Assembly: GCA_035525225.1 (NCBI GenBank) | Contig: DATLFA010000061.1 | Location: 128,180-192,179 of the forward strand | Direction: 5' to 3' | Source: Acidimicrobiales bacterium | Lineage (GTDB): Bacteria; Actinomycetota; Acidimicrobiia; Acidimicrobiales; WLNW01 | DNA: 64,000 nt | In this document: positions 1 through 64,000 of the stretch, piece after piece | Position numbering within the stretch: the first letter of the stretch is position 1 | How the letters are laid out: each line of letters begins with the position of its first letter | Notes under the pieces: model-generated | Told to the model about the DNA's origin: nothing | What the model saw: only the letters and a program-made list of their open reading frames with translations | Databases searched by the model: none | Position numbers and translations under genes: made by a program

Positions 1-356
1 CGATCGCGTTGAACCCCGTTTTCAAAGAACTCGTCGGGCGTTCGCGACCTGACCTGTGGGCGAGCCCGGAATCCACATCGCGGTACAGCTTCCCCAGCGG
101 TCATGCTGCCGGCACGGCCGCATTGGTGGGAGGACTGGTCATGATGGTCAGAACTGAACGGCGTCGTCTGGCCCTGGCGGTTGGCGCAGTCTTTCTCGCC
201 GTCGTCGGTTTCTCGCGCCTCGCGGTGGGTGTGCACTATCCGTCGGACTTGGTCGCGGGTTGGCTCTGGGTGGGGGCCTGGACAACGCTTCTCTGGTCGA
301 CGCAGGTTTCACGTTGCGCCGGCGGGCACCTCGCCGACCACGGTGCAGCGTCGTAG
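1..356 (+). CDS. PAP2-family phosphatase, C-terminal part (5' end lies upstream of the window)
   Basis: Frame is open from the window edge (track ORF 9..356). SFPSGHAAG and SRLAVGVHYPSDLVAGW match PAP2 motifs PSGH and SRxxxxxHxxxD. Confidence 0.8.
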   Translation, partial: IALNPVFKELVGRSRPDLWASPESTSRYSFPSGHAAGTAALVGGLVMMVRTERRRLALAVGAVFLAVVGFSRLAVGVHYPSDLVAGWLWVGAWTTLLWSTQVSRCAGGHLADHGAAS

Positions 357-1157
357 CTTGCGGTGTCGCGGGTAGTGGTCGGGGAGTGCGAGGTGCATCG
401 TGCGGCGTTCGTCCCAGACGACGAGATCGTCTACGGCCCAACGCCACCGGCACTGGAACCGAGGCTGCGTCGCGTGCTCGTGAAGGAAGCGCAACAACGC
501 GTCGCTCTCGTCGCGGTTCATGCCGACGATGTGGTCCATCCAATAGCCGGCCATGAACAGCGCGAGACGGTCGGAATCCGGGTTGCGGCGCACGAGCGGA
601 TGCTCGACACCGTGGGCGTAGGCGGCCTTGAACCGTTCACCCGACTCCGCGTCGACGAGGGCCGCGAGTCGCTGCATGGCGCCCGCCTCGATCTTGTAGT
701 GCACCCGCAAACGGCGAAGGAGTTGCTGCATCGTCGGTGAGAGCGCGTCGTATGCCGCGGCGGTATCGACCCACATCGTGTCGCCGCCCGCGTCGGGCAC
801 GACCTTCGCGGAGAGCATGCCGAACTTGGGCGGGCGCGGCTCCCAGGGAATGTCGCTGTGCCAGCGGAACGCCTTGGGTGGGCTTGCCTCGTTGTCCTCG
901 ACCCATTCGAGGGGCACGTCCATCCCGGCGCAACGGAACGGTGCATACACCTGTAGCTCGCCCCACTGACGGGCCAACGCAAGTTGTTGATCGTCATCGA
1001 TCTGCTGGTTGCGCATGACCACGACACCATGGCTCACGACCGCATCGTGGATCGCGGCGGCGGTCGCTGGTGTGATGCCGTGATCGATGTCGATACCACT
1101 GAGCACTGCGCCGAAGGTGGCGGTTATCGGCTCGGCATGAAGTCGCTGAATCGTCAT
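309..1157 (-). CDS. TauD/TfdA-family Fe(II)/2-oxoglutarate dioxygenase
   Basis: Track ORF of 282 aa. WHSDIPWEPRPPKFGML (HxD iron ligands) and GGDTMWVDTAAAYDALS are typical of taurine-dioxygenase-like enzymes. Confidence 0.85.
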   Translation of the reverse strand: MTIQRLHAEPITATFGAVLSGIDIDHGITPATAAAIHDAVVSHGVVVMRNQQIDDDQQLALARQWGELQVYAPFRCAGMDVPLEWVEDNEASPPKAFRWHSDIPWEPRPPKFGMLSAKVVPDAGGDTMWVDTAAAYDALSPTMQQLLRRLRVHYKIEAGAMQRLAALVDAESGERFKAAYAHGVEHPLVRRNPDSDRLALFMAGYWMDHIVGMNRDESDALLRFLHEHATQPRFQCRWRWAVDDLVVWDERRTMHLALPDHYPRHRKLRRCTVVGEVPAGAT

Positions 1158-1207
1158 GGCACCACGCTACGACGTGGCGGCGCGCCTGTCGCCGGTAGCC
1201 TGCTGCC

Positions 1208-1804
1208 ATGTTTCCCATCGGGCTGCTCGTGGGAAGCGGATGGGCGTCGGGGCTCAACTTGTGGGCGGTCGTAGGCCTGCTCGGTATCGCCGGGCGCGCC
1301 GGGTGGGCCGACACCCCCGAGTTGCTGCACAACCCGTTGGTCATCGCGGGCGCAGTGGTGCTGTACGCCGTGGAGTTCGTGGTCGACAAGATCCCCTATG
1401 TCGACAGCATGTGGGATATCGCCAACACCGCGATCCGCCCCGCCGGGGCGGGGACGCTCGCGGTGTTGATGACCCCGGACGAAACGACCTCACACCAGGT
1501 CGTGGCAGTGGTGGGCGCAGCCTCTGCGGCCCTCACGAGCCACGCGGCCAAGGCGTCGCTGCGCGCGCTCATCAACGTATCGCCCGAGCCGGCGACGAAC
1601 ATACTGGCGAGCCTGACCGAGGACGGACTCGCCTTCTCGCTCGTCGCGTTCGCGTTCGCGCATCCCCGTACCGCGCTCGTCATCACCGTCGCCGCGATGA
1701 TCGCGTGCATCGTGTTCGTCTGGTGGGCGATGCGTACCTTGCGCCGGGTGGGACGGCGGCTGTGGAGTCGCGGCCGGTCGAATTGGGGTTCAGTAGCGCA
1801 ATGA
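1208..1804 (+). CDS. DUF4126-like integral membrane protein
   Basis: Track ORF of 198 aa with several hydrophobic helices. EFVVDKIPYVDSMWDIANTAIRPAGAG resembles the DUF4126 signature as I remember it. Confidence 0.6.
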   Translation: MFPIGLLVGSGWASGLNLWAVVGLLGIAGRAGWADTPELLHNPLVIAGAVVLYAVEFVVDKIPYVDSMWDIANTAIRPAGAGTLAVLMTPDETTSHQVVAVVGAASAALTSHAAKASLRALINVSPEPATNILASLTEDGLAFSLVAFAFAHPRTALVITVAAMIACIVFVWWAMRTLRRVGRRLWSRGRSNWGSVAQ

Positions 1805-2770
1805 CTTGTCGACCACGTAGCGCAGCGGCACGCCACGCACGAACCGCTCTGCGTTCTCCACGATGATCGCTTGGCGTTCCGCGTCGGTGTCGCTGCCGAA
1901 ACCCGCGACATGCGGAGTGATGAGCACATTGGGAGCACCCCACAAACGGTGATCACTGGGCAGGGGCTCGATTTCGGATACGTCGATGGCGGCGCCGGCG
2001 ATGGCTCCGCGCTCGAGCGCGGTGGTGAGGTCGTCGAGGCGCACCGTCTCGCCTCGGCCGACGTTGATGAAATACGCAGACGGTTTCATCGCCTCGAAGC
2101 GCGAAGAGTGCATCATCCCTTCTGTCACGGGCGTGTGCGGCACGGTGAGCACGACCCAGTCCGCTGCGGGTAGCAGGCGGTCGAGTTCGTCGACGTCGTG
2201 CACCTCGTCGAGCTCGGCCCGCACGCGGTCGGGAAACGTGTCGACCCCGACGACCCGGATGCCGAATGCCCGAGCGCGCGCGGCGGTGGCCGCGCCGACC
2301 TCGCCCACACCGACGAGCAACATGGTCGTTGCCGCGAGATCGAGGATGCCGACATCGTCGAGGTCGCGATGCCACTCGGCACGCGCTTGGGCGGCCGCGT
2401 ATCGAGGTAGGCCGCGGGCGAACGACAGCACGTACGCCATGATGTGGTTCGCGAGGTTGTCGCGATACACACCGCGCAGGTTGGTGACGATCACCGGGTG
2501 GTCGACGAGCTCTGGGAAGAAGAACTCCGGCGGTGGTGCAGCCGCCGGTGCCTGGAGCCAGCGCAGGCGCGGCGCCGCCGCGAGAAGTTCGGGCGTGAGC
2601 ATGCCGAACGCCGCGGTGGCAGTCGCGAGCAGCGCGCGCGGGTCCTCGTCGGGCTCCGCGACGCGAACCGCCATCTTGGGCACGCCGGCGCCGACGGCGC
2701 GCGCCCACTCGTGCAGCGGCAGCATGAAGAACCCCTCGACGGGGAGGAATACCATCGTCTCGCCGGTCAT
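1790..2770 (-). CDS. D-isomer-specific 2-hydroxyacid dehydrogenase (NAD-binding)
   Basis: Track ORF 1790..2782. [17 protein letters not shown] is the GxGxxG motif; INVGRG and ITPHVAG are family motifs. I prefer the ATG at 2770; a GTG at 2782 is also possible. Confidence 0.85.
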
Positions 2771-2930
2771 TGCCCCAGCCACGCTTCGGCGACCCGATCA
2801 GTCGCAGGTGAATTCTGTACCTCGAGGACCACCGCCGGTAGGCCGAACGGCACCCCCGGCGAGTCTCCCCGGTTGCGGGCACAACACGCAATCCGCGGGT
2901 ACAGCCTCATTCTTGGGGGTTGTCGCGCCG

Positions 2931-5321
2931 ATGCGGAGTCTGATGAAAGGGCCTATCGGCGAGATCGCGGGGACGAACCCGGCCCCGGGCGGCCCCGTCG
3001 CGCCGGTTCGGCGCCGGACGGTGCCGTGGACGCGGCTAGCGGTGATGGCCGGCGGCGCGGTGTTGACGGTGTCGCTGTTTTGGGGATTGCAGGGCGTGGG
3101 GCGCGACGCGGTGACCCCGGTGGCGGGCGCGCTGGCGGTCGCCACCATCCTCGTCGGCACGCGGCTTCACCTCAAGGGCGAATCGATGCGGTCGTTGCGA
3201 TCGTCGCCCTGGTGGCTACTCGCGGCGGGTGTCGCGGTGTTGGCGGCAACGAGTGCCGGGACCAGTGCCTCACTGTCCCACGGCGGGCTTGTCGCGTTGG
3301 CTTCGCTCGGCGCCTATCCGCTGTTGGCAATCGGGCTCTTGCGGTTGTTGTGTGTCCGGTTGCCGCACCGAAGCGCCGACGTGCTGGCACAGGCGGGCAT
3401 GACGGCGACGGTGGTCGGGTTCGGCTGCGCCGCGGTCCTCGCCCCCGAATGGCACGACACGTTGTCGGCGCCGTACGCGCTCGCGATCCTCGCGCTGCCG
3501 GCACTCGACGCCGCGCTGCTCGTCATCGCGGTGCGCGTGCTCCTCCTGCCCGGTGATCGGCTCTTCGTCTCACGCGCGGTGGTACTCGCGGTGTCGTACC
3601 TGTTGGGTGCACACCTGGCGGCGGCGATGGGGACGTTCAGTGGATGGGCAGTGCCCGACGGTGTGGTGCGCGTGCTCCTCGTGTGCTCGTTCACGTTCTG
3701 GGCCGCCGGTGCGCTCGACCCGAGCATGCGGCGGCTTGCCGATCCGCTGGCCGAGGACCCACCGACGTTCAGCACCGTTCACTTCGTCCTGATCGAAGTC
3801 GGCATGTTGGCCACGCCGATCCTCGTGGTGCTCTGCGCGCAGAGAGGCACCGTGATCACCGTGGGCGCCGCGATCGCAGCAGGCATGGTCTCGGGGGTGT
3901 TGGCGGCGTACGTCGGCCACCTGTTGTGGCAGCGGGGTGCCCTCGAGCGCAGTGCACTGCATGATCCGCTCACCGGTCTCGCCAACCGCACGTTGTTCGC
4001 AGATCGCGTTGCTCGGGCGATCGCCCACGCTCGCCGGAACAATCTGCCGGTTGCGGTGTTGCTGGTCGACCTCGATCATTTCAAGAAGGTCAACGACAGC
4101 CTCGGTCATTCTGCGGGCGACGTGTTGTTGCGTGAGGTCGCGCGACGGCTACAAGCGAGCGTGCGCGAGGAGGACACCGTTGCGCGGCTCGGCGGCGACG
4201 AGTTCGCCGTGCTGCTGCCCCACGTCGCCGGTATCGAGGCAGCGGCGTTCGTGGGCGATCGGCTGCTCGGCGCATTCGCCACGCCCGTGTCGATCGCCGA
4301 ACAACAGGTCATGGTGACGGCCAGCATCGGGCTGAGCCTGTATCCCGACGATGGCCCCGATCTCGAAGCACTCATCGAAGGTGCCGACGCGGCGATGTAT
4401 CGCGCGAAGGAGCAGGGCCGGAACACCGTCGAGGTCTTCAGCCCCGCGCTGATGACGCAGGCCCATGAACGGCTCGCCCTCGAATCCGCACTGCGCCTCG
4501 CGGTCGAGAGCGACGAGCTCGTGTTGCACTACCAACCCAAGGTCGACCTGCGCACCGGCGCCATCTGCGGGGCAGAAGCACTCGTGCGCTGGAACCATCC
4601 GGAAAAGGGGCTGCTGTTCCCGGGACACTTCGTGCCCTTGGCCGAACAGAGCGGCTTGATGGTGGCAATGGGGGAGTACGTGATTGCCGCCGCCCTCGAA
4701 CAGTTGCAGCAGTGGCGCGCCGGCGGGCTTGCGCCTCTCGTCATGTCGGTGAACATCTCGGCCCGCCAACTCTGCAGCGGGCTCGCCGACTACATCTCGA
4801 GAGCGCTGCGAATGACGGGCGTCGATCCACGGTCGTTGGAGCTCGAACTGACCGAAAGCGCGGCGGTCGAGAGCCTCGACCTGACCGCCAGCGAACTCAA
4901 CGAGTTGCGGGCAATCGGGGTGCGTTGCAGCATCGATGACTTCGGCACGGGCTATTGCGGTCTGAGCTACCTGAGCCGTCTGCCCATCGACGTGCTCAAG
5001 ATCGACAGGTCGTTCATCCACACCATGACCGCCGCTGACGCGTCGATCGTCACGGCCATCATTGCGCTAGGGCACAGTCTCGGGTTGCGCGTGGTCGCCG
5101 AAGGCGTCGAGACCCCCGAACAGCTGGCCTACCTCGCCCATCGGGGCTGCGACGAAGTGCAGGGGTACCTGTTCAGCAAACCGGTCCCCGCGCACGAATT
5201 CACACGGCTGCTGATCGAACACGCGCCGGGCGGACCTGGCCGACTGCCTGTGCGCACCATCGGCACCGCCGAAAACGGAGTGCGATTGATCGACGACCGC
5301 ACCGCAGTCGTCTTGCCATAG
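2931..5321 (+). CDS. Polytopic membrane GGDEF/EAL protein (diguanylate cyclase/phosphodiesterase)
   Basis: In-frame ATG at 2931 inside track ORF 1986..5321; the upstream part is an antisense shadow of the dehydrogenase gene. About 10 hydrophobic segments are followed by [11 protein letters not shown] and EALVRW...[13 protein letters not shown]. Start is uncertain. Confidence 0.85.
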
Positions 5322-5369
5322 CCGAAGGTGCGGCGCCCGCCAAGACGGCAGATCAATACCACTTGCCTC

Positions 5370-5531
5370 TCAGTACCACTTGCCTTTGGCGAAGCCGCCG
5401 AACGCAACGAGGCCGACCAGGGCCACGATGATACCGAGCAGAAGGCTCCAGAACAGAGCGATGACGATACCCGCGATGACGAGTGCGCCGCCGATACCGA
5501 TGCCCGTGCTACGTGAAGATTCGGTTGCCAC
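5370..5531 (-). CDS. Small (53 aa) two-helix membrane protein, family not recognised
   Basis: Not in the ORF track. GTG is the complement of 5529-5531, with GAGAGG 6 nt upstream. Translation: VATESSRSTGIGIGGALVIAGIVIALFWSLLLGIIVALVGLVAFGGFAKGKWY. Stop is the complement of 5370-5372. GC3 is moderately high. Confidence 0.45.
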   Translation of the reverse strand: MATESSRSTGIGIGGALVIAGIVIALFWSLLLGIIVALVGLVAFGGFAKGKWY

Positions 5532-5730
5532 GATATGCCTCTCGTTTTGGTAGTTGATCGCCTCTACCCCCTACGGAGGCCCCCTAATCACCTCTCACCG
5601 AGGGTGAGATGTGAGGTGCCCAGACGGCGATCGAGCGACTCTAGCCGCTTTCCATCACTTCGACCGCGGAGCGGTCGATGAGAGTGGTGGATCTCGAGGT
5701 CCGTCAGATCCGGAAGCCAGGTAACCCGCA

Positions 5731-7821
5731 GTGCCGCACGCGATCGCCCGGCAAACTTCGATCTTGTTCATCGGGCTCAGCGATGAAGACGCTCTGCGAT
5801 GCGAGGCGCTTCTCGACGAGGCGTCCCCGTCGGAGTTCGCTACGACATGGATGACCGTCGCCGAGGCGACGTCGCTCCTCGAAAGCGAGATGCCGGACTG
5901 CGCGGTGGTCGATCTCCCACTTGCAGACGCAGAAAGTGGTCTCGCGACCGTTGAAATGCTCGCCGCCCGCTCAGCCGTCGTAGCGCTCATCGTGTTGACC
6001 GATCGTGCCGACGCCGACTTCGGTATGGCCACGCTCGAGGCCGGCGCGGACTTCTACCTCTTCAAGACCAGATTGAAAGCCAACCTCTTCGTACGGTGCG
6101 TTCGCCAAGCCATCGTGCGCAAGCGAGTAGAAGCCTCGTTGGCGGAGGCGCAGAACATCGCCCGGGTCGGCAGTTGGGAGGTCGACCTCGCTACTTCGGC
6201 AGTGCGCTGGTCGCGCGAGCTGTACCGTGTCTTCGACATCAGCAACGACGTAAAGCCGACTTTCGGCGCGCTCTTGCACCGGATACACCACGACGACCGC
6301 GCGTCAGCGCTGAAGATGTTCCAGGCCACGCTCGACGAGCACAGTGCGTTCGCCATCGAGTTTCGCGTCCTTCACGACGACGGGTTGACTCGGTGGGTGC
6401 GCGCCAGCGGCAGAGTCGAGCACGATGCCCATGGTCGGCCGGGACGGTTGATCGGTACCACGCAGGACATCACCGAGCAAAGGGTGGCTCGCGACGCGGT
6501 GATCCACCAGGCGTTCCACGATCCCCTCACCGGCCTGCCGAACCGGCTACTGCTGCTCGACCGCATGACCCAAGCCTTGGCCCGCCTGGCCCGCCAGCCC
6601 TCGACCGTCGCGGTGATCTACCTCGACATCGATCGCTTCCGCATGATGAACGACAGCCTCGGCTACGCGGAGGGAGACGAACTGTTGAAGGCCGTTGCCG
6701 GCCGGCTCGCGGGTCTCGTGCGTCCCGAGGACACGCTGGCGCGCACGGGCGGCGACGAATTCGTCGTGTTGTGCGAAGGGCTCGACGGTGAAGGTGGCGC
6801 GGTCGATATCGCCGATCGCATCTGCACATGGATGCAAGAGCCGCTGGCGTGGCACGGCCGAGAATTGGTGATCACGATGAGCGCCGGCATCGCGCTCGCG
6901 ACCTCCAACACACTCAGCCCGGAGATGTTGCTCAGAGATGCGGACGCCGCCATGTACACGTCGAAACGCGAACGGCGCACGCGCTGTGCGGTGTTCGTCG
7001 CGTCCATGCGCGACAAAGCCGCCGGCCTGCTCGACACCGAGATGTCGCTGCGCCGATCCATCGACGACGGCGATCTTCGGTTGCACTACCAACCGATCTT
7101 GTCCCTCGTCGACGCCCGAGTGCTCGGCCACGAGGCGTTGGTCAGATGGGCGCACCCGACCCGCGGACTGATCGCGCCCGATCAGTTCATCTCGATCGCC
7201 GAAGAGAGTGGGCTCATCGTTCCACTCGGTGCGTGGGTGCTCCGCGAAGCGTGCCTCCAGGCAAAGCGGTTCCAACAACGCGATCCGCGATGGTCGAGGC
7301 TCACGATGTCGGTGAACCTGTCGGGTCGCCAACTGGGTCAACCCGATCTGGCCGACGTGGTCAGAGCGGCGTTGAGCGACGCCGAATTGTCTCCGGGTGA
7401 CCTACAGCTCGAGATGACCGAAAGCGTGTTGATGGATGATGCGGGACACGCCATCGCGATCCTGGAGACACTGAAACGCCTGGGTCTGCGTCTGGGGATC
7501 GACGACTTCGGTACCGGTTACTCGTCGTTGGCGTATCTGCGCCGCTTCCCCGTCGACGTACTCAAGATCGATCGGTCGTTCATCGACGGGCTGGGCCGAG
7601 ATCTCGAAGATTCTGCAATCGTCGCCGCGCTCGTGAGTCTCGCCGACACGCTCGGGCTCACGACGATCGCCGAGGGCGTCGAGACCGAACTCCAGCGCGA
7701 GTCGCTCCTGGTTCTGGGGTGCACGCGCGCCCAGGGCTATCTATTCGGCCGCCCGGTCGGGGCGCCCGAGGCCGAGCAATTCCTCGACCGCGCCGCGGAG
7801 AATCTCGCCCGCATGGTCTGA
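5731..7821 (+). CDS. Receiver-PAS-GGDEF-EAL c-di-GMP signalling protein
   Basis: Track ORF of 696 aa with a GTG start. Domains: receiver-like N-terminus (VVDLPLAD), PAS (SWEVDL...WSRELYRVFD), RTGGDEFVVLC, and EALVRW plus DDFGTGYSSLAYL. Confidence 0.85.
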   Translation: MPHAIARQTSILFIGLSDEDALRCEALLDEASPSEFATTWMTVAEATSLLESEMPDCAVVDLPLADAESGLATVEMLAARSAVVALIVLTDRADADFGMATLEAGADFYLFKTRLKANLFVRCVRQAIVRKRVEASLAEAQNIARVGSWEVDLATSAVRWSRELYRVFDISNDVKPTFGALLHRIHHDDRASALKMFQATLDEHSAFAIEFRVLHDDGLTRWVRASGRVEHDAHGRPGRLIGTTQDITEQRVARDAVIHQAFHDPLTGLPNRLLLLDRMTQALARLARQPSTVAVIYLDIDRFRMMNDSLGYAEGDELLKAVAGRLAGLVRPEDTLARTGGDEFVVLCEGLDGEGGAVDIADRICTWMQEPLAWHGRELVITMSAGIALATSNTLSPEMLLRDADAAMYTSKRERRTRCAVFVASMRDKAAGLLDTEMSLRRSIDDGDLRLHYQPILSLVDARVLGHEALVRWAHPTRGLIAPDQFISIAEESGLIVPLGAWVLREACLQAKRFQQRDPRWSRLTMSVNLSGRQLGQPDLADVVRAALSDAELSPGDLQLEMTESVLMDDAGHAIAILETLKRLGLRLGIDDFGTGYSSLAYLRRFPVDVLKIDRSFIDGLGRDLEDSAIVAALVSLADTLGLTTIAEGVETELQRESLLVLGCTRAQGYLFGRPVGAPEAEQFLDRAAENLARMV

Positions 7822-7917
7822 ACGCATCATCTTCGACCTGTTGCTGCCGATGTGAAGGTCGAGGCCCGGACGTCTACGCCCCTTCACCCGCGATTTCGCG
7901 ACCTCAGAGGAGCTCCC

Positions 7918-10868
<2,951 letters not shown>

Positions 10869-10869
<1 letters not shown>

Positions 10870-11726
10870 TGACCGCGGCGCCCGACCTCGTCGAGCAAGT
10901 ACCGATCCTGGTGGTCGACGACAACTTCGCGAAGCGCCTCGCATTGAAGGCGGTGCTGGCACCGCTCGGCTATCGCGTCGTCGAGGCCGATTCGGGCGTC
11001 ACGGCGTTGCGTTGTGTATTGGCGGAGAACTTCGCAGTCATCCTCCTCGACGTTGCGATGCCGGTCATGGATGGCTTCGAGACGGCGGCGCTCATCCGTC
11101 AACGCGAAGAGTCCGAGCTGACACCGATCATCTTCATAACGGCGTACAAGAGTGACGAGATCGTCACAGACGATCTCTATGCCGAGGGAGCGGTCGACTT
11201 CATATTCGCGCCCGTGCCTCCGGCCGAGCTCCGGGCGAAGGTGTCTGTCTTCGCGAATCTTTTCACCAGAGCCGCCTCGCTCGCTCGGCAAGCCCGCGAG
11301 TTGCAGGTAACGGCCGATCAGCTCCGGCTGCTCACGGACGCAGCCCCGATCGGCATCTTCCAAACCGACGCGCACCATCGATACGTGTACACGAACCCGC
11401 GCTGGAGCGAGATCACCGGGATGTCTGCGGAAGCCGCCCTCGGTCGCCGATGGGAATCGATCGTCGCCACGGAACTTCGCGAGGATCTCGTCGCGGCGTT
11501 GGCCGTCAGCGCGGCAGACCGTGGTGAGCTGAGTCGCCGGTTCGCGATGTCGAACCCGGCTTCGGGTCCGCGCATCGTGCTCGTGACCGCGAGGTCGATC
11601 GCCGATCGAAACGGCGCCGTCACCGGCTGGGTCGGCACCCTCGCTGATGTCACCGCCGACGTGGGCGTCGAGACCGCGTTGTCCGTTGCGCGCGATGCCG
11701 CTACCGAGGCATCTCGGCAAGCGTGA
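10869..11726 (+). CDS. Receiver + PAS protein; appears to be the N-terminal fragment of a disrupted hybrid histidine kinase
   Basis: ATG 10869 overlaps the upstream stop (GTGATG). Receiver [11 protein letters not shown]...[11 protein letters not shown]; [34 protein letters not shown]. It ends ...[12 protein letters not shown] exactly where an H-box normally follows. Confidence 0.7.
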
Positions 11727-12491
11727 TTACGCACAGACCGTTCGCAACTCGGGCGAAGCGCTGTTGACCATCATCAACGACATTCTCGACTTGACGAAGG
11801 TCGAAGCGGGGAAACTCGATATCGAGGACATCGATTCGACGTACGGGCCATTGTCGACGATGTCGTCGACCTTCTCGCCGGGTCCGCGCAAGCGAAGGGT
11901 CTCGAGTTGGTGGCAATCATCGACGGCGCGCTGACACCGGTGGTCAGTGGCGACCCCGGTCGGTTGCGCCAAGTGTTGACCAATCTGATCGGCAATGCGA
12001 TCAAGTTCACGCAGAGCGGTGAGATCGTCGTGCGCGTTCTCGATCCCGAGATGAACGGCGCCGATGCGCGCATCCGTTTCGAGGTCTCCGACACCGGCGA
12101 CGGGATCGCGCCCGACAAGCTCGCACTCGTCCTTCAGCCCTTCGTCCAAGGCCACCTGTCCACACCGCGCAAGTACGGAGGCACAGGTCTCGGCTTGGCC
12201 ATCAGCGCGCAGTTGGTCGCGCTCATGGGGGGCGAGTGCGGCGTGATCAGCCGGCTGGCGCGGGGCAGGACGTTCTGGTTCACGATTCGCGTGCGAGTCG
12301 ATGCCGCGTCCGTCGCGCCCGAACATCCGCCGCTCGATGCCGACATGGCGGGCGTGCGTGTGCTGATCGTCGACGACAGTGCGGCGCAGCGCGGCGTGTT
12401 GTCGTCCAAGCTGGCAGACACCACGAGAGCCTTCAATCGTGTTTGCGCATCGCGTTGGGGTTGCGGGGTGACGATGCGATTCCGGGGTTGA
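11719..12491 (+). pseudogene. Histidine-kinase core remnant: H-box deleted, 1-nt frameshift, truncated receiver stub
   Basis: One frame reads [38 protein letters not shown]. After a 1-nt loss near 11834 (GATTC where GAT TTC is expected) the next frame reads [31 protein letters not shown]...GDPGRLRQVLTNLIGNAIKFT...SDTGDGI...GGTGLGLAIS...VRVLIVDDSAAQRGVLSSKL. No phospho-acceptor His box is found in any frame. Confidence 0.7.
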
Positions 12492-13666
12492 TGCTCTCGG
12501 CGCGTGCGCGATCGCCCAAAGATGTCGGTCGCGTGCTGGTGGCCGAGGACAATCTGGTCAACCAGAAGGTCGCCATCGCGATTCTCACGAACGCCGGCTA
12601 TCAGGTCGACACCGTTTCGAACGGCGCTGCGGCAGTGCGCGCGGTTGCCGCGCAGTCCTACGACACCATCTTGATGGACTGCCATATGCCGGAGATGAAC
12701 GGCTACGAGGCCACCGCCGCGATTCGGGCGCAAGTCACGGGCGGGCATTACACACCCATCATTGCGATGACCGCAGGAGCGCGTGTGGAAGATCGCACCC
12801 GTTGTCTTGCCGTAGGGATGGACAGCTACCTCGCCAAACCGATCAGCAAGGATTCGTTGCTGGCCCTCGTCGCCCGGTTCGTGAAGAAGGGCAAGGCCAC
12901 GCGTGGGCCATCGGCGCGCATCCTCCTCGTCGAGGACAATCCCGTCAACCAGAAGGTCGGGCAGGCCATGCTCGAGGTGCTCGGCTACCGGGTCGACGTC
13001 GTCGCCAACGGGTCTGCGGTCATCGACGCCGCAATGGCGACGGCGTATCACGCGATCCTGATGGACTGTCACATCCCGATCCTCGACGGCCTCGAGGCGA
13101 CGAGGGAGATACGGCGCCTCCAGGGTTCGCGCCACACTCCGATCATGGCGGTCACTGCTTCGGCGATGGAGTCGGACCACGAACGCTGTCTCGACGCCGG
13201 CATGGACGGCTATCTCGCCAAGCCCCTGACGCTCAAGGCTCTGGCGGCAACGCTGATCCGCTGGGCGCCGGGCGGAGCGATTCCCCCCGCGCTGGTGGAT
13301 CTCGACGACGACCCGCGGCCCGCTCTCGATCGTCAGATCGTCGACCGCCTCACGCAACTCGCCATGATCGCCGGTGAAGATCTCATGGAGAAATTGACGG
13401 CGCTCTTCGTGACGGAGGCCTACTCGCGGGTCGCGGAATTCCGCCGCGGGCTCGCGGCCGGTGACGCCGACGCGCTGTGGAGAGCGGCTCATGCGCTGAG
13501 TGGGTCGAGCGCCACCCTCGGCGCCACCGGCCTCGCCGGCTTGTGCTCCACCTTGGCGTCGGACAGCGCAGCACACAACCTGGCCGGCGTCGAGGCGCAA
13601 CTCGATGCCATTGACGACGAGTTGGCGCGCGTGCTCACGGCCCTCGGACCGAACGGTGCGCCGTGA
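12491..13666 (+). CDS. Tandem receiver + HPt phosphotransfer protein (C-terminal fragment of the disrupted hybrid kinase; may be expressed alone)
   Basis: ATG 12491 overlaps the stop of the preceding fragment (TGATG) and is in frame with track ORF 12236..13666. Two receivers (VLVAEDNLVNQK...LMDCHMPEMNG...AKP and ILLVEDNPVNQK...LMDCHIPILDG...AKP). HPt motif AAHALSGSSATLGA. Confidence 0.65.
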   Translation: MLSARARSPKDVGRVLVAEDNLVNQKVAIAILTNAGYQVDTVSNGAAAVRAVAAQSYDTILMDCHMPEMNGYEATAAIRAQVTGGHYTPIIAMTAGARVEDRTRCLAVGMDSYLAKPISKDSLLALVARFVKKGKATRGPSARILLVEDNPVNQKVGQAMLEVLGYRVDVVANGSAVIDAAMATAYHAILMDCHIPILDGLEATREIRRLQGSRHTPIMAVTASAMESDHERCLDAGMDGYLAKPLTLKALAATLIRWAPGGAIPPALVDLDDDPRPALDRQIVDRLTQLAMIAGEDLMEKLTALFVTEAYSRVAEFRRGLAAGDADALWRAAHALSGSSATLGATGLAGLCSTLASDSAAHNLAGVEAQLDAIDDELARVLTALGPNGAP

Positions 13667-13737
13667 GGACCGACCAGACTCGGGGGATTCTCGGGAAACC
13701 CGCTCAAGGCCGCCGCCGGGGAGGTCGATGATCGACT

Positions 13738-14400
13738 ATGTCGACTCTTCTAGAAATCTCGACCAAGCAACTCGCTCCGAGTCTCGGTTCGCTGCTCCAC
13801 GCGCTCCGAACAGGGTCCGGTGAAACGGCAAAGACGGTGAGCCGTCGATGTTCACTCGGCGTCGTCGAGATTGCGCAGCTGGAGCTCGGACGCGCGGAGT
13901 TGAGCGCGGACCAATTGGCCGAAGCGATCGACGCCTACGCGGTGCCGCGCCGGCTCTTTCCACCCGGCCGCTGCGAAGTGCGGGTCGATCTCGGTGCCGG
14001 CTCGGTCTCGGTGCATGTTGCTGACGGGCAGGTCGAAGAGTCGCCGGCGGATCGAATCCTGCTCGCCTATTTCGAATTGATCTGCGCCGACAGTGCGGCT
14101 TCCCTGGCTGCCCCGATTCCATTCACTGCCATGGATCTCGGCGTGTTGCGCGTCGTCCTGGCGAGCCGCCGCGGTGAGGTGACCCAGTATCTCGAGCACC
14201 TTGTCGGTCCTTTCGAAGAACCAACGGCTCTTCCACCGGTCGCGACTCGTCGCACGGCGAGGAACGCAGCGCTGGTGCTTGCGGCCGCAGCTTCGACACT
14301 CGCCGGAGTCATCGGGGTGCAGAGGGCGGACTCGCGGAGCCCTTCACCGGTGGCACCGATCGAAGTACAGATCGTCGACGCAGTGGTGATCACGCGTTGA
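13738..14400 (+). CDS. Hypothetical protein with a possible N-terminal HTH and a C-terminal membrane anchor
   Basis: Track ORF of 220 aa with coding-like third-position GC. TAKTVSRRCSLGVVEIAQLELGRAELSADQLAEAIDAY is loosely XRE-HTH-like. Hydrophobic segment AALVLAAAASTLAGVIGV near the C-terminus. Confidence 0.5.
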   Translation: MSTLLEISTKQLAPSLGSLLHALRTGSGETAKTVSRRCSLGVVEIAQLELGRAELSADQLAEAIDAYAVPRRLFPPGRCEVRVDLGAGSVSVHVADGQVEESPADRILLAYFELICADSAASLAAPIPFTAMDLGVLRVVLASRRGEVTQYLEHLVGPFEEPTALPPVATRRTARNAALVLAAAASTLAGVIGVQRADSRSPSPVAPIEVQIVDAVVITR

Positions 14401-14861
14401 GAGAACCAAGCGAAGGACTCCGAATGACCTCAATCCCGTCCATCCCGGCGACGCGGTTCCGCCAGCCCCTCGACGTGATCGTGGCCGACGACGAGGCTGC
14501 GGACAACCTGCTACTCGCCCTCGCCGCACAGGATGCCGAGGTAGAGATGAACTTCACCTTTGCCGAGGACGGCGAGGAACTCATGCAGCTACTGACCGAG
14601 CGAGTCGCCGCGGGCAATGTTCCCGACGTTGTCGTCCTCGATATCCGCATGCCTCGCTGCACGGGACTCGAGGCGATGCAGTTGATCTCGTTGTCCGAGT
14701 CACTGCGCCGCATACCCGTGGTCATGTTCACGACCTCGCGCCGCACCGCCGATATGGAACTCGGTTTGAGCCTCGGCGTCACCCGTTTCGAGATCAAGCC
14801 CAGCTCATATCCCGAGCTGGTCGCGTTCGCCAACGATCTCGTGAGCGTGGCTCGCGGTTGA
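14397..14861 (+). CDS. Stand-alone response-regulator receiver protein
   Basis: Track ORF of 154 aa. TTG 14397 overlaps the upstream stop (TTGA); an alternative ATG at 14424 lies after GAAGGA. Motifs VIVADDEAADN...VVVLDIRMPRCTG...FEIKP. Confidence 0.8.
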   Translation: MREPSEGLRMTSIPSIPATRFRQPLDVIVADDEAADNLLLALAAQDAEVEMNFTFAEDGEELMQLLTERVAAGNVPDVVVLDIRMPRCTGLEAMQLISLSESLRRIPVVMFTTSRRTADMELGLSLGVTRFEIKPSSYPELVAFANDLVSVARG

Positions 14862-14974
14862 CCGGCCCGGCCGCTCTCTGGAGTGGCCGCACGTTCAACG
14901 CGGAGTGCCGCCGAGGATCACTTCCTTCGGCCGACGCCCGGCTGACCATGAGGTCGCGCTCGAGATTCCGTCGT

Positions 14975-15592
14975 TCACAGCGCCATGCAGCGCGTGACGA
15001 AACCCTCGAGGGCATCGGGATTCGCGCGGATGTGCAGATTGTCGTCGTCATCTTTCGTGATGTCGAGTGACGGGCAGAACTCGCTGATTCCGCCGCAGAC
15101 GAAATGGGGCGAGCCTTTGACACCGCGGCGCTGACCCTCGCGCCAGTCTGCGAGGACCGACTCGTGGTCGTTCGGTGTTGCGACACCGACGTCATGCGCG
15201 AGCGCGATCGATGCGAGCACCTGCGAATCGCCTATGTCGCGCCCCTCTTCGAAGATCGCATCACGCAACGCCAGGCTCACCTGCTCACCCGTGCGGGTGT
15301 CCCGCCGATACGCAGCAGCCGCGAGTGCAAGGGCGGGCAGCGAAGTGCGGGGGAATCGATGCTCCGCGAAACCGACGAACAAGCCGGCCGCCACTTGGTC
15401 CCTCAGAGCAGCGACTTCGTGCGCAACTTCATGCGGGTCGAGCGGCTTCGAGTTGACGAGCTCCAACGGCCACGCGCGTATCCACAGGTCTACGTCTTCA
15501 CGACCGAGTTCGCGTCGACGCGCCACCAAGGCGCGGATACCGACATGTGCGAAGGGGCACCAGACATCGGCGAAGATCTCGATTGTGGACAT
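14975..15592 (-). CDS. DsbA-like thioredoxin-fold protein (single-Cys CPFA motif)
   Basis: Track ORF of 205 aa. N-terminal IEIFADVWCPFAHVG is in the DsbA/FrnE-like position; C-terminal GVKGSPHFV is typical of the fold. Confidence 0.7.
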   Translation of the reverse strand: MSTIEIFADVWCPFAHVGIRALVARRRELGREDVDLWIRAWPLELVNSKPLDPHEVAHEVAALRDQVAAGLFVGFAEHRFPRTSLPALALAAAAYRRDTRTGEQVSLALRDAIFEEGRDIGDSQVLASIALAHDVGVATPNDHESVLADWREGQRRGVKGSPHFVCGGISEFCPSLDITKDDDDNLHIRANPDALEGFVTRCMAL

Positions 15593-15656
15593 GAGTCGAG
15601 CCTAATGAAAACCTAGGGGCTGCACCTGGCACGGGTGTACGTGTTGTACTTGTGTC

Positions 15657-18600
15657 GTGGCGATCACGGAGCCCTTCGACGACGAGCTGATCGAACGAGC
15701 CGAAGAGTTCGCGCGCGACATCAGCGTCCTCGCCACACGCGCGACGACCTGGGCGGATCGCGTTTGGCAACGACGCATCGCGCGCTTGCTCGATGACCCC
15801 GCGAGCCGATCGTTTCTGTTGGCGCTCACCGACGAAGTGGTGCGCATCCCCGATAGAAGGCGCGCGGCCGAGCGACTGCACGACATCGTCACCGGTCGCC
15901 CTGCGCCGGCGGTGGCAGGCCCGATCGACCGCCTATTGTTGCGTGTGGGGGCGAGCCTCGCGCCGCGGTTCCCGCGTCTGGTCATGCCACTCACGATGGT
16001 GCGGCTGCGGCGGGCGTTCACCGGCATCGTGCTGCCGGCCGAGCCGGCTCCTTTCGCCCGTCACGTTCGCCGACGTCGCTCACAAGGCATTCGCCTCAAC
16101 CTGAACGTCCTCGGGGAAGCAGTACTCGGACACGACGAGGCGCTTCGACGCGAGCAGTCGATCCGGGAGCAACTGTCGTTCGGTCACGTCGACTACGTGT
16201 CGGTGAAGATCTCGGCACTGTGCGCGCAACTCGACGTCGCCGCGTTCGACCATTCCGTCGAACGCATCGTCGCCCGCCTCGAGCCGCTGTTGACCATGGC
16301 CGCCCAGCACCAGCCCCCGAAATTCGTCAACCTCGACATGGAGGAGTTCCACGACCTCGAATTGACGGTCGCGGCCTTCACGAGGTCGTTGTCGTCTGCG
16401 TCGCTCGAACACGTGGACGCTGGCATCGTGTTGCAGGCGTACCTGCCCGACTCCCACGCGGCATTGGAGGCGCTGTGCGCGTGGGCTCGTGATCGTCACC
16501 GCCGTGCCGGCGGCGCGATCAAAGTACGTCTCGTCAAGGGCGCCAACCTGGCGATGGAAAAGGTCGAAGCAGAGCTTCGGGGTTGGCCGCAGGCGCCGTT
16601 CCGAACCAAGGCAGAAGTCGACGCGAGCTACAAGCGACTGCTCGACATCGCGCTGCGGCCCGAGAACACCGGCGCCGTGCGCGTCGGCGTCGCCAGTCAC
16701 AACTTGTTCGATGTCGGTTGGGCGCTTGCCCGCCGAGAGCAACTGACCGAGCCCCGGCGCATCGAGATCGAGATGCTCGAAGGCATGGCCAACCCGCAGG
16801 CCGTGGCCACCGGGCAAGTGGCCGGCGGGCTGTTGCTCTACGCGCCTGTTGTGCATCGCGACGACTTCGCTTCGGCAGTCGCCTATCTCGTGCGCCGGCT
16901 CGACGAGAACACCTCGCCGGAGAATTTCTTGCGTCACCTGTTCACCCTCATGCCAGGCAATGCGCAGTGGGAGATCGAACGGCAACGGTTCCGTGCCGCG
17001 GTGCGGGATCGCCACGACCTCGACACCCGGTCGCGGCGAGCATCGGTAGAGCACGTGGCGGCCCCCGACGAAGTTCGCTTCGTCAACGAACCCGACACAG
17101 ACTTTGCGGTCAAGGTCGCGCGCGACGCGATCGTCGAGTCGCTGCGCGCGTTCGCGCGGCCTCGCGACGGTGTGCCGATCGTGATCGGAGGACAGCCGAT
17201 CGCCGCGCCCGCCACGGGCTCCGCGCGTGATCCATCCGACCCCGCCGAGGTGCGGTACGAGTATGTCGAAGCAACGAGCGCGCATGTTGCCGCCGCGGTC
17301 GAGGTTGCGCGGCACGGGGCATCCGCGTGGGCCACTCGTTCCGGCGCCGAACGCCGCAAAGTCTTGCGCGCGATCGCAACGGTGATGGCCGCGCAGCGAG
17401 AAGGCACCATCGCGACGATGGCGCATGATGCGGGTCGCACCATTCGCGAAGCCGACGCTGAGGTGTCGGAAGCCATCGACTTCGCTCGCTACTACGGCGA
17501 CAGCGCGTCAGATCTCGATCGAGTCGCGACGACGCGCGGCCTGCGCTTCGCACCATACGGCGTCGTGGTCGTGGCCTCGCCGTGGAACTTTCCGTACTCG
17601 ATCCCCGCCGGCGGGGTGCTTGCGTCGCTTGCCGCAGGCAATGCAGTCATCCTCAAACCTGCGCCCGAGTCGGTACTCACGGCATACGTGCTCGCACAGC
17701 AATGCTGGCAGGCCGGCGTGCCCCCTGACGCGCTGCAGTTCGTGGCCACGGCGGACGACGACGTCGGCCGTTCGCTCATCACCCATGACGGCGTCGATGC
17801 GGTCATCCTCACCGGCTCGCTCGAGACGGCGCTCATGTTCCTCGACTGGAAGCCCGGCCTCGCGCTCCATGCGGAGACGAGCGGCAAGAATGCGATGGTC
17901 ATCACCGCCGCTGCCGACATCGACGACGCGTTGCGCGATCTCGTGCGTTCTGCCTTCGGTCACGCGGGTCAGAAGTGCTCTGCCGCGAGCCTCGCGATCG
18001 TCGAGGGGCCGCTCTATGACAGCGCGTCGTTTCGGGCTCGGCTGGCCGATTGCGTTCGCACCCTGCGCGTCGGCGCCGCCTGGGACCCGGCGACGCAGGT
18101 GAACCCGCTGATCCGCCCGCCATCGGGGTCGCTCGAGCGGGCGCTCTCGGCGCTCGATGACGGTGAGACGTGGCTCGTCGAGCCACAGCAACAGGGGAGC
18201 CGGCAACTCTGGACGCCGGGCGTCAAGCTGGGCGTACGCCGAGGGAGTTTCTTTCATCGAACGGAGTGTTTCGGTCCGGTGCTCGGCGTGATGCGCGCCG
18301 ACGATCTCGACCATGCGATCGCGCTGCAGAACGATGTCATGTTCGGTTTGACCGGCGGCATCTGCAGCCTCGATCCCGCCGAGATCGAGCGCTGGCTCGA
18401 GCGTGTCGAGGTCGGCAACGCCTACGTCAACCGTGGCATCACGGGTGCAATGGTCGGTCGCCAGCCCTTCGGTGGGTGGAAGGGATCGTCGATCGGGCCC
18501 GGGGCCAAAGCGGGCGGACCGAACTATGTGGGCTCGCTGGGGTGTTGGCGGGCGGTGGCTGCGGCCGATGTGGCGACTGTTGCCGGCGCGGCAGCGGCAC

Positions 18601-19019
18601 GATGGCGCGAACTGGCTACCGGGGTCGACCCGACGGGTTTGCGAGCCGAGCAGAACCTGTTTCGGCTGCGCCGCCTCCCGGCCACGGTCGTGGTGCGCGT
18701 TGCCGAGGGTGTCGACGAGACCGATATCGCCGTCGCTAACGCGGTGGCCGCGGTCGCCGGCGTAGCAGTCCAGTGGTCTTCGAGCGATGAGGACGACGAC
18801 GTGTTCGTGGTACGAATGGCACACGCGGCGCCCTCGAAGGTGCGACTGCTCGGTTCGCACGCGCCCGCGCTTCTACGGGCGTTGCATCGCGCGGGCGTGT
18901 TGGTCGATGCGACGCCGGTCGTCGCCGACGGTGAGCTCGAGTTGCTGCGGTGGACCCGGGAACAATCCGTAAGTCGCACGCTGCACCGCCACGGCAACGT
19001 CGTCGCCCGCGTGGAGTGA
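15657..19019 (+). CDS. putA: Bifunctional proline dehydrogenase / L-glutamate-gamma-semialdehyde dehydrogenase
   Basis: Track ORF of 1120 aa. Proline dehydrogenase motifs (VSVKISAL, LDMEE, VGVASHNLFDV, EMLEGMA) are followed by aldehyde dehydrogenase motifs (WNFPYSIP, ETSGKNAMVI, GQKCSAAS). No N-terminal RHH DNA-binding domain is evident. Confidence 0.9.
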   Translation: MAITEPFDDELIERAEEFARDISVLATRATTWADRVWQRRIARLLDDPASRSFLLALTDEVVRIPDRRRAAERLHDIVTGRPAPAVAGPIDRLLLRVGASLAPRFPRLVMPLTMVRLRRAFTGIVLPAEPAPFARHVRRRRSQGIRLNLNVLGEAVLGHDEALRREQSIREQLSFGHVDYVSVKISALCAQLDVAAFDHSVERIVARLEPLLTMAAQHQPPKFVNLDMEEFHDLELTVAAFTRSLSSASLEHVDAGIVLQAYLPDSHAALEALCAWARDRHRRAGGAIKVRLVKGANLAMEKVEAELRGWPQAPFRTKAEVDASYKRLLDIALRPENTGAVRVGVASHNLFDVGWALARREQLTEPRRIEIEMLEGMANPQAVATGQVAGGLLLYAPVVHRDDFASAVAYLVRRLDENTSPENFLRHLFTLMPGNAQWEIERQRFRAAVRDRHDLDTRSRRASVEHVAAPDEVRFVNEPDTDFAVKVARDAIVESLRAFARPRDGVPIVIGGQPIAAPATGSARDPSDPAEVRYEYVEATSAHVAAAVEVARHGASAWATRSGAERRKVLRAIATVMAAQREGTIATMAHDAGRTIREADAEVSEAIDFARYYGDSASDLDRVATTRGLRFAPYGVVVVASPWNFPYSIPAGGVLASLAAGNAVILKPAPESVLTAYVLAQQCWQAGVPPDALQFVATADDDVGRSLITHDGVDAVILTGSLETALMFLDWKPGLALHAETSGKNAMVITAAADIDDALRDLVRSAFGHAGQKCSAASLAIVEGPLYDSASFRARLADCVRTLRVGAAWDPATQVNPLIRPPSGSLERALSALDDGETWLVEPQQQGSRQLWTPGVKLGVRRGSFFHRTECFGPVLGVMRADDLDHAIALQNDVMFGLTGGICSLDPAEIERWLERVEVGNAYVNRGITGAMVGRQPFGGWKGSSIGPGAKAGGPNYVGSLGCWRAVAAADVATVAGAAAARWRELATGVDPTGLRAEQNLFRLRRLPATVVVRVAEGVDETDIAVANAVAAVAGVAVQWSSSDEDDDVFVVRMAHAAPSKVRLLGSHAPALLRALHRAGVLVDATPVVADGELELLRWTREQSVSRTLHRHGNVVARVE

Positions 19020-19032
19020 TAGACCGCCGGCC

Positions 19033-19851
19033 ATGCACTTTGGTCTCGATATCGCACAGCAGCGGGCGCCGTGGCCCGAGATCGCGGATCGCGCGCGCTT
19101 CGCCGATGCGCTCGGGTTCACCAGCATCTGGGGATTCGATCACTTCCAGCCAATGTACGGCCAAGGCCCCGGCGAGTGCTTCGAGGGCAATACGACCCTC
19201 GCCGCCTGGAGCGGCATCACGACGCGGGCGCGGCTCGGCCTGTTGGTCACCGGTATGACCTATCGCCATCCGTCGGTGTTCGCGGCCGAGGCCATCACCA
19301 TCGACCACGCGTCGGGCGGACGCTACGAGTTGGCATATGGCGCGGCGTGGTTCGACAAGGAGCATCGCGAGCTCGGCATACCCTTCCCCCCGCTACGCGA
19401 TCGCATCGACGCGTTCGAAGAAGCGGTGCAGATCGTGCGCGGCTTGCTGACGACCGATCGCTTCACTTTTGAAGGCCGTCATTACCAGGTGCGCGAGGCG
19501 ACGTTGTTGCCTCGGCCGGTGCAGCAGCCGCATCCGCCGATTTGGATTGGCGCGTCGGGCGAGCGACGGATGATGCCGATCGCGGCTCGCTATGCCGACG
19601 TCTGGCATTGCTTCGGCGGGCCCGACGACCTCGCACCCAAGTCGGCCCGCCTCGATCGCATGGCCGAGGCGGCAGGGCGAGACCCGGCGAGCATCCGGCG
19701 CGCGGCCTCGTTGTCGCTCGATGGCGACGACGACGATGTGGCCCGCCGCGTCGACGAGTGGAGAGCGGTGGGTTTCGGCACGCTGATCTGCGGCTGGCCC
19801 GGCGCGGGGCGTCCGCGCATCGAGAAGTTCGCCGAGCGGTTCCTCACGTAA
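19033..19851 (+). CDS. LLM-class (luciferase-like) F420-dependent oxidoreductase
   Basis: Track ORF of 272 aa. FTSIWGFDHF and GGRYELAYGAAWFDKEHRELGIPFP are typical of the luciferase-like monooxygenase fold. Confidence 0.75.
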   Translation: MHFGLDIAQQRAPWPEIADRARFADALGFTSIWGFDHFQPMYGQGPGECFEGNTTLAAWSGITTRARLGLLVTGMTYRHPSVFAAEAITIDHASGGRYELAYGAAWFDKEHRELGIPFPPLRDRIDAFEEAVQIVRGLLTTDRFTFEGRHYQVREATLLPRPVQQPHPPIWIGASGERRMMPIAARYADVWHCFGGPDDLAPKSARLDRMAEAAGRDPASIRRAASLSLDGDDDDVARRVDEWRAVGFGTLICGWPGAGRPRIEKFAERFLT

Positions 19852-19856
19852 AGAGC

Positions 19857-19879
19857 GGGGTTCGCGCGGTGGCGACCCC
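19857..19879 (+). terminator. GC-rich hairpin 6 nt after the oxidoreductase stop (candidate terminator, no U-tract)
   Basis: GGGGTTCGC-GCGGTG-GCGACCCC gives an 8-bp stem with one bulge and a 6-nt loop. It lies between the TAA at 19849-19851 and the hisS start at 19894. Confidence 0.35.
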
Positions 19880-19893
19880 TATCCTGGCTGGCC

Positions 19894-21168
19894 GTGGCTG
19901 AACCGAGCGTCGACTATTCGCGGCCCAAGGGCACGCGCGACATCCTGCCGCCCGAGTCGCAGCGCTGGCGCGGGCTCGTCGGTGTCTTCGCGGACGTCGT
20001 CGAAACCGCCGGCTACGGCCACGTCGTGCCCCCCATGTTCGAGCACGTCGAGGTCTTCCACCGCATCGGTGAGGCCACCGACGTCGTGGCCAAAGAGATG
20101 TACGAACTGACCGACCGCGGCGGGCGCCGACTCGCGCTGCGCCCCGAGCAGACGGCGTCGGTCGTGCGCATGTTCGTCGAGAACCGCCCGAACGTGCCGT
20201 GGAAGGTCTGGTACGCCGGGCCCAACTTCCGCGCCGAGAACGTACAAAAAGGTCGCTACCGGCAGTTCGATCAAGTGGGCATCGAGGTGTTGGGTGTCGA
20301 CGATCCGTACCTCGATGTCGAGGTCATCGCGCTGGCGTGGCGGTTCTACGAGCGACTCGGGCTGACGCAGGTGCGTCTGGTGCTCAACTCGCTCGGCGCC
20401 GCCGGCGATCGCGGCCGCTATACCGAAGCGTTGCGCGAGTACTTCGGCCGTCACCTCGACGCGCTGTCGAGCGAGTCGCGCGAAACGCTGAACCGCAACC
20501 CGTTGCGCGTGCTCGATTCGAAGCGCGAAGTCGACCGCGAGATCGTCGTCGGCGCCCCGCGCCTTCGCGACTTCCTTTCACCCGACGCGGCTGCCGACTT
20601 CGAGACGGTGCAAGAGGGACTGCGGGCCCTCTCGATTCCATTCGACGTCGACGAACGCTTGGTGCGCGGGCTCGACTACTACCGCAAGACCACGTTCGAG
20701 TTTGGCGCCGGCGCGCTCGATGCCGCGCAAAACGCGGTCGGAGGTGGTGGCCGCTACGACGGGCTCGTCGAGGAGATGGGTGGTCCGCCGACCCCCGGCG
20801 TGGGCTTCGCAATCGGCGTCGATCGCACGTTGTTGGCATGCGACGCCGAAGGTGCCTTTGCTGCACCGGTGGCTGGTGTCGATGTCTTCGTCGTCGACAC
20901 CACCGGCGGGCGGCACGCGTCCGCGCTCACCGACGAGCTCTGGCGCGCCGGCATCAGAGCCGACCGCGCGTACGAGAACCGTTCGATGAAGGCACAGATG
21001 AAGGTGGCCGATCGTTCCGGAGCCGCGGTCGCCTTGATCGTCGGCGGCGACGAAGCCGAAGCGGGCGTCGTCACGGTCCGGCCGTTGCGCCGCCGCGAAG
21101 GCGAAACTGCCGCACAACGCCAGATCGCGCGGGCCGAAGTCATAGTCGAACTGAAGAGGACACTGTGA
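19894..21168 (+). CDS. hisS: Histidine--tRNA ligase
   Basis: Track ORF of 424 aa. PKGTRDILP, LRPEQTASVVR, FRAENVQKGRYRQFDQVG and GGGRYDGL are class II HisRS motifs. Confidence 0.95.
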   Translation: MAEPSVDYSRPKGTRDILPPESQRWRGLVGVFADVVETAGYGHVVPPMFEHVEVFHRIGEATDVVAKEMYELTDRGGRRLALRPEQTASVVRMFVENRPNVPWKVWYAGPNFRAENVQKGRYRQFDQVGIEVLGVDDPYLDVEVIALAWRFYERLGLTQVRLVLNSLGAAGDRGRYTEALREYFGRHLDALSSESRETLNRNPLRVLDSKREVDREIVVGAPRLRDFLSPDAAADFETVQEGLRALSIPFDVDERLVRGLDYYRKTTFEFGAGALDAAQNAVGGGGRYDGLVEEMGGPPTPGVGFAIGVDRTLLACDAEGAFAAPVAGVDVFVVDTTGGRHASALTDELWRAGIRADRAYENRSMKAQMKVADRSGAAVALIVGGDEAEAGVVTVRPLRRREGETAAQRQIARAEVIVELKRTL

Positions 21169-21211
21169 AGAGGGCACTGTGATTAGGACATCCGTGAAGA
21201 GGACATCGTGA
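21155..21211. repeat. Four tandem 14-15 nt units (AGAGGACAYYGTGA) bridging the hisS stop and the aspS start
   Basis: Units at 21155-21168, 21169-21182, 21183-21197 and 21198-21211. Each ends in GTGA. The first GTGA contains the hisS stop and the last contains the aspS start. Confidence 0.9.
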
Positions 21212-22974
21212 AGAGCTCTCGTATCACGCTTTCGCGCAGCACGTCGTTGCGAACCGACATGTGCGGTGAGCTGCGCGCTGCCGATGCGGGTCGCTCTGTC
21301 ACCGTGTGCGGCTGGGTATATCGCCGCCGCGAGCACAGCGAGCATCTGGCATTCGTCGACGTACGCGACCACACCGGCATCGTGCAGTGCGTCGTCGATG
21401 GCGCACGTGAGCTCCGCGGCGAGTATGTCGTGCGCATCAGGGGCACGGTGGCCCTGCGTCCCGCCGAGAACATCAACGACAAACTGGCGACGGGGGAGAT
21501 CGAGATCCACGATTGCACGGTCGAGGTGCTCTCCGCCGCAGAGACGCCACCGTTCACGATCGACGACCGCACCGACCAGGTCGATGAGAACGTCCGACTC
21601 CGTTATCGCTACCTCGACCTCCGACGCGACCGCATGCAGCGCAACCTGAGAATCCGGGCGGCCGTCAACAGCGCGATCCGGTCTGCGATGGAGCGGCAGG
21701 GCTTCGTCGAAGTCGAAACTCCCATGCTGATGCCATCGACCCCGGAGGGCGCTCGCGAGTTCCTCGTACCGTCGCGCAAGGAACCAGGCTCGTTCTACGC
21801 ACTCCCACAGTCGCCGCAACTCTTCAAGCAATTGTTGATGGTCGGTGGATTCGATCGCTATTTCCAGATCGCGCGGTGCTTGCGCGACGAGGATCTGCGT
21901 GCCGACCGGCAGTACGAGTTCATGCAACTCGATGCCGAGATGAGCTTCGTCGATCAGGACGATGTGCTCGAAGCGATCAGCGAAGCAGTGCTCGACGCGG
22001 CCCAGGTGACCATCGGTGAGCGCCCCGACGTGATCCCGCGCATGACCTGGCACGACGCCATGGATCGATTCGGCGTCGACAAGCCCGACCTCCGCTTCGG
22101 GATGGAACTCGTCGAGCTCACCCCGATGTTCGCCGCGACGTCGTTCAAGGCGTTCGCCGGGGCGGCGGCGATCAAGGCCATCCGCCACGCCGGGGCATCG
22201 TCGACGACGTCACGCAACCAGCTCGACGCGCTCACCGATCGCGCGAAGAAGATCGGTGCCAAGGGTCTCGTATGGATGCGTGTCGGCGACGAACGGGTCC
22301 TCGATTCGCCGGTCGCCAAGTTCCTCTCCGACGACGAAAAGTCGGCGATCGTCGCGGCGACCGATGCGCAGCCGGGCGACATGTTGTATCTCGTCGCCGA
22401 CGAATGGGCAATGACGTGTGACGTGCTCGGGCAACTGCGCAACGACCTGGGTCGCCCGCCCGTGCATCAAGGTCCGTACCGCTACGTGTGGATCGTCGAC
22501 TTCCCGATGTTCGTCGGCGTCGATGCGGTGACCGGCATCCCCAAACCGGCACACCATCCGTTCACCCGCCCGCATCCCGATGACATCAACCGCCTCGAGA
22601 GCGATCCCATGTCCGTGCGATCACGGGCCTACGACTTGGTGCTCAACGGCTGGGAGTTGGGCTCGGGTTCGATCCGTATCCACGAGCCCGAGTTGCAACA
22701 ACGCATCTTCAACCTGTTGGGCATCGCCCCCGACGAAGCGATGAAGCGATTCGGCTTCTTCCTCACGCCGTTCCGCTATGGCGCGCCGCCCCACGGCGGG
22801 TTCGCGTTCGGCATCGATCGCCTGGTGGCAATCCTCGCGGGTGAAGACAACATCCGTGAGGTCATCGCGTTCCCCAAGACGCAATCGGGCACCGATCCGA
22901 TGACCAACTCGCCGACGCCGGTCGACCCCAAGCAGTTGGCCGAACTGGGCTTGCGCGTCATCCCTCGCGCGTAG
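21208..22974 (+). CDS. aspS: Aspartate--tRNA ligase
   Basis: Track ORF of 588 aa with a GTG start. LAFVDVRDHTGIVQ (OB fold), FYALPQSPQLFKQLLMV, FQIARCLRDEDLRADRQ and GGFAFGIDRLV are class IIb AspRS motifs. Confidence 0.95.
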   Translation: MKSSRITLSRSTSLRTDMCGELRAADAGRSVTVCGWVYRRREHSEHLAFVDVRDHTGIVQCVVDGARELRGEYVVRIRGTVALRPAENINDKLATGEIEIHDCTVEVLSAAETPPFTIDDRTDQVDENVRLRYRYLDLRRDRMQRNLRIRAAVNSAIRSAMERQGFVEVETPMLMPSTPEGAREFLVPSRKEPGSFYALPQSPQLFKQLLMVGGFDRYFQIARCLRDEDLRADRQYEFMQLDAEMSFVDQDDVLEAISEAVLDAAQVTIGERPDVIPRMTWHDAMDRFGVDKPDLRFGMELVELTPMFAATSFKAFAGAAAIKAIRHAGASSTTSRNQLDALTDRAKKIGAKGLVWMRVGDERVLDSPVAKFLSDDEKSAIVAATDAQPGDMLYLVADEWAMTCDVLGQLRNDLGRPPVHQGPYRYVWIVDFPMFVGVDAVTGIPKPAHHPFTRPHPDDINRLESDPMSVRSRAYDLVLNGWELGSGSIRIHEPELQQRIFNLLGIAPDEAMKRFGFFLTPFRYGAPPHGGFAFGIDRLVAILAGEDNIREVIAFPKTQSGTDPMTNSPTPVDPKQLAELGLRVIPRA

Positions 22975-22978
22975 CGGC

Positions 22979-22996
22979 GTTCGCTCGAGAGCGAAC
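22979..22996. terminator. Hairpin between convergent aspS and a hypothetical gene (candidate bidirectional terminator)
   Basis: GTTCGCT-CGAG-AGCGAAC gives a 7-bp perfect stem. It sits 5 nt after the aspS stop and abuts the stop of the minus-strand gene. Confidence 0.4.
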
Positions 22997-23736
22997 TACA
23001 CAGGCACGACGTCGAATGCGACGACAACGCTGTTGGGCGGCGCGCTGCGGAACTCCGTACTCGCGACGCCGTCGACCAGCGCGCCGATGGTGTTGACTCG
23101 CAACTCGACCGCGAGGCGCCCCCGCTTCGCGATCGCGGCAGTGTCGCCGATCGGGGTGACCGTGAGTCCGATGCGTTCGAGTTCTTCGGTGAGATTCGTC
23201 ATCACGACCAGTGCGGGCACCGACGTCGTGACGAAGTGCGCCCGCTGGCCGCGGTCGTATCGCATGTCGTGATCGGACAACGTGAGCGGCACCAATTCGC
23301 ACGGCATCTCGATGCCGGCGATCACCTGGCCGACGGTCACCGGCGCGGCGGCCGCACGAGCGATGGTGGCCACGCTCGACGGCGCGGGGGACGAGGTGGG
23401 CGCGACCGCGATGGTCGGCGGTGCGGCGGCGGGGGTGCGAGTTGGTGCGGGCGGTGCCGGCGTCGGTGCAGCGGGTGCCGGTGCCGCCGCGACCGCGATG
23501 GCGTCGTCGATCACCTCGGCGGCCTCGACCTCGGCGGCCTCGACCTCTGCGGCCTCGGTGGCGGCAGTGGCAGCAGCCGCGGCGCTGTCGTGGAGCGCGA
23601 CGCGCATCGCCTCGCGACGGATCCGACGCTCACGCCGCCGCCGGATGGACCGGCGCACGAGGATGACCACCGATGCGAGAAACCACATCCAGAACAGGAT
23701 CGCGATGACGACCATGGCAATCCCATCGGCATCCAA
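22996..23736 (-). CDS. Hypothetical membrane-anchored protein with an Ala/Pro-rich linker
   Basis: Track ORF of 246 aa. Start is TTG at 23736 or ATG at 23715. N-terminal helix VVIAILFWMWFLASVVILV, then a basic patch, low-complexity AAEVEAAEVEAAEV...APAPAAPTPAPPAP, and a C-terminal globular domain with no family I recognise. Confidence 0.55.
   Translation of the reverse strand: MDADGIAMVVIAILFWMWFLASVVILVRRSIRRRRERRIRREAMRVALHDSAAAAATAATEAAEVEAAEVEAAEVIDDAIAVAAAPAPAAPTPAPPAPTRTPAAAPPTIAVAPTSSPAPSSVATIARAAAAPVTVGQVIAGIEMPCELVPLTLSDHDMRYDRGQRAHFVTTSVPALVVMTNLTEELERIGLTVTPIGDTAAIAKRGRLAVELRVNTIGALVDGVASTEFRSAPPNSVVVAFDVVPV
23513..23557. repeat. In-frame 15-nt x3 minisatellite inside the hypothetical gene (encodes AEVEA repeats)
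   Basis: ACCTCGGCGGCCTCG appears twice, followed by ACCTCTGCGGCCTCG. Confidence 0.85.
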
Positions 23737-23772
23737 ACGGACCCGATCAAGTATTTCCTCCGCCCGATTTCA

Positions 23773-23845
23773 CCCCCGCCTCCGGTTCTTGTGTTATTCG
23801 ATGTGTGTCGATGCTCGTCGAATAACACGAGAACGGGCGGGGAGG
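23773..23845 (+). promoter_or_regulatory. Long imperfect inverted repeat in a divergent intergenic region, extending into the SD of the downstream gene
   Basis: Core arms GTGTTATTCGA (23791-23801) and TCGAATAACAC (23818-23828) pair perfectly. The stem extends to ~17 bp (TTCTTG / CGAGAA) and then imperfectly out to the GGAGG at 23841-23845. The loop is 16 nt. Confidence 0.5.
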
Positions 23846-23858
23846 TAGGTTCGCGGAG

Positions 23859-24746
23859 ATGACGTCCTTCCTGGCCACGATGGCGGCCCACGGCGCCGCC
23901 GCCTCCGGCGACGACCTCCCCGACTTGGGCATCTGCACGTCGACGCTGCGCGCCGACCCGTTTACGTGCACGCCCGACGATCTGCAGTCGATCATCACCG
24001 CCTCGGGCCTCGCCGGGTTTCACACGGCCTCGTTGTGGCGCATGCACTATGAGATGGCCAAGGCCGGCGGCCTGCGTGACGGCGACTTGCTGCAGTGGCT
24101 CGCCGAGGCCGAGGTGTCGGTGCTCGTCGTCGAAGCCGGCGTCGAGTGGGCCAACGGCGTGAGCGAGGCGCTCACCGACGAGGCCGACGCGCTGTTCGCG
24201 CTCGCGCACCTCGTCGGCGCGACGCATCTGCTCGCGGTGACGATGAACGAAGGCGAACTCGACCTCGCGGCCGGCCGCGCCGGGCTGGCGGCATTCGCCG
24301 ACCGCGCCGCCGATGCCGGGCTCTCGTTGTCGATCGAGTGGTTGCCCTGGACTGTGTTGCCGACGTTGTCCTCTGCATGGCAGCTGATCGAATCGGTCGA
24401 CCGGGCCAACGTGGGTTTGGTCTTCGACAACTGGCACTGGCTGCGTCAACCCGGCGGACCGCAGCCCGATGTGTTGCGCACGATTCCCGGCGAACGGTTG
24501 CACTTGCTGCAATTGTGCGATGCACCCGCGGTCGCTGACGGTCCCATGCTCGAGGAGACGATGACGCGCCGGCTGTTGCCGGGTGAAGGTGCGACCGACT
24601 GGGCCGAACTGGCGCAAGTGTTCGGCGAGATCGGCGCTCGCCCGATCATCGCGCCCGAGCCGTTCAACACGGCGCGTGCCGCGCAGGGCCCCACGGTCTA
24701 CGCGCACGCCATCGCCGAAGCCACTCGGCGACTGCTCGTAGGTTGA
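23859..24746 (+). CDS. Sugar phosphate isomerase/epimerase (xylose-isomerase-like TIM barrel)
   Basis: Track ORF of 295 aa. The overall pattern (LSIEWLPW, VGLVFDNWH, LLQLCD) resembles AP-endonuclease-2/xylose-isomerase-like TIM barrels. Confidence 0.65.
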   Translation: MTSFLATMAAHGAAASGDDLPDLGICTSTLRADPFTCTPDDLQSIITASGLAGFHTASLWRMHYEMAKAGGLRDGDLLQWLAEAEVSVLVVEAGVEWANGVSEALTDEADALFALAHLVGATHLLAVTMNEGELDLAAGRAGLAAFADRAADAGLSLSIEWLPWTVLPTLSSAWQLIESVDRANVGLVFDNWHWLRQPGGPQPDVLRTIPGERLHLLQLCDAPAVADGPMLEETMTRRLLPGEGATDWAELAQVFGEIGARPIIAPEPFNTARAAQGPTVYAHAIAEATRRLLVG

Positions 24747-24759
24747 CCGGCGAGTCCTC

Positions 24760-26115
24760 GTGGCCGACAATCTCTTTGCATCGGCTGCGCGCGACGAACT
24801 GAGCCGACGCGCACCGCTTGCGGCGCGTATGCGACCGACAACGCTCGACGAGATCGTCGGACAAGACCATCTGTTGGGTCCCGGCAAGCCGCTGCGGGTG
24901 TTGATCGAGCGCGATCGCCTGTCGTCGGCGATCGTGTGGGGTCCGGCCGGTACCGGCAAGACGACGTTGGCCAACGTCATCGCGCGCGCCACGGCAAAGG
25001 CGTTCGTGGCGCTGTCGGCGGTCACCGCGACGGTGAAAGACGTGCGCGAAACAGTGGCCGTTGCGCAGGACCGCCTTGGCCAGCACGGTCAGGGGACGAT
25101 CTTGTTCCTCGACGAGGTGCATCGATTCAACAAGGCGCAACAAGATGCGCTGTTGCCCGCGGTCGAGTCGGGCGTCCTCGTACTGATCGGCGCCACGACG
25201 GAGAATCCCTTCTTCGAAGTGAACCCGCCGCTGCTGTCTCGCTCGACGCTGTTCCGGCTCGAACCTCTCGACGACGATGCCATCGCCGAATTGTTGCGGC
25301 GCGGCCTGGCACTCGAGCGCGCGACGGTCACCGAGGAGGCCCTCGCCCATCTGATCACCATCGCGAATGGCGACGGACGGCACGCGCTCACGACACTCGA
25401 AGTGGCCATCGTGCTCGCGTCGTCGCGCCCGTCGACCGCGGCGCGTGCGGAGACTGCGGCTACCGTGGTCGAATTGGTCGATGCCGAGGCCGCGGCGGGT
25501 GCCAAGTCGCTGCGCTATGGCGAAGACGAGCACTACGACGTGATCAGCGCGTTCATCAAGAGCATTCGCGGCTCTGATGCCGACGCGGGGCTCTACTGGT
25601 TGGCGCGCATGCTGGAAGCCGGTGAGGACGCCCGCTTCATTGCTCGCCGCCTTGTGATCCTGGCCTCAGAAGACATCGGCATGGCCGACCCGACGAGCTT
25701 GTTGATTGCGAATGCAGCAGCGCATGCGATCGAGTTCGTCGGGTTGCCCGAGGCGCAACTCAACCTGTCCCAGGCGGTGGTGCATCTCGCGACCGCGCCG
25801 AAGTCGAATCGGTCGTACCTCGCGCTGTCCCGCGCCCAAGAAGCAGCGAAGCGAACGCGCGGTGCCGGCTTGGTGCCCGGCCATCTCCGCGATGCGCATT
25901 ACAAGGGAGCGGCCAAGCTCGGACACGGCAAGGGCTACGTCTATCCGCACGACGATCCGACAGGTTGGGTCGCGCAGAACTATCGTCCCGCCGAAGTGGC
26001 AGACGACGTGTACTACGAACCGTCCGACCACGGGCACGAATCAGTGATCGCGGAGCGCCTCGGTGCTCGGCCACCACGCAACAGCGGTGAGGGGATCAGC
26101 GATGAGCGCCATTGA
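24760..26115 (+). CDS. rarA: Replication-associated recombination protein A (AAA+ ATPase)
   Basis: Track ORF of 451 aa. RMRPTTLDEIVGQDHLLG, Walker A GPAGTGKTTLA, ILFLDEVHRFNKAQQDALLP and the MgsA C-terminal motif HYDVISAFIKSIRGSD. Confidence 0.9.
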   Translation: MADNLFASAARDELSRRAPLAARMRPTTLDEIVGQDHLLGPGKPLRVLIERDRLSSAIVWGPAGTGKTTLANVIARATAKAFVALSAVTATVKDVRETVAVAQDRLGQHGQGTILFLDEVHRFNKAQQDALLPAVESGVLVLIGATTENPFFEVNPPLLSRSTLFRLEPLDDDAIAELLRRGLALERATVTEEALAHLITIANGDGRHALTTLEVAIVLASSRPSTAARAETAATVVELVDAEAAAGAKSLRYGEDEHYDVISAFIKSIRGSDADAGLYWLARMLEAGEDARFIARRLVILASEDIGMADPTSLLIANAAAHAIEFVGLPEAQLNLSQAVVHLATAPKSNRSYLALSRAQEAAKRTRGAGLVPGHLRDAHYKGAAKLGHGKGYVYPHDDPTGWVAQNYRPAEVADDVYYEPSDHGHESVIAERLGARPPRNSGEGISDERH

Positions 26116-26578
26116 CGTTGCGGCGGTCGTCGCGATCGTGTTGTGCCTTGCCGGCGCGGCCTTATTCGCGATCATGGTCCGCCGCATGGTCCGGGCATTG
26201 CGCGACCTCGACGCACTCGCCGAGAGCCTGCGCGTCGAGGCGGTGCCGCTCGTGAGCAACCTCCGGGCCACGGTCCGTCAAGCAGGCGACGATCTGGATC
26301 GAGTCGAGGCGGTGCTCGGCAAGGCCGAGACCATCGCGACCACCGTCGATGCCGCGTCGCGGCTGACCTACCGGGCGTTGCGGCCGCCGCTGGTGAAGAC
26401 GATGGCGTTCATGTCGGGGGCCGGTCGCGCCACCCGGCGGCTGCGGGGCCTGGAAGCCAAGGCGATCGAGGCCAAGGCGATCGACGCGAAAGCCATCGGC
26501 GCGAAGGCCGGCGACAGCACTCGGCGTGAGCAGAACCCACCGCGCCGAACCCGCCGCCGGCGCCGTGGGCGGCGATAG
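26102..26578 (+). CDS. DUF948-like membrane-anchored protein
   Basis: ATG 26102 lies inside track ORF 26063..26578 and overlaps the rarA end. One N-terminal helix is followed by coiled-coil-like LRDLDALAESLRVEAVPLVSNLRATVRQAGDDLDRVEAVL and a basic tail. Confidence 0.65.
   Translation: MSAIDVAAVVAIVLCLAGAALFAIMVRRMVRALRDLDALAESLRVEAVPLVSNLRATVRQAGDDLDRVEAVLGKAETIATTVDAASRLTYRALRPPLVKTMAFMSGAGRATRRLRGLEAKAIEAKAIDAKAIGAKAGDSTRREQNPPRRTRRRRRGRR
26453..26512. repeat. In-frame 15-nt x4 minisatellite (EAKAI EAKAI DAKAI GAKAG) in the DUF948 gene tail
   Basis: Units: GAAGCCAAGGCGATC, GAGGCCAAGGCGATC, GACGCGAAAGCCATC, GGCGCGAAGGCCGGC. Confidence 0.85.
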
Positions 26579-26591
26579 GCGTCTTTCCCCT

Positions 26592-26661
26592 GCCAATGTG
26601 ACCAGCGGCGGATTATCGCCGCCAATGTGACCAGCGGCGGATTATCGCCGCCAATGTGACT
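26592..26661. repeat. R1 element: 29-nt unit GCCAATGTGACCAGCGGCGGATTATCGCC, 2.4 tandem copies
   Basis: Identical copies at 26592-26620 and 26621-26649, with a partial third copy at 26650-26661. Each holds a small hairpin (CGGCGG-ATTA-TCGCCG) and ATGTGA. A related array lies at 34369-34426. Confidence 0.9.
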
Positions 26662-26672
26662 AGCCTGGTCGG

Positions 26673-26981
26673 ATGCCCAAGAGAGCGTTCTGGACCGTTG
26701 TCGGGTACGGCGCGGGTATCGCTTCCACGGTCATGGTCAAGCGCCGGGTGCGGCGCACGGTCAATCGTTATGCGCCGTCGGAGGTGCGCAGCGCCGTTAC
26801 TGCAAGAGGTACCGACGTCGTCGACCGCGCCAAGCGAGTCACCACCGAGATCCGCGCCGCAGCCGACGAAGGACTGCGGGCAATGCGGATTCGACGGCAG
26901 GAACTCGATGACGAATTCGTGCTGCCGAGCGAGATCCAGACGAGTGATCTCCGCCAGCCCGGTCGAATAGGCAATCGATAG
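26673..26981 (+). CDS. Small hypothetical protein with one N-terminal hydrophobic helix
   Basis: Track ORF of 102 aa. FWTVVGYGAGIASTVMV is followed by a charged helical region. It has better codon bias than the overlapping ORF 26656..26970. Confidence 0.55.
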   Translation: MPKRAFWTVVGYGAGIASTVMVKRRVRRTVNRYAPSEVRSAVTARGTDVVDRAKRVTTEIRAAADEGLRAMRIRRQELDDEFVLPSEIQTSDLRQPGRIGNR

Positions 26982-27010
26982 CTCCACCGAGCGCCCTACA
27001 ATCTGCGGTC

Positions 27011-29578
27011 GTGAACGCGAACGAGTTGCGCCGCGCTTTCGTCGATTTCTTCGTGAGCAGGGAGCACCACCACGAGGCTTCGGCGAGTCTCATCCCGCAT
27101 GACCCGACATTGCTCTTCACCGTCGCGGGTATGGTTCCGTTCAAGCCGTACTTCCTGGGCGACGAGGTCGCGCCATGGCCACGGGCGGTCACGGTGCAGA
27201 AGTGCGTCCGCGCCGGCGGCAAGCACAACGACCTCGACGAGATCGGCCACACGTCGCGCCACCTGACGTTCTTCGAGATGCTGGGCAACTTCAGCTTCGG
27301 CGACTACTTCAAAGAGCGGGCCATTCCGTACGCGTGGGAGTTCGTCACTCGGACCCTCGGTCTCGACCCTCACCGACTCTGGGTCACGGTGCATGTCAGC
27401 GACGACGACGCAGCCGAGATCTGGCGCGACGTGGTGGGCGTGCCCGCCGAGCGCATCCAACGTCTCGATGAGGACAATTACTGGCGCATGGCCGACACCG
27501 GTCCGTGTGGGCCATGCTCGGAGATCTTCTGGGACAAGGGCCCGGCCTACGGCGCCGATGGTGGCCCGGCGCACGGGGGCGCCGAGCGGTTCGTCGAGAT
27601 CTGGAACCTCGTGTTCATGCAGTTCGATCAACGCGCCGACGGCACGTTGGTCCCATTGCCCCGGCCGAGCATCGATACCGGGGCCGGCCTCGAGCGCATC
27701 TTGGCGGTATTGCAGGACGTCGATTCGGTGTGGGACACCGAGGAGTTCCAGCAACTGCTGGCGGTCGCGTCGCGTCTCGCCGGCCGGCGCTATGGGTCCG
27801 AACCCCGCTCTGACGTGTCGCTGCGCATTCTCGCGGACCACGCGCGCTCGACGGCGTTCTTGGTGAACGACGGCGTGTTCCCTTCGAACAACGATCGCGG
27901 CTACGTGCTGCGGCGAATCATGCGGCGCGCGATCCGTCACGCCTACATCGTGGGGATCGAAGAGCTGGTGTTGCCCGCGATGATCGACTCGGTCGTCGAC
28001 ATCATGGGCGCCGACTATCCGGAGCTGGCGAAGAATCACGATTTCATCCGTGAGGTCGCGCAGCGCGAAGAAGAGCGGTTCCGCCAGACTTTGAAGACCG
28101 GCTCGGGCATCCTCGATGTCGAGCTCGATCAACTCGCGGCCGCGGGTGGGACCACGTTGTCCGGTGCTGTCGCGTTCCTCCTCCACGACACCTACGGGTT
28201 CCCGCTCGAGGTCACGCAAGAAATCGTCGCTGAACGCAATCTGACCGTCGACAACGACGGCTTCGCGAGTGCGATGCAACAGCAACGCAAGCGTGCAAAA
28301 GATGCGCGCAAGGTCGAAGGGGGCACCGTCGACCTCGAGCCCTATCTCGACGTGCTCGCCACGTTCGGGCCGACAGAGTTCGTCGGCCGCGATCACTACG
28401 AGATCGAAAGTCGTGTGCTGCATGTCGACGACACCTCGATCGTGCTCGATCGCACTCCGTTCTACGCAGAGTCCGGCGGTCAGGTCGGCGATACGGGCAC
28501 CATCACCGGTCCCTCGGGTGTCGTCCGCGTCATCGACACGCAGTCGATTGCGGGCGCCTTGAGCCGTCACATCGTCGAACCCGTCGACGGCCACATCGAA
28601 GTCGGCCAGACCGTGATGGCTTCGATCGACGCCGAGCGGCGCGATGCCATCCGCCGTCACCACACCGGTACCCACATCTTGCATTGGGCGTTGCGCACCG
28701 TGCTGGGCGAACACGTGAAGCAGCAGGGTTCGTACGTGGGTCCCGACCGCTTGCGCTTCGATTTCTCGCACTACCAAGGTCTGACCGACGTCGAGATCCG
28801 CGCCATCGAAGACCTCGCCAATCACGAAGTGTTGGCCAATGCGCGCGTGCGCCACTACGAAACCACCAAGGACAACGCCGAGCAGCTGGGCGCCATCGCA
28901 TTCTTCGGCGACAAGTACGGCGATATCGTGCGCGTGCTCGAAGCGGGGGAACGGTCGCTCGAGCTGTGTGGCGGCACGCATGTGCGCGCACTGGGCGACA
29001 TCGGTCCGATGAAGATCGTGTCCGAGGGTTCGATCGGCTCCAACATCCGCCGCCTCGAGGCGATTGCCGGATTCGGACCCATCGATCGCCTGCGCGACGA
29101 AGAAGCGACGCTCGCGCGTGCGGCCGAGCTCGTCGGTGTGCCTGCGGGCGAGCTGGTCCAGGGCATCGAGAAGCGTCTCGCGGAGAACAAAGAGCTCGCG
29201 GCTGAATTGCGGCAACTGCGCCAGCAACTCGCGTCGGCCGGTGCCGGCGAACTCGCGGCGCAGGCGATCGACGGCATCGTCGTGGCCCGTCACGACGGCG
29301 TCGATCGCGACGCACTGCGCGACCTCGCGTTCGCGGTGCGCGACCAACCGGGTGTGCGTGCAGTGATCTTGGGTGGAGCGCCCGAGGGCGGCGGCGCGGC
29401 GCTGGTCTCGGCCGTGGCCAAAGGCTCGGGACTTCACGCCGGCGAACTGATTGCCGACGCGGCCAAGCTCATCAAGGGCGGAGGCGGCAAGGGCGCCGAC
29501 TTCGCGGTTGCCGGTGGCAAAGACGCCGCGGGCATCGACGCGGCGTTGGCGGCCGCGCGCGCCGCGACAGGGCTGTGA
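27011..29578 (+). CDS. alaS: Alanine--tRNA ligase
   Basis: Track ORF of 855 aa. FTVAGMVPFKPYF, RAGGKHNDLDEIGHTSRHLTFFEMLGNFSFGDYFK and the editing-domain HTGTHILHWALR...CGGTHV. Confidence 0.95.
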   Translation: MNANELRRAFVDFFVSREHHHEASASLIPHDPTLLFTVAGMVPFKPYFLGDEVAPWPRAVTVQKCVRAGGKHNDLDEIGHTSRHLTFFEMLGNFSFGDYFKERAIPYAWEFVTRTLGLDPHRLWVTVHVSDDDAAEIWRDVVGVPAERIQRLDEDNYWRMADTGPCGPCSEIFWDKGPAYGADGGPAHGGAERFVEIWNLVFMQFDQRADGTLVPLPRPSIDTGAGLERILAVLQDVDSVWDTEEFQQLLAVASRLAGRRYGSEPRSDVSLRILADHARSTAFLVNDGVFPSNNDRGYVLRRIMRRAIRHAYIVGIEELVLPAMIDSVVDIMGADYPELAKNHDFIREVAQREEERFRQTLKTGSGILDVELDQLAAAGGTTLSGAVAFLLHDTYGFPLEVTQEIVAERNLTVDNDGFASAMQQQRKRAKDARKVEGGTVDLEPYLDVLATFGPTEFVGRDHYEIESRVLHVDDTSIVLDRTPFYAESGGQVGDTGTITGPSGVVRVIDTQSIAGALSRHIVEPVDGHIEVGQTVMASIDAERRDAIRRHHTGTHILHWALRTVLGEHVKQQGSYVGPDRLRFDFSHYQGLTDVEIRAIEDLANHEVLANARVRHYETTKDNAEQLGAIAFFGDKYGDIVRVLEAGERSLELCGGTHVRALGDIGPMKIVSEGSIGSNIRRLEAIAGFGPIDRLRDEEATLARAAELVGVPAGELVQGIEKRLAENKELAAELRQLRQQLASAGAGELAAQAIDGIVVARHDGVDRDALRDLAFAVRDQPGVRAVILGGAPEGGGAALVSAVAKGSGLHAGELIADAAKLIKGGGGKGADFAVAGGKDAAGIDAALAAARAATGL

Positions 29579-30024
29579 CGGGCCCGAGCGGGCAGACCGG
29601 TGGCCGGGCCATCGGTCTCGACCTCGGCGCCAAGAGAATCGGCGTCGCGGTCAGCGACTCCGATCGCACGGTGGCCACGCCCATCGAGGTGGTCACCCGA
29701 AGCCGCGATATGGCCCGTGACCGCCTGCGCATCGGTGAGATCGTGCAGGAGTGGGAGGCAACGACGGTGGTCGTCGGTCTCCCGCTGTCACTGTCGGGCC
29801 AGGTCGGACCAGCCGCAAAGGCCGCCCTGGCCGAGGTCGAGGCCCTTCGTGCCACCCTCCGCGTGCAGGTCGAGACCTACGATGAGCGGCTGAGCACGCT
29901 CACCGCCGAACGGAGCCTGATGGAGCAATCGCTACGCGCGCCGGCGCGCCGCCGTGTCGTCGACAAGGTGGCTGCGGCCGTGATGCTCCAGGCATGGCTC
30001 GATCGGGGCCGGTCGAGATCATGA
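29575..30024 (+). CDS. ruvX: Holliday-junction resolvase-like RuvX (YqgF)
   Basis: Track ORF of 149 aa. The GTG overlaps the alaS stop (GTGA). GLDLGAKRIGVAVSD and DERLSTLTAE are YqgF motifs. Confidence 0.9.
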   Translation: MTGPSGQTGGRAIGLDLGAKRIGVAVSDSDRTVATPIEVVTRSRDMARDRLRIGEIVQEWEATTVVVGLPLSLSGQVGPAAKAALAEVEALRATLRVQVETYDERLSTLTAERSLMEQSLRAPARRRVVDKVAAAVMLQAWLDRGRSRS

Positions 30025-31388
30025 GCGACGACGACGGTTCCCGCAATCCTCGGCCCGCACCTCGCGGCGACACCGACACCGACATCGACACCGACACGGG
30101 CACGCCGCTCCAGAGCGAACCCGCGCCCAAGGCCAAGCCCACGCGGCAGCGGGCCACGCGCACGGTGGTGGACGCGGGCTCGAGCGGCCCTTCAGAGCGG
30201 AAAGCGGGCCCGAGCGACCCTTCGGAGCGGGCCAGAACGCGCCCGCAGCACAGCGCGCCGACGGCAGAAGGGACCACGGTCGCGGACGCCCGCCTGGCCG
30301 ACGTGGCCATCGACTACGCCGAAGATGGCTGGGTCGTGTTGCCGCGGCGCAGTTCCCGACAGCGCCGCATCCTCACCGCCGTGGCGTGCACGGCGATCAT
30401 CGGCCTCGTCGGCGCTGGCCTCGTGTGGCGGTGGGTGCAACAGCAGGTCCACCCGCCCGGTCCCGAAGGCGCGCCGATCGAGTTCACGATTCAATCAGGC
30501 TCGTCGACGAGTGAGATCGCCGCCGACCTCGCGCGTGAGGACATCATCGGGAATCCGACGATCTTCCGGATGTGGCTGAGCCGCAATGGAGGCGGGGTTT
30601 TCCAGGCGGGCATCTACGACATGCGCAAGAACATGGACTTCGCCGACGCGGTCGCGGTGCTGCGCGGCCCGGCGCGCGCGGTCACCGAGTTCCGGGTCAC
30701 GGTGCCTCCTGGTCTCACCATCAATCAGATAAAAGGCAAGCTGCTGGCGCAGTTGCAGCAATTCAACGGCACAGAGCTCGACGCGGCCTTGGCCAGTCCT
30801 GACGTGGCACTGAAGTGGGCGCCACCGACCGCGACGAATCGTGAGGGGATCTTCTTCCCCGATACGTACAACCTCGACGAGCGCACGGCGTCCGACGAGC
30901 TCGGCCTGCTGGTGCGCATGCGCGACGAGACCGAAAGGGTAGCCACCGAACTCGACATCGAGGGCCGTTCCGCGGCGCTCGGCGTGACGCCATGGCAGGT
31001 GCTCATCGTCGCCTCCTTGATCGAGCGCGAAGCAAAGGTCGACCCCGACCGGGCGAAGATCGCGCGCGTCATCTACAACCGCTTGTATCTCGATACCGAG
31101 CTGCAGATCGATGCCACCGTGCTGTACGCGGTCAACAAGGATCGAGGGCTGACGCTCAACGATCTCACCGTCGACAGCCCCTACAACACCTACAAGGTCA
31201 AAGGGCTGCCACCAACGCCGATCGCGGCGCCCAGTCGCAAGTCGATCGAGGCCGCGTTGAATCCCGCCGACGGCCGGTGGTTTTGGTACGTGCTCACCGA
31301 CGAGGGCGGTGCTCACACCTTTGCCGAGACCGAAAGGGCGTTCCTCGCGGCCAAAGAGATCTGCGAACGCAAAGGGCTCTGTGGATGA
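30021..31388 (+). CDS. mltG: Endolytic murein transglycosylase MltG (YceG-like) with a long disordered N-terminus
   Basis: ATG 30021 overlaps the ruvX stop (ATGA), inside track ORF 29994..31388. A transmembrane segment ILTAVACTAIIGLVGAGLVW is followed by ASLIEREAKV and SPYNTYKVKGLPPTPIAAPS. Confidence 0.9.
   Translation: MSDDDGSRNPRPAPRGDTDTDIDTDTGTPLQSEPAPKAKPTRQRATRTVVDAGSSGPSERKAGPSDPSERARTRPQHSAPTAEGTTVADARLADVAIDYAEDGWVVLPRRSSRQRRILTAVACTAIIGLVGAGLVWRWVQQQVHPPGPEGAPIEFTIQSGSSTSEIAADLAREDIIGNPTIFRMWLSRNGGGVFQAGIYDMRKNMDFADAVAVLRGPARAVTEFRVTVPPGLTINQIKGKLLAQLQQFNGTELDAALASPDVALKWAPPTATNREGIFFPDTYNLDERTASDELGLLVRMRDETERVATELDIEGRSAALGVTPWQVLIVASLIEREAKVDPDRAKIARVIYNRLYLDTELQIDATVLYAVNKDRGLTLNDLTVDSPYNTYKVKGLPPTPIAAPSRKSIEAALNPADGRWFWYVLTDEGGAHTFAETERAFLAAKEICERKGLCG
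30174..30230. repeat. R2 element, two tandem copies (30-nt period), in frame inside the mltG N-terminal region
   Basis: GCGGGCTCGAGCGGCCCTTCAGAGCGG at 30174-30200 and GCGGGCCCGAGCGACCCTTCGGAGCGG at 30204-30230. They encode GSSGPSERK and AGPSDPSER. Confidence 0.9.
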
Positions 31389-32290
31389 CCGCAGAGCAGC
31401 CGAAGCCGGGCCGGCCGATCACGGGCCATACCCAGCTGGCGGCGGTCATCGGTGCGCCGGTGAGGCATTCGATCTCGCCGGCCATCCACAATGCGGCGTT
31501 CGCCGCAGTCGATCTGGATTGGGTCTACTTGGCCTTCGACGTACGCGAGGGCGAGGCCAAGACCGCGCTCGACGCCGTGCGCGCGCTGGGGATCCGCGGC
31601 CTCTCGGTGACCATGCCGCACAAGTCGGCGGTGGCCGATGCGGTCGACGAGCTCAGCGACGCGGCTCGCGAATTGCGCGCCGTCAACTGCGTCGTCAACC
31701 GCGACGGCTGGTTGTTCGGTGACAACACCGATGGTGCCGGGTTCGTCGATGCGTTCCGTCACGACAGCGGTGGTGACGTGGCGGGCCGGCGGTGTGGCGT
31801 CATCGGCGGTGGCGGCGCGGCGCGGGCAGTCGTGCGTGCGTTGGCCGGCGCGGGTGCGTCCGAAGTGATCGTGGTCAATCGCAGTGCGGGTGCTGCCGCC
31901 GGCGCCGCGGCGCTGGCGGGCACGTGCGGTCGGGTCGGCGCCCTCGATGATCTGTCCGGTTGCGCCGTCGTCGTCAACGCCACGCCCCTCGGGATGGCGG
32001 GGCCACTCGAGGCAGCAGTACCCGTGCCCCTCCACCTGCTGCGGCCGGGGCAGGTGCTCGTCGACCTCGTCTACAACCCTCTCGAGACCCCGTGGCTGGC
32101 GGCGGCGCGCGAGCGCGGCATCGAGGCCCACAACGGGCTGAGCATGCTCGTGTTCCAGGCGGCCCGTGCGTTCGGCCACTGGACCGGTGTGGCGGCGCCG
32201 GTCGACGCGATGCTCGCGGCGGCGCGCCAGAAGGTGCTCGAGGCACCCGGCAATTCGCCCATACCAGCAACTTTCCCGGCGGATCACTGA
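31385..32290 (+). CDS. aroE: Shikimate dehydrogenase
   Basis: ATG 31385 overlaps the mltG stop (ATGA), inside track ORF 30992..32290. IGAPVRHSISPAIHNAAF, SVTMPHK, NTDGAGF and GGGGAARAV. Confidence 0.85.
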   Translation: MTAEQPKPGRPITGHTQLAAVIGAPVRHSISPAIHNAAFAAVDLDWVYLAFDVREGEAKTALDAVRALGIRGLSVTMPHKSAVADAVDELSDAARELRAVNCVVNRDGWLFGDNTDGAGFVDAFRHDSGGDVAGRRCGVIGGGGAARAVVRALAGAGASEVIVVNRSAGAAAGAAALAGTCGRVGALDDLSGCAVVVNATPLGMAGPLEAAVPVPLHLLRPGQVLVDLVYNPLETPWLAAARERGIEAHNGLSMLVFQAARAFGHWTGVAAPVDAMLAAARQKVLEAPGNSPIPATFPADH

Positions 32291-32353
32291 ACTTCGGCGG
32301 CCAGATGCCGACAAAAGACTCAAGTTAGGACCGCACGCCGGAGGTCAAGAACC

Positions 32354-33442
32354 GTGGCCCTTCAAGGAACACTGGACACATTCGCACTGCCTGATGTGCT
32401 CCGGCTATTGGCGACGACCCGCAAGACGGGACGTTTGCGCGTCAACGGTGACCGCGGGTCGGGCAGCCTGTGGGTCGAGGAAGGTCAGCTGGCCGCGAGC
32501 GAATTGATCGTGCCGGGTGCCACCGACGACAGCCTCATCAACACGTTGTTCCACTTGCTGCGCTTCAAGCGCGGCTCGTTCATCTTCGAAACGGGCGCGA
32601 TGGCGCCGGCGGGGATGGTCGCGAGCGAGATCGAGCCGATGCTCGACGAGGCCGAGGCGATGCTCGTCGAATGGCGCTCGATCGAAGCCGTCGTACCGTC
32701 GGTCGATGCGTGGTTGACGTTGCGCCCCGAATTGGCCGGCTCGATGGTCAAGATCGACAACGAGCGCTGGCGCATCATCGCCGCGATCGGTGGCGGTCGC
32801 AGCGTCGGTGGTGTCGGCGAGGCGCTAGGTCTCGACGAGTTGCCCGCGCTGCGTGGCGTCAAGGAAATCGTCGAACTGGGTCTCGTCACGGTGGGCACCC
32901 GTGCCCCGGATGATGCCGAAGGCGATCGCTCCGCGAGCCTTGTCGACGAAGCGCTCTCTTCGTCGGTTGCCGACGCCGTGCCCCCGATCGGGGAACCGGC
33001 AGACTTGCGCACGCAGTGGGAGGGCCCGGGCGATACGAACGGCCAGTCCACCACCCAACCGGGGTTCCAGGGCTGGGACGAGCCGACGAGCGAATGGGAA
33101 GAGTCCGCGCCGGGCTACTATCAGCCCCACGACATGGCCGGTCCGAGTTCGTCGGAGATGAGTGGTCTCGGCGATGCCGGCCTGAGCGACGAACCGCACT
33201 ACGACGCCGACTCGTATCCCGAGCCGGCGCGTGGTCGATCGTTCGAATCCGAACTCGACGACCCTGCCGAGATCGCCCGCCAATTGGCGAACTTGAGCCC
33301 GCGGGCGGCGAAGGCCGTGGCCGCGGCCGCGAAGGCACAGACTCCCGAGGAGCGCGAGGCCGCGCTGGCCGCAATCGAAGCAGAAGACGACACCGTCAAC
33401 CGTGGATTGCTGTTGAAGTTCCTCGGTTCCGTCGACTCCTGA
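32354..33442 (+). CDS. DUF4388-domain protein with an acidic disordered C-terminal half
   Basis: Track ORF of 362 aa with a GTG start. N-terminal LQGTLDTFALPDVLRLLATTRKTGRLRV matches the DUF4388 (PatA-N-like) signature as I remember it. Confidence 0.65.
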   Translation: MALQGTLDTFALPDVLRLLATTRKTGRLRVNGDRGSGSLWVEEGQLAASELIVPGATDDSLINTLFHLLRFKRGSFIFETGAMAPAGMVASEIEPMLDEAEAMLVEWRSIEAVVPSVDAWLTLRPELAGSMVKIDNERWRIIAAIGGGRSVGGVGEALGLDELPALRGVKEIVELGLVTVGTRAPDDAEGDRSASLVDEALSSSVADAVPPIGEPADLRTQWEGPGDTNGQSTTQPGFQGWDEPTSEWEESAPGYYQPHDMAGPSSSEMSGLGDAGLSDEPHYDADSYPEPARGRSFESELDDPAEIARQLANLSPRAAKAVAAAAKAQTPEEREAALAAIEAEDDTVNRGLLLKFLGSVDS

Positions 33443-33481
33443 TCGTCGGTCAGGGATACTCGAACCGATGAGCGAAGCGAA

Positions 33482-33511
33482 GCGGGCCCGAGCGGCCCCT
33501 TTCAGAGCGGG
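33482..33511. repeat. R2 element, single copy with 2 extra nt, intergenic upstream of the prepilin peptidase gene
   Basis: GCGGGCCCGAGCGGCCCCTTTCAGAGCGGG. It lies inside a 17-codon uORF (33468-33521). Confidence 0.85.
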
Positions 33512-33517
33512 ACGCAA

Positions 33518-34357
33518 GTGAGCAAGCAGCTCTTGGTGGGTCTGTCGATCCCCCTGGGGCTCGTCATCGGCAGCCTGCTCACGATGGTCATCGACCGCGT
33601 GCCCGAGCGGTGGCCGGTGTTCCGGCCGGGCCCGCGTTGCCCGCACTGCGAAGCGCCGATCGCGCCGCGCCACCTCGTGCCCGTTGTGTCGTGGTTCATG
33701 TTGCGGGGGCGCTGCGCTTCGTGCAACGAACGCATCACCGTCGCGTATCCGATCGTCGAGGTCGTCACCGCGTTCGCGTTCGCCGCGGCCGCGGTGCGCT
33801 TCGGGCCCCTCTGGACCGTGGTCGCCTACTGGCTGTTCTTCGCGACGCTCATCGCGGTGTCGGTCGTCGACCTCTTCAATTACATGATTCCCGACCGCAT
33901 CGTGTTCCCCTCGCTCGGTGCGTCGCTCGTGTTGATCGTGGCGATCTCGCTGTACTACGACGAACCAAAGGCGATCGCGGGAGCGCTCATCGGCATGCTC
34001 GCCTACGCGGTGATGCTCGGTCTCCCGTTCGTCATCCGGCCGAACGCGCTCGGCTTCGGCGACGTGAAGCTGGCCCTCGTGATGGGTCTGTTCCTCGGAT
34101 GGACCGACGATTATCTGAACTCTGTCCGTTTGGTGTTGATCTCGCTTGTGATCGGTTGTCTCGTCGGTCTCGGCATCGGCGCCGCGTTGTTCCTCGCCCG
34201 CAAGGTGACGGGCCGCGAGTTGCTGATCGATCCGTTGGTCGAGGCGGGCGAGCTCGCCCCCCAGACCGGGCTGTTCGGGACGACGTTCCCCTTCGGCCCC
34301 GCGCTCGCCATCGGGGCCTCGGTCGGCGTGCTCTTCGCGCCCCAACTGCTGGGCTGA
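33518..34357 (+). CDS. pilD: Type IV prepilin peptidase (A24 family)
   Basis: Track ORF of 279 aa with a GTG start. Zinc-ribbon-like RCPHCEAPI...RCASCNERI, catalytic-Asp region GFGDVKLALVMGLFLGW and multiple transmembrane segments. Confidence 0.85.
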   Translation: MSKQLLVGLSIPLGLVIGSLLTMVIDRVPERWPVFRPGPRCPHCEAPIAPRHLVPVVSWFMLRGRCASCNERITVAYPIVEVVTAFAFAAAAVRFGPLWTVVAYWLFFATLIAVSVVDLFNYMIPDRIVFPSLGASLVLIVAISLYYDEPKAIAGALIGMLAYAVMLGLPFVIRPNALGFGDVKLALVMGLFLGWTDDYLNSVRLVLISLVIGCLVGLGIGAALFLARKVTGRELLIDPLVEAGELAPQTGLFGTTFPFGPALAIGASVGVLFAPQLLG

Positions 34358-34368
34358 TTCCCCGCCGC

Positions 34369-34426
34369 CCGAACGGCGGATTATCGCCGTCAATGTGCCG
34401 AACGGCGGATTATCGCCGTCAATGTG
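34369..34426. repeat. R1 element: two tandem 29-nt copies (CCGAACGGCGGATTATCGCCGTCAATGTG)
   Basis: Identical copies at 34369-34397 and 34398-34426. They share the 23-nt core CGGCGGATTATCGCCG[C/T]CAATGTG and the same 29-nt period with the array at 26592-26661. Confidence 0.9.
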
Positions 34427-34455
34427 AAAGGCTCGCTGCCGACTCAGGGGGTCTT

Positions 34456-35211
34456 ATGGGACGGCTCGACGGCAAGATCGCGCTCATAACGGGGGCCGCG
34501 CGCGGACAAGGCGAATGTGAAGCGCGCCTGTTCGCCGCCGAAGGCGCCAAGGTGTTGCTCACCGATGTGTTGGACGAAGGCGCGGCCGTAGCCGAATCGA
34601 TCGGAGCAGCGGCGGGCTACGCGCATCTCGACGTCACGTCGGCCACCGACTGGCACAGTGCGGTTGCTCTGTGTACCGAGCGCTTCGGTGCGCCCAACGT
34701 GCTCGTCAACAACGCCGGCATCATGGTGCCCGGCACGTTGCTCGAATGTGACGAGGCGACGTTCCGCAAGACTCTCGACATCAACCTCATCGGCGCGTTC
34801 CTCGGCATCCAGACGGTTGCGAAGGCGATGATCGACGGAGGCGGCGGCGGCTCGATCGTCAACATCTCGTCGGTGGCGGCGCTGGTGGCCCGCCCTGGCT
34901 ACACCGCCTACGGCACGAGCAAATGGGGCCTTCGGGGGCTCACGAAGTACGCTGCGATGGAGCTCGGCCACCACGGGATCCGGGTCAACTCGATCCATCC
35001 CGGGGCCGTGGCGACCCCGATGACGCTGCCGGATCTGTCGCCCGCTGCGGTGGCCGAGCGCAACTCCGTGCTGGCCCATCTACCGATTCCGCGCTGGGCC
35101 CAACCCGAGGAAATCGCGAACCTCGCGTTGTTCCTCGCGTCCGACGAGTCTTCGTTCTCGACCGGAAGCGAATTCGTCGCCGACGGTGGCCGCAGCGCCG
35201 GATCGGCCTGA
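34456..35211 (+). CDS. Short-chain dehydrogenase/reductase (SDR)
   Basis: ATG 34456 lies inside track ORF 33610..35211; the upstream part of that ORF is out-of-frame overlap with pilD. TGAARGQG, NNAG and YTAYGTSKWGLRGLTK (YxxxK). Confidence 0.85.
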   Translation: MGRLDGKIALITGAARGQGECEARLFAAEGAKVLLTDVLDEGAAVAESIGAAAGYAHLDVTSATDWHSAVALCTERFGAPNVLVNNAGIMVPGTLLECDEATFRKTLDINLIGAFLGIQTVAKAMIDGGGGGSIVNISSVAALVARPGYTAYGTSKWGLRGLTKYAAMELGHHGIRVNSIHPGAVATPMTLPDLSPAAVAERNSVLAHLPIPRWAQPEEIANLALFLASDESSFSTGSEFVADGGRSAGSA

Positions 35212-35266
35212 ACTGCCTACCGCGCGATGAGCGCTTGCGCGAAGAGCCGGAGGGTAGCCTGACCCC

Positions 35267-35800
35267 GTGGCGCCCCTGCAACCCCATCTCGTGCTCATCG
35301 GGATGATGGGCGCGGGCAAGACCAGTGTGGGTCGTCGCCTCGCGCGCCGTCTCGGTTGGCGCCACGTCGACGCCGACAAGCGCATCGAGCGAACGACCGG
35401 TCGTACGATTGCCGAGATCTTCGCCGAAGACGGGGAGGCAGGGTTTCGGGCGATCGAACACGACGTGCTCGAAACGTTGCTTCGCCTTCCCGGGCGCACC
35501 GTCGTTTCGACCGGTGGGGGAGCCGTGCTGTCGCCTGACAACTGCGCGCTGATGCGCGAGCGGGGCTCGGTGGTGTGGCTGCGCGCCCGACCCGAGACAC
35601 TGCTCGCCCGCGTCGGCGGTGGCAGCGGTCGGCCGCTGCTCGGCGACGATCCCGAGGCGGCGCTGCGGCGCATCGTGGTCGAACGCCAGAGCGCCTACAC
35701 GAGTGCCGCGCACTTCGTCGTCGACGTCGACGGATGCACCGCCGATCAGGTGGCCGATGCAGTGCTCGCCGCGATCAAGAGCCACGAGCGCGCATCGTGA
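35267..35800 (+). CDS. aroK: Shikimate kinase
   Basis: Track ORF of 177 aa. Walker A GMMGAGKTSVGRRLA, followed by DADKRIE and STGGGAV. Confidence 0.9.
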   Translation: MAPLQPHLVLIGMMGAGKTSVGRRLARRLGWRHVDADKRIERTTGRTIAEIFAEDGEAGFRAIEHDVLETLLRLPGRTVVSTGGGAVLSPDNCALMRERGSVVWLRARPETLLARVGGGSGRPLLGDDPEAALRRIVVERQSAYTSAAHFVVDVDGCTADQVADAVLAAIKSHERAS

Positions 35801-36801
35801 TCGTCGTCCCCGTCTCGTTGGGCGATCGCAGCTACGACGTCATCGTCGGCGCCGGCGCAGGCGAGCAGCTCGCCACGTTGCTACCGCGCAGCGTGGCCCG
35901 CGCCGCGATCGTGACCCAGCGCGGCATCCCGCACGACGTCGATCCCGGCATCGAACACCGCGTCTTCTTCGTCGACGATGGCGAAGAGGCCAAGTCGCTG
36001 TCGACGATCGAAACGCTGTGCCGCGGTTTCGCGCAGTGGGGTCTCACGCGAGCCGACGTCGTCATCGGCGTCGGCGGAGGCGTGGTCACCGATATCGCGG
36101 GCTTCGCCGCAGCGAGCTACCACCGCGGTGTGCCCGTCATCCACGTCGCGACGACACTGCTCGCACAGATCGACGCCGCCATCGGAGGCAAGACGGGCGT
36201 CAATCTGCCCGAAGGCAAGAACCTGGTGGGCGCGTACTGGCAACCCCACGGCGTCATCTGTGACACCGCGATGCTCACGACGCTGCCGCCGCGCGAGATG
36301 CGATGCGGTCTCGGAGAGATGGCCAAGTATCACTTTCTGGGCGGTGGCCACCTCGACTCGCTGCCGCTCGACGAGCGCGTCGCGGCGTGCGTCCGCATCA
36401 AGGCCGATGTCGTGTCGAGCGACGAGCGCGAGGGCGGTCGTCGCGCCATCTTGAACTACGGGCACACGCTTGCGCATGCACTCGAGACCGCGGGGCAGTA
36501 CGACTTGCATCACGGCGAGGCGGTCGCCATCGGGCTGATCTACGCAGCCGAGGTTGCCCGCCAACTCGACCGCATCGACGACGAGCGCGTTGCCGAGCAC
36601 CGTAGCGTGGTAGGGGGATACGACTTGCCGTTACGACCACCAGCAGGCACACGCGCGGATGTGGTGCTCCCGCTGTTCGCGCGCGACAAGAAGGCCTTGG
36701 CGGGCATCACGTTGGTGCTCGACGGACCACACGGGGTCGAGCCAGTGACTGGTATCGACGACGAAGTTCTCGTCGAGGCATTCGAGAGGCTCATGTCGTG
36801 A
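35797..36801 (+). CDS. aroB: 3-dehydroquinate synthase
   Basis: GTG 35797 overlaps the aroK stop (GTGA), inside track ORF 35575..36801. GGGVVTDIAGFAAASYHRGVPVIHVATTLLAQIDAAIGGKTGVN and NYGHTLAHALE. Confidence 0.9.
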   Translation: MIVVPVSLGDRSYDVIVGAGAGEQLATLLPRSVARAAIVTQRGIPHDVDPGIEHRVFFVDDGEEAKSLSTIETLCRGFAQWGLTRADVVIGVGGGVVTDIAGFAAASYHRGVPVIHVATTLLAQIDAAIGGKTGVNLPEGKNLVGAYWQPHGVICDTAMLTTLPPREMRCGLGEMAKYHFLGGGHLDSLPLDERVAACVRIKADVVSSDEREGGRRAILNYGHTLAHALETAGQYDLHHGEAVAIGLIYAAEVARQLDRIDDERVAEHRSVVGGYDLPLRPPAGTRADVVLPLFARDKKALAGITLVLDGPHGVEPVTGIDDEVLVEAFERLMS

Positions 36802-37250
36802 GTTCAGCGCCGATCATCCTTCTCTTGTCAGGGCCCAACTTGAATCTGTTGGGTCAACGCGAGCCGAGCGTCTACGGCACCGACTCACTCGACGACCATG
36901 TCGAGCGCGCACGCGGTGCGGCCACCGCCCTCGGTTTCGCGCTCGAGCATGTCCAGTCGAACCACGAAGGTGTGCTCGTCGATGCCATCCACTCGGCGCG
37001 CAATCGATGCGCGGCCGTCGTCATCAATCCCGGCGCGTTCACGCACTACGCGTGGGCCATCCACGACGCTTTGGCGACATTCGACGGGCCGGTCGTCGAG
37101 TTGCACTTGTCCAACCCCAATGCGCGTGAGCAGTGGCGCCACACGTCGGTGGTGGCGCCGGTGGCCACCGGCAGCATCGTCGGGTTCGGCGGGCACGGTT
37201 ACGTCATGGCGATCGACGCGGTCGGCCGGCTGCTCGGAGCCGTCTCGTGA
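36798..37250 (+). CDS. aroQ: Type II 3-dehydroquinate dehydratase
   Basis: Track ORF of 150 aa with a GTGA overlap with aroB. LLLSGPNLNLLGQREPSVYG, QSNHEG, INPGAFTHY and HLSNP. Confidence 0.9.
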   Translation: MSSAPIILLLSGPNLNLLGQREPSVYGTDSLDDHVERARGAATALGFALEHVQSNHEGVLVDAIHSARNRCAAVVINPGAFTHYAWAIHDALATFDGPVVELHLSNPNAREQWRHTSVVAPVATGSIVGFGGHGYVMAIDAVGRLLGAVS

Positions 37251-38359
37251 CGAGGCTTCCACCTACTGCGTTGCCAACTCTTGACATCGGCCCGCGTATC
37301 GATCGATTACGCGCGGCGCTCGATACCGCTGGTTGCGACGCGCTCATCGTCACCAACCCCACCAACGTGCGTTACCTGACGGGCTTCACCGGTTCGGCCG
37401 GTCTGGTGGTCGTCACTGCCGACGACGCGGTGTTGGTCACCGACGGTCGCTACGAGACGCAGGTGGTCGAGCAGGTCACCGCCAGTGGCGCCCCCGTGAG
37501 TGTCGAGATCACGACCAACGCGCAGCGAGAGGTCACGATCAGCGCCGTCGGCTCGTCGGCCCGCGTCGGTCTCGAGTCGCACTCGGTGACCTGGGCGCAA
37601 CAACGCAGCTATCAAGAGTGGTTCGAGCAGCGCGAGTTGCTCGCTACCGATCTCCTCGTCGAAGGGTTACGCGTCACTAAGGACGCGGGCGAACTCGCGC
37701 GCATCGAAGCCGCGGCGGCGATCGCCGACGCGGCACTCGGCGGGGTCCGCCGACGCTTGCTCGACGGCCCCACCGAAGCCGAGTTCGGGCTCGAGCTCGA
37801 CACCGCGATGCGGCGACTCGGCGCGAGCGGCAGCGCGTTCGAGACGATCATCGCCAGCGGTCCCAACTCGGCCAAGGCGCACCACCGGCCGTCGCCCCGG
37901 CAAGTCCGGGAAGGTGACTTCGTGATCATCGACTTCGGCGCCATCGTCGACGGCTATCGCTCGGACATGACCCGCACCGTTGTCGTCGGCGAGCCGTCCG
38001 CGCAGCAGCAGCGCGTCTACGACGCGGTGGCCGGCGCGCAGGCCGCCGGTGTCGCCGCGGTCATCGACGGTACGCCGGCCAAAGAGGTCGATCGGGCCTG
38101 CCGCGACTACATCACCGAGCGGGGCTGGGGCGAGCGATTCGTGCACGGCACCGGCCACGGCGTGGGCCTCGACATCCATGAGGCACCGTGGGTGAACACC
38201 CGAACGACTGCTACGCTGCAGGCCGGCCACGTGGTCACGGTGGAGCCCGGTGTGTACCTTCCCGACTTCGGCGGGGTGCGCGTCGAGGACACGGTGATCG
38301 TGACGCCTTCCGGGTGTCGGCCACTGACACACACGGCCAAAGATCCCGTCGTGGCCTGA
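37247..38359 (+). CDS. M24-family Xaa-Pro aminopeptidase/dipeptidase
   Basis: GTG 37247 overlaps the aroQ stop (GTGA), inside track ORF 37133..38359. DFGAIVDGYRSDMTRT, HGTGHGVGLDIHEAP and VEPGVY...VRVEDTV. Confidence 0.85.
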   Translation: MTRLPPTALPTLDIGPRIDRLRAALDTAGCDALIVTNPTNVRYLTGFTGSAGLVVVTADDAVLVTDGRYETQVVEQVTASGAPVSVEITTNAQREVTISAVGSSARVGLESHSVTWAQQRSYQEWFEQRELLATDLLVEGLRVTKDAGELARIEAAAAIADAALGGVRRRLLDGPTEAEFGLELDTAMRRLGASGSAFETIIASGPNSAKAHHRPSPRQVREGDFVIIDFGAIVDGYRSDMTRTVVVGEPSAQQQRVYDAVAGAQAAGVAAVIDGTPAKEVDRACRDYITERGWGERFVHGTGHGVGLDIHEAPWVNTRTTATLQAGHVVTVEPGVYLPDFGGVRVEDTVIVTPSGCRPLTHTAKDPVVA

Positions 38360-38388
38360 ACCGAAATCACCTCACCGAAAGCTCGCGC

Positions 38389-38952
38389 ATGCCCGCCATC
38401 ACCACCAACGACATCAAGACCGGGATGACCCTCGAGATCGACTCGGGTCTGTTCCAGATCGTCGATTTCCAACACGTCAAGCCGGGCAAAGGGCACGCCT
38501 TCGTGCGCACCACACTGAAGAACGTGCGCACCGGTGCGGTCATCGACCGTACGTTCCGCGCGGCCGAACGCGTCGAGCGGGCCATCGTCGACAAGCGCGA
38601 GATGCAGTTCCTCTACCGCGACGGTGACGACTACGTGTTCATGGACAACACCACGTACGACCAGATGCAGGTCGCGCCGTCCACATTGGGTGATGCGTCG
38701 AATTACCTGATCGAAAACGCCACGGCCATCCTCAACATGTACGGCGACGAGGTGGTCGGTGTCGATCTCCCGGCATCGGTCGAGCTCACGATCGCCTCTA
38801 CCGAGCCGGGCGTGCAGGGCGACCGGGTCTCGGGTGCCCGCAAGCCGGCGACCCTCGAGACGGGGCTCGTGGTGCAGGTGCCCCTCTTCGTCAACCCCGG
38901 CGAGCGCGTCAAGGTCGATACCCGCAGCGGCGAATACCTCACCCGTGCGTGA
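38389..38952 (+). CDS. efp: Elongation factor P
   Basis: ATG 38389 lies inside track ORF 38188..38952. TNDIKTGMTLEIDSGLFQIVDFQHVKPGKGHAFVRTTLKN. Confidence 0.95.
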   Translation: MPAITTNDIKTGMTLEIDSGLFQIVDFQHVKPGKGHAFVRTTLKNVRTGAVIDRTFRAAERVERAIVDKREMQFLYRDGDDYVFMDNTTYDQMQVAPSTLGDASNYLIENATAILNMYGDEVVGVDLPASVELTIASTEPGVQGDRVSGARKPATLETGLVVQVPLFVNPGERVKVDTRSGEYLTRA

Positions 38953-38973
38953 CCTGTCGATCGTCGCTCGGCC

Positions 38974-39672
38974 GTGACCGACCCCGACGATCCTCGCGCG
39001 GAGGCGGCCGCCGACCGTCGCGATGATGCCTATCGCCCCGCACGGTCCGACGCAGTCCCACTGGCGTTCCCGCTGCACCTGTTGCCGGTCGAGGCCGACG
39101 AAGACTCCGAAGTCGTCCTCGAAGAGGTGATCTCGCCGGCCGATGACGGCAAGCCGTTGCGGCCGCGGCGTGAGGCCCGCGAGACAGCGCTCGTCCTGTT
39201 GTACGAAGCCGAGGCGCGCGGCGTCGACCCGCTCGAGGTGCTCGACGCTCAGATCGTCACTCCGCTCGACTACACGGTCGCGCTATTGAGGGGCGTCAGC
39301 GAACACCTCGCCGACAGCGACGCCCTCATCACCCAATTCGCCCGCGAATGGCGACTCGAGCGCATGCCGTCGATCGATCGCTGCCTCATGCGTATCGCCG
39401 TCTACGAGTTGGGTTACCGCAGCGACGTGCCCACCGGGGTCGTGCTCGCGGAGGCCGTCGAATTGGCCAGCCGCTATTCGACCGCGGACTCGTCGCGCTT
39501 CGTCAACGGGATCTTGGCCCGCGTGGCCGAGCACGTCCGCCGATCACCGCAACGCGCCGGTGAGCCCCCGGCCGAAGACACTGATCCTCTCGGAAGAGAC
39601 ACTGGTCTTCTCGGAAGAGAAACTGGTCCCGACACGTCCAAGGACCGTGGGATTGGCAACAACCACCGGTGA
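38974..39672 (+). CDS. nusB: Transcription antitermination factor NusB with N- and C-terminal extensions
   Basis: Track ORF of 232 aa. Core RREARETALVLLYEAEARG...IDRCLMRIAVYEL...AVELASRYSTADSSRFVNGILARV. The tail carries 21-nt repeats. Confidence 0.85.
   Translation: MTDPDDPRAEAAADRRDDAYRPARSDAVPLAFPLHLLPVEADEDSEVVLEEVISPADDGKPLRPRREARETALVLLYEAEARGVDPLEVLDAQIVTPLDYTVALLRGVSEHLADSDALITQFAREWRLERMPSIDRCLMRIAVYELGYRSDVPTGVVLAEAVELASRYSTADSSRFVNGILARVAEHVRRSPQRAGEPPAEDTDPLGRDTGLLGRETGPDTSKDRGIGNNHR
39577..39631. repeat. In-frame 21-nt repeat, about 2.6 copies, in the nusB C-terminal tail
   Basis: GACACTGATCCTCTCGGAAGA, then GACACTGGTCTTCTCGGAAGA, then GAAACTGGTCCCG. They encode DTDPLGR, DTGLLGR and ETGP. 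Confidence 0.85.
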
Positions 39673-40210
39673 ATCGCGCTCGGTAGCGCTGGTGTTGCGC
39701 GCCCAGTCGGGCGACCGCGACGCGTTCGGTTCTCTGATTCGCCAGCACGATGTCTCGATGCGCCGGCTCGCGTTCGGCCTCGTCGGTGACCGCGGAGGGA
39801 TGGACGACGCGCTGCAGGAGGCCTACCTCCGGGCCTATCGCGGGCTGCCGTCGTTCCACGGCGACTCGGCGTTCGGCACTTGGCTCTACCGCATCGTGTA
39901 CCGCACGTGCCTCGACGAACTGCGCCGGCGCCGCCCGGTCAGCGCCCTCGACGAGGCCGCGGAGGTTCCCGACACGCGGGCCAGCCCCGAACTGCAGGCA
40001 TCGTCGCGCCGCGACATCGATGCCGCGATGGCGCAGCTCTCGAACGAGATGCGCGCCGCGGTGTGGTTGATCGACGGCGAAGGCCTGTCCTACGAGGAGG
40101 CGGCCTCAGTGCTGGGCGTCCCCGCGGGGACCATCGCGTCGAGGGTCAGCCGGGCTCGGGTGCAGTTGCGCCGCGCGTTGAGCCCGAACAGGGGAGCCGA
40201 GGCGCCATGA
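39647..40210 (+). CDS. ECF-type RNA polymerase sigma-70 family factor
   Basis: Lies inside track ORF 39560..40210. Start is GTG 39647 or TTG 39653, after AAGGA. Region 2 LQEAYLRAYRGLPSFHGDSAFGTWLYRIVYRTCLDELRRR; region 4 LSYEEAASVLGVPAGTIASRVSRARVQLRRAL. Confidence 0.8.
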   Translation: MGLATTTGESRSVALVLRAQSGDRDAFGSLIRQHDVSMRRLAFGLVGDRGGMDDALQEAYLRAYRGLPSFHGDSAFGTWLYRIVYRTCLDELRRRRPVSALDEAAEVPDTRASPELQASSRRDIDAAMAQLSNEMRAAVWLIDGEGLSYEEAASVLGVPAGTIASRVSRARVQLRRALSPNRGAEAP

Positions 40211-41748
40211 CAGACCAGCCGCGCGATCCTCGGAAGCCGGGCGATCCCGAGTCTGGCCCGCCCGACCTTCGTGAACTGTTGTCGGCCGTCGAACCGCCGG
40301 CGCACCGCCCCGAGTTCTGGCGAGCGCTCGATGCGCGGATCGATCTCGTCACCGTGCTGCGCGACGCGGAGACGCCCCAACATCACGAAGGCTTCTGGCC
40401 GTCGTTCGATGCCGCGCTGCGGGCCGAGCCCGAACGCCAATTCGAAACGGCCGAAGTCGTCACGCTGCGCACCACGGTGTTCGACGACGCGCTGCCTCCG
40501 ACCAAGAGGGCGCGCCGCAATCGCCCGCGCCAACCGTGGTCTCGCCGGCGCCTCGAAACGCTCGTGCAGCTGTCCGCCGCAGCCGCGGTGCTGGCCCTCT
40601 TGGCCGGGGCGTTGGCGTGGTGGGGCACCCGTGAACCGGGCGACACCATCGCTGCCACCGGGCCGGAGAACACGCGGCCGACCACGACCACCGTCGCCGG
40701 CCCGCCGACGAGCATCCTCGCGCCACCCTTGTACACCGACAGCAGCCGTATCGACGACGTCCAGACCGCGCCGCTGGCTCGCGGCTCGGTGCCCGTGGGC
40801 GCGTCGCCCGACGGCAAGTTCCTCTACATGGCGGCCCCCGCGCAGTCGAACGAGCGCTGTACGTTCAGCCCGAACAGCGCGCTGTCGACGGCGGCGATGT
40901 GGTTGTACGCCCAGCCCGTCGACGGGTCCTCGCCGGGGCGCCGCATCCTCACCGACCGCGTCTTCGCCGACCCGAAGATGGTGGCCGGACCGAGCGAGAA
41001 AGTGGTCGTTTCCGATTCGTGCAACGGCGCGACCACCCACCTGATCGCCAGCGCCGAACAGAACGGGGCACTCAGCACCGATCGCGTGGTCGCATCGCCA
41101 CCGGCTACGCCCCTGGCCGTCGATGGCGCGGCGTGGTCGGCCAGCGGCACCGGGCTCTACTTGCGGGCCGAGGGCGCCGCCGGTTGGTTCCGCTACGACC
41201 TGGCCAGTGGGGGCGAACCGAGCCCCGTGCCCGAGATCTCGCCCGCCGCCCAGGTGGTCGAGCAGTTGGTCAACGAGCAGCTCGTCTCGGTCACCCGGCG
41301 ATCCGGCGCCGCGACCTGGGCCGTGTCGGTGGGGAACAGCGAGGTCGTCGCCATCGGCGCGCCGAGCCACAACGATTTCGCCCGGGCCGTGCGCGTCGAC
41401 ACCGGTCACGGGCAGTTGGCCATCGCGGGCAAGGACACGTTGCTGGTGCTCACCGCCCGCGCCGCGGGCGTCGTCGACGTGAGTACGTTCAAATACGCCG
41501 CAGAGGCCGTGACGTGGGCTGCCGACGGCAACGGGCTCGTGGCCGCGCCGGTTACCGGCGGGCTCGATTACCTGACCTTCGTCCCGAGCGCCGCCAACCA
41601 GCTCACCACGGTGTCGCTCGGCTACTCGGGCGTCGCCTACAGCGTGCTCTCGGTGCCGACCTCGTCGTCGCTGGTCATCCGCCAGGCCGTGGCCGAAGGC
41701 GACAATCGCGTCGCCGGCGAGGCCTACCTCCTCAAGCTCACCTCCTAA
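40207..41748 (+). CDS. Putative anti-sigma factor: single-pass membrane protein with a large extracytoplasmic domain
   Basis: ATG 40207 overlaps the sigma stop (ATGA), inside track ORF 39880..41748. Transmembrane segment LVQLSAAAAVLALLAGALAWW is followed by ~330 aa with SPDGKFLY-type segments that suggest a beta-propeller. Function is inferred from position only. Confidence 0.5.
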   Translation: MTDQPRDPRKPGDPESGPPDLRELLSAVEPPAHRPEFWRALDARIDLVTVLRDAETPQHHEGFWPSFDAALRAEPERQFETAEVVTLRTTVFDDALPPTKRARRNRPRQPWSRRRLETLVQLSAAAAVLALLAGALAWWGTREPGDTIAATGPENTRPTTTTVAGPPTSILAPPLYTDSSRIDDVQTAPLARGSVPVGASPDGKFLYMAAPAQSNERCTFSPNSALSTAAMWLYAQPVDGSSPGRRILTDRVFADPKMVAGPSEKVVVSDSCNGATTHLIASAEQNGALSTDRVVASPPATPLAVDGAAWSASGTGLYLRAEGAAGWFRYDLASGGEPSPVPEISPAAQVVEQLVNEQLVSVTRRSGAATWAVSVGNSEVVAIGAPSHNDFARAVRVDTGHGQLAIAGKDTLLVLTARAAGVVDVSTFKYAAEAVTWAADGNGLVAAPVTGGLDYLTFVPSAANQLTTVSLGYSGVAYSVLSVPTSSSLVIRQAVAEGDNRVAGEAYLLKLTS

Positions 41749-41811
41749 CGGAGAGAAAAAGTAGGTGCGAGACGGGCGGGGGCGGCGCTAACGTTCGAGC
41801 TTGACCGTGAA

Positions 41812-41831
41812 GCGGGTCCAGTGAGGCCCGC
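41812..41831 (+). promoter_or_regulatory. Candidate PyrR-binding RNA hairpin in the pyrR leader
   Basis: GCGGG-TCCAGTGAGG-CCCGC. The loop resembles the PyrR binding-loop consensus (UCCAGAGAGG). The hairpin ends 3 nt before the GAAAGAGG SD of pyrR (GTG 41849). Confidence 0.6.
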
Positions 41832-41848
41832 ACGGAAAGAGGTAGCCA

Positions 41849-42415
41849 GTGGCTGAAAGAGAACGTCGTCTCGCGCCCCCGTATGGGGGCGCTTTCGTTG
41901 CCCGCAAGCAGGTGATGTCGTCCGCCGACGTCCAGCGGGCCACCAAACGCATGGCGCACGAGATCCTCGAGCGCAACAAGGGTCTCGACGGAGTGATCAT
42001 CGTCGGGTTGCAGACCGGTGGTGTGCCGATCGCCGAACGCATCGCCGATGCGCTCGAACAGATCGAAGGGCACCGGCCGCCCGTCGGCATGGTCGATGTC
42101 GCCTTGCACCGCGACGACATCGGGTTGCGCCCGGTGCTGCCGCAAGCGCCGTCGCACATCCCCGAAGACGTCAACGGCGCCATCGTCGTGCTCGTCGACG
42201 ACGTGCTCTTCACCGGGCGCACTGTTCGCGCCGCGCTCGACGCGGTGCACAGCTACGGCCGTCCTCGCGCCGTGCAACTTGCGGTGATGGTCGACCGCGG
42301 CCATCGCGAGTTGCCGATCCGCCCCGACTACGTGGGCAAGAACCTTCCCACCCGCCGGGACGAAGTAGTCAATGTCTACGACGACGGCGTCGATATCGGG
42401 GAGATGCAGAAGTGA
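41849..42415 (+). CDS. pyrR: Bifunctional pyr operon regulator / uracil phosphoribosyltransferase
   Basis: Track ORF of 188 aa. VVLVDDVLFTGRTVRAAL is the PRPP-binding motif; overall PyrR pattern. Confidence 0.9.
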   Translation: MAERERRLAPPYGGAFVARKQVMSSADVQRATKRMAHEILERNKGLDGVIIVGLQTGGVPIAERIADALEQIEGHRPPVGMVDVALHRDDIGLRPVLPQAPSHIPEDVNGAIVVLVDDVLFTGRTVRAALDAVHSYGRPRAVQLAVMVDRGHRELPIRPDYVGKNLPTRRDEVVNVYDDGVDIGEMQK

Positions 42416-43371
42416 AGCACCTCTTGTCGATCGAAGACCTCGGCGGCGACGGCATCACCGCCCTGCTCGAATTGACCGACCGATTCGTCGAAGTCAGCGA
42501 GCGGCGCATCCCCAAGGTGCCCGCGCTGCTCGGTAAGACCGTCGTGTCGCTCTTCTATGAAGACTCCACCCGCACCCGCCTGTCCTTCGAGACTGCGGCC
42601 AAGCGCCTCTCCGCCGACACGATGAACTTCAGCGTCGGTACCTCTTCGGTGAACAAGGGCGAGTCGTTGCGCGACACCGTCGAGACGATCGAAGCGATGG
42701 GCGTCGACGCGATCGTCGTGCGCCATGGCTCGGCCGGCGTGCCGTGGCAGATCACCGGCTGGGTCGACTGCTCGGTGATCAACGCCGGCGACGGAGGCCA
42801 CGAGCATCCGACGCAAGCGCTGCTCGACAGCTACACCATCCGCCAGCATTGCGGAACGCTCTCCGGCCGTCACATCGCCATCGTGGGCGACATCAAGCAC
42901 AGCCGGGTCGCTCGTAGCGATCTGCTGGCGTTCGTCGCGCTCGGCGCCGAAGTCACCCTCGTCGCACCGCAGACATTGCTGCCGGCGCGGCTCGACGGAT
43001 GGCCGGTAAAGGTGAGCCACGATCTCGACGCGGTGCTGCCCTCGGCCGACGTGGTGTACCTGTTACGCATGCAGCGGGAGCGCATGAACGAGATGTTGAT
43101 CCCGTCATTGCGCGAGTACACGACGTGTTACGGCATGACCATCGAACGCGCGGCTCGGCTACCGAAGAACGCCCTCATCATGCATCCCGGCCCGATGAAC
43201 CGCGGCGTCGAGATCTCGGCCCAGGTGGCCGGCCTGCCCAACGCGGTCATCATCGACCAGGTCAAGAACGGTGTCGCGGTGCGCATGGCGGTGCTGTTCT
43301 TGCTCCTCGGCAGCGGCTACGGGCTCGCGAGCGCGCCTGACGACATCAATTCGAACGGAGACCACAAGTGA
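42412..43371 (+). CDS. pyrB: Aspartate carbamoyltransferase catalytic subunit
   Basis: Track ORF of 319 aa with a GTGA overlap. FYEDSTRTRLSFE, HPTQALLD and HPGPMNRGVE. Confidence 0.95.
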   Translation: MKHLLSIEDLGGDGITALLELTDRFVEVSERRIPKVPALLGKTVVSLFYEDSTRTRLSFETAAKRLSADTMNFSVGTSSVNKGESLRDTVETIEAMGVDAIVVRHGSAGVPWQITGWVDCSVINAGDGGHEHPTQALLDSYTIRQHCGTLSGRHIAIVGDIKHSRVARSDLLAFVALGAEVTLVAPQTLLPARLDGWPVKVSHDLDAVLPSADVVYLLRMQRERMNEMLIPSLREYTTCYGMTIERAARLPKNALIMHPGPMNRGVEISAQVAGLPNAVIIDQVKNGVAVRMAVLFLLLGSGYGLASAPDDINSNGDHK

Positions 43372-44675
43372 ACCGCAGCGCAACGTTGGCGATACGCGGG
43401 GGGACCGTGGTCGACGCCGGTGGGTCGCGCCGTGCCGATGTGCTCGTCGGTGCCGATGGCGTCATCCTCGACGTCGGTCGAGATCTCGACGGCGATCGCA
43501 CGCTCGATGCCACGGGATGCTTCGTGGGCCCGGGTCTGGTCGACTTGCACACGCATCTGCGCGAGCCGGGCAAGGAAGAAGCCGAGACGATCGAATCCGG
43601 CGCGCGGGGCGCGGCGCTGGGTGGCTTCACCGCAGTGGTGGCGATGCCCAACACCGATCCGACGATGGACAGCGCGTCGGTGGTGCGCGATGTCCTCGCG
43701 CTCGCGCGCGGTGTCTGTTGCGAAGTGTTCCCGTCTGCCGCGATCACCGTCGGTCGTCGCGGCGAGTCGTTGTCGCCGATGGCCGAGCTCGTCGGGCTCG
43801 GCGTGCGGATGTTCACCGATGACGGCACCGGCGTGCAGGACACGCGCTTGATGCGCCGGGCCTTCGAATACGCGAGCGGCCTGGCGCCGTTTGCCGGTGG
43901 CGCCTCGATCACCATGGCGCAACACTGCGAGGTGACGGCGCTCGCCGAGGGCGGCCACATGAACGAAGGACTGTGGTCGGTCAAGCTCGGCATCCCCGGC
44001 CAGCCGGCCGAGTCCGAAGAGCTCATGGTGATGCGCGACCTCGCGTTGGCCCGTCTGACCGGCGGCCGTGTGCACTTCCAGCACTTGTCCACGGCCGGTT
44101 CGGTGGCCATGGTGCGCGCGGCCAAAGATGGCGGCTTGCGCGTGACCGCCGAGGCAACGCCGCATCACTTCACGCTGACCGACGAGTGTTGTGCGACCTA
44201 CGACGCGGTCTTCAAGGTCAATCCGCCGCTGCGTACCGACAGTGACGTTGCGGCAGTTCGTGCCGGTCTCGCGGACGGCACCATCGACGCGATTGCCACC
44301 GACCACGCTCCACACGCGGCGCACGACAAAGAGTTGCCATTCGACCAGGCGCCGCCCGGCATGCTCGGCCTCGAGACCGCGCTCTCGCTCGCCCACGGCG
44401 AGTTGGGGCTCACCGTCGAGCGTCTGTTCGCGCTGATGTCACGGCAGCCGGCGGCGATTGCCGGTATCACTGATCTTCACGGCGGGCCCGTCGTCGCCGG
44501 ACGCATCGCGAACCTGTGTGTCTTCGACCCGAGCGTCGAATGGACCGTGCGGGGCGAGACGATGGCTTCCAAGTCTCGTAACACGCCGTTCGAGGGCCGC
44601 GCGATGCGAGGCAGAGTGCGCCACACGATCTTTCACGGACAACCTGTTGTCGAAGATGGAGTAGCCCAACGATGA
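43368..44675 (+). CDS. pyrC: Dihydroorotase
   Basis: Track ORF of 435 aa with a GTGA overlap. VDLHTHLREPG, FTDDG and ATDHAPH. Confidence 0.9.
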   Translation: MNRSATLAIRGGTVVDAGGSRRADVLVGADGVILDVGRDLDGDRTLDATGCFVGPGLVDLHTHLREPGKEEAETIESGARGAALGGFTAVVAMPNTDPTMDSASVVRDVLALARGVCCEVFPSAAITVGRRGESLSPMAELVGLGVRMFTDDGTGVQDTRLMRRAFEYASGLAPFAGGASITMAQHCEVTALAEGGHMNEGLWSVKLGIPGQPAESEELMVMRDLALARLTGGRVHFQHLSTAGSVAMVRAAKDGGLRVTAEATPHHFTLTDECCATYDAVFKVNPPLRTDSDVAAVRAGLADGTIDAIATDHAPHAAHDKELPFDQAPPGMLGLETALSLAHGELGLTVERLFALMSRQPAAIAGITDLHGGPVVAGRIANLCVFDPSVEWTVRGETMASKSRNTPFEGRAMRGRVRHTIFHGQPVVEDGVAQR

Positions 44676-45778
44676 CCACCACTATCCGCGAAGGACTGTT
44701 GGTGCTCGCCGACGGCACGACCTTCGAGGGCGAGATGATCGGCGCCACGGCGGGCAGTGCCATCGCCACCGGCGAGGTCGTGTTCAACACCGTGCTGTCG
44801 GGCTATCAAGAGGTCATCACCGATCCGTCCTACGCGGGGCAGATCATCACGTTCACCTACCCCCATATCGGCAACTACGGAGTGAACGACTTCGACGACG
44901 AGAGCGCCCGGCCATTTTGCCGTGGCGTCATCGTGCGCGATCTGGCGCGTCGGCGCAGCAACTGGCGGTCGACCGGCGACCTCGACGAGTTCCTCCGCAC
45001 GCATGGTGTGGCGGGCATCGCCGGGATCGACACGCGACGCCTCACGCGGCATCTGCGCGACTTCGGTGCCATCCCCGGCGCGTTCGGGTTCGTCGGTGAC
45101 GGCGGCGTCAGCGAGACCGCGCTCAAAGCGGCGGCGTTGGCCGAGCCCGGTACCGATGGCGTCGATCTCGTCGCCGAAGTCACGTGCCCCCGCCCGTATT
45201 CCGTCGGCAGCGGCCCGCGGCGCATCGTCGCCTACGACTTCGGGATGAAACGGTCGATCCTTCGCCAGCTCGGCGGGTTCGCCACCGTCGACGTGGTGCC
45301 CGCGTGGTTGCCGGCGTCGGAGATCATTGCGCATCGACCAGACGGCGTGTTCTTGTCGAACGGCCCCGGCGATCCGGCGATGGTCGAGCACGCCATCGAC
45401 AACATCCACGCGGTCATCGATGCCGGCATCCCGTTGTTCGGCATCTGCCTCGGACACCAGCTGTTGTCACGGGCGCTCGGCGGCACCACCTTCAAGCTGC
45501 CGTTCGGTCATCACGGCGGCAATCATCCCGTGCGCAATCTCGCGACCGGACACATCGAGATCACGAGCCAGAATCACAACTTCTGCGTCGACATGGATTC
45601 CTTGGCGGGCGTGGCCGAGCTTACCCATGTCAATCTCAACGACCAGACGGTCGAGGGCATGCACGTCGTCGGCGCCCGTGCCTTCAGCGTGCAGTATCAC
45701 CCCGAGGCGGGCCCCGGTCCGCACGACGCGCGTTACCTGTTCGACGAATTCAGCGCACTCATCGAAGGGAAGAAATGA
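44672..45778 (+). CDS. carA: Carbamoyl-phosphate synthase small (glutaminase) subunit
   Basis: Track ORF of 368 aa with an ATGA overlap. GYQEVITDPSYAGQI, GICLGHQLL and QYHPEA. Confidence 0.95.
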   Translation: MTTTIREGLLVLADGTTFEGEMIGATAGSAIATGEVVFNTVLSGYQEVITDPSYAGQIITFTYPHIGNYGVNDFDDESARPFCRGVIVRDLARRRSNWRSTGDLDEFLRTHGVAGIAGIDTRRLTRHLRDFGAIPGAFGFVGDGGVSETALKAAALAEPGTDGVDLVAEVTCPRPYSVGSGPRRIVAYDFGMKRSILRQLGGFATVDVVPAWLPASEIIAHRPDGVFLSNGPGDPAMVEHAIDNIHAVIDAGIPLFGICLGHQLLSRALGGTTFKLPFGHHGGNHPVRNLATGHIEITSQNHNFCVDMDSLAGVAELTHVNLNDQTVEGMHVVGARAFSVQYHPEAGPGPHDARYLFDEFSALIEGKK

Positions 45779-45919
45779 GAGTCAGGGAAGGTACCGACCG
45801 CGGCAACCCGCCCGGCGACCGACGCTGCGTGAGGGATGGCATCGACCAACCGTACGCGCCTGGCGACGTGCATGGTGTGACCACGCGCCTTCAAACGCGG
45901 CGAGCTGGGCAGGCTAGCC

Positions 45920-48900
45920 ATGCCGCGTAGAACCGATCTCGAGTCGATCCTCGTGATCGGGTCGGGTCCCATCGTCATCGGACAAGCGTGCGAGTTCGAC
46001 TATTCGGGTACGCAGGCGTGTCGCGTGTTGCGTGCCGAGGGCTACCGCGTCGTTCTCGCCAATTCGAATCCCGCGACGATCATGACCGACCCCGAATTCG
46101 CCGACGCGACCTATGTCGAGCCATTGCACGTCGACGTCATCTCGCGCATCATCGAGCGTGAACGACCCGACGCGGTGCTGCCCACGCTCGGCGGCCAGAC
46201 GGCGCTCAATCTCGCAATGGAACTGCATCGCAGTGGCGTGCTCGACACATATGGCGTCGAGATGATCGGTGCCAAAGCCGAGGCGATCGAGACGGCAGAG
46301 GATCGCGAGCAGTTCAAGCAGGCCATGATCGAAGTCGGCCTCGCGGTGCCGGCCTCGGGCTCGGCGCACACGCTCGACGAGGCGATGGGCGTGATCGAAC
46401 GTATCGGCCTGCCCGTGATCATCCGGCCGGCCTACATCCTCGGTGGCAAAGGCACCGGCATCGCGTCGACCATGACCGAGTTCCGGGCGCTCGCATCGCT
46501 CGGGTTGGATGCGAGTCCGATCTCGGAGATCCTCATCGAGAAGTCGATCGCCGGTTGGAAGGAGTTCGAGCTCGAGGTCATGCGCGATCGAGCCGACAAT
46601 TGCGTCGTGATCTGTTCGATCGAGAACTTCGATCCGATGGGCGTGCATACCGGCGACTCGATCACCGTTGCGCCCGCGCAGACCCTCTCCGATGTCGAAT
46701 ACCAACTCATGCGCGACGCGGCCTTCACCTGCATCCGTCGAGTCGGCGTCGAGACCGGTGGGTCCAACGTGCAGTTCGCGGTCAACCCCCGCAACGGCGA
46801 TCAAGTGATCATCGAGATGAACCCGCACGTGTCGCGCAGCTCCGCGCTCGCGTCCAAGGCGACCGGTTTCCCCATCGCGAAGATGGCCGCGAAGTTGGCA
46901 GTGGGGTACACCCTCGACGAGATCCCCAACGACATCACGAAGAAGACACCCGCATCGTTCGAACCGACCATCGACTACGTCGTCACCAAGGTCCCGCGTT
47001 GGGCGTTCGAGAAGTTCGCCGGCACCTCGGGGGTGCTCGGCACGTCGATGCAGTCCGTCGGCGAGGCGATGGCCATCGGGCGCACGTTCCCCGAGTCGTT
47101 CCAAAAGGCTTTTCGCTCGCTCGAGCTCGGACGCTCGGGGCTCAACTGCGACGCGGCCGAGCGCAAGCTCGACACACTGCCCGATGACGAGCTCAAGGCC
47201 AAGGCGGCGGTGGCAACACCGGATCGGGCGTTCCAGGTCGAGGCGCTGCTGCGTCGCGGTTGCAGCGTCGAGGAAGTGGCCGAGCTCACCATGATCGATC
47301 CGTGGTTCATCGATCAGATCTCGGTGATCACCGATGAGCGTGCCCACCTCGCGACGAAGTCGGCCACGACGATGAGCGTGCGCGAATGGCGCAGGGCCAA
47401 GCAACTCGGCTTCGCCGACGCGCAGCTCGCGTACCTCTGGACGCAGAGCGAGGCCGAGGTTCGCGCGGCGCGTCTCGCCGCCGGTGTGCACCCGACGTTC
47501 AAGACCGTCGACACCTGTGGTGCCGAGTTCGCGGCGGAGACCCCTTATCACTATTCGACGTGGGAAGACGAAGACGAAGTGCGTCCGTCGACGCGGCAGA
47601 AGGTGATGATCCTCGGCTCGGGCCCGAATCGCATCGGCCAGGGGATCGAGTTCGACTACTGCTGCGTGCACGCGTCGTTCGCACTGCGCGACGCCGGCTT
47701 CGAGACCATCATGGTCAATTGCAACCCCGAAACGGTGTCGACCGACTACGACACCAGTGATCGGCTCTACTTCGAGCCGATCACCTACGAGGATGTCGCC
47801 AACATCATCGAGGCCGAGCAACCGATGGGCATCATCGTCGGTCTCGGTGGGCAGACTCCGCTCAAGCTGGCCGGTCTACTGCCTCCCGAGTTGGTCAAGG
47901 GCACGAGCGCGGCGTCGATCGATCTCGCCGAAGACCGCGAGCGGTGGAACGCGCTGTGCGCGCGGCTCGAGATCCCGCAGCCCGCGGGCGGCACCGCGCA
48001 GTCGTTCGCCGACGCTGCCGTCATCGTCGAACGTGTCGGATATCCAGTGTTGGTACGTCCTTCCTACGTGCTCGGCGGCCGGGCCATGGAGATCGTCTAT
48101 GACGACGCGGCGCTCGAACGCACGATGCACGAGCTCTCGCGCTTCGGCAGTTTGGGCATCGAAGGCGGGCTGTCGGCCGAGCGGCCGGTGCTCGTCGACC
48201 GCTTTCTCGAAGACGCCACCGAAGTCGACGTCGACGCGGTCCGCGATCACACGGGCGAGGTGCTCGTCGGCGCGGTGATGGAACACGTCGAAGAAGCAGG
48301 CGTGCACTCAGGCGACTCGGCGTGTGTCATACCCCCGCCCCATCTGTCGCTCGACACCATCACCGTGATCGAGGACTACACGCGCCGCATCGCGGAGGCC
48401 CTCGACGTACGCGGCTTGGTCAACGTGCAGTATGCCGTCAAGGGAAGTCAGGTCTTCGTCATCGAGGCCAATCCCCGAGCGTCGCGGACCGTGCCGTTCG
48501 TCGCGAAAGCGACTGGCGTACCACTGGTGAAGATCGCGGCGCGCGTGATGCTCGGCGCGACCCTCGACGAGTTGCGTGAGGCCGGATTGCTCGCGCCGCC
48601 GGTGGTCGGCGATCACGTTGCGGTCAAAGAGGCAGTGCTGCCATTCAACCGATTCCCCGAGGCCGACGCGGTGCTCGGGCCCGAGATGCGCTCGACCGGC
48701 GAGGTCATGGGCATCGACCTCACCACCGGTCTCGCGTTCATGAAGAGCCAGATCGCGGCCGGTGGTCCGTTGCCGGAAAAGGGCACCGTGTTCCTCTCGC
48801 TGGCCGACCGCGACAAGGTGCTCGGTTGTGAAGCGGGCGAACTGTTCCACCAACTCGGCTTCTCGCTCGTCGCGACGACGGGCACCGCGGCCGCGCTGCG

Positions 48901-49213
48901 CGCCGCCGGCATCCCCGTGGCCAAACTCGTGGCCAAGCTCGACGAAGAGGGCGAGGACGGCGTCGACTTGATCAACCGTGGTGAAATCCATCTCGTGATC
49001 AACAGCCCGCGCGGTCGCGGACCGAGAGCCGACGGTGCGCATATCCGCGCGGCCGCGCAACGCAACAACGTGCCGTTGCTCACCACCGCTTCGGCGGGGT
49101 TGGCCGCCGCGCTCGGCATGCTCGATTGGTCACGTCACCGGTTGCAGGTGCGCACGCTGCAGGAGTACCACCGCGGCGTGTGGCGAGCCGAGCAATTCGG
49201 CTGGGACGACTGA
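45920..49213 (+). CDS. carB: Carbamoyl-phosphate synthase large subunit
   Basis: Track ORF of 1097 aa. N-terminal [33 protein letters not shown], duplicated ATP-grasp halves and an MGS-like C-terminus. Confidence 0.95.
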
Positions 49214-50208
49214 TGCGGCGTCCGCGCCACGAGAAGGCCGGCGAGCCCGTCGACCTCACGGTGCGCGTCGGGTCCCTCACGTTGCCCAACCCGATCATGT
49301 CGGCATCCGGCACGGCGGGGCACGGCGCAGAGTTGTCCCGCTACTTCGACCTTTCCTCGCTCGGTGCGATCGTCGTCAAGTCGCTGTCTCCGCTGCCGTG
49401 GGCGGGCAACCCGCCACCGCGTGTGCACGAGACGGCAGCGGGGATGATCAACAGCGTCGGCCTCCAGGGTCCGGGCGTCGAAGCATGGCTCGAGCACGAA
49501 CTGCCTGCGCTCGAACGCACCGGCGCTCGGGTCGTCGCCAGCATCTGGGGCCGCACCGTGAACGAATTCGAGCGTGCCTCGGCGCTACTGGCCGATGCAC
49601 CGCCGTCGGTTGTCGCGGTCGAGGTCAACGTGTCGTGTCCAAATCTCGAAGATCGCAGCAAGATGTTCGCGCATTCGGCGTCGGCGACTTTCGACGTCAT
49701 CGCCGCGTCGGGAGCGTGCCGCCGGCCCCGCTGGGCAAAATTGAGCCCGAATACCTATGAGCTCGTCGACATCGCCGGCGCCGCGCGCGCGGCGGGCGCC
49801 GAGGCGGTCACGCTCGTCAACACCGTCCTCGGGATGGTCATCGACATCGACGAGCGGCGTCCGTTGCTGGGTGCGGCGCGCGGTGGATTGTCCGGTCGCG
49901 CCATCCATCCGGTTGCGGTGCGATCGGTGTTCGACTGCCGGGAAGCGCATCGGGATCTGCCGATTGTCGGAGTCGGCGGTGTAGCGTCCGCAGGCGATGC
50001 CATCGAGCTCATCATGGCCGGCGCAAACGCGGTACAAATCGGTACTGCTACTTTTGCCGACCCTCGAGCGATGGTGCGAATACTCGACGGCGTGCGCGAG
50101 TGGTGCCGACAACACGGTGTGAACACGCTCGACGAGATCCGTGATGTCGCGCACGCACACGCGCAGCCACAAGACCAAGCAATCAGGAGTGGAGCAAATC
50201 ATGGGTGA
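49213..50208 (+). CDS. pyrD: Dihydroorotate dehydrogenase, class 1 type (catalytic Cys)
   Basis: ATG 49213 overlaps the carB stop (TGATG), inside track ORF 49126..50208. MSASGTAG, NSVGLQGPG, VNVSCPN (Cys base = class 1) and GGLSGRAI. Confidence 0.85.
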   Translation: MRRPRHEKAGEPVDLTVRVGSLTLPNPIMSASGTAGHGAELSRYFDLSSLGAIVVKSLSPLPWAGNPPPRVHETAAGMINSVGLQGPGVEAWLEHELPALERTGARVVASIWGRTVNEFERASALLADAPPSVVAVEVNVSCPNLEDRSKMFAHSASATFDVIAASGACRRPRWAKLSPNTYELVDIAGAARAAGAEAVTLVNTVLGMVIDIDERRPLLGAARGGLSGRAIHPVAVRSVFDCREAHRDLPIVGVGGVASAGDAIELIMAGANAVQIGTATFADPRAMVRILDGVREWCRQHGVNTLDEIRDVAHAHAQPQDQAIRSGANHG

Positions 50209-50899
50209 CGTCCCGGCAGATATTCGTGAGCGCCTTGCCATCGCGCTCGATGTCGACGACCTCGTATTGGCGCTGCGATTCGCGCGGCAGCTGCGTCCGT
50301 ATTTCGGCGTGGCCAAGATCGGTCTCGAGCTCTACACCGCGGCGGGCCCCGAGGCGGTCGGCGCTTTGGCCAGCCTCGGCTATCTGACCTTTCTCGATCT
50401 CAAGATGCACGACATTCCGACGACCGTCGGCCGAGCCGGACGTGTGCTCGGCGCGTTGGGCGTGAACATGGTGACGATGCACGCGCATGGTGGCGTCGCG
50501 ATGCTGCAAGCAGGCGTCGAGGGCTTGCGCGAAGGCTCGTCGCGCGCCGGCGCCGATGAACCGTGGTCGCTCGCGATCACTGTCCTGACGAGCGACGCCG
50601 ATGCGCCGCCGCACATCATGCCCAAGCGCGTGTTGCTCGCGACCGAAGCCGGATGCACCGGCATCGTGTGCGCGGCGGCCGATCTCAAAGACGCGCACGC
50701 ATATGCACCGCGGCTCAAACGCGTCGTGCCCGGCATCCGTATGGCAGGCACCGACACGCACGATCAGGCCCGCGCCGCGACACCGGCTGCCGCGTTGTCG
50801 AACGGGGCCGATCTGCTCGTGATAGGGCGTGCGGTGACCCAAGCCGAGGACCCGGTCGCGGCCGCAGAAGCGCTGGTCGGCGAGCTTGTCGGCGTCTGA
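50201..50899 (+). CDS. pyrF: Orotidine 5'-phosphate decarboxylase
   Basis: ATG 50201 follows AGGAGTGGAG, inside track ORF 50141..50899. LAIALDV, FLDLKMHDIPTTV and LVIGRAVT. Confidence 0.9.
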   Translation: MGDVPADIRERLAIALDVDDLVLALRFARQLRPYFGVAKIGLELYTAAGPEAVGALASLGYLTFLDLKMHDIPTTVGRAGRVLGALGVNMVTMHAHGGVAMLQAGVEGLREGSSRAGADEPWSLAITVLTSDADAPPHIMPKRVLLATEAGCTGIVCAAADLKDAHAYAPRLKRVVPGIRMAGTDTHDQARAATPAAALSNGADLLVIGRAVTQAEDPVAAAEALVGELVGV

Positions 50900-50982
50900 A
50901 CATCTATCGAAAATGGCGTCAAGCCGGCGGACACTTTTCACATGACGCGACAATCGGCTTTGGGCCCGGTAGGGTCAGCGCC

Positions 50983-51312
50983 ATGGCGGAACCACCAAAG
51001 CTCACTGACGAACAACGAGCAGCAGCCCTCGAAAAAGCTGCTCAAGCGCGACGTGTTCGCGCGGAGGTCAAAGAGCAACTCAAAACCGGTTCCTTGTCGC
51101 TCCCAGGTCTCTTCGCGCGTGCCGAACGCGACGAAATGGTTGGCAAGCTCAAGGTGCTGGCACTGCTCGAAGCGATGCCCGGCGTCGGCAAGGTCAAGGC
51201 ACGGCGCACGATGGACGAGATCGGCATTGCCGAAACGCGTCGCGTGCAAGGACTCGGTGCGCAACAGCGCGCCAAGTTGCTCGAGCTCTTCAACGCCGGC
51301 GCTCCGAGCTAA
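50983..51312 (+). CDS. mihF: Actinobacterial integration host factor
   Basis: ATG 50983 lies inside track ORF 50563..51312. LTDEQRAAALEKAAQARRVRAEVKEQLKTG...KVLALLEAMPGVGKVKA matches mIHF. Confidence 0.85.
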   Translation: MAEPPKLTDEQRAAALEKAAQARRVRAEVKEQLKTGSLSLPGLFARAERDEMVGKLKVLALLEAMPGVGKVKARRTMDEIGIAETRRVQGLGAQQRAKLLELFNAGAPS

Positions 51313-51378
51313 CACGCGCTCGTATAGTCGGCGCTCGAGCAACCTGCGGTTGGTCGACCCGGTCTCGACACCACCGTC

Positions 51379-51966
51379 ATGAACCGACGGCCGCTGACGA
51401 TCGTCTTGTCGGGCGCCGGCGGTGCGGGCAAAGGCACGATCGCGCGTCGCCTCGCCGAGCTCGATCACACGTTGTGGCTGTCGCGTTCGTGGACGACGCG
51501 TTCGCCTCGCGTCGACGATGCTCCGCTCGCGTATCGCTACGCCACCCGAGAAGAGTTCGAGCGCCATCGCGAACGTGGGGGGTTCCTCGAGTGGAACCAA
51601 TTCCACGACAACCTGTACGGCACCCCGGTGCCCGACCCGCCGGCCGGACACGACATCCTGCTCGAGATCGACGTCAACGGCGGGCGGCAAGTGCGCCGGC
51701 ATCATCGCGACGCTCTGTTGATCTTCGTCGAGGCACCGTCGGTGGAAGAACAGCGCCGGCGGCTGTTACGCCGGGGCGATTCGCCCGTGCAGGCCCAGGC
51801 CCGCATCCGCGAGGGCGACCGCGAGCGGCGCGACGCGAGAACGCTCGGCTACCGCTTCGTCGTCAACGACGACCTCGACAGGGCGGTCGCAGAGATCCGT
51901 CAGGCCATCGAGGAACGCCGCCCGCCGCGCAAAGCGGGCGAGCCGGGGCCAACAGTGAGACAGTGA
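51379..51966 (+). CDS. gmk: Guanylate kinase
   Basis: Track ORF of 195 aa. P-loop SGAGGAGKGT, SWTTRSPR, FLEWNQFHDNLYGTP and the overall Gmk pattern. Confidence 0.85.
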   Translation: MNRRPLTIVLSGAGGAGKGTIARRLAELDHTLWLSRSWTTRSPRVDDAPLAYRYATREEFERHRERGGFLEWNQFHDNLYGTPVPDPPAGHDILLEIDVNGGRQVRRHHRDALLIFVEAPSVEEQRRRLLRRGDSPVQAQARIREGDRERRDARTLGYRFVVNDDLDRAVAEIRQAIEERRPPRKAGEPGPTVRQ

Positions 51967-51997
51967 GGGCCAACAGTGAGGGCCAACAGTGAGGGAC
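51946..51997. repeat. 13-nt tandem repeat (GGGCCAACAGTGA) spanning the gmk stop; four GTGA motifs
   Basis: Full copies at 51946-51958, 51967-51979 and 51980-51992, plus an 8-nt partial GACAGTGA at 51959-51966 that contains the gmk stop, and a trailing GGGAC. Confidence 0.9.
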
Positions 51998-52075
51998 TCG
52001 GCCCCTGATCTGATAGCGTTCAACGGGCCGATTTCGGCAGTTGCCGCGCGTCTCGCGCTGTGAACAGGAGTGTTG

Positions 52076-52366
52076 ATGGCCGAGCGCACTGACATGATGA
52101 CCCAGCCCCCGATCGAGGAATTGCTCGATCGCGCCCAGTCGAAGTTTCGCTTGGTGACGCTTTCGGCAAAGCGGGCCCGCCAGATCAACGCCTACTACGG
52201 GCAGTTGGGCGAGGGCCTGGGGTCCTCCATCCCTCCGCAGGTCACCTCCACGGCACGCACATCGCTCTCGCTGGCGTTCCAAGAGATCGCGGCCGACAAG
52301 ATCGTCGCAATCGAGCCGGCCGAAGTAACCGAAGAGGTCGCGGCCGAGGAGCAAGGCGACGCCTGA
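52076..52366 (+). CDS. rpoZ: DNA-directed RNA polymerase subunit omega
   Basis: ATG 52076 follows CAGGAG (track ORF starts at TTG 52070). IEELLDRAQSKFRLVTLSAKRARQIN. Confidence 0.9.
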   Translation: MAERTDMMTQPPIEELLDRAQSKFRLVTLSAKRARQINAYYGQLGEGLGSSIPPQVTSTARTSLSLAFQEIAADKIVAIEPAEVTEEVAAEEQGDA

Positions 52367-52397
52367 CGTCGCCCCCGCTCGGTTCTAGGAAGCTGCC

Positions 52398-53612
52398 GTG
52401 ACGCTCGCTGGCCGGCGCATCGTGCTCGGGGTCTCGGGCGGTATCTCGGCGTACAAAGCCGTCGACGTGTGCCGGCGATTGATCGATGCCGGTGCGATCG
52501 TGGCGCCCGTGCTCACCCGCGGCGCGTTGCGGTTCGTGGGCGAGACGACGTTTTCCGCACTGGCGAGTGAACGCGTGCGCACCTCGCTGTGGGACGAAGC
52601 CGAGCCGATCCCGCACACGCGGCTGGGGCAGGGGGCCGATCTCGTCGTTGTCTGTCCGGCGACGGCGCGCATCTTGAGCGACTACCGCACTGGTCGTTCC
52701 GCCGATCTGCTCACCGCGACACTCATCGCCACCCGTGCGCCCGTGGTGGTCTGCCCGGCGATGCACACCGAGATGTGGGAGCACTCGGCCGTACAGGACA
52801 ACATGGCGGTCCTTGCCGCCCGGGGCGTGCACATCGTCGGTCCCGAGTCGGGCCGTCTCGCCGGCGGCGATTTCGGCGCCGGCCGTCTCGCGGCACCCGA
52901 GACCGTCCTCGCCGCCATCGAGCGCGTGCTCGGTCCCCGTGACCTCGACGGCGTCGCAGTGCTCATCACCGCCGGCGGCACGCGCGAAACAATCGATCCG
53001 GTGCGGGTGATCACCAATCGTTCGTCGGGCAAGCAGGGCTACGCGCTGGCCGAGGCCGCGATTGCGCGAGGTGCGCGGGTCACGCTCGTCACCACCGTCG
53101 ATCGGGCCGCCCCTCCCGGCGTCGCCGCGGTGGTCGCGGTCGAGTCCGCCGCTGACATGCAGGCGGCCGTCATGCCCCGGGCGGCAGCCCACGACGTGGT
53201 CATCATGGCCGCGGCGGTGGCCGACTTTCGCCCCAAAGAGGTGGCCGACCACAAGCTCAAGAAGGGCGATTCCGTGGTCGGCGCTTCGCTCGTGCCCGAG
53301 TTGATCCTCGAGCCGACGCACGACTTCCTCGTCGATCTCGGGCACGCGAAGCGGGCCGATCAGATCATTGTGGGTTTCGCCGCCGAGACCGACAATGTCA
53401 TCGACAACGCGCGAACCAAGCTCGCGCGCAAGAATCTCGATCTCATCGTCGCCAACGACGTCTCCGCGCCCAACGTCGGTTTTGCGCACGAGACCAACGA
53501 GGTCACGATTCTGCCTGCCCACGGCGAACCCCTAAAGGTGTCATTGACGAGCAAGCGAGCAATCGCCGACCGCATCCTCGATGCGATCGTCCGAGAACGA
53601 AGCCGGCAGTAG
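52398..53612 (+). CDS. coaBC: Bifunctional phosphopantothenoylcysteine decarboxylase / phosphopantothenate--cysteine ligase
   Basis: Track ORF of 404 aa. GVSGGISAYKAVDVCRRL, CPAMHTEMWEH, ITNRSSGKQG and AAAVADFRP. Confidence 0.9.
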   Translation: MTLAGRRIVLGVSGGISAYKAVDVCRRLIDAGAIVAPVLTRGALRFVGETTFSALASERVRTSLWDEAEPIPHTRLGQGADLVVVCPATARILSDYRTGRSADLLTATLIATRAPVVVCPAMHTEMWEHSAVQDNMAVLAARGVHIVGPESGRLAGGDFGAGRLAAPETVLAAIERVLGPRDLDGVAVLITAGGTRETIDPVRVITNRSSGKQGYALAEAAIARGARVTLVTTVDRAAPPGVAAVVAVESAADMQAAVMPRAAAHDVVIMAAAVADFRPKEVADHKLKKGDSVVGASLVPELILEPTHDFLVDLGHAKRADQIIVGFAAETDNVIDNARTKLARKNLDLIVANDVSAPNVGFAHETNEVTILPAHGEPLKVSLTSKRAIADRILDAIVRERSRQ

Positions 53613-53653
53613 CCAACCAACCGCACCAGAACCACAACTAGGAGCATCACCCA

Positions 53654-54850
53654 GTGAGCAACTACATGTTCACCTCCGAGTCGGTGACCGAAGGTCATCC
53701 CGACAAGATGGCCGATCAGATCTCGGATTCGATCCTCGATGCGTTGATCGCGCAAGACCCGATGAGCCGCGTCGCATGCGAGACGATGGTGACGACCGGA
53801 CTCGCGATCGTCGCCGGTGAGATCACCACCAACGCCTATGTCGACATCCCCGGCATCGTGCGCGACACGATCCGTGGCATCGGCTACGACCGCGAGTCCT
53901 TCGGCTATGACGGCAGCACCTGCGGTGTGATGATCGCCATCGACGAGCAATCGCAGGACATCTCACAGGGCGTCAACGACTCCGAAGAAGTGCGCTCGGG
54001 GAAGGCGGGCGAGAGCGACCAACTCGACAAGCAGGGCGCCGGCGATCAGGGCCTCATGTTCGGCTACGCCTGCGATGAGACCGACGCACTCATGCCGTTG
54101 CCTATTCACATCGCGCACCGGCTCGCCGAGCGCATGGCCGAGGTGCGCAAGGCCGGCACCATCCCGTACCTGCGGCCCGACGGCAAGACCCAGGTCACCT
54201 TCGAATACAAAAAAGGCCGGCCGGTGCGGTTGGCCACGGTGCTCATCTCCACGCAGCACAACGACGGAATCGACCGCGATTCGATGATCCGGCCCGACCT
54301 CATCGAGCACGTGATCCGGCCGGTGATCCCGGCGCAGTACGCCGACGACAACTACGCGGTCTACGTGAACCCGACGGGGCGCTTCGTCATCGGCGGCCCG
54401 GTCGGCGACGCGGGGCTGACCGGTCGCAAGATCATCGTCGACACTTACGGCGGCATGGCCCGTCACGGTGGCGGTGCGTTCAGCGGCAAAGACCCGTCCA
54501 AGGTCGATCGGTCCGCAACGTACGCGGCGCGCTGGGTGGCGAAGAACGTCGTTGCCGCCGGCGCGGCGCAGCGCTGCGAGATCCAGGTCGCGTACGCCAT
54601 CGGCATGGCCCGGCCCATCTCCGTGCTCGTCGAGACGTTCGGTACCGAGACTGTCGATGCGGAAAAGATCAACCGGGTGGTGCAAGAGATCTTCGACCTC
54701 CGTCCCGCCGCCATCATTCGCGACCTCGACCTGCGCAAGCCCAAGTACAAGGTGACCGCTGCCTACGGGCATTTCGGGCGTACCGGTGACAGCTTCACGT
54801 GGGAGTTCGTCAACCGCGTCGACGAACTGAAGTCCGCGCTGGGCTTGTAA
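53654..54850 (+). CDS. metK: S-adenosylmethionine synthase
   Basis: Track ORF of 398 aa with a GTG after [38 protein letters not shown] and [16 protein letters not shown]. Confidence 0.95.
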
Positions 54851-54860
54851 GCGCGGGGGA

Positions 54861-56684
54861 GTGGCAGCCGGGGCCGGCAGCAGACGCCCGCAACAATCCA
54901 CGCGCGCGCCGCACTTCACCCGCATCGTTCGCGTCCTGCCCGATGTCGCGGCCATCGGCCGTGAGTTCGACTACGGAGTCCCCGACGAATGGCTCGCCGA
55001 CGGGCGGGCGTCACTCGTGCGCGTCGGCTCGATGGTTCGCATCGATCTCAACGGGCGCCGCGTCGGTGGCTGGATCGTCGACGACGACGTCGAGGCTCCC
55101 GCGGGTGTCACCGTCCGGGCTCTCGCCAAGATCTCGGGGCTGGGGCCCGACACGACGGTCGTCGACCTGGCCCGGTGGACCGCGTGGCGTTGGGCCGGGC
55201 GCGTCGCCGCGGCACTGACCGCGGCCTCTCCCGGCCATGTCGTGGCGGGGTTGCCCGCCGCAGCCGCACTACCGATCGTGCCGGTGGGCGCGACGACCGT
55301 CGATGCGTACGCGGACCGCGCGTTCCGGGCCGAGCGCGCCGTGATGCGTGTGCCCGCATCGATCGGTGACCGCCCGCTCGTGTTGGCCGCAGTTCGCGCC
55401 GCATTCGCGCGTGGTGGCTGGGCGCTGGTGTTGTCCCCGTCGGTCGACCGTGCCCGATCGATCGCGGCCGAACTGCGCCGGGCCAACATCGCCGTCGCGC
55501 TGTATCCGCGCGATTGGGCGCAAGCCGCCGCTGGCGCCACGGTCGTCGGGGCGCGGGCCGCCGCATTCGCGACCACTGCGAAATTGGGTGCCGTGCTGGT
55601 GCTCGACGAACACGATGAGTCGTACAAAGAGGAGCGGGCGCCGGCGTGGCACGCCCGCGATGTCGCCATCGAAAGGGCGCGACGAGCCGGGGTCCCGTGC
55701 GTGCTCAGCGCACCGTCGCCGACGCTCGACGCGTCGTGGCGCGACGGGCGTCCGTGGGGCGAACTGATCACACTGTCGCGCTACGAAGAGCGCGCGGCGT
55801 GGCCGATCGTCGACGTGATCGACGTGCGCCGCGAAGAGCCCGGTGGTGCCCGTCTCAGTGCGCGATTGGTTCCGGCCCTGCGCGGCCCCGGACCAGTCGT
55901 GTGCGTGCTCAACCGCACCGGCCGGGCACGTTTGTTGGCGTGCGCGGCGTGTGGCGAGCTGGTGCGTTGTGAAACCCACCGTGTTCCCTTGATGCAAGAC
56001 GATGCCGGCTTGTTGGTCTGCCCTCGCGACGACGAGGCGCGCCCCGCAGTGTGCGCGCACTGCGGTTCGACGAGCCTGCGCAACCTCCGCCAAGGCGTGG
56101 CGAGGGTGCGTGAAGAGCTCGAAGCGTTGGCGAATCGACCGGTGATCGAGGTGACCGCGGCGCACGCGCTGAAAGACGCGCGGGCCGACGTCTACATCGG
56201 CACGGAATCGGTGCTGCATCAACTCGATCACGCCAAGGCCGTGGTGTTCCTCGACTTCGACCAAGAGTTGCTGGCGCCGCGCACGCGGGCGAGCGAGCAG
56301 GCGATGACGTTGTTGACGCGAGCGGCTCGATTGGTCGGCCCGAGGGCGGACGGCGGCCGCATCCTCGTGCAGACGCGCTGGCCTCGCCATGACGTGCTCG
56401 AGGCCGCGCAGCGCGCCGACCCGGGCCGTTTCGCCGAGCGTGAACGCATTCGCCGCCTCGAACTCGCGATGCCGCCGTTCTGCGCAGAGGCCCTCGTGTC
56501 CGGCTCGGCCGCGGCCGAGTACATCGACCGCCTCGGTCACCCGCTCGGGATCACCGTGCGGGGGCCTTCCAACGGGCAATGGCTGGTGACGGCGGCCGAG
56601 CACAAACCGCTGTGCGACGCGCTGGCCGCAGTCGAACGCCCCCCGGGCCGCCTCCGCGTGGAAGTCGACCCCCTCCGCATCTGA
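54861..56684 (+). CDS. priA: Primosomal protein N' (PriA-like) without a recognisable Walker A motif
   Basis: Track ORF of 607 aa. N-terminal VRVLPDVAAIGREFDYGVPDEW, LVLDEHDESYK (DExH-like), a Cys cluster CAACGELVRC...VCPRDD...CAHCGS, and a C-terminal PriA-like region. Confidence 0.75.
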   Translation: MAAGAGSRRPQQSTRAPHFTRIVRVLPDVAAIGREFDYGVPDEWLADGRASLVRVGSMVRIDLNGRRVGGWIVDDDVEAPAGVTVRALAKISGLGPDTTVVDLARWTAWRWAGRVAAALTAASPGHVVAGLPAAAALPIVPVGATTVDAYADRAFRAERAVMRVPASIGDRPLVLAAVRAAFARGGWALVLSPSVDRARSIAAELRRANIAVALYPRDWAQAAAGATVVGARAAAFATTAKLGAVLVLDEHDESYKEERAPAWHARDVAIERARRAGVPCVLSAPSPTLDASWRDGRPWGELITLSRYEERAAWPIVDVIDVRREEPGGARLSARLVPALRGPGPVVCVLNRTGRARLLACAACGELVRCETHRVPLMQDDAGLLVCPRDDEARPAVCAHCGSTSLRNLRQGVARVREELEALANRPVIEVTAAHALKDARADVYIGTESVLHQLDHAKAVVFLDFDQELLAPRTRASEQAMTLLTRAARLVGPRADGGRILVQTRWPRHDVLEAAQRADPGRFAERERIRRLELAMPPFCAEALVSGSAAAEYIDRLGHPLGITVRGPSNGQWLVTAAEHKPLCDALAAVERPPGRLRVEVDPLRI

Positions 56685-56703
56685 CCCGCGGGCCAACCCC
56701 ATT

Positions 56704-56721
56704 CCCAACCTTCTGGGTGGG
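56704..56721. terminator. Weak hairpin between convergent priA and the methyltransferase gene
   Basis: CCCAACC-TTCT-GGGTGGG gives a 7-bp stem with one mismatch. Confidence 0.25.
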
Positions 56722-56738
56722 CTGGTCTCGGGGCGGCA

Positions 56739-57257
56739 CTACCAGCGTTGGCGGCGCAGCTCGTAGAGGGCGATCGCGGTCGCGGTAGCGACGTTGAGGG
56801 AGCCGACCTTGCCGAGCATCGGCAGATACGCGACGGCGTCGCAGGCGTCGAGTGTCGACGGGCCGAGGCCGCGATCCTCGTGGCCGATCACGAGGCACAC
56901 ATCGCCGGCGACGGTGAGCTCGTGCAACGGGGTCGCTCCGTCGGCGAGCTCGAGGCCCACCGTCGTGAATGCGGCGGCCCGCGCCCCGCCGAGCGCGTCG
57001 GCGATGGTGGCGCAGCGTTGCCACGTCAGGTAGCGATCGCAGCCGAGCGCGGTCTTGCGCACCTTGGCATCGTCGAGTTCGGGCGTCGTACCGACGAGCC
57101 ATGCGTGTTCGACGCGGTACGAGGCAGCCGTTCGCACGATCGCGCCGACGTTGAATGGCGACTGCACGTTGTCGAGCACGAGCGCGAGCCGGCCGTCACT
57201 GCGATGACGCCACTCGCGGTGCAGTCGCTTCAAGCCCGTGCCGTCGAGCGGCTTCAT
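56739..57257 (-). CDS. SpoU/TrmH-family RNA 2'-O-methyltransferase
   Basis: ATG is the complement of 57255-57257, inside track ORF 56739..57653. NVQSPFNVGAIVRTA, LVIGHEDRGL and LPMLGKVGSLNVATATAIALYE. Confidence 0.8.
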   Translation of the reverse strand: MKPLDGTGLKRLHREWRHRSDGRLALVLDNVQSPFNVGAIVRTAASYRVEHAWLVGTTPELDDAKVRKTALGCDRYLTWQRCATIADALGGARAAAFTTVGLELADGATPLHELTVAGDVCLVIGHEDRGLGPSTLDACDAVAYLPMLGKVGSLNVATATAIALYELRRQRW

Positions 57258-57865
57258 CGTCGGACCTCGAGGATGCGATAGGCGCGGCGGGACACGAGTC
57301 TTTTCATGGTCCATCCCTCGTCGCCGAGCCAGCGGGCGAGCGAGTCGGCGCCGAGGTGCTTTTGCACGACGAGATACGCGACGCCGTCGGGCACGAGGCG
57401 CCCGAGCCAATGGGCCAGGAGATCGTGCAGTGCCGCCTTGCCGATGCGGATGGGCGGATTGCTGTAGATCACATCGAACTCGACATCGCCGGCCACGTCG
57501 TCGGGACCGCACACGTGCACCCGATCGGCCACCTGCGCGCGGGCAGCATTGTCGACGCACAACGCGCGGGCACGCTCGTTGCTGTCGACGGCCCAGACCT
57601 CGCAGTGGGGGGCCAGGCGAGCCAGCGCAACCGCGATCGGGCCGTATCCGCAACCGAGATCGAGCGCACGCAGTTGCGCCGGTCGGGGCGAGGGCGCTTC
57701 GAGCAGCAACAATTTGGTACCCGGGTCGATGCCATCGACGGCAAAGACGCCTCTGTCGGTGGTCAGCCGCAGCGAGACACCCGGCAGGGTCAGGTCGACC
57801 TCACGCGGTTGCGAACGCGCCGTGGGCTCGGCCTCGAAGTAGTGACCGCTCGTAGGTTCAGCCAT
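57254..57865 (-). CDS. Class I SAM-dependent methyltransferase (RsmC/RsmD-like small-domain type)
   Basis: ATG is the complement of 57863-57865, inside track ORF 57254..58393. DLGCGYGPIAV and YSNPPIRIG (NPPxH/R motif). Its stop overlaps the downstream start (ATGA on the minus strand). Confidence 0.8.
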   Translation of the reverse strand: MAEPTSGHYFEAEPTARSQPREVDLTLPGVSLRLTTDRGVFAVDGIDPGTKLLLLEAPSPRPAQLRALDLGCGYGPIAVALARLAPHCEVWAVDSNERARALCVDNAARAQVADRVHVCGPDDVAGDVEFDVIYSNPPIRIGKAALHDLLAHWLGRLVPDGVAYLVVQKHLGADSLARWLGDEGWTMKRLVSRRAYRILEVRR

Positions 57866-57892
57866 CGCGTGCTGACGGTAGCCTGCAATCCC

Positions 57893-58498
57893 ATGGCGCC
57901 CTACGAGATACGGATCATCGGCGACCCTGTCCTCCGCCAGCGCGCGGCCGAGGTCACGCAGGTCGACGGGGCATTGGCCCGTCTCTGCGACGACATGTTG
58001 CACACGATGTACGAAGCGCCCGGCATCGGCCTGGCGGCCCCTCAGGTCGGAGTGCAAAAGCGTCTGTTCGTCTACGACGTGGGTGAAGGTCCGGGTGTGC
58101 TCGTCAATCCGGTGATCGTCGAGTCTCGCGGCACGTGGATGTACGAGGAAGGCTGCCTCTCGGTACCCGGTCTGTCGTGGGAGATCGAGCGGCCCAACGA
58201 GATCCACATACGGGGCTACGACCTCGACGGCAACGAGGTCGACATCGAGGCCGACGAGTTGCTCGGGCGCCTCTTCCAGCACGAGTTCGATCATCTCGAC
58301 GGCATCTTGCTCGTGGAGCGACTCGACGACGACCTGCGCCGGGCTGCGCTCAAGACGATCCGTGAGATGGTGCAAAACGGCACTCTGACGCACGAGAATC
58401 GCGCCCGCCTTCGCGAGGAGGCAATGGGCCCGAGCGGCCCTTCAGAGCGGGGACCGGGCCCGAGCGGTCAGACGTCGAGCGGTCTCTCGTTGCCGTGA
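57893..58498 (+). CDS. def: Peptide deformylase with a repeat-derived Gly/Pro/Ser tail
   Basis: ATG 57893 lies inside track ORF 57155..58498. GIGLAAPQVG, EGCLSVPG and QHEFDHLDG. The extra tail is MGPSGPSERGPGPSGQTSSGLSLP. Confidence 0.9.
   Translation: MAPYEIRIIGDPVLRQRAAEVTQVDGALARLCDDMLHTMYEAPGIGLAAPQVGVQKRLFVYDVGEGPGVLVNPVIVESRGTWMYEEGCLSVPGLSWEIERPNEIHIRGYDLDGNEVDIEADELLGRLFQHEFDHLDGILLVERLDDDLRRAALKTIREMVQNGTLTHENRARLREEAMGPSGPSERGPGPSGQTSSGLSLP
58426..58482. repeat. R2 element, two tandem copies (30-nt period), in frame in the def C-terminal tail
   Basis: GGGCCCGAGCGGCCCTTCAGAGCGG at 58426-58450 and a diverged copy CCGGGCCCGAGCGGTCAGACGTCGAGCGG at 58454-58482. The array ends 13 nt before the def/fmt GTGA junction. 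Confidence 0.9.
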
Positions 58499-59391
58499 CG
58501 CAACAACCGCCGCGCCATCCCCGGCGCTTGGTGTACCTGGGTACTCCCGAACTCGCGGTCCCTCCGCTGCTCGCGTTGCACGAGGCCGGATTCGAGATCC
58601 CACTGGTCGTGTCGCGTGCCGACAAGCGACGTATGCGCGGCAGTGCGCTCGCACCTTCACCGGTCAAGGCCGCGGCGCTCGAACTCGGCTTGCCGGTGAC
58701 CGATCAAGTCGACGACGTGCTGTCGGTCGATGCCGATCTCGGAGTCGTCGTGGCGTTCGGTCGTCTGATCAAGCCACACGTGCTCGACCGGTTGGCAATG
58801 GTCAACATGCATTTCTCGTTGCTGCCGCGTTGGCGCGGCGCGGCGCCCGTCGAGCGGGCGATACTGGCCGGCGATCGTGAGACCGGCGTCGACATCATGG
58901 CCGTCGAGGAAGGGCTCGACACGGGAGGTATCTACTCCGAGACGCGGGTCGCGATCGACGACGACGTCACGCTGCTCGAGCTTCGCGGGCTGCTGGTCGA
59001 GCGGGGGACGAACCTGTTGTTGGATGTCTTGCGCGACGGTATTGCCGAGCCCCGGGCACAGGTCGGTGAGCCGACGTACGCGGCCAAGATCGAGGCCCAT
59101 GAACATGAGCTCGATTGGAGACAACCGGCAGTTCAGCTGGCGCGCGTAGTACGCCTCGGCGAGGCGTGGACCACGTTCCGAGGACGCCGGCTCAAAGTGC
59201 ATCGCGCGCACGCCGTCGAGCGTTCGTCACCCGCGCCCGGCGTGCTCGACGGTGCGTTCGTCGGCACCGCGTCGGGCGCGCTCGAGCTCGTGACCGTGCA
59301 GCCCGAGGGCAAGGCGCCCATGCCGTTCACGTCATGGCGCAATGGTGCTCGGCCGACAATCGGCGAAGTGCTCGGCGCGGCAGCGCCATGA
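58495..59391 (+). CDS. fmt: Methionyl-tRNA formyltransferase
   Basis: Track ORF of 298 aa with a GTGA overlap with def. LVYLGTPELAV, NMHFSLLPRWRGAAPVERAI and TGVDIM. Confidence 0.9.
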   Translation: MTQQPPRHPRRLVYLGTPELAVPPLLALHEAGFEIPLVVSRADKRRMRGSALAPSPVKAAALELGLPVTDQVDDVLSVDADLGVVVAFGRLIKPHVLDRLAMVNMHFSLLPRWRGAAPVERAILAGDRETGVDIMAVEEGLDTGGIYSETRVAIDDDVTLLELRGLLVERGTNLLLDVLRDGIAEPRAQVGEPTYAAKIEAHEHELDWRQPAVQLARVVRLGEAWTTFRGRRLKVHRAHAVERSSPAPGVLDGAFVGTASGALELVTVQPEGKAPMPFTSWRNGARPTIGEVLGAAAP

Positions 59392-59424
59392 CCAACACCG
59401 GCGCGGCAGCGCCATGACCAATAA
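59373..59424. repeat. 26-nt tandem duplication (24/26 identical) of the fmt-stop / rsmB-start junction
   Basis: CGGCGCGGCAGCGCCATGACCAACAC at 59373-59398 and CGGCGCGGCAGCGCCATGACCAATAA at 59399-59424. Each copy contains ATGA. Confidence 0.95.
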
Positions 59425-60541
59425 GGCCGCCGACACGCGCCGGCTTGCCATCGACGCGCTGGTCCGTATCGATGCCGACGGTGCCTATGCGAACATCGTG
59501 TTGCCGCACATGTTGCAGCGAAGTCGCCTCGACTCGCGAGACCGCGCGTTCGCGACAGAGCTGGTCTATGGAACCACGCGGATGCGCCGCGCTTGTGACT
59601 GGCTCGTCGACCGGTACTTGATCGCACCGGTCGAGCCCGTGGTACGCGCCGCGTTGCGGCTGGGTGCGTATCAACTCGTGTTCGTCGAGGTCCCCGCTCA
59701 TGCCGCGGTCAACACCACGGTGAGCGCGTCACCCGCCAGGGCGCGCCGTCTTGTCAACGCGGTACTGCGCAAGGTCAGTGCGGAGACCGATCGCGCGTGG
59801 CCCGACGATGCCACCCGCCTCAGCTATCCGGAGTGGATCGTCGAGCGGCTGCGCGCCGATCTGGGCACGACCGATGCCGATGACGCTCTTGCCGCGATGA
59901 ACGTCGGCGCGCCATCGACCGTGCGCGCCGATGGTTACGTGCAAGACGAATCGTCACAACTGGTCGGTGCGGCTGTCGACGCCGCGCCGGATGAACGCAT
60001 CGCCGACACCTGTGCCGCGCCGGGCGGCAAAGCGACCGCATTGGCCGCGTCCGGAGCGCTCGTCGTGGCGAGCGACTTGCGCGCGAGCCGCGTGTCGTTG
60101 ATCGCGGCCAATCGCGAGCAGCTGGATGCGCACTCGTTGCTCGTCTCCGTCGCCGACGGTACCCGCCTGCCGTATCGCGACGCGTCGTTCGATCGTGTGC
60201 TCGTCGACGCGCCGTGTTCGGGGCTCGGCGCACTGCGCCATCGTCCCGATGCGCGTTGGCGCATCGACGAGGCTGCGCCCGATCGTTTGGCGGCGCTGCA
60301 GTTCGATTTGCTGCGCGAGGCCGAGCGCATCGTCGCGCCCGGGGGAGTTGTGCTCTACAGCGTGTGCACGCTCACCGACGCCGAAACCGTCGCCGTCGAC
60401 GCACGGGTCGAGCGCGAGTTGCCGAGCTTGGTGCCGGCTTCGCTGCCCGCGCCGTGGGAGGAGAGAGGCCGCGGCGGGCAGATCCTGCCGCAGTTGCTCG
60501 GCACCGACGGCATGTTCGCAGTTCGTTACGACAAGCGCTGA
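59414..60541 (+). CDS. rsmB: 16S rRNA (cytosine-C5)-methyltransferase RsmB/Sun
   Basis: ATG 59414 lies inside track ORF 59342..60541. NusB-like N-terminus AIDALVRIDADGAYANIVL, then DTCAAPGGKAT, DAPCSGLGALRHRPD and YSVCT. Confidence 0.85.
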   Translation: MTNKAADTRRLAIDALVRIDADGAYANIVLPHMLQRSRLDSRDRAFATELVYGTTRMRRACDWLVDRYLIAPVEPVVRAALRLGAYQLVFVEVPAHAAVNTTVSASPARARRLVNAVLRKVSAETDRAWPDDATRLSYPEWIVERLRADLGTTDADDALAAMNVGAPSTVRADGYVQDESSQLVGAAVDAAPDERIADTCAAPGGKATALAASGALVVASDLRASRVSLIAANREQLDAHSLLVSVADGTRLPYRDASFDRVLVDAPCSGLGALRHRPDARWRIDEAAPDRLAALQFDLLREAERIVAPGGVVLYSVCTLTDAETVAVDARVERELPSLVPASLPAPWEERGRGGQILPQLLGTDGMFAVRYDKR

Positions 60542-60612
60542 CCGGCGTTGGGACTGCGTCCAGAAAACGCCTCGATAGCCTCCTGTCAATAGTGAGAAGG
60601 GCGAGGGAGCAC

Positions 60613-61101
60613 ATGTCCGATCGAGATCCCGCCGGTATCGACGCCAAGGTCTTGACCGTCTCCGATGGCGTCATCCATGGCACGCGCGAAGACAAGTCGG
60701 GGGTGGCCGTCGCGGAGTGCCTCACTCGTCACGGATTCGCAGTGGTCGACCGTCGAGTGGTGGCCGACGGTGTCGAGTCGGTCGCGGAGGCGCTTCGATC
60801 GATGGCCAAGGGTTTCGCCGGCGTGATCGTCACGACCGGCGGCACGGGCTTCGGTCCGCGCGATCTGACCCCGGAGGGGACCAAGACCGTCATCGATCGC
60901 GAGGCACCCGGCCTGGCCGAGGCAATGCGGCTGGTGAACCCACTCGGCCGGCTCTCGCGGGGCATCGCCGGCACCGTCGATCACGCACTGGTGCTCAACA
61001 CGCCGGGTTCGCCCAAGGGTACGGTCGAATGTCTCGAGGCCGTGATCGACATCGTGCCCCACGCGGTGCGCTTGCTGGTCGACGCGCCGACGCAGCACTG
61101 A
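60613..61101 (+). CDS. mogA: MogA/MoaB-family molybdenum cofactor biosynthesis protein
   Basis: ATG 60613 follows GAGGGAG, inside track ORF 60214..61101. VLTVSDG, VIVTTGGTGFGPRDLTPE and LNTPGSPKG. Confidence 0.8.
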   Translation: MSDRDPAGIDAKVLTVSDGVIHGTREDKSGVAVAECLTRHGFAVVDRRVVADGVESVAEALRSMAKGFAGVIVTTGGTGFGPRDLTPEGTKTVIDREAPGLAEAMRLVNPLGRLSRGIAGTVDHALVLNTPGSPKGTVECLEAVIDIVPHAVRLLVDAPTQH

Positions 61102-61126
61102 CGCAACACTGACGTAGCACTCGTGA
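61091..61126. repeat. 11-14 nt x3 reiteration of the mogA stop region, ending in the ribD start
   Basis: CGCAGCACTGA at 61091-61101 contains the mogA stop. CGCAACACTGA follows at 61102-61112. CGTAGCACTCGTGA at 61113-61126 contains the ribD GTG at 61123. Confidence 0.85.
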
Positions 61127-62139
61127 CCGACGGAGCCGCCGACGAACGATTCATGCGCCTCGCGATGGCGAACGCCAGCACGGTGCGCCTGACGACGCGC
61201 CCGAATCCGTGGGTCGGTTGCGTGGTGGTAACCGGCGACGGCGACGTGTTCCAAGGTGCGACGAGCGAACCCGGCGGACCGCACGCCGAGATCCGGGCGT
61301 TGCTGGTCGCCGGCGACAAGGCAAATGGCGCCACGTTGTACGCAACGCTCGAGCCCTGCGCGCACACCGGACGCACTGGCCCCTGTGTCGACGCCATCAT
61401 CGAGTCGGGCGTGCGCCGCGTCGTCCTCGGCATCGAGGACCCTGACGCGCTGGTGGCCGGGCGCGGTGTCGCGCGCTTACGCGACGCCGGCATTCACGTC
61501 ACGGGCGGTGTGCTCGCCGAGGAAGTCACGCGTCAACTCGCACCGTATCTGACGCACCGACGCACCGGCCGCCCGCACGTCGTGTTGAAGTTGGCGCTGA
61601 CGCTCGACGGCTACATCGCGGCGCCCGACGGTTCGAGCACGTGGATCACCGGCGCCGCGGCGCGCGCGGATGCACATCGGCTGCGAGCGGAGAGCGATGC
61701 GGTAGTGGTGGGCGCGGGCACGGTGCGCGCCGACGACCCGATGCTCACCGTGCGCAATTTCACCCCTGCGAACGCAGTGCCCACGGCAGGTCTCGATCCG
61801 TTGCGCGTCGTGCTCGGACGCGTGCCCGCGGGCGCTCGTGTCGCTCCCGCGCTCGAGCATCAAGGCGACATCGCCGCGTTGCTCGATGATCTCGGCAAGC
61901 GCGGCGTGCTGCAGTTGATGGTCGAAGGAGGTGCCGATGTGGCGGGACAGTTCCATCGTGCCGGCCTCGTGGACGAGTATGTGTTGTACCTCGCGCCGGC
62001 GTTCATGGGCGGCGATCGAGGGCGGCGAGTGTTCGCTGGTGAAGGCGCGCCGACGATGGCCGAGTTGACGCGAGGACGCTTCGTCGCGGTCGATCGTCTA
62101 GGTGACGATCTACGGATCGTGGTAGTAGTGGAGCGATGA
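61123..62139 (+). CDS. ribD: Bifunctional riboflavin biosynthesis deaminase/reductase
   Basis: Track ORF of 338 aa. HAEIRAL...[12 protein letters not shown] (deaminase zinc motif) and a C-terminal reductase GGADVAGQF. Confidence 0.9.
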
Positions 62140-62735
62140 CCACCGTCGAACTCGTCGCCGAAGCGTTGCTGCCGACCGGTTCGGGGCAATTCATGGCACG
62201 TGCCTACCGCTCTGCAGACGGCACCGAACACGTCGCGCTGGTGCGCGGACAACTCGACGAGGTCGACGCGGTCTTGGTGCGTGTGCACAGTGAATGCCTG
62301 ACCGGTGATGTATTCGGCAGTCTTCGCTGCGATTGCGGGCCGCAGCTCGAGCAAGCGCTCGAGATCGTCGCGGCGCGCGGCGTCGGGATCATCGTGTATC
62401 TCCGCGGTCACGAAGGCCGCGGCATCGGTATCGGGCAAAAGCTGGCGGCGTATCGGCTGCAAGAGCGCGGCGCCGATACGGTCGATGCCAATACGGCGCT
62501 CGGGTTGCCCGTGGACGATCGGGCCTACGACGTCGCGGCAGCGATTCTGTTCGACTTGCGCGTCAAACGGGTGCTGTTGCTCACCAACAACCCGGCGAAA
62601 CAGCGCGGGCTCGAAGCGGCCGGTATCGAGGTCATCGAGCGGGTGCCGTTGGTCGTTGCCTCCAACCCCCTGAACGCCCGCTATCTGCGCACCAAACGTG
62701 ACCGGCTCGGCCACGTGCTCGACGAACTCGACTGA
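62136..62735 (+). CDS. ribA: GTP cyclohydrolase II
   Basis: Track ORF of 199 aa with an ATGA overlap. [35 protein letters not shown] and LLTNNP. Confidence 0.85.
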
Positions 62736-62781
62736 CGAAATCGACAACGGCCCTCTGAGCGGGAACCGATAGCATGTCGGC

Positions 62782-63657
62782 GTGTTGAAGCTGGTGTTGC
62801 CGAAGGGCTCGTTGGAGAAAGCCACCCTCGAGCTCTTCGAGCTTGCCGATCTGGGGGTGCGCCGCCACTCGGGCGTCGACTACAAAGCCACCGTCGACGA
62901 TCCGCGCATCGACGAGGTGCGCATCCTGCGGCCGCAAGAGATCCCGCGCTACGTGGCGCAAGGCCTCTTCGACATCGGCATCACCGGCCGTGACTGGGTC
63001 GAAGAGACGGCCAGCGATGTCAATTCGCTCGGCGAACTCAAGTACTCCAAGGCCACCGATCTCCCGATACGGGTGGTGCTGGCCGTGCCCGGCGATTCAC
63101 CGTGGAACTCCGTCACCGACCTGCCGCAGGGCGTCAAGGTCTCGAGCGAGTATCCGGAAATGACCAGGCGCTACTTCGAGAAGCACGGCGTCGCGGCCGA
63201 TATCCAACTCTCCTACGGAGCCACCGAGGCCAAAGTGCCCGACATCGTCGACGTGGTCGTCGACATCACCGAGACCGGTCGGGCGCTCAAGGCCGCGGGC
63301 CTCAAGATCATCGACACCATCCTCACGTCGTACACCGAGCTCATCGCCAACCCCATCTCCTATGGCGATGCCGACAAGCGCCATGCAATGGAGCAGATCC
63401 AGACTTTGCTGAGTGGCGTGCTCGATGCGCGAGGCAAGGTGCTCGTCAAGATGAACGTGCCGACCGCGGCGCTCGGCGCGGTGATCGCGATCCTGCCGTC
63501 GATGAAGTCACCGACGGTCAACGAGCTCTTCGGTGAGCAGGGCTACGCGATCGAGACGGTGGTCGAGAAGCGAGAGATCAACGTGTTGATCCCCGCGCTC
63601 AAAGACGCGGGCGCGAGCGACATCCTCGAATTGCCCTTGTCGAAGATCGTGCGCTGA
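62782..63657 (+). CDS. hisG: ATP phosphoribosyltransferase (long form)
   Basis: Track ORF of 291 aa with a GTG start. LKLVLPKGSLEKAT, GLFDIGITGRDW and VDITETGRALKAAGL, plus a C-terminal regulatory domain. Confidence 0.9.
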   Translation: MLKLVLPKGSLEKATLELFELADLGVRRHSGVDYKATVDDPRIDEVRILRPQEIPRYVAQGLFDIGITGRDWVEETASDVNSLGELKYSKATDLPIRVVLAVPGDSPWNSVTDLPQGVKVSSEYPEMTRRYFEKHGVAADIQLSYGATEAKVPDIVDVVVDITETGRALKAAGLKIIDTILTSYTELIANPISYGDADKRHAMEQIQTLLSGVLDARGKVLVKMNVPTAALGAVIAILPSMKSPTVNELFGEQGYAIETVVEKREINVLIPALKDAGASDILELPLSKIVR

Positions 63658-63661
63658 AGGT

Positions 63662-63997
63662 TCACGCCGGCGGCTCTGACGGAGCGGCCGCGGCCGCAGC
63701 ACGGTCGCGGAGCATGACGAACGCCATGCGCAGCTGAGCCAACGACTCGCGCAGCGTCGCCTCGTCGTCGCCCAAGCGGCCCGGGAGACGGTCGATGAGC
63801 GCCGCCATGGCGTCGATGGCGATGGTGGCCTCGCTGAAGCTCGGGGGGTCTTGGCTGAGGTGGATCGCCCCGAGCTCGTAGAGGCCCATGGCGTGGTTCG
63901 CTACCACGGTCGCGGCGGGGACCTGCGCCAGGCGGTCGCGCACGGCGGCCATCTCGGCAGCCAGCGACTCGGCCCGCTCCCGTTCGTCTTCGTCCAT
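63662..63997 (-). CDS. DUF1844-like small acidic protein
   Basis: Track ORF of 111 aa; the start lies 3 nt from the window edge. VVANHAMGLYELGAIHLSQDPPSFSEATIAIDAMAALIDRL resembles DUF1844 as I remember it. Confidence 0.55.
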   Translation of the reverse strand: MDEDERERAESLAAEMAAVRDRLAQVPAATVVANHAMGLYELGAIHLSQDPPSFSEATIAIDAMAALIDRLPGRLGDDEATLRESLAQLRMAFVMLRDRAAAAAAPSEPPA

Positions 63998-64000
63998 CGG

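Follow-up and report, generated by a model that had tools for sequence, protein, structure and literature searches.

Short tandem duplications at gene ends and stop/start overlaps in an uncultured Acidimicrobiales bacterium: local slippage and a possible filter for translational relay phase

Comparison with close relatives shows that the short tandem arrays lying on stop codons in the DNA studied here are each a local slippage duplication of the array's own junction that took in a stop codon. The overall explanation that we favor, with a probability of roughly 55%, is that these arrays fall into two classes and that one of them, duplications of 4-nt NTGA stop/start overlaps, has been filtered for a phase in which a chain of mini-ORFs would relay ribosomes to the downstream gene. 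The phase filter is suggestive (P of about 0.004 to 0.02, with post hoc classification), and we infer both it and the relay function from comparative patterns.

Results

The window, i.e., the whole 64-kb stretch of DNA that was analyzed, comes from the metagenome-assembled genome (MAG) of an uncultured Acidimicrobiales bacterium. All 14 stop/start overlaps of 4 nt listed in the original prediction are present as NTGA, and at each of them one long open frame ends and another starts. The five arrays that it had placed at junctions or gene ends were likewise recovered by Tandem Repeats Finder (TRF) and a repeat search, but its list was not complete, since an additional stop-straddling array (62721-62745, + strand, 13 nt x 1.9), located where the gene at 62136-62735 ends, had been overlooked. 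Pfam supported the gene identities given for hisS, aspS, gmk, rpoZ, fmt, rsmB, the MogA-like gene, and ribD, while the small ORF whose end carries an array had no Pfam match. The gene map and Pfam place the arrays between cistrons and in the same orientation as the flanking genes, and Rfam 15 gave no match at the gathering score in the 64-kb window.

Short repeats are more frequent at stop codons than expected by chance. All 12 arrays in the window with a period that is a multiple of 3 lie inside genes, and 8 of the 11 with any other period fall either on a stop codon or in noncoding DNA, which makes up 6.6% of the window (P = 1.2e-6). For arrays inside genes, periods of 0, 1, and 2 mod 3 numbered 294, 40, and 42 (50, 3, and 1 at a score of 60 or more), and the density of arrays with periods other than multiples of 3 was 122 per Mb at stop codons, falling to 56 per Mb between genes and to 13 per Mb within them. 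Across 1.88 Mb of related Acidimicrobiales DNA, the word containing the stop codon was duplicated downstream in 29 genes, against 1.95 expected. This class is common, with 27 stop-straddling arrays in the same 1.88 Mb, most of which are of a plain gene-end type far from any start codon, and their periods show no phase bias (9, 10, and 8 for 0, 1, and 2 mod 3).

At two junctions in the window, the chains of mini-ORFs claimed in the original prediction proved exact and unbroken in a chain script, and each step of both chains is a -4 overlap. The hisS-aspS array (21152-21215, + strand; TRF period 14, 4.5 copies, 80% matches) consists of 14- to 15-nt units (TGAAGAGGACACTG), every one of which contains an SD-like GAGG plus GTGA. 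The GTG at 21165 overlaps the hisS stop TGA (21166-21168) and opens a mini-ORF of 5 codons, VKRAL* (21165-21182, + strand), whose TGA at 21180 overlaps the next GTG at 21179; the second mini-ORF, VIRTSVKRTS* (21179-21211, + strand, 10 codons), ends on a TGA (21209-21211) that overlaps the aspS GTG at 21208. This aspS start is backed by changes confined to third codon positions in the window and the relatives L082 and L083 and by AspS calls of 588 amino acids (aa) in relatives. As each unit brings its own SD-like GAGG, aspS may not need a relay.

The copy number at hisS-aspS differs between relatives, being 1.5 in L082 and L085 and 2.5 in L083, so that relative to the L082/L085 state L083 has gained one unit and the window three; L088 has a degenerate expansion of its own. 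The single-copy junctions of L082 and L085 already carry TGAAGAG twice, 14 nt apart, and the sequence comparison points to this preexisting short direct repeat as the place where the head-to-tail units arose. The existence of single-copy orthologous junctions upholds the view that the source of each array was its local junction, as opposed to a dispersed family. In the Logan assembly of run SRR8556377, the hisS-aspS array is the same base for base.

The fmt-rsmB duplication (59373-59424, + strand; repeat search) comprises two 26-nt copies (CGGCGCGGCAGCGCCATGACCAAYAM) that are 92% identical, with an ATGA in each. Here the ATG at 59388 overlaps the fmt stop (59389-59391) and opens the 9-codon mini-ORF MTNTGAAAP* (59388-59417, + strand), whose TGA at 59415 overlaps the ATG at 59414 at which the NCBI-annotated RsmB (375 aa) begins. 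The duplication is common to at least four genomes, including L027, L170, and L169, and is single copy in L172; the orthologous mini-ORFs read MTNVGATAP* (L027) and MTNTGATAP* (L170 and L169). Over 18 nt the two copies in the window are identical; their orthologous counterparts show 2 to 3 nt of difference, which indicates concerted evolution. The spacer has a constant length in four genomes, and its 22 nt diverge by 0.09 to 0.27, compared to 0.36 to 0.46 at 4-fold sites of rsmB. This low divergence might stem from conversion by the flanking copies, which are themselves constrained, and does not have to imply selection on the spacer. A point against the phase filter is the 25-nt spacing in L171, although this assembly is rich in split genes.

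The remaining arrays are relay free and belong to the generic stop-straddling gene-end class without phase bias. The gmk array (51946-51997, + strand) has 2.8 copies of a 13-nt unit plus an 8-nt partial, with GTGA in each; TRF places it at 51960-51995 (period 13, 2.8 copies), with an 8-nt pair at 51952-51967, and the gmk stop (51964-51966) lies within it. It is not a stop/start junction because the rpoZ start is about 110 nt farther downstream, preceded by a conserved -10-like TAGCGT, the array sitting upstream of this promoter-like region; the placement of the arrays on stop/start junctions holds for hisS-aspS and fmt-rsmB and fails for gmk. The Gmk tails of relatives range from 185 to 203 aa, and L173 reads the homologous sequence in frame. 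In the mogA-ribD spacer (61089-61121, + strand; TRF period 11, 3.0 copies; ribD GTG at 61123), the units hold their stops as CTGA (two), which leaves them without a fused start and without a chain; the statement that every unit has a stop, usually with a start fused to it, is true of hisS-aspS and fmt-rsmB and not of this array. L027, L169, L171, and L089 have one unit versus three in the window, with a spacer of 1 nt in L171 and L089 and of 9 nt in L027 and L169. The array at the end of the small ORF (5353-5385, - strand) straddles the stop in a convergent spacer and has a TRF period of 17 with 1.9 copies, where a period of 18 nt at 5356-5385 had been given. The candidate minus-strand ORF here (5370-5531, 53 codons) is the one without a Pfam match.

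Chains of the same kind were found in other genomes. The script verified them, with real genes on both flanks, at hisS-aspS in the window and L088; at fmt-rsmB in the window, L027, L170, L169 (which has spacings of 17+26), L080 (83), and L028 (89+14); and at pyrB-pyrC in L049 (20+17), coaBC-metK in L020 (68), and sbcD-sbcC in L074 (74). More chains occur at pyrR-pyrB (41+35 in L049 and 11 in L117/L131) and def-fmt (17/14/17). All 4-nt-overlap duplications that could be recognized have spacings of 2 mod 3 and an intact chain, with efp-nusB, L107, and L149 as possible exceptions. For duplications at 4-nt overlaps, the first step was in phase in 7 of 7 (P = 0.004), set against an opportunity null of 0.42 to 0.48 from 315 overlap junctions, an expectation that includes the tilt toward 2 mod 3 caused by codon-phase microhomology by itself. 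In a clade where carA and carB overlap by 14 nt, five genomes are single copy and four are expanded (spacings of 34, 37, 46, and 67), and all four expansions keep the phase required by this geometry. Spacers of orthologues also differ by multiples of 3, both here and elsewhere (17 versus 26 and 14 versus 17).

One possible out-of-phase junction duplication lies in the window itself, at efp-nusB (38939-38979, + strand), and was absent from the original prediction. Its GTGA motifs at 38949 and 38974 are 25 nt apart inside a 16-nt repeat of 75% identity, and the ORF from the GTG at 38949 enters nusB out of frame and runs for 25 codons. Counting the possible counterexamples (efp-nusB with its spacing of 25 and the in-frame cases L107 and L149), 10 of 13 duplications are in phase (P = 0.02). 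When in-frame duplications are counted as coupling preserving, the duplications left over are not significantly depleted (about 0.1, hand calculation), and in a similarity-free test, NTGA stood at the downstream start about as often for out-of-phase cases (40%) as for in-phase cases (47%). These phase statistics come from few events, a post hoc classification, and gene calls made for this analysis. The expectation that mini-ORF phases follow the flanking genes fits the counts at 4-nt overlaps and carA-carB, and not those for stop-straddling arrays overall.

Discussion

Replication slippage at short direct repeats has yielded local tandem duplications that include the stop codon. Such arrays persist because termination of the upstream gene is retained in the first copy and the start of the downstream gene in the last, leaving both proteins unaltered; in tightly packed operons, any other duplication would shift the reading frame unless its length were a multiple of 3. 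The gene-end class (the gmk tail, mogA-ribD, the small-ORF end, and 62721) would consist of near-neutral by-products with no phase preference. In the second class, the duplicated former 4-nt NTGA overlaps at hisS-aspS and fmt-rsmB, the NTGA is regenerated in each unit. After termination at the upstream TGA, a ribosome could start again at the NTG that overlaps it, read a mini-ORF of 5 to 30 codons, and terminate on the next NTGA, repeating the cycle up to the downstream gene. A spacer of about 20 nt nearly abolishes termination-reinitiation in Escherichia coli and H. volcanii (PMC10666635), and only spacings that keep the relay, i.e., 2 mod 3 at a 4-nt overlap, should therefore persist. That slippage may part overlapping junctions without uncoupling them, with selection retaining relay-compatible spacings, is a tentative proposal to which we give slightly less than an even chance. 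The original suggestion of a slippage footprint that is kept only under coupling fits the in-phase duplications at 4-nt overlaps and does not extend to the gene-end arrays.

The best-surviving alternative, which we regard as possible but doubtful, is that all of the arrays are neutral slippage debris that survives by leaving proteins intact, with codon-phase microhomology at the 4-nt overlap imposing a period of 2 mod 3 and the mini-ORF chains an arithmetic by-product without a translational role. The NTGA in each unit is indeed automatic because the duplicated segment contains NTGA, and the chain follows arithmetically from a period of 2 mod 3. Stop-straddling arrays are common, unbiased in phase overall, and mostly distant from starts; the 14-nt period at hisS-aspS was set by the older TGAAGAG repeat; microhomology favors 2 mod 3; in-phase cases show no enrichment of NTGA at downstream starts; and efp-nusB is perhaps a tolerated out-of-phase duplication. 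However, the opportunity bias reaches just 42 to 48%, whereas the in-phase counts are 7 of 7 for duplications at 4-nt overlaps and 4 of 4 for carA-carB. In addition, orthologous spacers differ by multiples of 3, and the fmt-rsmB spacer, whose length is kept in four genomes, changes at about 40% of the rate seen at 4-fold sites.

It is improbable that the arrays are contingency loci in which the unit number is selected to tune the ratio of downstream to upstream protein. Copy number does vary among relatives (1.5, 2.5, and 4.5 at hisS-aspS, 2 versus 3 at fmt-rsmB, and 1 versus 3 at mogA-ribD), and the concerted evolution in the window shows that slippage is still ongoing. These differences, however, separate genomes that are 8 to 17% apart in protein sequence and not strains, copy number is unchanged in the sole second assembly of this organism, the divergence between hisS-aspS units argues against rapid turnover, and the genes are housekeeping enzymes without an obvious need for switching.

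Insertion of a dispersed, MIRU- or MITE-like mobile family at start codons, for which the intercistronic, co-oriented position, the mini-ORFs overlapping flanking stops and starts, and the junction word on both sides of an 89-nt insert in L028 might speak, is contradicted by units that are the junction's own sequence, by insert-free single-copy orthologues, by the short units (11 to 26 nt) with NTGA alone in common among five loci, and by the lack of terminal inverted repeats and of copies elsewhere. An assembly or binning artifact is just as implausible, for although short repeats in a MAG are prone to misassembly, the hisS-aspS array recurs in the separate Logan assembly, the fmt-rsmB duplication is also present in four other assemblies, made in different projects, and the arrays are much shorter than the read length.

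If the phase filter is real, it would be evidence, drawn from the evolution of uncultured bacteria, that coupling by termination-reinitiation matters to fitness at ordinary housekeeping operons and that serial mini-ORFs can carry coupling across a spacer. The spacing mod 3 of duplicated junctions would then be a simple comparative predictor of coupled gene pairs, and the phase distribution of duplications a natural genome-wide readout of how far gene pairs depend on termination-reinitiation. MIRU-like relay logic would also have arisen de novo and repeatedly across Acidimicrobiia, at hisS-aspS, fmt-rsmB, def-fmt, pyrR-pyrB, pyrB-pyrC, coaBC-metK, sbcD-sbcC, and carA-carB, and the data suggest a possible route to the separation of overlapping genes. 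Should the filter prove not to be real, what remains is the expected survivorship of frameshift-neutral duplications. Gene-end repeats also shift called starts and stops and are a warning for annotation (HisS of 424 to 429 aa and the Gmk range given above).

Among known systems, the arrays were originally likened to the MIRUs, which PMC12548453, after Supply et al. 1997, describes as a family of Mycobacterium that is dispersed and apparently mobile, has a shared sequence and units of about 40 to 100 bp, and contains ORFs coupled at -4 nt in a way said to minimize the impact of insertion. With MIRUs as there described, the present arrays share the position between codirectional cistrons, the tandem copies, and, at hisS-aspS and fmt-rsmB but not at the gmk, mogA-ribD, and small-ORF arrays, small ORFs whose 4-nt overlaps with the flanking stop and start plausibly preserve downstream translation. 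They differ in their smaller units (11 to 26 nt, reaching about 90 nt in other genomes), their origin by slippage from their own junction, the absence of a unit sequence shared between loci, and their occurrence in the class Acidimicrobiia and not Mycobacterium. Membership of the MIRU family was rejected, the units being 11, 13, 14 to 15, 17, and 26 nt long, not dispersed, and alike in NTGA alone.

Every proposed relay step has the geometry of -4/-1 termination-reinitiation coupling (Huber et al. 2019, PMC6728339, and 2023, PMC10666635), and the ancestral hisS-aspS, fmt-rsmB, pyrB-pyrC, and def-fmt junctions are canonical NTGA overlaps as in that coupling. The known cases are single junctions, whereas here the junction is reiterated and two or three serial termination-reinitiation events would be needed, of which we found no tested example in the literature. 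Ribosome-delivering upstream ORFs (uORFs) and synthetic bicistronic designs (PMC12548453) likewise use a short nonfunctional ORF that ends on a start codon and delivers the ribosome, but they initiate independently at an SD sequence or a leaderless 5' end, while the mini-ORFs here would start by reinitiation from the upstream gene and encode a chimera of the neighbors' termini. Finally, the arrays resemble ordinary minisatellites (VNTRs arising by slipped-strand mispairing) in their head-to-tail units at a direct repeat, their origin in microhomology, their variation in copy number among relatives, and the homogenization of copies by concerted evolution; what sets them apart is their placement on stop codons and their stop/start phase pattern.

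Tandem arrays and mini-ORF chains

The short tandem arrays in this DNA are local slippage duplications that are tolerated because they include a stop codon, and our data suggest that, at stop/start junctions, such duplications are further filtered for a phase that would keep a relay of mini-ORFs running between the flanking genes. The observation behind the original prediction was confirmed while its interpretation was partly supported. Searches with PriA, HisS, RsmB, and Gmk assign the window to an uncultured Acidimicrobiales MAG, and NCBI has identical RsmB and Gmk proteins from one contig of 213,713 nt. All 14 of the 4-nt overlaps listed in the window, which has a GC content of 67%, proved to be NTGA (an upstream TGA fused with a downstream NTG start), with one long frame ending and another beginning at each, and the gene names were upheld by Pfam. 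Tandem Repeats Finder (TRF) and a repeat search recovered the noted arrays at hisS-aspS (21152-21215, period 14, 4.5 copies), the end of gmk (51960-51995, period 13, 2.8 copies, plus an 8-nt pair), fmt-rsmB (59373-59424, 2 x 26 nt), mogA-ribD (61089-61121, period 11, 3 copies) and a small ORF (5353-5385), where the period is 17 nt and not 18 nt as first reported.

A script following NTGA overlaps retraced the two proposed mini-ORF chains. At hisS-aspS the hisS stop leads to VKRAL*, then to VIRTSVKRTS* and on to the aspS GTG at 21208, and at fmt-rsmB the fmt stop leads through MTNTGAAAP* to the rsmB ATG at 59414. Stops fused to starts, as described for most units, are present at these two junctions; the mogA-ribD units finish with CTGA, and the script found no chain there. 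The gmk array sits at a gene end, and three of the five noted arrays are ordinary gene-end arrays. Mini-ORF phases link the flanking genes at hisS-aspS and fmt-rsmB but not at the other three loci.

An array absent from the earlier list (13 nt x 1.9, 62721-62745) lies across the stop of the gene at 62136-62735 and reads GACGAACTCGAC[TGA]CGAAATCGAC. The gene at 59414-60541 encodes an RsmB-type 16S rRNA methyltransferase with a NusB-like N-terminal domain and a Methyltr_RsmB-F domain; the NCBI record of the MAG names its product "transcription antitermination factor NusB," probably a misnaming due to the N-terminal domain.

Local origin of the arrays

The arrays are copies of their own junctions and not members of a dispersed family, as had been proposed: relatives have single-copy or shorter junctions, and unit counts at hisS-aspS and mogA-ribD differ between related genomes. 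Among HisS relatives at 85 to 92% identity, three loci (L082, L084, and L085) have a simple GTGA overlap at hisS-aspS and an AspS of 587 to 588 aa. The single-copy sequence already holds TGAAGAG twice, 14 nt apart (cTGAAGAGgacactgTGAAGAGctc), and is a ready substrate for slippage. A fourth relative, L083, has one additional 15-nt unit in frame, giving a HisS C terminus of LKRTLLKRTL, and in L088 the junction has expanded separately, in degenerate form, with a single mini-ORF of 12 codons. Placing the aspS start at TTG 21247 would separate the array from the start; this reading was ruled out since the codon is CTG in L083 and the 13 codons following the GTG differ between the window, L082, and L083 at third positions only, which places the start at 21208. 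AspS of this clade has a 13-residue N-terminal extension, VKSSRITLSRSTS (21208-21246), before the usual LRTDMCGELR start, and it is this extension that sets the aspS start back on the hisS stop.

The mogA-ribD spacer is 1 nt in L171 and L089, 9 nt in L027 and L169, and 21 nt (three units) in the window. Gmk tails vary among relatives (185 to 203 aa); in L173 the sequence homologous to that following the stop in the window is read in frame, and the stop falls at the position of the window's last unit. The L002 locus ends short of the gmk end.

The fmt-rsmB duplication is older, being common to the window, L027, L170, and L169, the last with an additional 17-nt step. L172 lacks the duplication, and its fmt extends 11 nt into rsmB. 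The 25-nt spacing in L171 was left out as a firm counterexample because this contig (ENA ERZ1700618) splits many genes: compared with relatives, many are split or short (gmk, 136 aa; ribD, 214 aa; hisG, 134 aa), a sign of probable assembly indels, and spacings from this contig that differ by a single base are unreliable. The 22-nt spacer has kept its length, with a divergence of 0.09 to 0.27 versus 0.36 to 0.46 at 4-fold sites of rsmB in the same genomes. In the window the two copies match exactly over 18 nt, and gene conversion could be the source of the low divergence. A candidate hairpin before the rsmB ATGA (GGyGC-N4-GCrCC) has C-G, T.G, and T-A variants; its fold z-scores lie between -0.8 and -1.8, and in the fold of minimum energy copy A pairs with copy B instead.

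Arrays on stop codons

The placement of arrays was surveyed by TRF and our own gene calls in 1.88 Mb, comprising the window and 135 Acidimicrobiales loci (1,886 genes with stops; 88% coding). Within genes, arrays with periods of 0, 1, and 2 mod 3 numbered 294, 40, and 42, respectively, or 50, 3, and 1 at a score of ≥60. Arrays whose period is not a multiple of three occurred at 122 per Mb of target on stops, 13 inside genes, and 56 in intergenic DNA. The window itself follows this pattern, with 12 of 12 arrays of period 3n interior and 8 of 11 others falling on stops or within noncoding DNA, which makes up 6.6% (P = 1.2e-6). The periods of the 27 stop-straddling arrays show no phase bias (9/10/8 for 0/1/2 mod 3). 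Their placement and unbiased periods match the prediction of purifying selection against frameshifts, under which a duplication containing the stop is tolerated because the protein is left unchanged. A stop in each unit, as noted earlier, is the automatic outcome of duplicating a stop-containing segment. As a test of phase, these periods are uninformative, since most of the arrays lie away from stop/start junctions and far from any start.

Phase at duplicated stop/start junctions

The 19-nt word around each stop was sought within 150 nt downstream, and it was re-found for 29 genes versus 1.95 expected from mismatched controls (1.88 Mb). Where the copies are located at, or lead to, the next start, all spacings are 2 mod 3, which is in phase for a 4-nt overlap, and the chain is intact. 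This holds for hisS-aspS (14+29 in the window; 35 in L088), fmt-rsmB (26 in one clade; 17+26 in L169; 83 in L080; 89+14 in L028), pyrR-pyrB (41+35) and pyrB-pyrC (20+17) in L049, coaBC-metK (68 in L020), sbcD-sbcC (74 in L074), a junction in L117 and L131 (11), and def-fmt (17/14/17). L049 is a complete Acidimicrobiales genome, and its two duplications occupy consecutive junctions (1942-2995). Microhomologies across 315 NTGA junctions, taken as the mutational null, are 2 mod 3 at just 42 to 48%, and against this expectation the 7 of 7 independent first steps in phase give a P value of 0.004, with counts that are small, junction classes set after the data were seen, and gene starts from our own caller.

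Some junctions may not conform. At efp-nusB (38939-38979) the GTGA of the efp stop (38949) and that of the nusB start (38974) are 25 nt apart within a 16-nt repeat of 75% identity; the spacing is out of phase, and the frame opened by the first GTG extends 25 codons into nusB. The case may contradict the relay rule, or the similarity may be due to chance. When it is counted together with the in-frame junction duplications in L107 and L149, the in-phase share becomes 10 of 13 (P = 0.02). In L041 def-fmt, with a spacing of 26, fmt seemingly begins at a TTG within the first mini-ORF, an ambiguous case by our own reading of the sequence. A similarity-free test of NTGA...NTGA pairs found about twice as many at 2 mod 3 as at 1 mod 3 (60 versus 30 pairs; 22 versus 10 by ortholog cluster, P = 0.025), although it relies on gene starts that we called ourselves, a procedure that inflates the in-frame class, and it showed no in-phase enrichment of NTGA at the downstream start (47%, versus 40% out of phase).

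The carA-carB junction is an independent case of in-phase expansion. Most of the Acidimicrobiales have a 1-nt overlap here (TGATG or TAATG), while one clade has a 14-nt overlap that is single-copy in five genomes and expanded in four. The expanded spacings (34, 37, 46, and 67 nt) differ from one another by multiples of 3, and each of them has the phase required by the 14-nt geometry. The junction in L074 (449-635) reaches 5.5 copies of a 34-nt unit, and the comparison also takes in L039, L051, and L053; in the window 141 nt lie between carA and carB (45779-45919). The suggestion of a slippage footprint that survives only where coupling is kept fits the first steps at 4-nt overlaps but not the stop-straddling arrays overall.

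Other intergenic sequences

A 29-nt tandem repeat, 97 to 100% identical, occupies two intergenic spacers 7.7 kb apart (26592-26664, 2.5 copies; 34369-34426, 2.0 copies). Both arrays contain the core GGCGGATTATCGCCGYCAATGTG, a 14-nt sequence with 4 exact copies versus 0.87 expected that is absent from all fetched loci. The first array continues into TGACTAGCCTGGTCGGATG, with a -10-like TAGCCT 6 nt upstream of the ATG at 26673; this TAGCCT is kept in L082, where the repeat is missing. The repeats may be duplicates of a promoter or an operator.

The gmk-rpoZ spacer is 30 to 110 nt across the order, with a conserved -10-like TAGCCT/TAGCGT. An exact RpoZ sequence look-up gave no match, and a metagenome scan found a single close relative, L089. 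About 57 nt before the rpoZ ATG (spacer 52020-52078) are identical in the window, L173, and L171, genomes that differ at ~40% of 4-fold sites. The stretch holds two small GC hairpins, GCCGAtttCGGC and GCGCGtctCGCGC, preceded by a -10-like TGATAGCGT, and is covered by a 24-codon ORF, with conservation at the nucleotide level. It looks like a conserved rpoZ leader; Rfam gave no match to it and none anywhere in the window.

Relation to known systems

Coupling by termination-reinitiation is well documented for overlaps of -4 and -1, and it collapses in Escherichia coli and Haloferax with a spacer of ~20 nt (PMC6728339; PMC10666635). A junction duplication of 14 to 90 nt would consequently uncouple the pair unless every unit supplies a fresh in-phase overlap of start and stop codons. 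We found no description in open-access papers of relays made by local junction duplication. Such logic is attributed to the mycobacterial interspersed repetitive unit (MIRU), one of the closest known systems, in which the internal ORF couples at -4 nt with the gene that follows it, according to an account of Supply 1997 in PMC12548453. Membership in the MIRUs or in a mobile element was ruled out by the unit size and by the lack of dispersal and of a shared unit sequence. The arrays differ from MIRUs on these structural points, but at two of the five loci, hisS-aspS and fmt-rsmB, they would act by the same relay logic.

Follow-up and report, generated by a model that had tools for sequence, protein, structure and literature searches.

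A lineage-specific tandem array at the hisS-aspS junction of an Acidimicrobiales bacterium, probably a reiterated translational-coupling module

The window analyzed in this study is the whole stretch of 64,000 nucleotides from an Acidimicrobiales contig, and all positions refer to it. Its forward strand carries two aminoacyl-tRNA synthetase genes in tandem: hisS (histidine--tRNA ligase, 424 aa) at 19894..21168, ending in the TGA at 21166-21168, and aspS (aspartate--tRNA ligase, 588 aa) at 21208..22974, starting with GTG21208. Profile matches identified hisS (NCBIfam TIGR00442 hisS, E 3.9e-127) and aspS (NCBIfam NF001750, E 1e-227, with the profile starting at residue 13). The HisRS protein exactly matched NCBI HUP75324.1, from an Acidimicrobiales MAG; an exact protein look-up of the window's AspRS gave no record, and HisRS was used instead. 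Two very short ORFs from the ORF list, also on the forward strand, connect the two genes. Mini-ORF 1 (21165..21182) reads GTG AAG AGG GCA CTG TGA and translates as VKRAL*, or as MKRAL if GTG21165 is used as a start codon; its start overlaps the hisS stop and its own stop overlaps GTG21179. Mini-ORF 2 (21179..21211) translates as VIRTSVKRTS*, 11 codons with the stop, and ends in a stop codon (21209-21211) that overlaps the start of aspS. The -4 geometry, in which the stop and start of co-directional ORFs share a GTGA, is thus found at 21165-68, 21179-82 and 21208-11.

The same region is a tandem array. Tandem Repeats Finder placed it at 21152..21215 on the forward strand (period 14, 4.5 copies, 80% matches), and a second repeat search found three in-register copies. 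Unit 1, CTGAAGAGGACACT, at 21151..21164 (forward strand) represents the ancestral copy; it codes for the C-terminal LKRT(L) of HisRS, holds a Shine-Dalgarno (SD)-like AAGAGGA at 21154-21160 and is identical in sequence in the relatives L001, L002, L163 and L166. It is followed on the same strand by a 43-nt insertion at 21165..21207 made of three extra units, namely GTGAAGAGGGCACT (21165-21178), GTGATTAGGACATCC (21179-21193) and GTGAAGAGGACATC (21194-21207), and the first 8 bases of aspS, GTGAAGAG, form the last, partial unit. GTG21194 lies in frame inside mini-ORF 2 because unit 3 is 15 nt long. When the 64-kb window was searched with the unit pattern, matches were found at 21151, 21165, 21179 and 21194 along with four scattered ones with 2 mismatches, for a total of 8 where chance would give 1.16. 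The heptamer TGAAGAG is found at 21152, 21166, 21195 and 21209. An earlier note on this DNA had described the hisS stop, the two mini-ORFs and the aspS start, and each coordinate agrees with the sequence, the ORF lists and the translations; the 14-15 nt repeat units that it reported were recovered as the 14-nt, 4.5-copy array. It had also presented the three GTGA overlaps as a perfect relay. All three overlaps are real, but they are not independent, being copies of one ancestral GTGA. What looks like a triple coincidence is a single fact of tandem duplication.

GTG21208 is the sole in-frame start between the stop TAG at 21184-86 and the conserved RTD motif of AspRS. Among relatives, aspS codons 2-17 have 2, 3 and 11 variable sites at codon positions 1, 2 and 3, respectively, which indicates that this N-terminal extension evolves as coding sequence. 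Two alternative starts were considered and rejected: TTG21247 is replaced by CAG, CTG or TTT in relatives and has no SD (duplex +1.1 kcal/mol), and ATG21259 would cut off the conserved RTD motif and also has no SD (duplex +0.1 kcal/mol). The junction bears on gene-start annotation practice as well; in L167, for example, the JGI gene call puts the aspS start at an internal ATG (M18).

The junction of close relatives reads ...GAACTGAAGAGGACACT|GTGAAGAGCTC, a direct GTGA overlap. This arrangement, with the array absent, was found in ten distinct junction sequences from relatives whose HisRS proteins are 85-93% identical. In alignments with L001 and L002 the gap falls exactly at 21165..21207, which places the 43 extra bases of the window (14+15+14) at the overlap point, and the insertion is also missing from the compared junctions of L082, L083 and L163-L171. 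The earlier note had proposed that the array reiterates an ancestral hisS/aspS overlap, and suggested aligning the junctions of relatives and counting units as a check. That comparison upholds the proposal, given that relatives overlap directly at the point where the window has its additional bases; the extra units number none in the ten junctions and three in the window, with a perfect +15 nt in one further relative, L162. The Logan assembly L081 (run SRR8556377), which was produced by a different pipeline, contains an identical array and is identical to the window over 291 aligned bases. The carriers of the array amount to one genome lineage represented by two assemblies, possibly of the same sample, and the junction is identical in these two assemblies of the array-bearing species (n=2 only). 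An exact scan of metagenome DNA for CTGAAGAGGACACTGTGAAGAG gave zero matches.

The additional 15 nt of L162 are a separate and perfect duplication of the junction module that extends HisRS by LKRTL, with the overlap retained. Since this sister lineage was duplicated at the same spot, the junction is, judging from the sequences compared, a duplication hot spot with recurrent and separate events in the window and in L162. There may be further variation in copy number, as the 5,064-bp contig of JGI sample 3300048101 that encodes P0125 has a hisS-aspS distance 14 nt longer; it seems to hold one extra 14-nt unit, which would make a one-step relay, assuming that aspS was called at the equivalent of M18 as it was in L167. 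Relatives with a single copy already hold TGAAGAG twice, 14 nt apart.

One part of the earlier note does not agree with the data presented here, namely the suggestion that ribosomes could pass from hisS to aspS with no Shine-Dalgarno sequence. An SD-like AAGAGGA at 21197..21203 on the forward strand precedes the aspS GTG by 5 nt, counting from GAGG, as it does in relatives, and equivalent motifs are found at 21154-21160, 21168-21174 and 21185-21188. As a result AAGAGGA, AAGAGGG, AGGA and AAGAGGA each stand 5 nt upstream of GTG21165, GTG21179, GTG21194 and GTG21208, respectively. The predicted duplexes with the anti-SD ACCUCCUUU, which was assumed to be canonical as the 16S tail is outside the window, are -5.8, -6.3, -3.9 and -5.8 kcal/mol, and equally strong positions make up about 7-12% of the window for the three stronger sites and 24% for the -3.9 site. 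An SD within the 3' end of the upstream ORF, which is expected of an NTGA-coupled pair, is found at each GTG (-3.9 to -6.3 kcal/mol). The last unit rebuilds the aspS motif of relatives at the identical 5-nt spacing, and the spacer bases alone differ (ACATC vs ACACT). Across Acidimicrobiia, the overlapped aspS start is preceded by purine-rich motifs. Other -4 gene pairs within the window have GGAG-type motifs too.

The data presented here suggest that the 43-nt feature is probably a lineage-specific tandem reiteration of a hisS/aspS translational-coupling module in three extra copies, and from this arrangement we infer how the junction may be translated. In the ancestral state the hisS stop and the aspS start would have shared GTGA, as they do in all sampled genus relatives, and the Lys-Arg codons of the HisRS C-terminus (AAGAGGA) would have doubled as the SD motif of aspS, 5 nt upstream. 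Replication slippage between TGAAGAG heptamers, the likely seed, may then have duplicated the 14-nt module, which would have expanded and, as it drifted, picked up about 5-7 substitutions plus a 1-nt insertion. Each unit would end the arriving ORF with its stop, open the next one with its GTG and supply an SD to the following start. A unit that begins with GTGA and has a period of 3n+2 automatically yields mini-ORFs chained by -4 overlaps, and the hisS stop is kept. Such a duplication would also leave aspS with its native motif, spacing and start codon.

A perfect array of three units yields a three-step relay by construction. When neutral mutation was simulated, the chain remained unbroken in 26-55% of trials, and the window's array alone therefore gives no sign of selection. 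No excess conservation of GTGA was measurable in the window's array, where the free GTGA positions number 8, too few to test conservation. That the relay is perfect is no evidence of function, as this follows from the geometry of the unit. The peptides of the mini-ORFs themselves most likely have no role, and the array is most likely not an adaptive device but tolerated or close to neutral.

Handing over of ribosomes from hisS to aspS by termination-reinitiation is plausible by analogy, because the -4 NTGA geometry of every step is one at which experiments in other organisms have demonstrated coupling (PMC6728339). In E. coli, a +38-nt gap lowers reinitiation by 80-100% (PMC10666635), which makes direct reinitiation over the 39 nt of the window unlikely, so that aspS would need either a relay or de novo initiation. 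With three reinitiation steps in series, ribosome losses could multiply. Given the SD before aspS, de novo initiation alone might be enough. The expression of aspS may thus be preserved by a combination of SD-assisted reinitiation along the two mini-ORFs and de novo initiation at the last SD-GTG. The array is in any case a small lineage-specific duplication that remakes its ribosome-binding site with every copy, not a mechanism that is free of SD sequences.

The hisS-aspS junction was also compared across the class Acidimicrobiia, where -4/-1 overlaps are found at 62 of 105 junctions and tandem arrays were seen at four, the window's included. Unbroken chains of mini-ORFs with -4/-1 overlaps bridge 22 of the 36 de-replicated junctions that have a spacer, versus 6.2 ± 1.9 expected when the sequence is shuffled up to the conserved RT codon after de-replication, which was the main null. 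Under a more conservative null, 24/36 were chained versus 11.0 ± 1.9 expected; this null shuffles only to where the aspS BLAST match begins and leaves the terminal junction intact at several loci, with probabilities of 1.0. The junctions of L120 and L138 contain homologous 29-nt arrays (21/29 positions identical), 150-190 nt long in all, that are both chained, with the NTGA placed differently in the unit. True gaps or broken chains are present in some Acidimicrobiia, and the apparent breaks in L081 and L166 were discarded since the contigs end there. The 29-nt arrays of the window at 26592 and 34369 were considered as further relays and set aside, as their units chain internally and the flanking genes are not joined.

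One alternative is that the array is a purely neutral minisatellite, with free 30S subunits at the last AAGAGGA-GTG alone translating aspS and the mini-ORFs being incidental. This is possible, if on balance unlikely. It accords with an SD of ancestral sequence and spacing before aspS, with a fold that offers no inhibitory RNA structure for coupling to open (z = 0.19), with the persistence of the relay under simulated neutral drift, and with the array being in none of the relatives. However, the ancestral state and more than half of the class-wide junctions are -4/-1 overlaps, and unbroken chains over spacers are far commoner than in shuffles, which suggests that coupling of hisS and aspS matters in the class. 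Additionally, a ribosome that terminates on hisS is already positioned directly at GTG21165, downstream of the ancestral SD, and some reinitiation would be hard to avoid.

An adaptive array, in which copy number tunes the AspRS:HisRS ratio or ribosome cover averts Rho-dependent polarity and the chain is under selection, is improbable. The class-wide enrichment of unbroken chains and the chaining of both 29-nt arrays of L120 and L138 despite their different NTGA positions would fit this reading, and a proposal for M. tuberculosis is that tight overlaps suppress termination by Rho (bioRxiv 10.1101/2022.06.01.494293). However, the GTGA copies of the window show no measurable excess conservation, the array is confined to a single lineage whose close relatives thrive without it, and some members of the class have true gaps or broken chains. 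The gap of 39 nt is also short for Rho loading.

The SD-independent relay over 40 nt put forward in the earlier note is very improbable. The chain of three GTGA overlaps exists, and more than half of the NUGA/URRUG-initiated ORFs of M. tuberculosis do not have a canonical SD (bioRxiv 10.1101/2022.06.01.494293), but in the window GAGG or AGGA lies before each GTG of the chain and the motif is conserved in relatives, and removal of the SD in E. coli strongly lowered reinitiation in 4 of 5 gene pairs (PMC6728339). An assembly or sequencing artefact is hardly credible: short tandem repeats are prone to mis-assembly and the genome is a MAG, but the Logan assembly agrees, the units differ from one another so that reads place them unambiguously, and the 64-nt array is shorter than one read. 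Just as remote is a regulatory leader controlling aspS (a peptide attenuator, T-box, riboswitch or protein-binding array), which was dropped because, even though aminoacyl-tRNA synthetase genes often have leaders upstream, no Rfam family was found in the window, no fold better than shuffled sequence in the array region (z = 0.19), no promoter or terminator and no Asp or His codons in the mini-ORF peptides VKRAL and VIRTSVKRTS, and the element is absent from every relative, where there is no space for a leader. The array thus differs from T-boxes and leader-peptide attenuators in having neither a structured RNA nor a peptide rich in cognate codons.

The closest known analogue of the array read as a reiterated junction is the mycobacterial MIRU. 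Classic MIRU units are 53 and 77 bp, likewise 3n+2, and MIRU units range in size from roughly 46-101 bp. As summarized in a review (PMC12548453), MIRUs (Supply et al. 1997) are tandem repeats between co-directional genes of an actinobacterial operon, and their ORFs overlap the neighbouring stop and start; the intercistronic repeats of the window do the same. However, the units described here are only 14-15 nt long and the host belongs to Acidimicrobiales, in another class of Actinomycetota. The unit is also not dispersed, being found only at 21151-21207 within the 64-kb window and being absent at the junction of relatives, and it is not an inserted element but visibly a product of the junction, composed of C-terminal hisS codons and the aspS start. 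It has no apparent sequence relationship to MIRUs.

The individual steps resemble NTGA (-4) coupling (Huber et al. 2019, PMC6728339, and 2023, PMC10666635; review PMC12548453). The hisS/mini-ORF 1, mini-ORF 1/mini-ORF 2 and mini-ORF 2/aspS overlaps are all canonical -4 overlaps with the SD inside the upstream ORF, and the ancestral hisS/aspS pair is an unremarkable instance of such coupling. The cases known so far each involve a single junction of two real genes, whereas the window's junction is repeated with stepping stones of 5 and 10 codons, and the pairs that have been studied tend to encode subunits of a complex, whereas HisRS and AspRS are separate enzymes. The short uORFs that deliver ribosomes in Mycobacterium (Shell et al. 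2015, as cited in PMC12548453) are comparable in being tiny non-functional ORFs in a high-GC actinobacterium, and their uORF-uORF and uORF-ORF NUGA overlaps (bioRxiv 10.1101/2022.06.01.494293) likewise join the next ORF by 4 nt. However, they lie in 5' leaders, whereas the mini-ORFs of the window are intercistronic and would have been born of a junction duplication. At the DNA level the array resembles slipped-strand VNTRs, with head-to-tail repeats, a microhomology seed (TGAAGAG ... TGAAGAG) and a copy number that varies among close relatives (0, +1 and +3 extra units) by independent events. VNTRs are mostly neutral markers or in-frame repeats within coding sequence, whereas this one spans a stop/start overlap and remakes translation signals with each copy.

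The junctions described here form a natural allelic series of a direct overlap, an in-frame addition of 15 nt and an addition of 43 nt as two mini-ORFs. This series addresses a point under debate, namely whether ribosomes that have terminated are able to get to a start codon tens of nucleotides away. According to experiments in E. coli and Haloferax, reinitiation is abolished by a gap of about 20-40 nt (PMC10666635); the gap of the window is filled by stepping-stone ORFs. It also indicates that a MIRU-type intercistronic repeat can originate from a gene junction itself, because a unit of stop, start and SD with a length of 3n+2 is self-preserving. A broader reading can be offered only tentatively and is rather doubtful: selection in Acidimicrobiia might keep hisS and aspS in one unbroken ribosome chain, with inserts persisting only as overlapping mini-ORFs. 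The SD-GTGA module would then act as a "coupling cassette" that copies itself. Its copy number, with 0, 1 or 3 extra units in this genus and, elsewhere, 29-nt and 15-nt arrays, might determine how much AspRS is made relative to HisRS or protect the mRNA against Rho; a MIRU-like principle would in that case have emerged de novo at a gene junction. If the class-wide chains do reflect selection, they would point to an unexplained need for co-translating two aminoacyl-tRNA synthetases.

The hisS ORF of the window (19894-21168 in the ORF listing; NCBIfam TIGR00442, 3.9e-127) ends at TGA 21166-68, and the HisRS it encodes is an exact match to NCBI HUP75324.1, from an Acidimicrobiales MAG. The hisS stop shares a GTGA with GTG21165, which opens GTG AAG AGG GCA CTG TGA (VKRAL*, mini-ORF 1, 21165-21182). 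The stop of this mini-ORF shares a second GTGA with GTG21179, the first codon of mini-ORF 2 (VIRTSVKRTS*, 21179-21211), and the TGA of mini-ORF 2 (21209-11) overlaps GTG21208 as a third GTGA, from which a 588-aa aspS ORF is opened (NCBIfam NF001750, 1e-227). The coordinates of stops, GTGs and mini-ORFs in the earlier note were all correct when checked against the sequence, ORF lists and translations, and the NCBIfam profile matches bear out its naming of both flanking genes. Tandem Repeats Finder reported an array at 21152-21215 (period 14, 4.5 copies, 80% matches) and additionally a 29-nt period. All units are on the + strand: unit 1 from 21151 (CTGAAGAGGACACT), unit 2 from 21165 (GTGAAGAGGGCACT), the 15-nt unit 3 from 21179 (GTGATTAGGACATCC), unit 4 from 21194 (GTGAAGAGGACATC) and a final partial unit, GTGAAGAG, which forms the opening of aspS. 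The variant ACATC is common to units 3 and 4, so these two probably arose through a secondary duplication. Elsewhere in the 64-kb window the unit is present only as four scattered 2-mismatch matches.

The genome scan placed hisS directly upstream of aspS throughout the Acidimicrobiia. In the two closest genomes, whose AspRS proteins are 95% and 94% identical to that of the window, the junction is ...GAACTGAAGAGGACACT|GTGAAGAGCTCTCG, so that one GTGA is common to the hisS stop and the aspS start, and alignment leaves a 43-column gap exactly facing window 21165-21207. The direct overlap was also found in the genus contigs L082, L083, L163-L168 and L169-L171 (metagenome, ENA/JGI), of which L169-L171 are the same as L083 at the junction. 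Because all ten distinct junction sequences (those of the two closest genomes included), with HisRS 85-93% identical to the window's, are direct overlaps, the three extra units of the window (14, 15 and 14 nt) are a derived insertion. An assembler artefact was rejected, as the Logan assembly of SRR8556377 aligns across the array over 291 bases and is identical at every one. The proposal that the array is a reiterated hisS/aspS overlap, based on the unit sequence repeated at the aspS 5' end, is thus upheld by the comparison with relatives, and we regard a lineage-specific reiteration as nearly certain.

The single-copy junction itself suggests how such arrays could form. The heptamer TGAAGAG is present there twice, 14 nt apart, once in the HisRS C-terminus LKRTL, where it supplies the Lys-Arg codons, and once in AspRS MKSS, as the Lys-Ser codons. 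Slipped-strand duplication of a 14-nt unit would have its classical substrate in this pair. In a locus from another species of the genus (L162, 2250-2290; HisRS 92% identical), TGAAGAGGACACTGT stands twice as a perfect duplication of 15 nt. The reading frame is maintained, HisRS gains LKRTL (P0001, 429 aa), and the GTGA shared with aspS is retained. This is an event independent of the window's at the same hot spot. Additionally, on the JGI contig encoding the protein P0125, aspS is called 14 nt farther from hisS than in the contig L167 under the same pipeline, a gene-call distance that suggests one extra unit. Together, these two cases support recurrent events at the junction.

The sequence contradicts the earlier note's proposal of a relay that works without Shine-Dalgarno sequences, and this mechanism was rejected. 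Motifs of this type are found at 21154-60 (AAGAGGA), 21168-74 (AAGAGGG), 21185-88 (AGGA) and 21197-203 (AAGAGGA), and GAGG or AGGA ends 5 nt upstream of each GTG (21165, 21179, 21194 and 21208). Predicted duplex energies with ACCUCCUUU, the canonical anti-Shine-Dalgarno sequence assumed since the 16S gene lies outside the window, are -5.8, -6.3, -3.9 and -5.8 kcal/mol in the order of these GTGs, and the three stronger sites are equalled by only 7-12% of window positions. The array's motif is the ancestral Shine-Dalgarno sequence of aspS and is kept in all genus relatives; throughout the class, purine-rich equivalents lie upstream of the aspS start where it is overlapped, and other -4 gene pairs within the window also have GGAG-type motifs. 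As each unit holds a stop, a start and the Shine-Dalgarno motif for the next start, each is a complete coupling cassette.

The perfection of the relay is explained by geometry. When a unit begins with GTGA and has a length of 3n+2, its GTG is in frame with the TGA of the following unit, and every unit of a perfect array thus necessarily opens an ORF of 5 codons; three perfect units gave three relay steps when computed, and a 15-nt unit, such as unit 3 of the window, reads through into the next. In a neutral simulation, a perfect array was mutated at unconstrained positions only, to the load seen in the window (4-7 substitutions, and either no insertion or one), and 26-55% of trials still had an unbroken chain linking the hisS stop to the aspS start. 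The three GTGA overlaps therefore count as a single duplication fact, and the integrity of the relay in this array is no evidence of selection.

A ribosome relay through the mini-ORFs is plausible. At the ancestral junction, the genes overlap by -4 and the Shine-Dalgarno motif is intragenic; the window adds three cassettes and retains the hisS stop as well as the motif, spacing and start codon of aspS. A ribosome ending hisS would sit on GTG21165 with the ancestral motif behind it, reinitiate on mini-ORF 1, terminate five codons on at GTG21179, and then translate mini-ORF 2 and terminate on the aspS GTG, while free subunits could bind the last motif before aspS in parallel. In E. coli, with a distance of +38 nt, two gene pairs lost 80-90% of reinitiation and a third lost all of it (PMC10666635), which makes direct reinitiation over the window's 39-nt gap unlikely, and removal of the Shine-Dalgarno sequence usually weakens reinitiation (PMC6728339). 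The junction region showed no stable RNA fold (z = 0.19) for coupling to unwind, and neither an Rfam family search nor a promoter and terminator search of the window found a leader-type element there. We lean slightly towards real ribosome traffic through the mini-ORFs and consider it improbable that the copy number is adaptive.

The aspS start is GTG21208. TAG 21184-86 closes the frame, leaving GTG21208 as the sole start before the conserved RTD.CGELR block, and the gene caller likewise chose the last GTG in the Logan assembly of SRR8556377. TTG21247 was rejected because it is CAG, CTG or TTT in relatives and has no Shine-Dalgarno motif, and ATG21259 because RTD would be lost and it also has no such motif. 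The AspRS profile match begins at residue 13-15, which marks residues 1-14 as an extension specific to the lineage, and the variable sites in codons 2-17 of ten genus sequences (2, 3 and 11 by codon position) are the pattern of a sequence evolving as coding. In L167 (1872-1923) the JGI call begins aspS at an internal ATG (M18) and not at the GTG overlapping the hisS stop, and the 571-aa call on the P0125 contig implies M18 too. This start would drop the RTD motif, and the call is likely a systematic mis-annotation in the genus.

From the hisS stop, ORFs were followed in a chain, each start overlapping the preceding stop (-4 or -1), in 105 loci, almost all from Acidimicrobiia, where the end of hisS and the start of aspS could both be located (L001-L167 and the window). 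aspS was reached directly by overlap in 62 and via one to three mini-ORFs in 25, and about 12 had a true gap; two apparent chain breaks were dismissed as truncated contigs. Unbroken chains were found in 22 of 36 de-replicated spacer junctions compared to 6.2 ± 1.9 (maximum 12) in 500 shuffles that preserved dinucleotides and covered the spacer as far as the conserved RT codon, and a conservative null keeping the terminal junction gave 11.0 ± 1.9 against 24/36 before de-replication, counts in which phylogenetic non-independence is handled only crudely. Tandem arrays with NTGA in every unit occur at the hisS-aspS junctions of three other Acidimicrobiia lineages, L115 (1434-1480; 15 nt, 3.1 copies), L120 (1334-1447; 29 nt, 3.9 copies) and L138 (1319-1453; 29 nt, 4.7 copies). 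Homology links the units of L120 and L138 (21/29 positions identical), and the chain is unbroken in both with the start/stop overlap at different unit positions. Both units also include a short hairpin, CCCCG-NNNN-CGGGG. The enrichment may arise from a tendency of spacers here to originate through junction duplication, or from selection that favours continuous translation through hisS into aspS.

Other repeats are present in the window. Two intergenic 29-nt arrays (26592-26664, 2.5 copies at 97%; 34369-34426, 2.0 copies at 100%) share GGCGGATTATCGCC as an exact core, with (C/T)CAATGTG after it, and thus form a small dispersed repeat family. With ATGTGA in each unit and a period of 3n+2, GTG...TGA mini-ORFs chain within them, unjoined to a stop or start of the flanking genes. 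A perfect 13-nt repeat, ACAGTGAGGGCCA (51952-51995, 2.8 copies), spans the stop TGA 51964-66 of the + ORF 51379-51966, about 75 nt upstream of the + ORF 52070-52366; its units hold GTGA and its period is 3n+1, so a chain is absent. A 15-nt repeat at 23513-23557 (3 copies at 96%) encodes EAAEV repeats of an Ala/Pro-rich protein within the minus-strand ORF 22996-23736.

The single ancestral hisS/aspS junction is an ordinary example of NTGA-coupled pairs (PMC6728339; PMC12548453). Leaders of M. tuberculosis are also reported to hold short ORFs chained by NUGA overlaps, and tight coupling there has been proposed to suppress Rho termination (bioRxiv 10.1101/2022.06.01.494293). The closest analogue of the window array is the mycobacterial interspersed repetitive unit (MIRU; Supply et al. 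1997, reviewed in PMC12548453), an intercistronic tandem repeat whose ORFs overlap the stops and starts of their neighbours, and which the array resembles in the way it works. However, it is no MIRU: its units are 14-15 nt, it is made of the junction's own codons, it is not dispersed within the 64-kb window, and it belongs to another class. The array is a junction-derived, MIRU-like coupling array. Its main interest is that it belongs to a natural allelic series in which one could test how reinitiation depends on distance, and the class-wide regularity of chains at one aminoacyl-tRNA synthetase gene pair is a further ground for interest.

Follow-up and report, generated by a model that had tools for sequence, protein, structure and literature searches.

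R1, a 29-nt tandem element found at gene junctions of an uncultured soil member of the Acidimicrobiales, is likely to be a miniature, non-coding and non-autonomous interspersed repeat of the REP/MIRU/SDR kind, amplified locally by slippage. Rather than a locus-specific regulatory device, it probably represents a new, mobile family of very small interspersed repeat. Comparison of metagenome-assembled genomes (MAGs), from which its movement is read, reveals that R1 has evidently spread as copies to dozens of unlinked gene boundaries in a single genus, and that, in head-to-tail arrays of one to four or more units, it is gained, lost and decays between species. Such a pattern fits proliferation of the element in the genus, with turnover still under way.

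Two arrays and the structure of the R1 unit

The window, i.e. the whole 64-kb stretch of DNA analysed, holds two R1 arrays, which are listed here with their parts and neighbouring genes.

26063-26578, forward strand: weak DUF948-like gene, with its TAG stop at 26576-26578, 13 nt before array 1
26592-26664, forward strand: R1 array 1, flanked by the DUF948-like gene and by a 102-aa gene that precedes alaS (Tandem Repeats Finder, TRF; sequence)
26592-26603, forward strand: leading partial tail of array 1, GCCAATGTGACC
26604-26634 and 26633-26663, forward strand: full units 1 and 2 of array 1, with an AG common to both
26605-26622, forward strand: hairpin of array 1 unit 1, GCGGCGG-ATTA-TCGCCGC (fold; covariation over 53 copies)
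26634-26651, forward strand: hairpin of array 1 unit 2 (sequence, covariation, fold)
26652-26664, forward strand: tail of the last unit of array 1, comprising CAATGTG, the linker ACT and a terminal AGC (alignment, position counts)
26673-26981, forward strand: 102-aa gene, its ATG 9 nt past the TRF end of array 1 (26664)
33518-34357, forward strand: prepilin peptidase (A24) gene, its TGA stop 11 nt before the TRF start of array 2 (34369) (Pfam)
34369-34426, forward strand: R1 array 2, between the prepilin peptidase gene and a short-chain dehydrogenase gene
34372-34402 and 34401-34431, forward strand: units of array 2, of the compensated ACGG/CCGT subfamily (TRF, sequence)
34373-34390, forward strand: hairpin of array 2 unit 1, ACGGCGG-ATTA-TCGCCGT (sequence, fold, stem-variant tally)
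34402-34419, forward strand: hairpin of array 2 unit 2 (sequence, fold, stem-variant tally)
34456-35211, forward strand: short-chain dehydrogenase gene, its ATG 24 nt past array 2 (Pfam)

The original prediction had placed a 29-nt tandem repeat at 26592, starting 13 nt past the stop codon of the upstream gene, together with a second array of the same period at 34369-34426 and a CGGCGG-ATTA-TCGCCG hairpin in every unit. All of this was recovered: TRF reports 2.5 copies of a 29-nt period at 26592-26664 (97% matches, score 139) and 2.0 copies at 34369-34426 (100% matches, score 116), and the hairpin occupies the four positions listed. The 15-mer core occurs in four exact copies in the window, against 0.3 expected even with up to two mismatches allowed. 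The upstream gene and its stop are also present as described, whereas DUF948 is a weak label for it (E = 0.031; 14.9 bits, with the cut-off at 37.2). This gene carries a C-terminal, in-frame 15-nt repeat (AKAIE/D, three to four times; window positions 26453-26512, TRF rows 26456-26509), the length of which varies among three species. Downstream of array 1, the ATG at 26673 is taken as the real start of the 102-aa gene because between-species differences in its frame fall on third codon positions.

Position counts define the unit as A-GCGGCGG-ATTA-TCGCCGC-CAATGTG-NNN-AG(C), with 31-32 nt conserved: an A at position -1, the 25-mer GCGGCGGATTATCGCCGCCAATGTG, a 3-nt linker (W-S-K) and a closing A-G-C. 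A single 7-bp GC hairpin, looped by ATTA, is thus followed by a CAATGTG tail and the 3-nt linker, and AG(C) stands at both ends. Most arrays have a 29-nt period because neighbouring units share the terminal AG; two arrays keep both dinucleotides and so have a period of 31 nt.

A single unit folds at -12 kcal/mol, and over 53 copies from three genomes 96% of stem cells are paired. Double-sided changes affect ten cells compared with 1.8 in shuffled alignments, a count that none of 500 shuffles reaches, and covariation is seen in three of the seven stem pairs and collapses in slid controls. The compensated variants include GCAG/CTGC, ACGG/CCGT, TCGG/CCGA and GGGGG/CCCCC; the last is the form taken by the array 1 ortholog of one sister species (G002), and the other sister (G001) has an uncompensated intermediate. 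An origin from a tRNA anticodon arm, which would use an alternative 5-bp register, was rejected on the strength of this covariation and of longer forms of the hairpin described below, both of which support the 7-bp register. No match at gathering score was found for the R1 array in Rfam.

Sequence as well as structure is kept, which suggests that the hairpin is probably read by a specific recogniser of a folded single strand. An alternative that we regard as unlikely is that R1 is mainly a host cis-acting element, an RNA or ssDNA hairpin bound by a conserved Acidimicrobiales protein, the spread of which would be secondary; it might mark transcript ends, protect mRNA 3' ends, or signal processing or termination at gene boundaries. 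In its favour, stem, loop and tail are all kept in sequence too (63 of 71 copies have the ATTA loop), the G-T pair that closes the stem is nearly invariant, and G-U pairs outnumber A-C pairs by 11 to 5 on the given strand. This last asymmetry, however, is weak and not significant, and the array as a whole folds no better than its shuffles (z = -0.6).

One copy outside the window, in a divergent spacer of the host genome (G000:C21:75464), has the variant hairpin GCCAGCGG-ATTA-TCGCTGGC. As it is followed by GAAA-GCCAGC, its 3' arm can instead join a second hairpin, with a GNRA cap, that directly precedes AGGGGAG and an ATG, in a switch-like arrangement.

Dispersal, gain and loss within the genus

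The host genome (G000) is a 5.59-Mb assembly of 97 contigs, 65.6% GC and 97.8% complete, and like all genomes compared it is a MAG. The element had first been noted at two intergenic loci; a genome-wide count of the 25-mer GCGGCGGATTATCGCCGCCAATGTG with up to five mismatches, made with strand and gene context, gave 35 copies at 28 loci, in both orientations and in all spacer types; a covariance model of R1 gave 31 matches. A stricter search with a 23-mer and up to two mismatches returned 27 matches in the host, 11 in G001 and 17 in G002, the three species of the genus, and none in 38 other genomes of the family and order, with the reversed control at zero throughout. Among 185,579 species, represented by one genome each, R1 was found in the two sister MAGs only, plus three isolated single matches attributable to chance, and 13 metagenome contigs carry it, one with at least four units at the contig end. 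The sister genus, like almost the whole of the order searched, has no copy of the short form, which speaks against a host element. A scan of viral contigs yielded 29 single matches, about the chance level, none with the R1 tail and several in homologous phage genes. In the literature the sequence string matched unrelated primers only, and nothing was found on repeats of the Acidimicrobiia.

Twelve copies in the host genome are identical over 23 nt, and compensated subfamilies recur at unlinked loci (GCAG/CTGC at four, ACGG/CCGT at four), both of which fit copying from variant source copies. Units stand singly or in direct tandem, with 43 singlets, ten direct doublets, two direct triplets and one direct array of at least four units. 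The nearest pair in opposite orientation lies 3.4 kb apart on contig C23, and no inverted pair is closer than 3 kb; this pair was considered as a composite element and rejected, since housekeeping genes (glgB, threonine dehydratase, enoyl-CoA hydratase) lie around and between the two copies.

Array 1 is present in all three species, as 2.5 units in the host, one in G001 and about two in G002. Its last unit is identical at 33 of 35 positions across them and its tail (26652-26664) in three of three, in a spacer that is otherwise unalignable. The neutral yardstick, 4-fold sites of alaS, is only 62-66% identical between the host and either sister (34-38% differ). This excess of identity over the neutral level, together with the locus-specific compensated stem change, indicates constraint or conversion at the array 1 locus, as read from three aligned species. 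It counts for a host element and against the mobile-repeat reading.

Other loci behave differently. Array 2 is absent from the orthologous site of both sister species and present as 1.5 units in a metagenome relative of 84-85% identity (L053). Starting from 13 loci in G001 or G002, the host has an intact copy at C47, C43, C84 and array 1 of the window, a decayed one at C91 and C77, and no element at six, including C17, C18, C97, C73 and C84:225475; one locus is without its left flank. Four more comparisons with metagenome contigs gave two sites filled in the relative but empty in the host, and two at which the host copy has decayed. At both filled sites R1 starts right at the stop codon (TGA/CGGCGG and TAA/CGGCGG, the slash marking the junction). 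Such loss and decay of orthologous copies (C91, C77, C17, C18, C97, C73) is again at odds with a host element. Units also vary in number at shared sites (2.5/1/2, 3/2 and 1/2), and between relatives the copy number ranges over 0, 1, 2 and four or more units.

The spacer at C17 (G000:C17:46473-46503) illustrates this turnover. It is empty in the host, holds one to two units in reverse orientation in L059 and G002, and two to four or more in forward orientation in L058 and L057, where the upstream gene has lost its last codons to the forward insertion. On comparison with L002, L057, L058 and L059, the "empty" host site reads TAGCGGGTAG, which may be the footprint of a deletion, an excision or slippage and not a site that was never occupied. 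Divergence of the spacers meant that neither a clean target-site duplication nor a virgin empty site was recognisable at the loci compared, which weighs against the mobile-repeat reading.

Within an array, tandem units share locus-specific variants, which argues for local slippage or unequal exchange and against serial insertion.

Position relative to genes and competing explanations

With gene boundaries taken from a custom codon-usage gene caller, which assigns 87% of the genome as coding, all 28 host loci fall in spacers, some of them overlapping a gene end by up to 27 nt and one a weakly scored call. They hug gene boundaries, at a median distance of 10 nt, whereas intergenic positions drawn at random have a median of 83 nt (0 of 5000 simulations), and the placement fits one element per spacer, whatever its length. 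In four convergent spacers R1 makes up the entire spacer, and 10 of 29 adjacent stop codons lie within it; the unit offers stops in most frames, through frequent CTAG ends, ATGTGA and an antisense TAA in the loop. The genes on either side are unrelated in function (dehydrogenase, peptidase, small membrane proteins).

By spacer type, nine loci are convergent, eight divergent, eight same-strand sense and three same-strand antisense. This split is close to the share of intergenic bases, with a mild convergent excess (9 of 28 against 17% of bases). This excess and the enrichment beside stop codons speak for a host element. The eight divergent loci, where no transcript ends, and the mixed orientation in same-strand spacers (eight sense, three antisense) do not. 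Scans of the arrays for promoter and terminator consensus called nothing, and orientation relative to GC skew or gene-strand bias showed 17 concordant and 11 discordant copies, which is not significant. An intrinsic terminator in particular was rejected: the R1 tail, CCAAUGUG, has no U-tract, no terminator was called, and eight loci lie in divergent spacers. A ToxI-like array of a type III toxin-antitoxin system was likewise rejected in view of 28 loci with unrelated neighbours; ToxI-like repeats form one array of about 36-nt units directly upstream of an endoribonuclease toxin gene.

Two or more R1 sites directly follow putative short-chain dehydrogenase genes (G000:C47, and L008 of G002, matching G000:C18), identified from their C-terminal motif. 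The C-terminal ..NGG.. codons of these genes (AACGGCGGCG) resemble the R1 5' arm, a microhomology that might guide insertion or deletion.

The function had originally been left open between a protein-binding iteron, an RNA element and a junction-type repeat. The junction-type character stands, given the median of 10 nt against 83 nt. For a dsDNA iteron, or an operator read by a regulator or a chromosome-organising protein, one can cite a short inverted repeat in tandem and about 28 sites per genome. About a third of these sites, however, lie between two convergent stop codons, next to genes of unrelated function and in mixed orientation, and they are gained and lost between close relatives. 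The arms of the subfamilies change together, so that pairing is kept and half-site identity is not, unlike the conserved half-sites of an operator. An iteron is therefore not supported, and we consider it very improbable.

A translational device, in which ATGTGA start-stops and chained GTGA mini-ORFs couple or uncouple neighbouring genes, as has been proposed for MIRU, is just as hard to sustain. The mini-ORFs (MTSGGLSPPM*, 26598-26630 and 26627-26659) exist at array 1 exactly as first described, and the ATG and GTG of the tail are conserved. The chain nevertheless ends, as had been pointed out, in a GTG at 26656 that is out of phase with the real gene (ATG at 26673). Nor is the start-stop a property of the family: CAATGTG is followed by A at 19 of 55 loci, by T at 26, by C at 6 and by G at 4, and with a TGA after the ATG in only 19 of 55 loci, ATGTGA and the mini-ORF chain are by-products. 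GTGA is not enriched in operon spacers between same-strand genes (3 of 8, compared with about 9 of 20 for the rest), and 20 of the 28 loci fall outside the class of sense-oriented copies between co-directional genes. At G000:C25:70848-70872, outside the window, R1 does supply the last nine codons and the stop of a gene, which reads into the element and ends at ATGTGA. The residues encoded there, IGGLSPKM*, use the same frame as the array 1 mini-ORF.

A neutral local duplication confined to two spacers, for which the tandem structure itself and nothing more could be cited, is refuted: instead of two loci and relatives devoid of the element, there are about 28 loci in the host genome, further loci in both sister species and 13 metagenome contigs.

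For the preferred reading, a mobile miniature repeat, the following course can be proposed. A putative trans-acting enzyme would recognise the invariant GGATTATC-capped hairpin in folded single-stranded form, be it ssDNA or RNA; as the main step, we infer that this enzyme copies or inserts R1 at gene ends. Arrays would then grow or shrink in place by replication slippage or unequal exchange. The element would survive in spacers only, because its 29-nt period breaks reading frames, and where it abuts a gene it would end translation cleanly, because of the stop codons in most of its frames. A few copies, including array 1 near alaS, may have been co-opted by the host. Given how strongly array 1 and, across families, the hairpin sequence are conserved, some copies may serve the host, or a recogniser may itself be conserved.

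Known small repeats and the wider hairpin superfamily

Very small interspersed repeats are common and, to our knowledge, a mechanism of movement is known for the REP/RAYT system only. REPs are mostly organised as inverted doublets (REPINs), and the RAYT gene is typically flanked by REPs. R1 shares much with these elements, being small (REPs measure 21-65 nt), extragenic, excluded from coding sequence and present in tens of copies, with one imperfect palindrome, a conserved flanking tail and a degree of conservation that suggests a specific recogniser of the folded strand (PMC3116915). With 28 intergenic loci and a covarying hairpin, it is literally repetitive, extragenic and palindromic. It differs in forming singlets or direct tandems and never inverted doublets, in having no GTAG-type head, and in its number of about 30 copies per genome. 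No match to the RAYT/Y1 transposase family (PF01797) was found in G000, G001, G002, G388 or G116, while control genomes matched.

The likeness to MIRU, a 40-100-nt unit of Mycobacterium (Supply et al. 1997, summarised in PMC3184786), is also considerable. Both are actinobacterial, intergenic and GC-rich, with an internal inverted repeat and tens of copies per genome; both form head-to-tail arrays, the copy number of which varies between strains or relatives, overlap the stop and start codons of their neighbours, have short direct repeats at the ends of filled sites, and show filled and empty orthologous sites between relatives. The R1 unit is shorter (29-31 nt), dissimilar in sequence and hosted by Acidimicrobiales. 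It also occurs in all spacer types and both orientations, unlike MIRU with its sense orientation inside operons; sense, same-strand copies account for just 8 of 28 loci, the period is not divisible by three, and the mini-ORFs are not conserved. R1 thus fails the defining tests of both REPIN/RAYT (no PF01797, no inverted doublets) and MIRU (size, host, orientation).

Cyanobacterial small dispersed repeats (SDRs; Elhai et al., PMC2884548) resemble R1 in having a 20-30-nt unit that is dispersed and tandemly iterated, and in their apparent mobility without a recognisable transposase or clear target duplication. R1 differs in phylum and sequence, in its asymmetric hairpin-plus-tail build, and in its link to a form of about 95 nt in other families. 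MITEs are defined by terminal inverted repeats and by a target-site duplication that matches a transposase family; in R1 the internal hairpin is the sole inverted repeat, and for the (N)AG(C) that stands at either end no clean empty site confirms a duplication. A further actinobacterial motif, the mycobacterial terminator TRIT, is described as palindromic, bidirectional and restricted to Mycobacterium (PMC3152330).

The core of the hairpin extends beyond the genus. Of 401 genomes of the order, 14, from eight genera, contain the exact 16-mer CGGCGGATTATCGCCG, with the reversed control at zero in all, and in other genera this 16-mer caps longer tandem units:

32-34-nt units: G116, G213 and G329 (one genus), in two to five units
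82-84-nt units: G388, with 35 copies of the 14-mer GGCGGATTATCGCC in 2.4 Mb
89-90-nt units: G132
99-nt units: G182
151-nt units: G284

The 32-34-nt arrays (L035, G116:C1:2958930-2959034; L042, G213:C34:83757-83904; and G329:C23:92694-92741) contain three, five and two units, respectively; their 16-nt hairpin is that of R1, followed by a tail of another sequence, GACATAGATCGAGCC or GGCTATCAGGCACCG, and they may represent a variable-number locus. The 82-151-nt form is a tandem-prone structured repeat of other Acidimicrobiales families (L039-L046 and L062-L081 in G388, L038 and L044 in G132, L041 in G182, L043 in G284), in which the 5' module GCTGCGGAGTCCGCCAGGCGGAGCAGC is followed by a variable hairpin and then by a 10-bp stem with GGATTATC as its cap. 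Its consensus runs from GCTGCGGAGTCCGCCAGGCGGAGCAGC through a variable stretch to GCTCCGTGCAACGGGCGCC-GGCGGATTATCGCC-GGCGCAA..GGAGYC and folds at -60 kcal/mol (z = -5.6). A search of Rfam with the long form returned nothing at threshold, M23 RNA (RF03006) reaching 29.1 bits at L043:180-231 (G284) against a gathering score of 41.2.

When genomes were searched with a model of the long form, G072 and G132, which belong to one genus, had 17-21 copies, two others had a few, and the host genome of R1 had none. As the tail of the long form (e.g. GCAATGTCATGGAGC) resembles that of R1 (CAATGTGTGGAGC), R1 looks like a stripped-down 3' module, hairpin plus tail, of a structured repeat of about 95 nt. Retention of the same 16-nt hairpin in distant families is a further point for a host element. 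A more ambitious proposal, which we regard as doubtful, is that CGGCGG-ATTA-TCGCCG is the site of an undescribed, non-RAYT enzyme that acts on a folded single strand and mobilises modular elements across Acidimicrobiales families. If this were true, it would constitute a new REP-like system with its own transposase or nuclease, and its set of elements would span the 29-nt R1 and the 32-34-nt, approximately 95-nt and 151-nt units.

At 29-31 nt, R1 is among the smallest units of its kind, and it combines the lack of a RAYT with direct arrays and an exact 16-nt hairpin common to longer repeats of distant families. This shared hairpin provides a concrete route to the responsible protein by phylogenetic profiling. 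For the genus itself, R1 explains odd spacers, C-terminal tails and stop codons in the annotation, and its arrays are variable-number markers with which strains of this uncultured soil genus can be told apart.

Follow-up and report, generated by a model that had tools for sequence, protein, structure and literature searches.

Among the short repeats described in bacteria, MITEs (Correia/NEMIS, ERIC, Nezha and others) carry terminal inverted repeats and a target site duplication of fixed length, and CRISPR arrays consist of repeats parted by unique spacers of similar length. We know of no insertion sequence related to the repeat described here. REP sequences end in a terminal tetranucleotide, GTAG or CGTC (PMC3733652). 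Rickettsia palindromic elements (RPEs) measure 105–146 bp and are restricted to Rickettsia (Ogata et al., 2000, by way of PMC3184786). For the mycobacterial MIRUs, insertion at start codons and coupling at a -4 spacing are reported (Supply et al., 1997, summarised in PMC12548453 and PMC3184786).

The repeat considered here, X, was found in a 64-kb stretch of DNA (the window) from the metagenome-assembled genome of an Acidimicrobiales bacterium. Its unit of ~29–33 nt reads (CCN) GGGCCCGAGCGGCCCTTC[A/G]GAGCGG and then GRRR. We regard X as a new family of MIRU-like junction repeats, with a manner of spread that we infer. Like MIRUs, X lies between the cistrons of operons in the orientation of the genes, varies in tandem copy number among relatives (0, 0.5 or at least 5.5 copies at ruvX) and occupies sites that are empty in other species. 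In both, an open reading frame (ORF) through the repeat overlaps the downstream start (-4), so that insertion at start codons would be buffered by translational coupling, and both inhabit high-G+C Actinomycetota. The two are likened by description, not by sequence: X measures 25–33 nt and occurs in many species of another class, the Acidimicrobiia, whereas MIRUs of ~40–100 bp belong to Mycobacterium. X differs further in its 5'-proximal GC hairpin and purine tail, in lying often in frame within coding sequence in both orientations, and in target duplications of variable length (10–46 nt), as against the tetranucleotide direct repeats reported for MIRUs.

RPEs and X both go in frame into protein-coding genes (def, mltG and ruvX for X), where they add a tolerated peptide, and both occur in intergenic DNA as well. 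X differs in adding ~30 nt, or 10–11 residues per unit, in making tandem arrays and in being mostly intergenic. With MITEs, X shares a non-autonomous, dispersed habit with empty and filled sites, and both are at times joined to an ORF or transcribed along with adjacent genes. Yet MITEs are 3 to 10 times longer, and X lacks terminal inverted repeats and has either no target duplication or one of variable length (10–46 nt).

Copies of X in the window

The X core, GGGCCCGAGCGGCCCTTC[A/G]GAGCGG, starts at 30176, 30206, 58426 and, in a copy longer by 2 nt, 33484. Two half-copies (29580, 58456) and one decayed copy (near 62748) add to these, and the plus strand carries them all. A 25-mer, GGGCCCGAGCGGCCCTTCAGAGCGG, matches at 30176–30200 (one mismatch), 30206–30230 (two) and 58426–58450 (none), and in none of 100 dinucleotide shuffles of the window. 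With up to two mismatches, the 15-mer GGGCCCGAGCGGCCC has seven matches, again all on the plus strand, against 0.93 expected, a number reached by no shuffle. The dispersed element that an earlier note on this DNA had pointed out is therefore real, and chance similarity of GC-rich, low-complexity sequence is excluded. X begins at a sharp 5' boundary and has a defined unit length, and the tail logo reads G-R-R-R, C or T never occupying position +1. The 5-bp GC hairpin proposed in the same note does form, with a 5-nt loop and -9.9 kcal/mol over 15 of the ~30 nt. It has no extra stability over shuffled sequence (z = 0.07), and its stem shows no compensatory, seven wobble and nine disruptive changes, with little variation to score.

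Two of the copies stand in tandem within mltG (30021–31388, plus strand), in the cytoplasmic N-terminal region of the protein. Copy 1 (30176–30200) is read GSSGPSER and copy 2 (30206–30230) GPSDPSER, and a conserved RNPRP motif lies 5' of the segment in the same frame. Tandem Repeats Finder (TRF) assigns the whole segment (30174–30230) a period of 30, 1.9 copies and 88% matches, in agreement with the 30-nt period noted before. The segment is confined to MltG proteins at least 81% identical and is absent at 76% identity or less, and the equivalents of copy 2 in relatives L074 and L075 are far more decayed.

The exact X in the C-terminal tail of def (57893–58498, plus strand) occupies 58426–58450, is read GPSGPSER and is followed 45 nt on by the GTGA overlap of def and fmt. 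Of the two copies formerly seen here, this one stands. The second is reduced to a 12-nt half-copy, GGGCCCGAGCGG (58456–58467), in place of an ancestral GGCGCGCGG (GAR), beyond which the def codons continue in their ancestral form, QTSSGLSLP; the bases just after it (CAGACGTCGAGCGG) are the codons for QTSSG, present in X-free relatives too. X is inserted in the tail relative to L068, L069 and L071, is common to the window and L070, and its peptide is missing from Def proteins at 79–88% identity.

At ruvX (29575–30024), the segment 29580–29598 (GGGCCCGAGCGG plus GCAGACC, plus strand) covers codons 3–8, is read GPSGQT and begins 2 nt past the alaS/ruvX GTGA overlap. The earlier note had taken all 19 nt as a variant matching the second def copy; only the 12-nt half-copy belongs to X. 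It is, judging by the array in the close relative L074, a true remnant: there, at least 5.5 tandem in-frame units of 33 nt sit exactly where the window has its half-copy, which equals one unit after a deletion between the two internal GAGCGG direct repeats. The same site holds no copy in the relatives L072 and L073. A half-copy also occurs in L065.

Between the gene for a 362-aa protein (32354–33442) and the prepilin peptidase gene (33518–34357) lies the previously noted intergenic copy with 2 extra nt, here a 27-nt variant (CCCCTTTC, 33484–33510, plus strand). Immediately 5' of it stands a duplicated gene start F' (ATGAGCGAAGCGAAGC, 33468–33483, plus strand), a copy of the peptidase start (G/A)TGAGCAAGC, and 7 nt downstream of its GGGA tail follows the GTG start of the peptidase. 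Read directly off the sequence, an upstream ORF of 17 codons (MSEAKRARAAPFRAGRK, 33468–33521, plus strand) runs from the duplicated ATG through X, and its TGA overlaps the peptidase GTG (GTGA, -4 spacing). L072 and L073 have a single, X-free ATGAGCAAG start. Finally, the ribA–hisG junction retains a decayed remnant (CGGCCCTCTGAGCGGGAA, 62748–62765, plus strand) 8 nt 5' of the hisG ATG (62774); L071 has two degenerate copies at this junction, and the window copy has decayed further.

The clean empty and filled sites at def, mltG, ruvX and the prepilin peptidase gene identify these copies as lineage-specific insertions, not conserved protein sequence. Further pairs come from other genomes: two acyl-CoA dehydrogenase (ACAD) homologues, L030 and L015, are each filled where the other is empty, with an insert of 33 nt, and AMP-ligases L023 and L041 differ by a clean 30-nt insert that is the reverse complement of X plus GAAGT. 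X has been copied to unrelated sites in many species, and its presence varies between close relatives. Once inserted it expands into tandem arrays, each locus having its own spacers. It is also shortened, by deletion between the two GAGCGG direct repeats within the unit, and it decays.

The peptides and junction distances first given for the window copies were correct, as was the placing of the segments outside conserved protein: beyond the closest relatives, orthologues of def, mltG, ruvX and the prepilin peptidase gene are without them. The earlier note's suggestion of a small mobile or recombination-spread element, lodged at junctions and absorbed into gene termini, was open to refutation by a lack of further copies, by orthologues carrying the same segments or by low complexity. 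All three tests favoured it: the copies are many (unrelated sites in ~29 related species), the orthologues at the identities given above and in L072 and L073 are free of the segment, and the shuffles yield no match.

Distribution, placement and orientation across Acidimicrobiia

A genome scan located exact X at 66 loci with unrelated flanks in ~29 species-level metagenome-assembled genomes (MAGs) of Acidimicrobiia, with 17 loci in one MAG, nine in another and elsewhere single loci per 0.3–1 Mb contig. The loci were found in MAG contigs by near-exact match, so that any estimate of the conservation of X is biased. Viral contigs gave no match. One variant match in Kitasatospora (L044) is taken as chance, since by a rough estimate the high-GC portion of the collection should give ~1 match by accident, and matches in 'Burkholderiales' MAGs look like mis-binned Acidimicrobiia contigs. 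X had also been considered as a rearrangement breakpoint at three loci with one-sided flank homology (L007, L031, L056), which a second short repeat 5' of X explains. A literature search for the sequence found no published account of X; the REP survey RepRanger counts hairpin repeats in Acidimicrobium without describing it.

X forms 75 arrays of single or direct tandem copies, and an adjacent inverted pair occurs in none. Tandem periods range over 28–36 nt, being 30 or 33 nt in coding and 31, 32 or 34 nt in non-coding arrays. The spacers of 3–9 nt are locus-specific and, in contrast to CRISPR spacers, identical within each array. Copy number differs at orthologous loci (two in L004 against one in L055; two in L025 against one in L054). 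As for the assemblies, contig L074 breaks off within an X array, and in L036 an N-gap interrupts one.

Translated arrays within coding sequence number at least 17; in other MAGs they are found in ACAD, AMP-ligase, SAH hydrolase, OdhA and further proteins. X persists where harm is small, inside genes only as in-frame inserts of 30 or 33 nt, and there encodes Gly/Pro/Ser-rich loops. Antisense in-gene copies are read as ALKGRSGP or RSEGPLGP. A search with a concatenated query of five possible X peptide arrays, a method that cannot gauge frame usage, passed one protein, P0241, an AtpZ-like protein with ARAALQSGEDR four times in its C-terminal tail. That X is a Gly/Pro/Ser linker, GPSGPSER, selected at the protein level might be argued from the three of four window loci translated in the same frame and from the 13 of 15 translated sense copies that use it. 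This reading is refuted, together with chance low complexity and assembly artefact, and its probability is negligible: copies are mostly intergenic, the non-coding periods are not multiples of three, antisense and other-frame copies occur, and all 25 nt, third codon positions included, are identical among unrelated host genes. Against chance stand the window shuffles, none of which gives a match. Against artefact stand the many independent assemblies from which the loci are drawn (different studies and contig-naming styles) and the existence of decayed in-frame copies.

Most copies are intergenic or in 5' leaders, and sense orientation predominates. Where X is intergenic, the genes on both sides mostly share its orientation; it is typically found 5–25 nt 5' of co-oriented start codons, and in seven of eight divergent regions X is closer to the co-oriented gene. 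By local coding potential 39 arrays are sense and 13 antisense; X agrees with the local gene strand in 52 cases and disagrees in 19, on gene calls from a crude codon-usage caller with known errors at def and fmt. Orientation does not follow the sign of GC skew in the 8-kb loci (37 agree, 32 do not), a weak proxy for the replication strand. Such a sense bias, the proximity to starts, the conserved purine tail resembling a Shine-Dalgarno (SD) site and an exact core in many species would be expected of a cis-acting RNA or DNA signal under selection (an enhancer of translation or coupling, a site for an RNase or RNA-binding protein, or an mRNA-stabilising hairpin) with coding copies as by-products, and an RNA function under selection would account just as well for the orientation bias and the SD-like tail. 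We nevertheless consider such a signal quite unlikely. Close relatives are X-free at the same junctions without visible replacement, orthologous copies decay (ribA–hisG, mltG copy 2) or differ in number, and the adjoining genes are functionally heterogeneous. The stem changes listed above include none that compensates, the fold equals that of shuffles, and Rfam holds no matching family (8 loci, E up to 1). Moreover, about a quarter of the copies are antisense or fall well within enzyme domains. A pairing of X with the 3' region of 16S rRNA, also considered, seemed unconvincing. The bias towards junctions could come from selection following random insertion.

The same data bear on a REP-type element moved in trans by a RAYT or an IS200/IS605-like single-strand transposase encoded elsewhere. 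X resembles REP, BIME and REPIN sequences in being ~20–40 nt long, GC-rich and able to form a stem-loop (of 5 bp in X), in lying at gene ends and inside operons in many copies per genome, and in keeping its sequence across related species, which would be expected if a vertically inherited enzyme recognised it. Its abundance differs by lineage in a burst-like manner. An origin of this kind is nonetheless quite unlikely as well. Every array is direct and none contains the inverted doublets of REPINs and BIMEs, the palindrome takes up only half of the unit, many copies lie in coding sequence whereas REPs are extragenic, and orientation tracks transcription, not GC skew. Target duplications of 10–46 nt are not known as a feature of Y1 transposition. 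No RAYT was found near X copies, and the 140 proteins adjoining X show no transposase enrichment, with no transposase family among the 25 most frequent Pfam families. On neither strand does an end of X carry the GTAG or CGTC tag of REPs (PMC3733652). X belongs with neither the MITEs nor the CRISPR arrays, and probably not with the REP/RAYT group.

Start duplications and the manner of spread

In several insertions that lie a few codons past a start codon, X has on either side a copy of the same 10–46 nt of target, which includes the SD region, the start codon and the first codons. A start-duplication score of at least 14 is reached by seven of the 75 arrays as against 0.25% of controls; most insertions have no detectable target duplication. 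The resulting F'-X-F topology, an insert of 30–33 nt between direct duplications of 10–46 nt, recurs at five or more independent loci. Besides the GTGA of the window, upstream ORFs end in ATGA (L066), in TGATG (L022, L063) or at -8 (L032). An automated test of ORF termination against downstream starts, with 15 usable cases and no control, is suggestive only.

In the reading that we prefer, Acidimicrobiia harbour in X a non-autonomous, interspersed DNA repeat that is spread by copy-in and buffered by coupling at gene starts, and we give it about an even chance of being right. The copy-in would be linked to replication or repair, with templates switched at microhomologies (GGG and purine-rich) and the small GC hairpin assisting, and X would so spread without a dedicated transposase having a fixed target duplication. 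Where the start is duplicated, the old one would then drive a short upstream ORF through X, stopping at the regenerated start or beside it (GTGA, ATGA or TGATG), and the gene would be translated by coupling. The purine tail GGGRR may offer an SD-like site, and tail and upstream ORF together would preserve downstream translation, as proposed for mycobacterial MIRUs. Against copy-in it counts that the boundaries of X are fairly sharp for polymerase slippage. In addition, the exact 25-mer common to many species suggests a conserved recognising factor and is left unexplained by pure template switching.

Sharp 5' boundary and defined unit length, together with the F'-X-F topology, would also suit an oligonucleotide of ~30–33 nt inserted by an integrase-like enzyme whose cuts are widely staggered, like those of Cas1 or a casposase, or captured at double-strand breaks by end joining. 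We hold this to be very improbable: the topology is its sole basis, duplication length is highly variable with none detectable at most sites, the insert is always one sequence, unlike CRISPR spacers, and no cas1 or integrase gene was seen among the proteins neighbouring X copies. A bolder reading, which we think rather unlikely, makes X a 'portable junction cassette' that moves actively and needs no transposase: a ~30-nt unit, made up of the hairpin and an SD-like tail, would be written into the first codons of a gene with duplication of 10–46 nt of target, the old start becoming a coupling upstream ORF and X supplying the new ribosome-binding site. The writing could be done by an integrase making widely staggered cuts, or by break repair from a template. 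If true, it would constitute a new class of bacterial mini-element that rewires translation initiation and seeds disordered protein linkers.

Implications for Acidimicrobiia

Acidimicrobiia are an abundant and poorly studied group of soil, freshwater and sea, and X is, as far as we could find, the first interspersed repeat family described for them. It matters for annotation, as it alters gene starts and termini and breaks MAG assemblies, and differences in copy number could make it usable for VNTR-like typing. The start duplications point to an insertion mechanism unlike known transposases and, with the coupled upstream ORFs, extend the idea developed for MIRUs that repeats survive by preserving translational coupling. 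Within genes, a DNA parasite of ~30 nt can give essential enzymes Gly/Pro/Ser loops of 10–11 residues in either orientation, as in Def, MltG, RuvX, acyl-CoA dehydrogenases and SAH hydrolase, and its insertion thereby offers a concrete route to the birth of disordered linkers.

Empty and filled sites of X in the window, its relatives and other MAGs

The core 25-mer of the dispersed repeat X, GGGCCCGAGCGGCCCTTCAGAGCGG, occurs on the + strand at 58426–58450 without mismatch and at 30176–30200 and 30206–30230 with one and two mismatches, respectively, and it matched none of 100 dinucleotide-preserving shuffles. Its 5′ 15-mer, allowing up to two mismatches, has seven matches in the window (63–69% G+C), all on the + strand and against an expectation of 0.93. 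TRF reports a 30-nt unit in 1.9 copies at 30174–30230, and an intergenic copy with two additional bases lies at 33484–33510. The host genes are alaS (27011–29578), ruvX (29575–30024), mltG (30021–31388), a gene for a 362-aa protein (32354–33442), the prepilin peptidase gene just downstream of it (33518–34357), def (57893–58498) and fmt (58495–59391). Gene order would suggest chorismate synthase for the 362-aa protein, an identity made doubtful by its lone precomputed Pfam match, PF14332 (PatA_N).

The window Def is 100% identical to a protein annotated from an Acidimicrobiales MAG. Eight of the nine Def proteins nearest to it, the database protein P0005 being the exception, end in ...NRARLREQ-x(2-7)-(E/Q)T(S/P)SGLTLP. 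Codons for a GPSGPSER-like peptide precede this conserved end only in the window and the related locus L070 (91% identity), and the site is empty in L068, L069 and L071 (79–88% identity). Similarly, X-encoded GPSGPSER segments in mltG are restricted to the window and three MltG proteins of 81–83% identity and are missing from 11 MltG proteins of 69–76% identity; the conserved RNPRP motif lies upstream in the same frame, which places X within the coding sequence. At ruvX, the relatives L072 and L073 are devoid of X, and locus L074 contains at least 5.5 in-frame 33-nt units, (SQSGEQGPSGP)n, immediately 5′ of the RuvX core. The window's GGGCCCGAGCGGGCAGACC equals the last of these units minus a stretch between its two internal GAGCGG repeats, and a half-copy of the same kind is included in the array of locus L065. 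The prepilin peptidase gene of L072 and L073 has one ATGAGCAAG start without X; the window reads ATGAGCGAAGCGAAGC, X, GACGCAA and GTGAGCAAGCAG. Two degenerate copies are present at the ribA-hisG junction of L071, with a more decayed remnant in the window. L071 also carries an X-like copy 5′ of pheS; of these two junctions, the one compared with the window is ribA-hisG.

In other MAGs, two acyl-CoA dehydrogenases of 68% identity are each filled where the other is empty, one insert being sense (QGPSGPSERD) and the other antisense (33 nt, read SPALKGRSGPG). Compared with a paralogue, an AMP-ligase contains 30 additional nt in antisense, a clean insert made up of the reverse complement of X and GAAGT. 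The empty and filled sites at def, mltG, ruvX, the prepilin peptidase start, ribA-hisG and in other MAGs establish that X was inserted repeatedly and independently, then expanded, contracted and decayed locally. The segments in MltG, Def and RuvX are insertions. The observation made in the earlier note is confirmed, and its proposal of a small mobile or recombination-spread element absorbed into gene termini gains support from these insertion-polymorphic sites.

Distribution, unit structure and accompanying repeats

A single scan of 185,579 species-representative genomes with a slightly degenerate pattern yielded 66 loci in about 29 species-level MAGs, with unrelated flanks from site to site; the dispersed repeat described in the earlier note thus has further copies outside the window. 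All but one of these loci (65/66) belong to Acidimicrobiales/Acidimicrobiia MAGs or generically labelled Actinomycetota MAGs, counting three Burkholderiales-binned contigs (L002, L022 and L043). The latter are probably mis-binned Acidimicrobiia DNA; L022 is orthologous to the Acidimicrobiia locus L063 over both flanks (83–85% identity). A single variant match in Kitasatospora was treated as chance, about one random match being roughly estimated for the high-GC genomes scanned. One MAG has 17 loci, others have 9, 6 and 4, and several 0.3–1 Mb contigs have just one exact copy each, so that abundance varies strongly among lineages. The arrays appear to break short-read assemblies, since contig L074 ends within one (L074 1–181) and an N-gap falls inside another (L036, about 5070–5200); copy numbers counted in MAGs are accordingly minimum values.

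There are tandem arrays of 2–5 copies, the spacer being particular to each array. The period is 30 or 33 nt in translated arrays and 31, 32 or 34 nt in untranslated arrays; periods of 53 and 71 nt are also seen. According to the position profile of the flanks, the unit extends 3′ as G-R-R-R, position +1 after the core is never C or T, and positions −3 and −2 show a weak preference for C.

A second dispersed junction repeat is found at 26577–26688 and 34369–34427, with about three copies in tandem 5′ of the gene at 26673 and two between the prepilin peptidase gene and an SDR gene. Its 29-nt unit, CGGCGGATTATCGCCG[C/T]CAATGTGA plus 4 nt, is built like X (5-bp GC stem, 6-nt loop, ~13-nt tail, + strand, intergenic), and the tail includes ATG, GTG and TGA. 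The copies at 34369–34427 are missing in L072 and L073, and L072 has one degenerate copy at the other site. Directly 5′ of X, the otherwise unrelated loci L031, L056, L007 and L048 share a ~45-nt segment with a 10-bp stem, GCGGCGCAGG-TATC-CTGCGCCGC, which looks like a further hairpin repeat family in those MAGs. Further repeats of the window are two short tandems listed at 51952–51995 and 21152–21215, one with a 13-nt unit repeated perfectly (ACAGTGAGGGCCA, 2.8 copies) and one with a 14-nt unit (4.5 copies), as well as two paralogous gene segments (4160–5021 and 6717–7587; 75–81% identity) about 2.56 kb apart.

Orientation, reading frame and duplicated starts

With a codon model derived from the X loci themselves, local coding potential places 39 arrays in sense to the adjacent coding DNA and 13 in antisense, and leaves 2 mixed and 14 unassigned. 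Orientation agrees with the overall gene strand of the locus in 52 cases and disagrees in 19; for the local GC-skew sign, the figures are only 37 and 32. As far as this weak proxy reaches, X orientation tracks transcription, not replication. Many intergenic copies start a few bases past a stop codon and end 5–25 nt short of an ATG or GTG in the same orientation. Among translated sense copies, 13/15 read GPSGPSER and the rest form C-terminal tails in other frames. The third sense frame is used in P0241, a 129-aa AtpZ-like NCBI protein whose C-terminal tail (ARAALQSGEDR, four times) is a translated X array. Ordinary enzymes serve as hosts, carrying X in tails, interdomain linkers or loops. The 140 genes adjoining X are metabolically diverse, with no transposase family among their 25 most frequent Pfam families.

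Direct duplications of the start of the downstream gene, extending from the Shine-Dalgarno region to around codon 10, surround X in seven of 75 arrays (about five independent events; control rate 0.25%); the window's shorter duplication is a further case. The upstream start copy adjoins the 5′ end of X and the downstream copy begins a few bases past the purine tail. With this layout, the old start codon opens a short ORF through X that stops on or near the regenerated start, as in the window (33468–33521, GTGA overlap), L066 (ATGA), L022 and L063 (TGATG) and L032 (−8), L059 being an exception. From their arrangement we infer that these ORFs are translated. Several upstream genes run on through X, stopping 3–17 nt beyond.

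Relation to known elements and putative mode of spread

X is dispersed, insertion-polymorphic and locally unstable, and is tolerated only where it lies at a junction or forms an in-frame insert. Its junction and sense bias may reflect a survival filter: sense X is open in all three frames and ends in a GGGRR Shine-Dalgarno-like tail, and antisense X would bring a CUCC-like anti-SD sequence close to start codons. As to mobilisation, we infer replication- or repair-linked copy-in rather than a classical transposase, because target duplications are absent or very variable in length, GGG/purine microhomology is frequent at junctions, inverted-pair architecture is absent and no transposase turned up among the most frequent Pfam families of the nearby genes. 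Examples of microhomology are the empty site GCC^GGGCTG, compared with the 5′ GGGCC of X, and L059, where the tail GAAGGAC runs into the native SD AAGGAC. Conversely, the exact 25-mer common to many species suggests a conserved factor recognising X, which weakens the copy-in model.

Among known elements, X resembles MIRU most in how it works, Rickettsia RPEs in its behaviour inside genes and REPs in size and hairpin. It departs from REP/RAYT systems in lacking inverted pairs and terminal tags and in not being confined to extragenic DNA, and no RAYT was seen among nearby genes. Terminal inverted repeats and a fixed target duplication, as in MITEs, are likewise absent, and the test for CRISPR was negative. 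No Rfam family was found for X, nor any paper containing its sequence. X is rated as belonging with the small interspersed bacterial repeats, as a new family backed by empty and filled sites. It enters essential genes in frame and in both orientations, and its signature of start duplication and upstream ORF is unusual.
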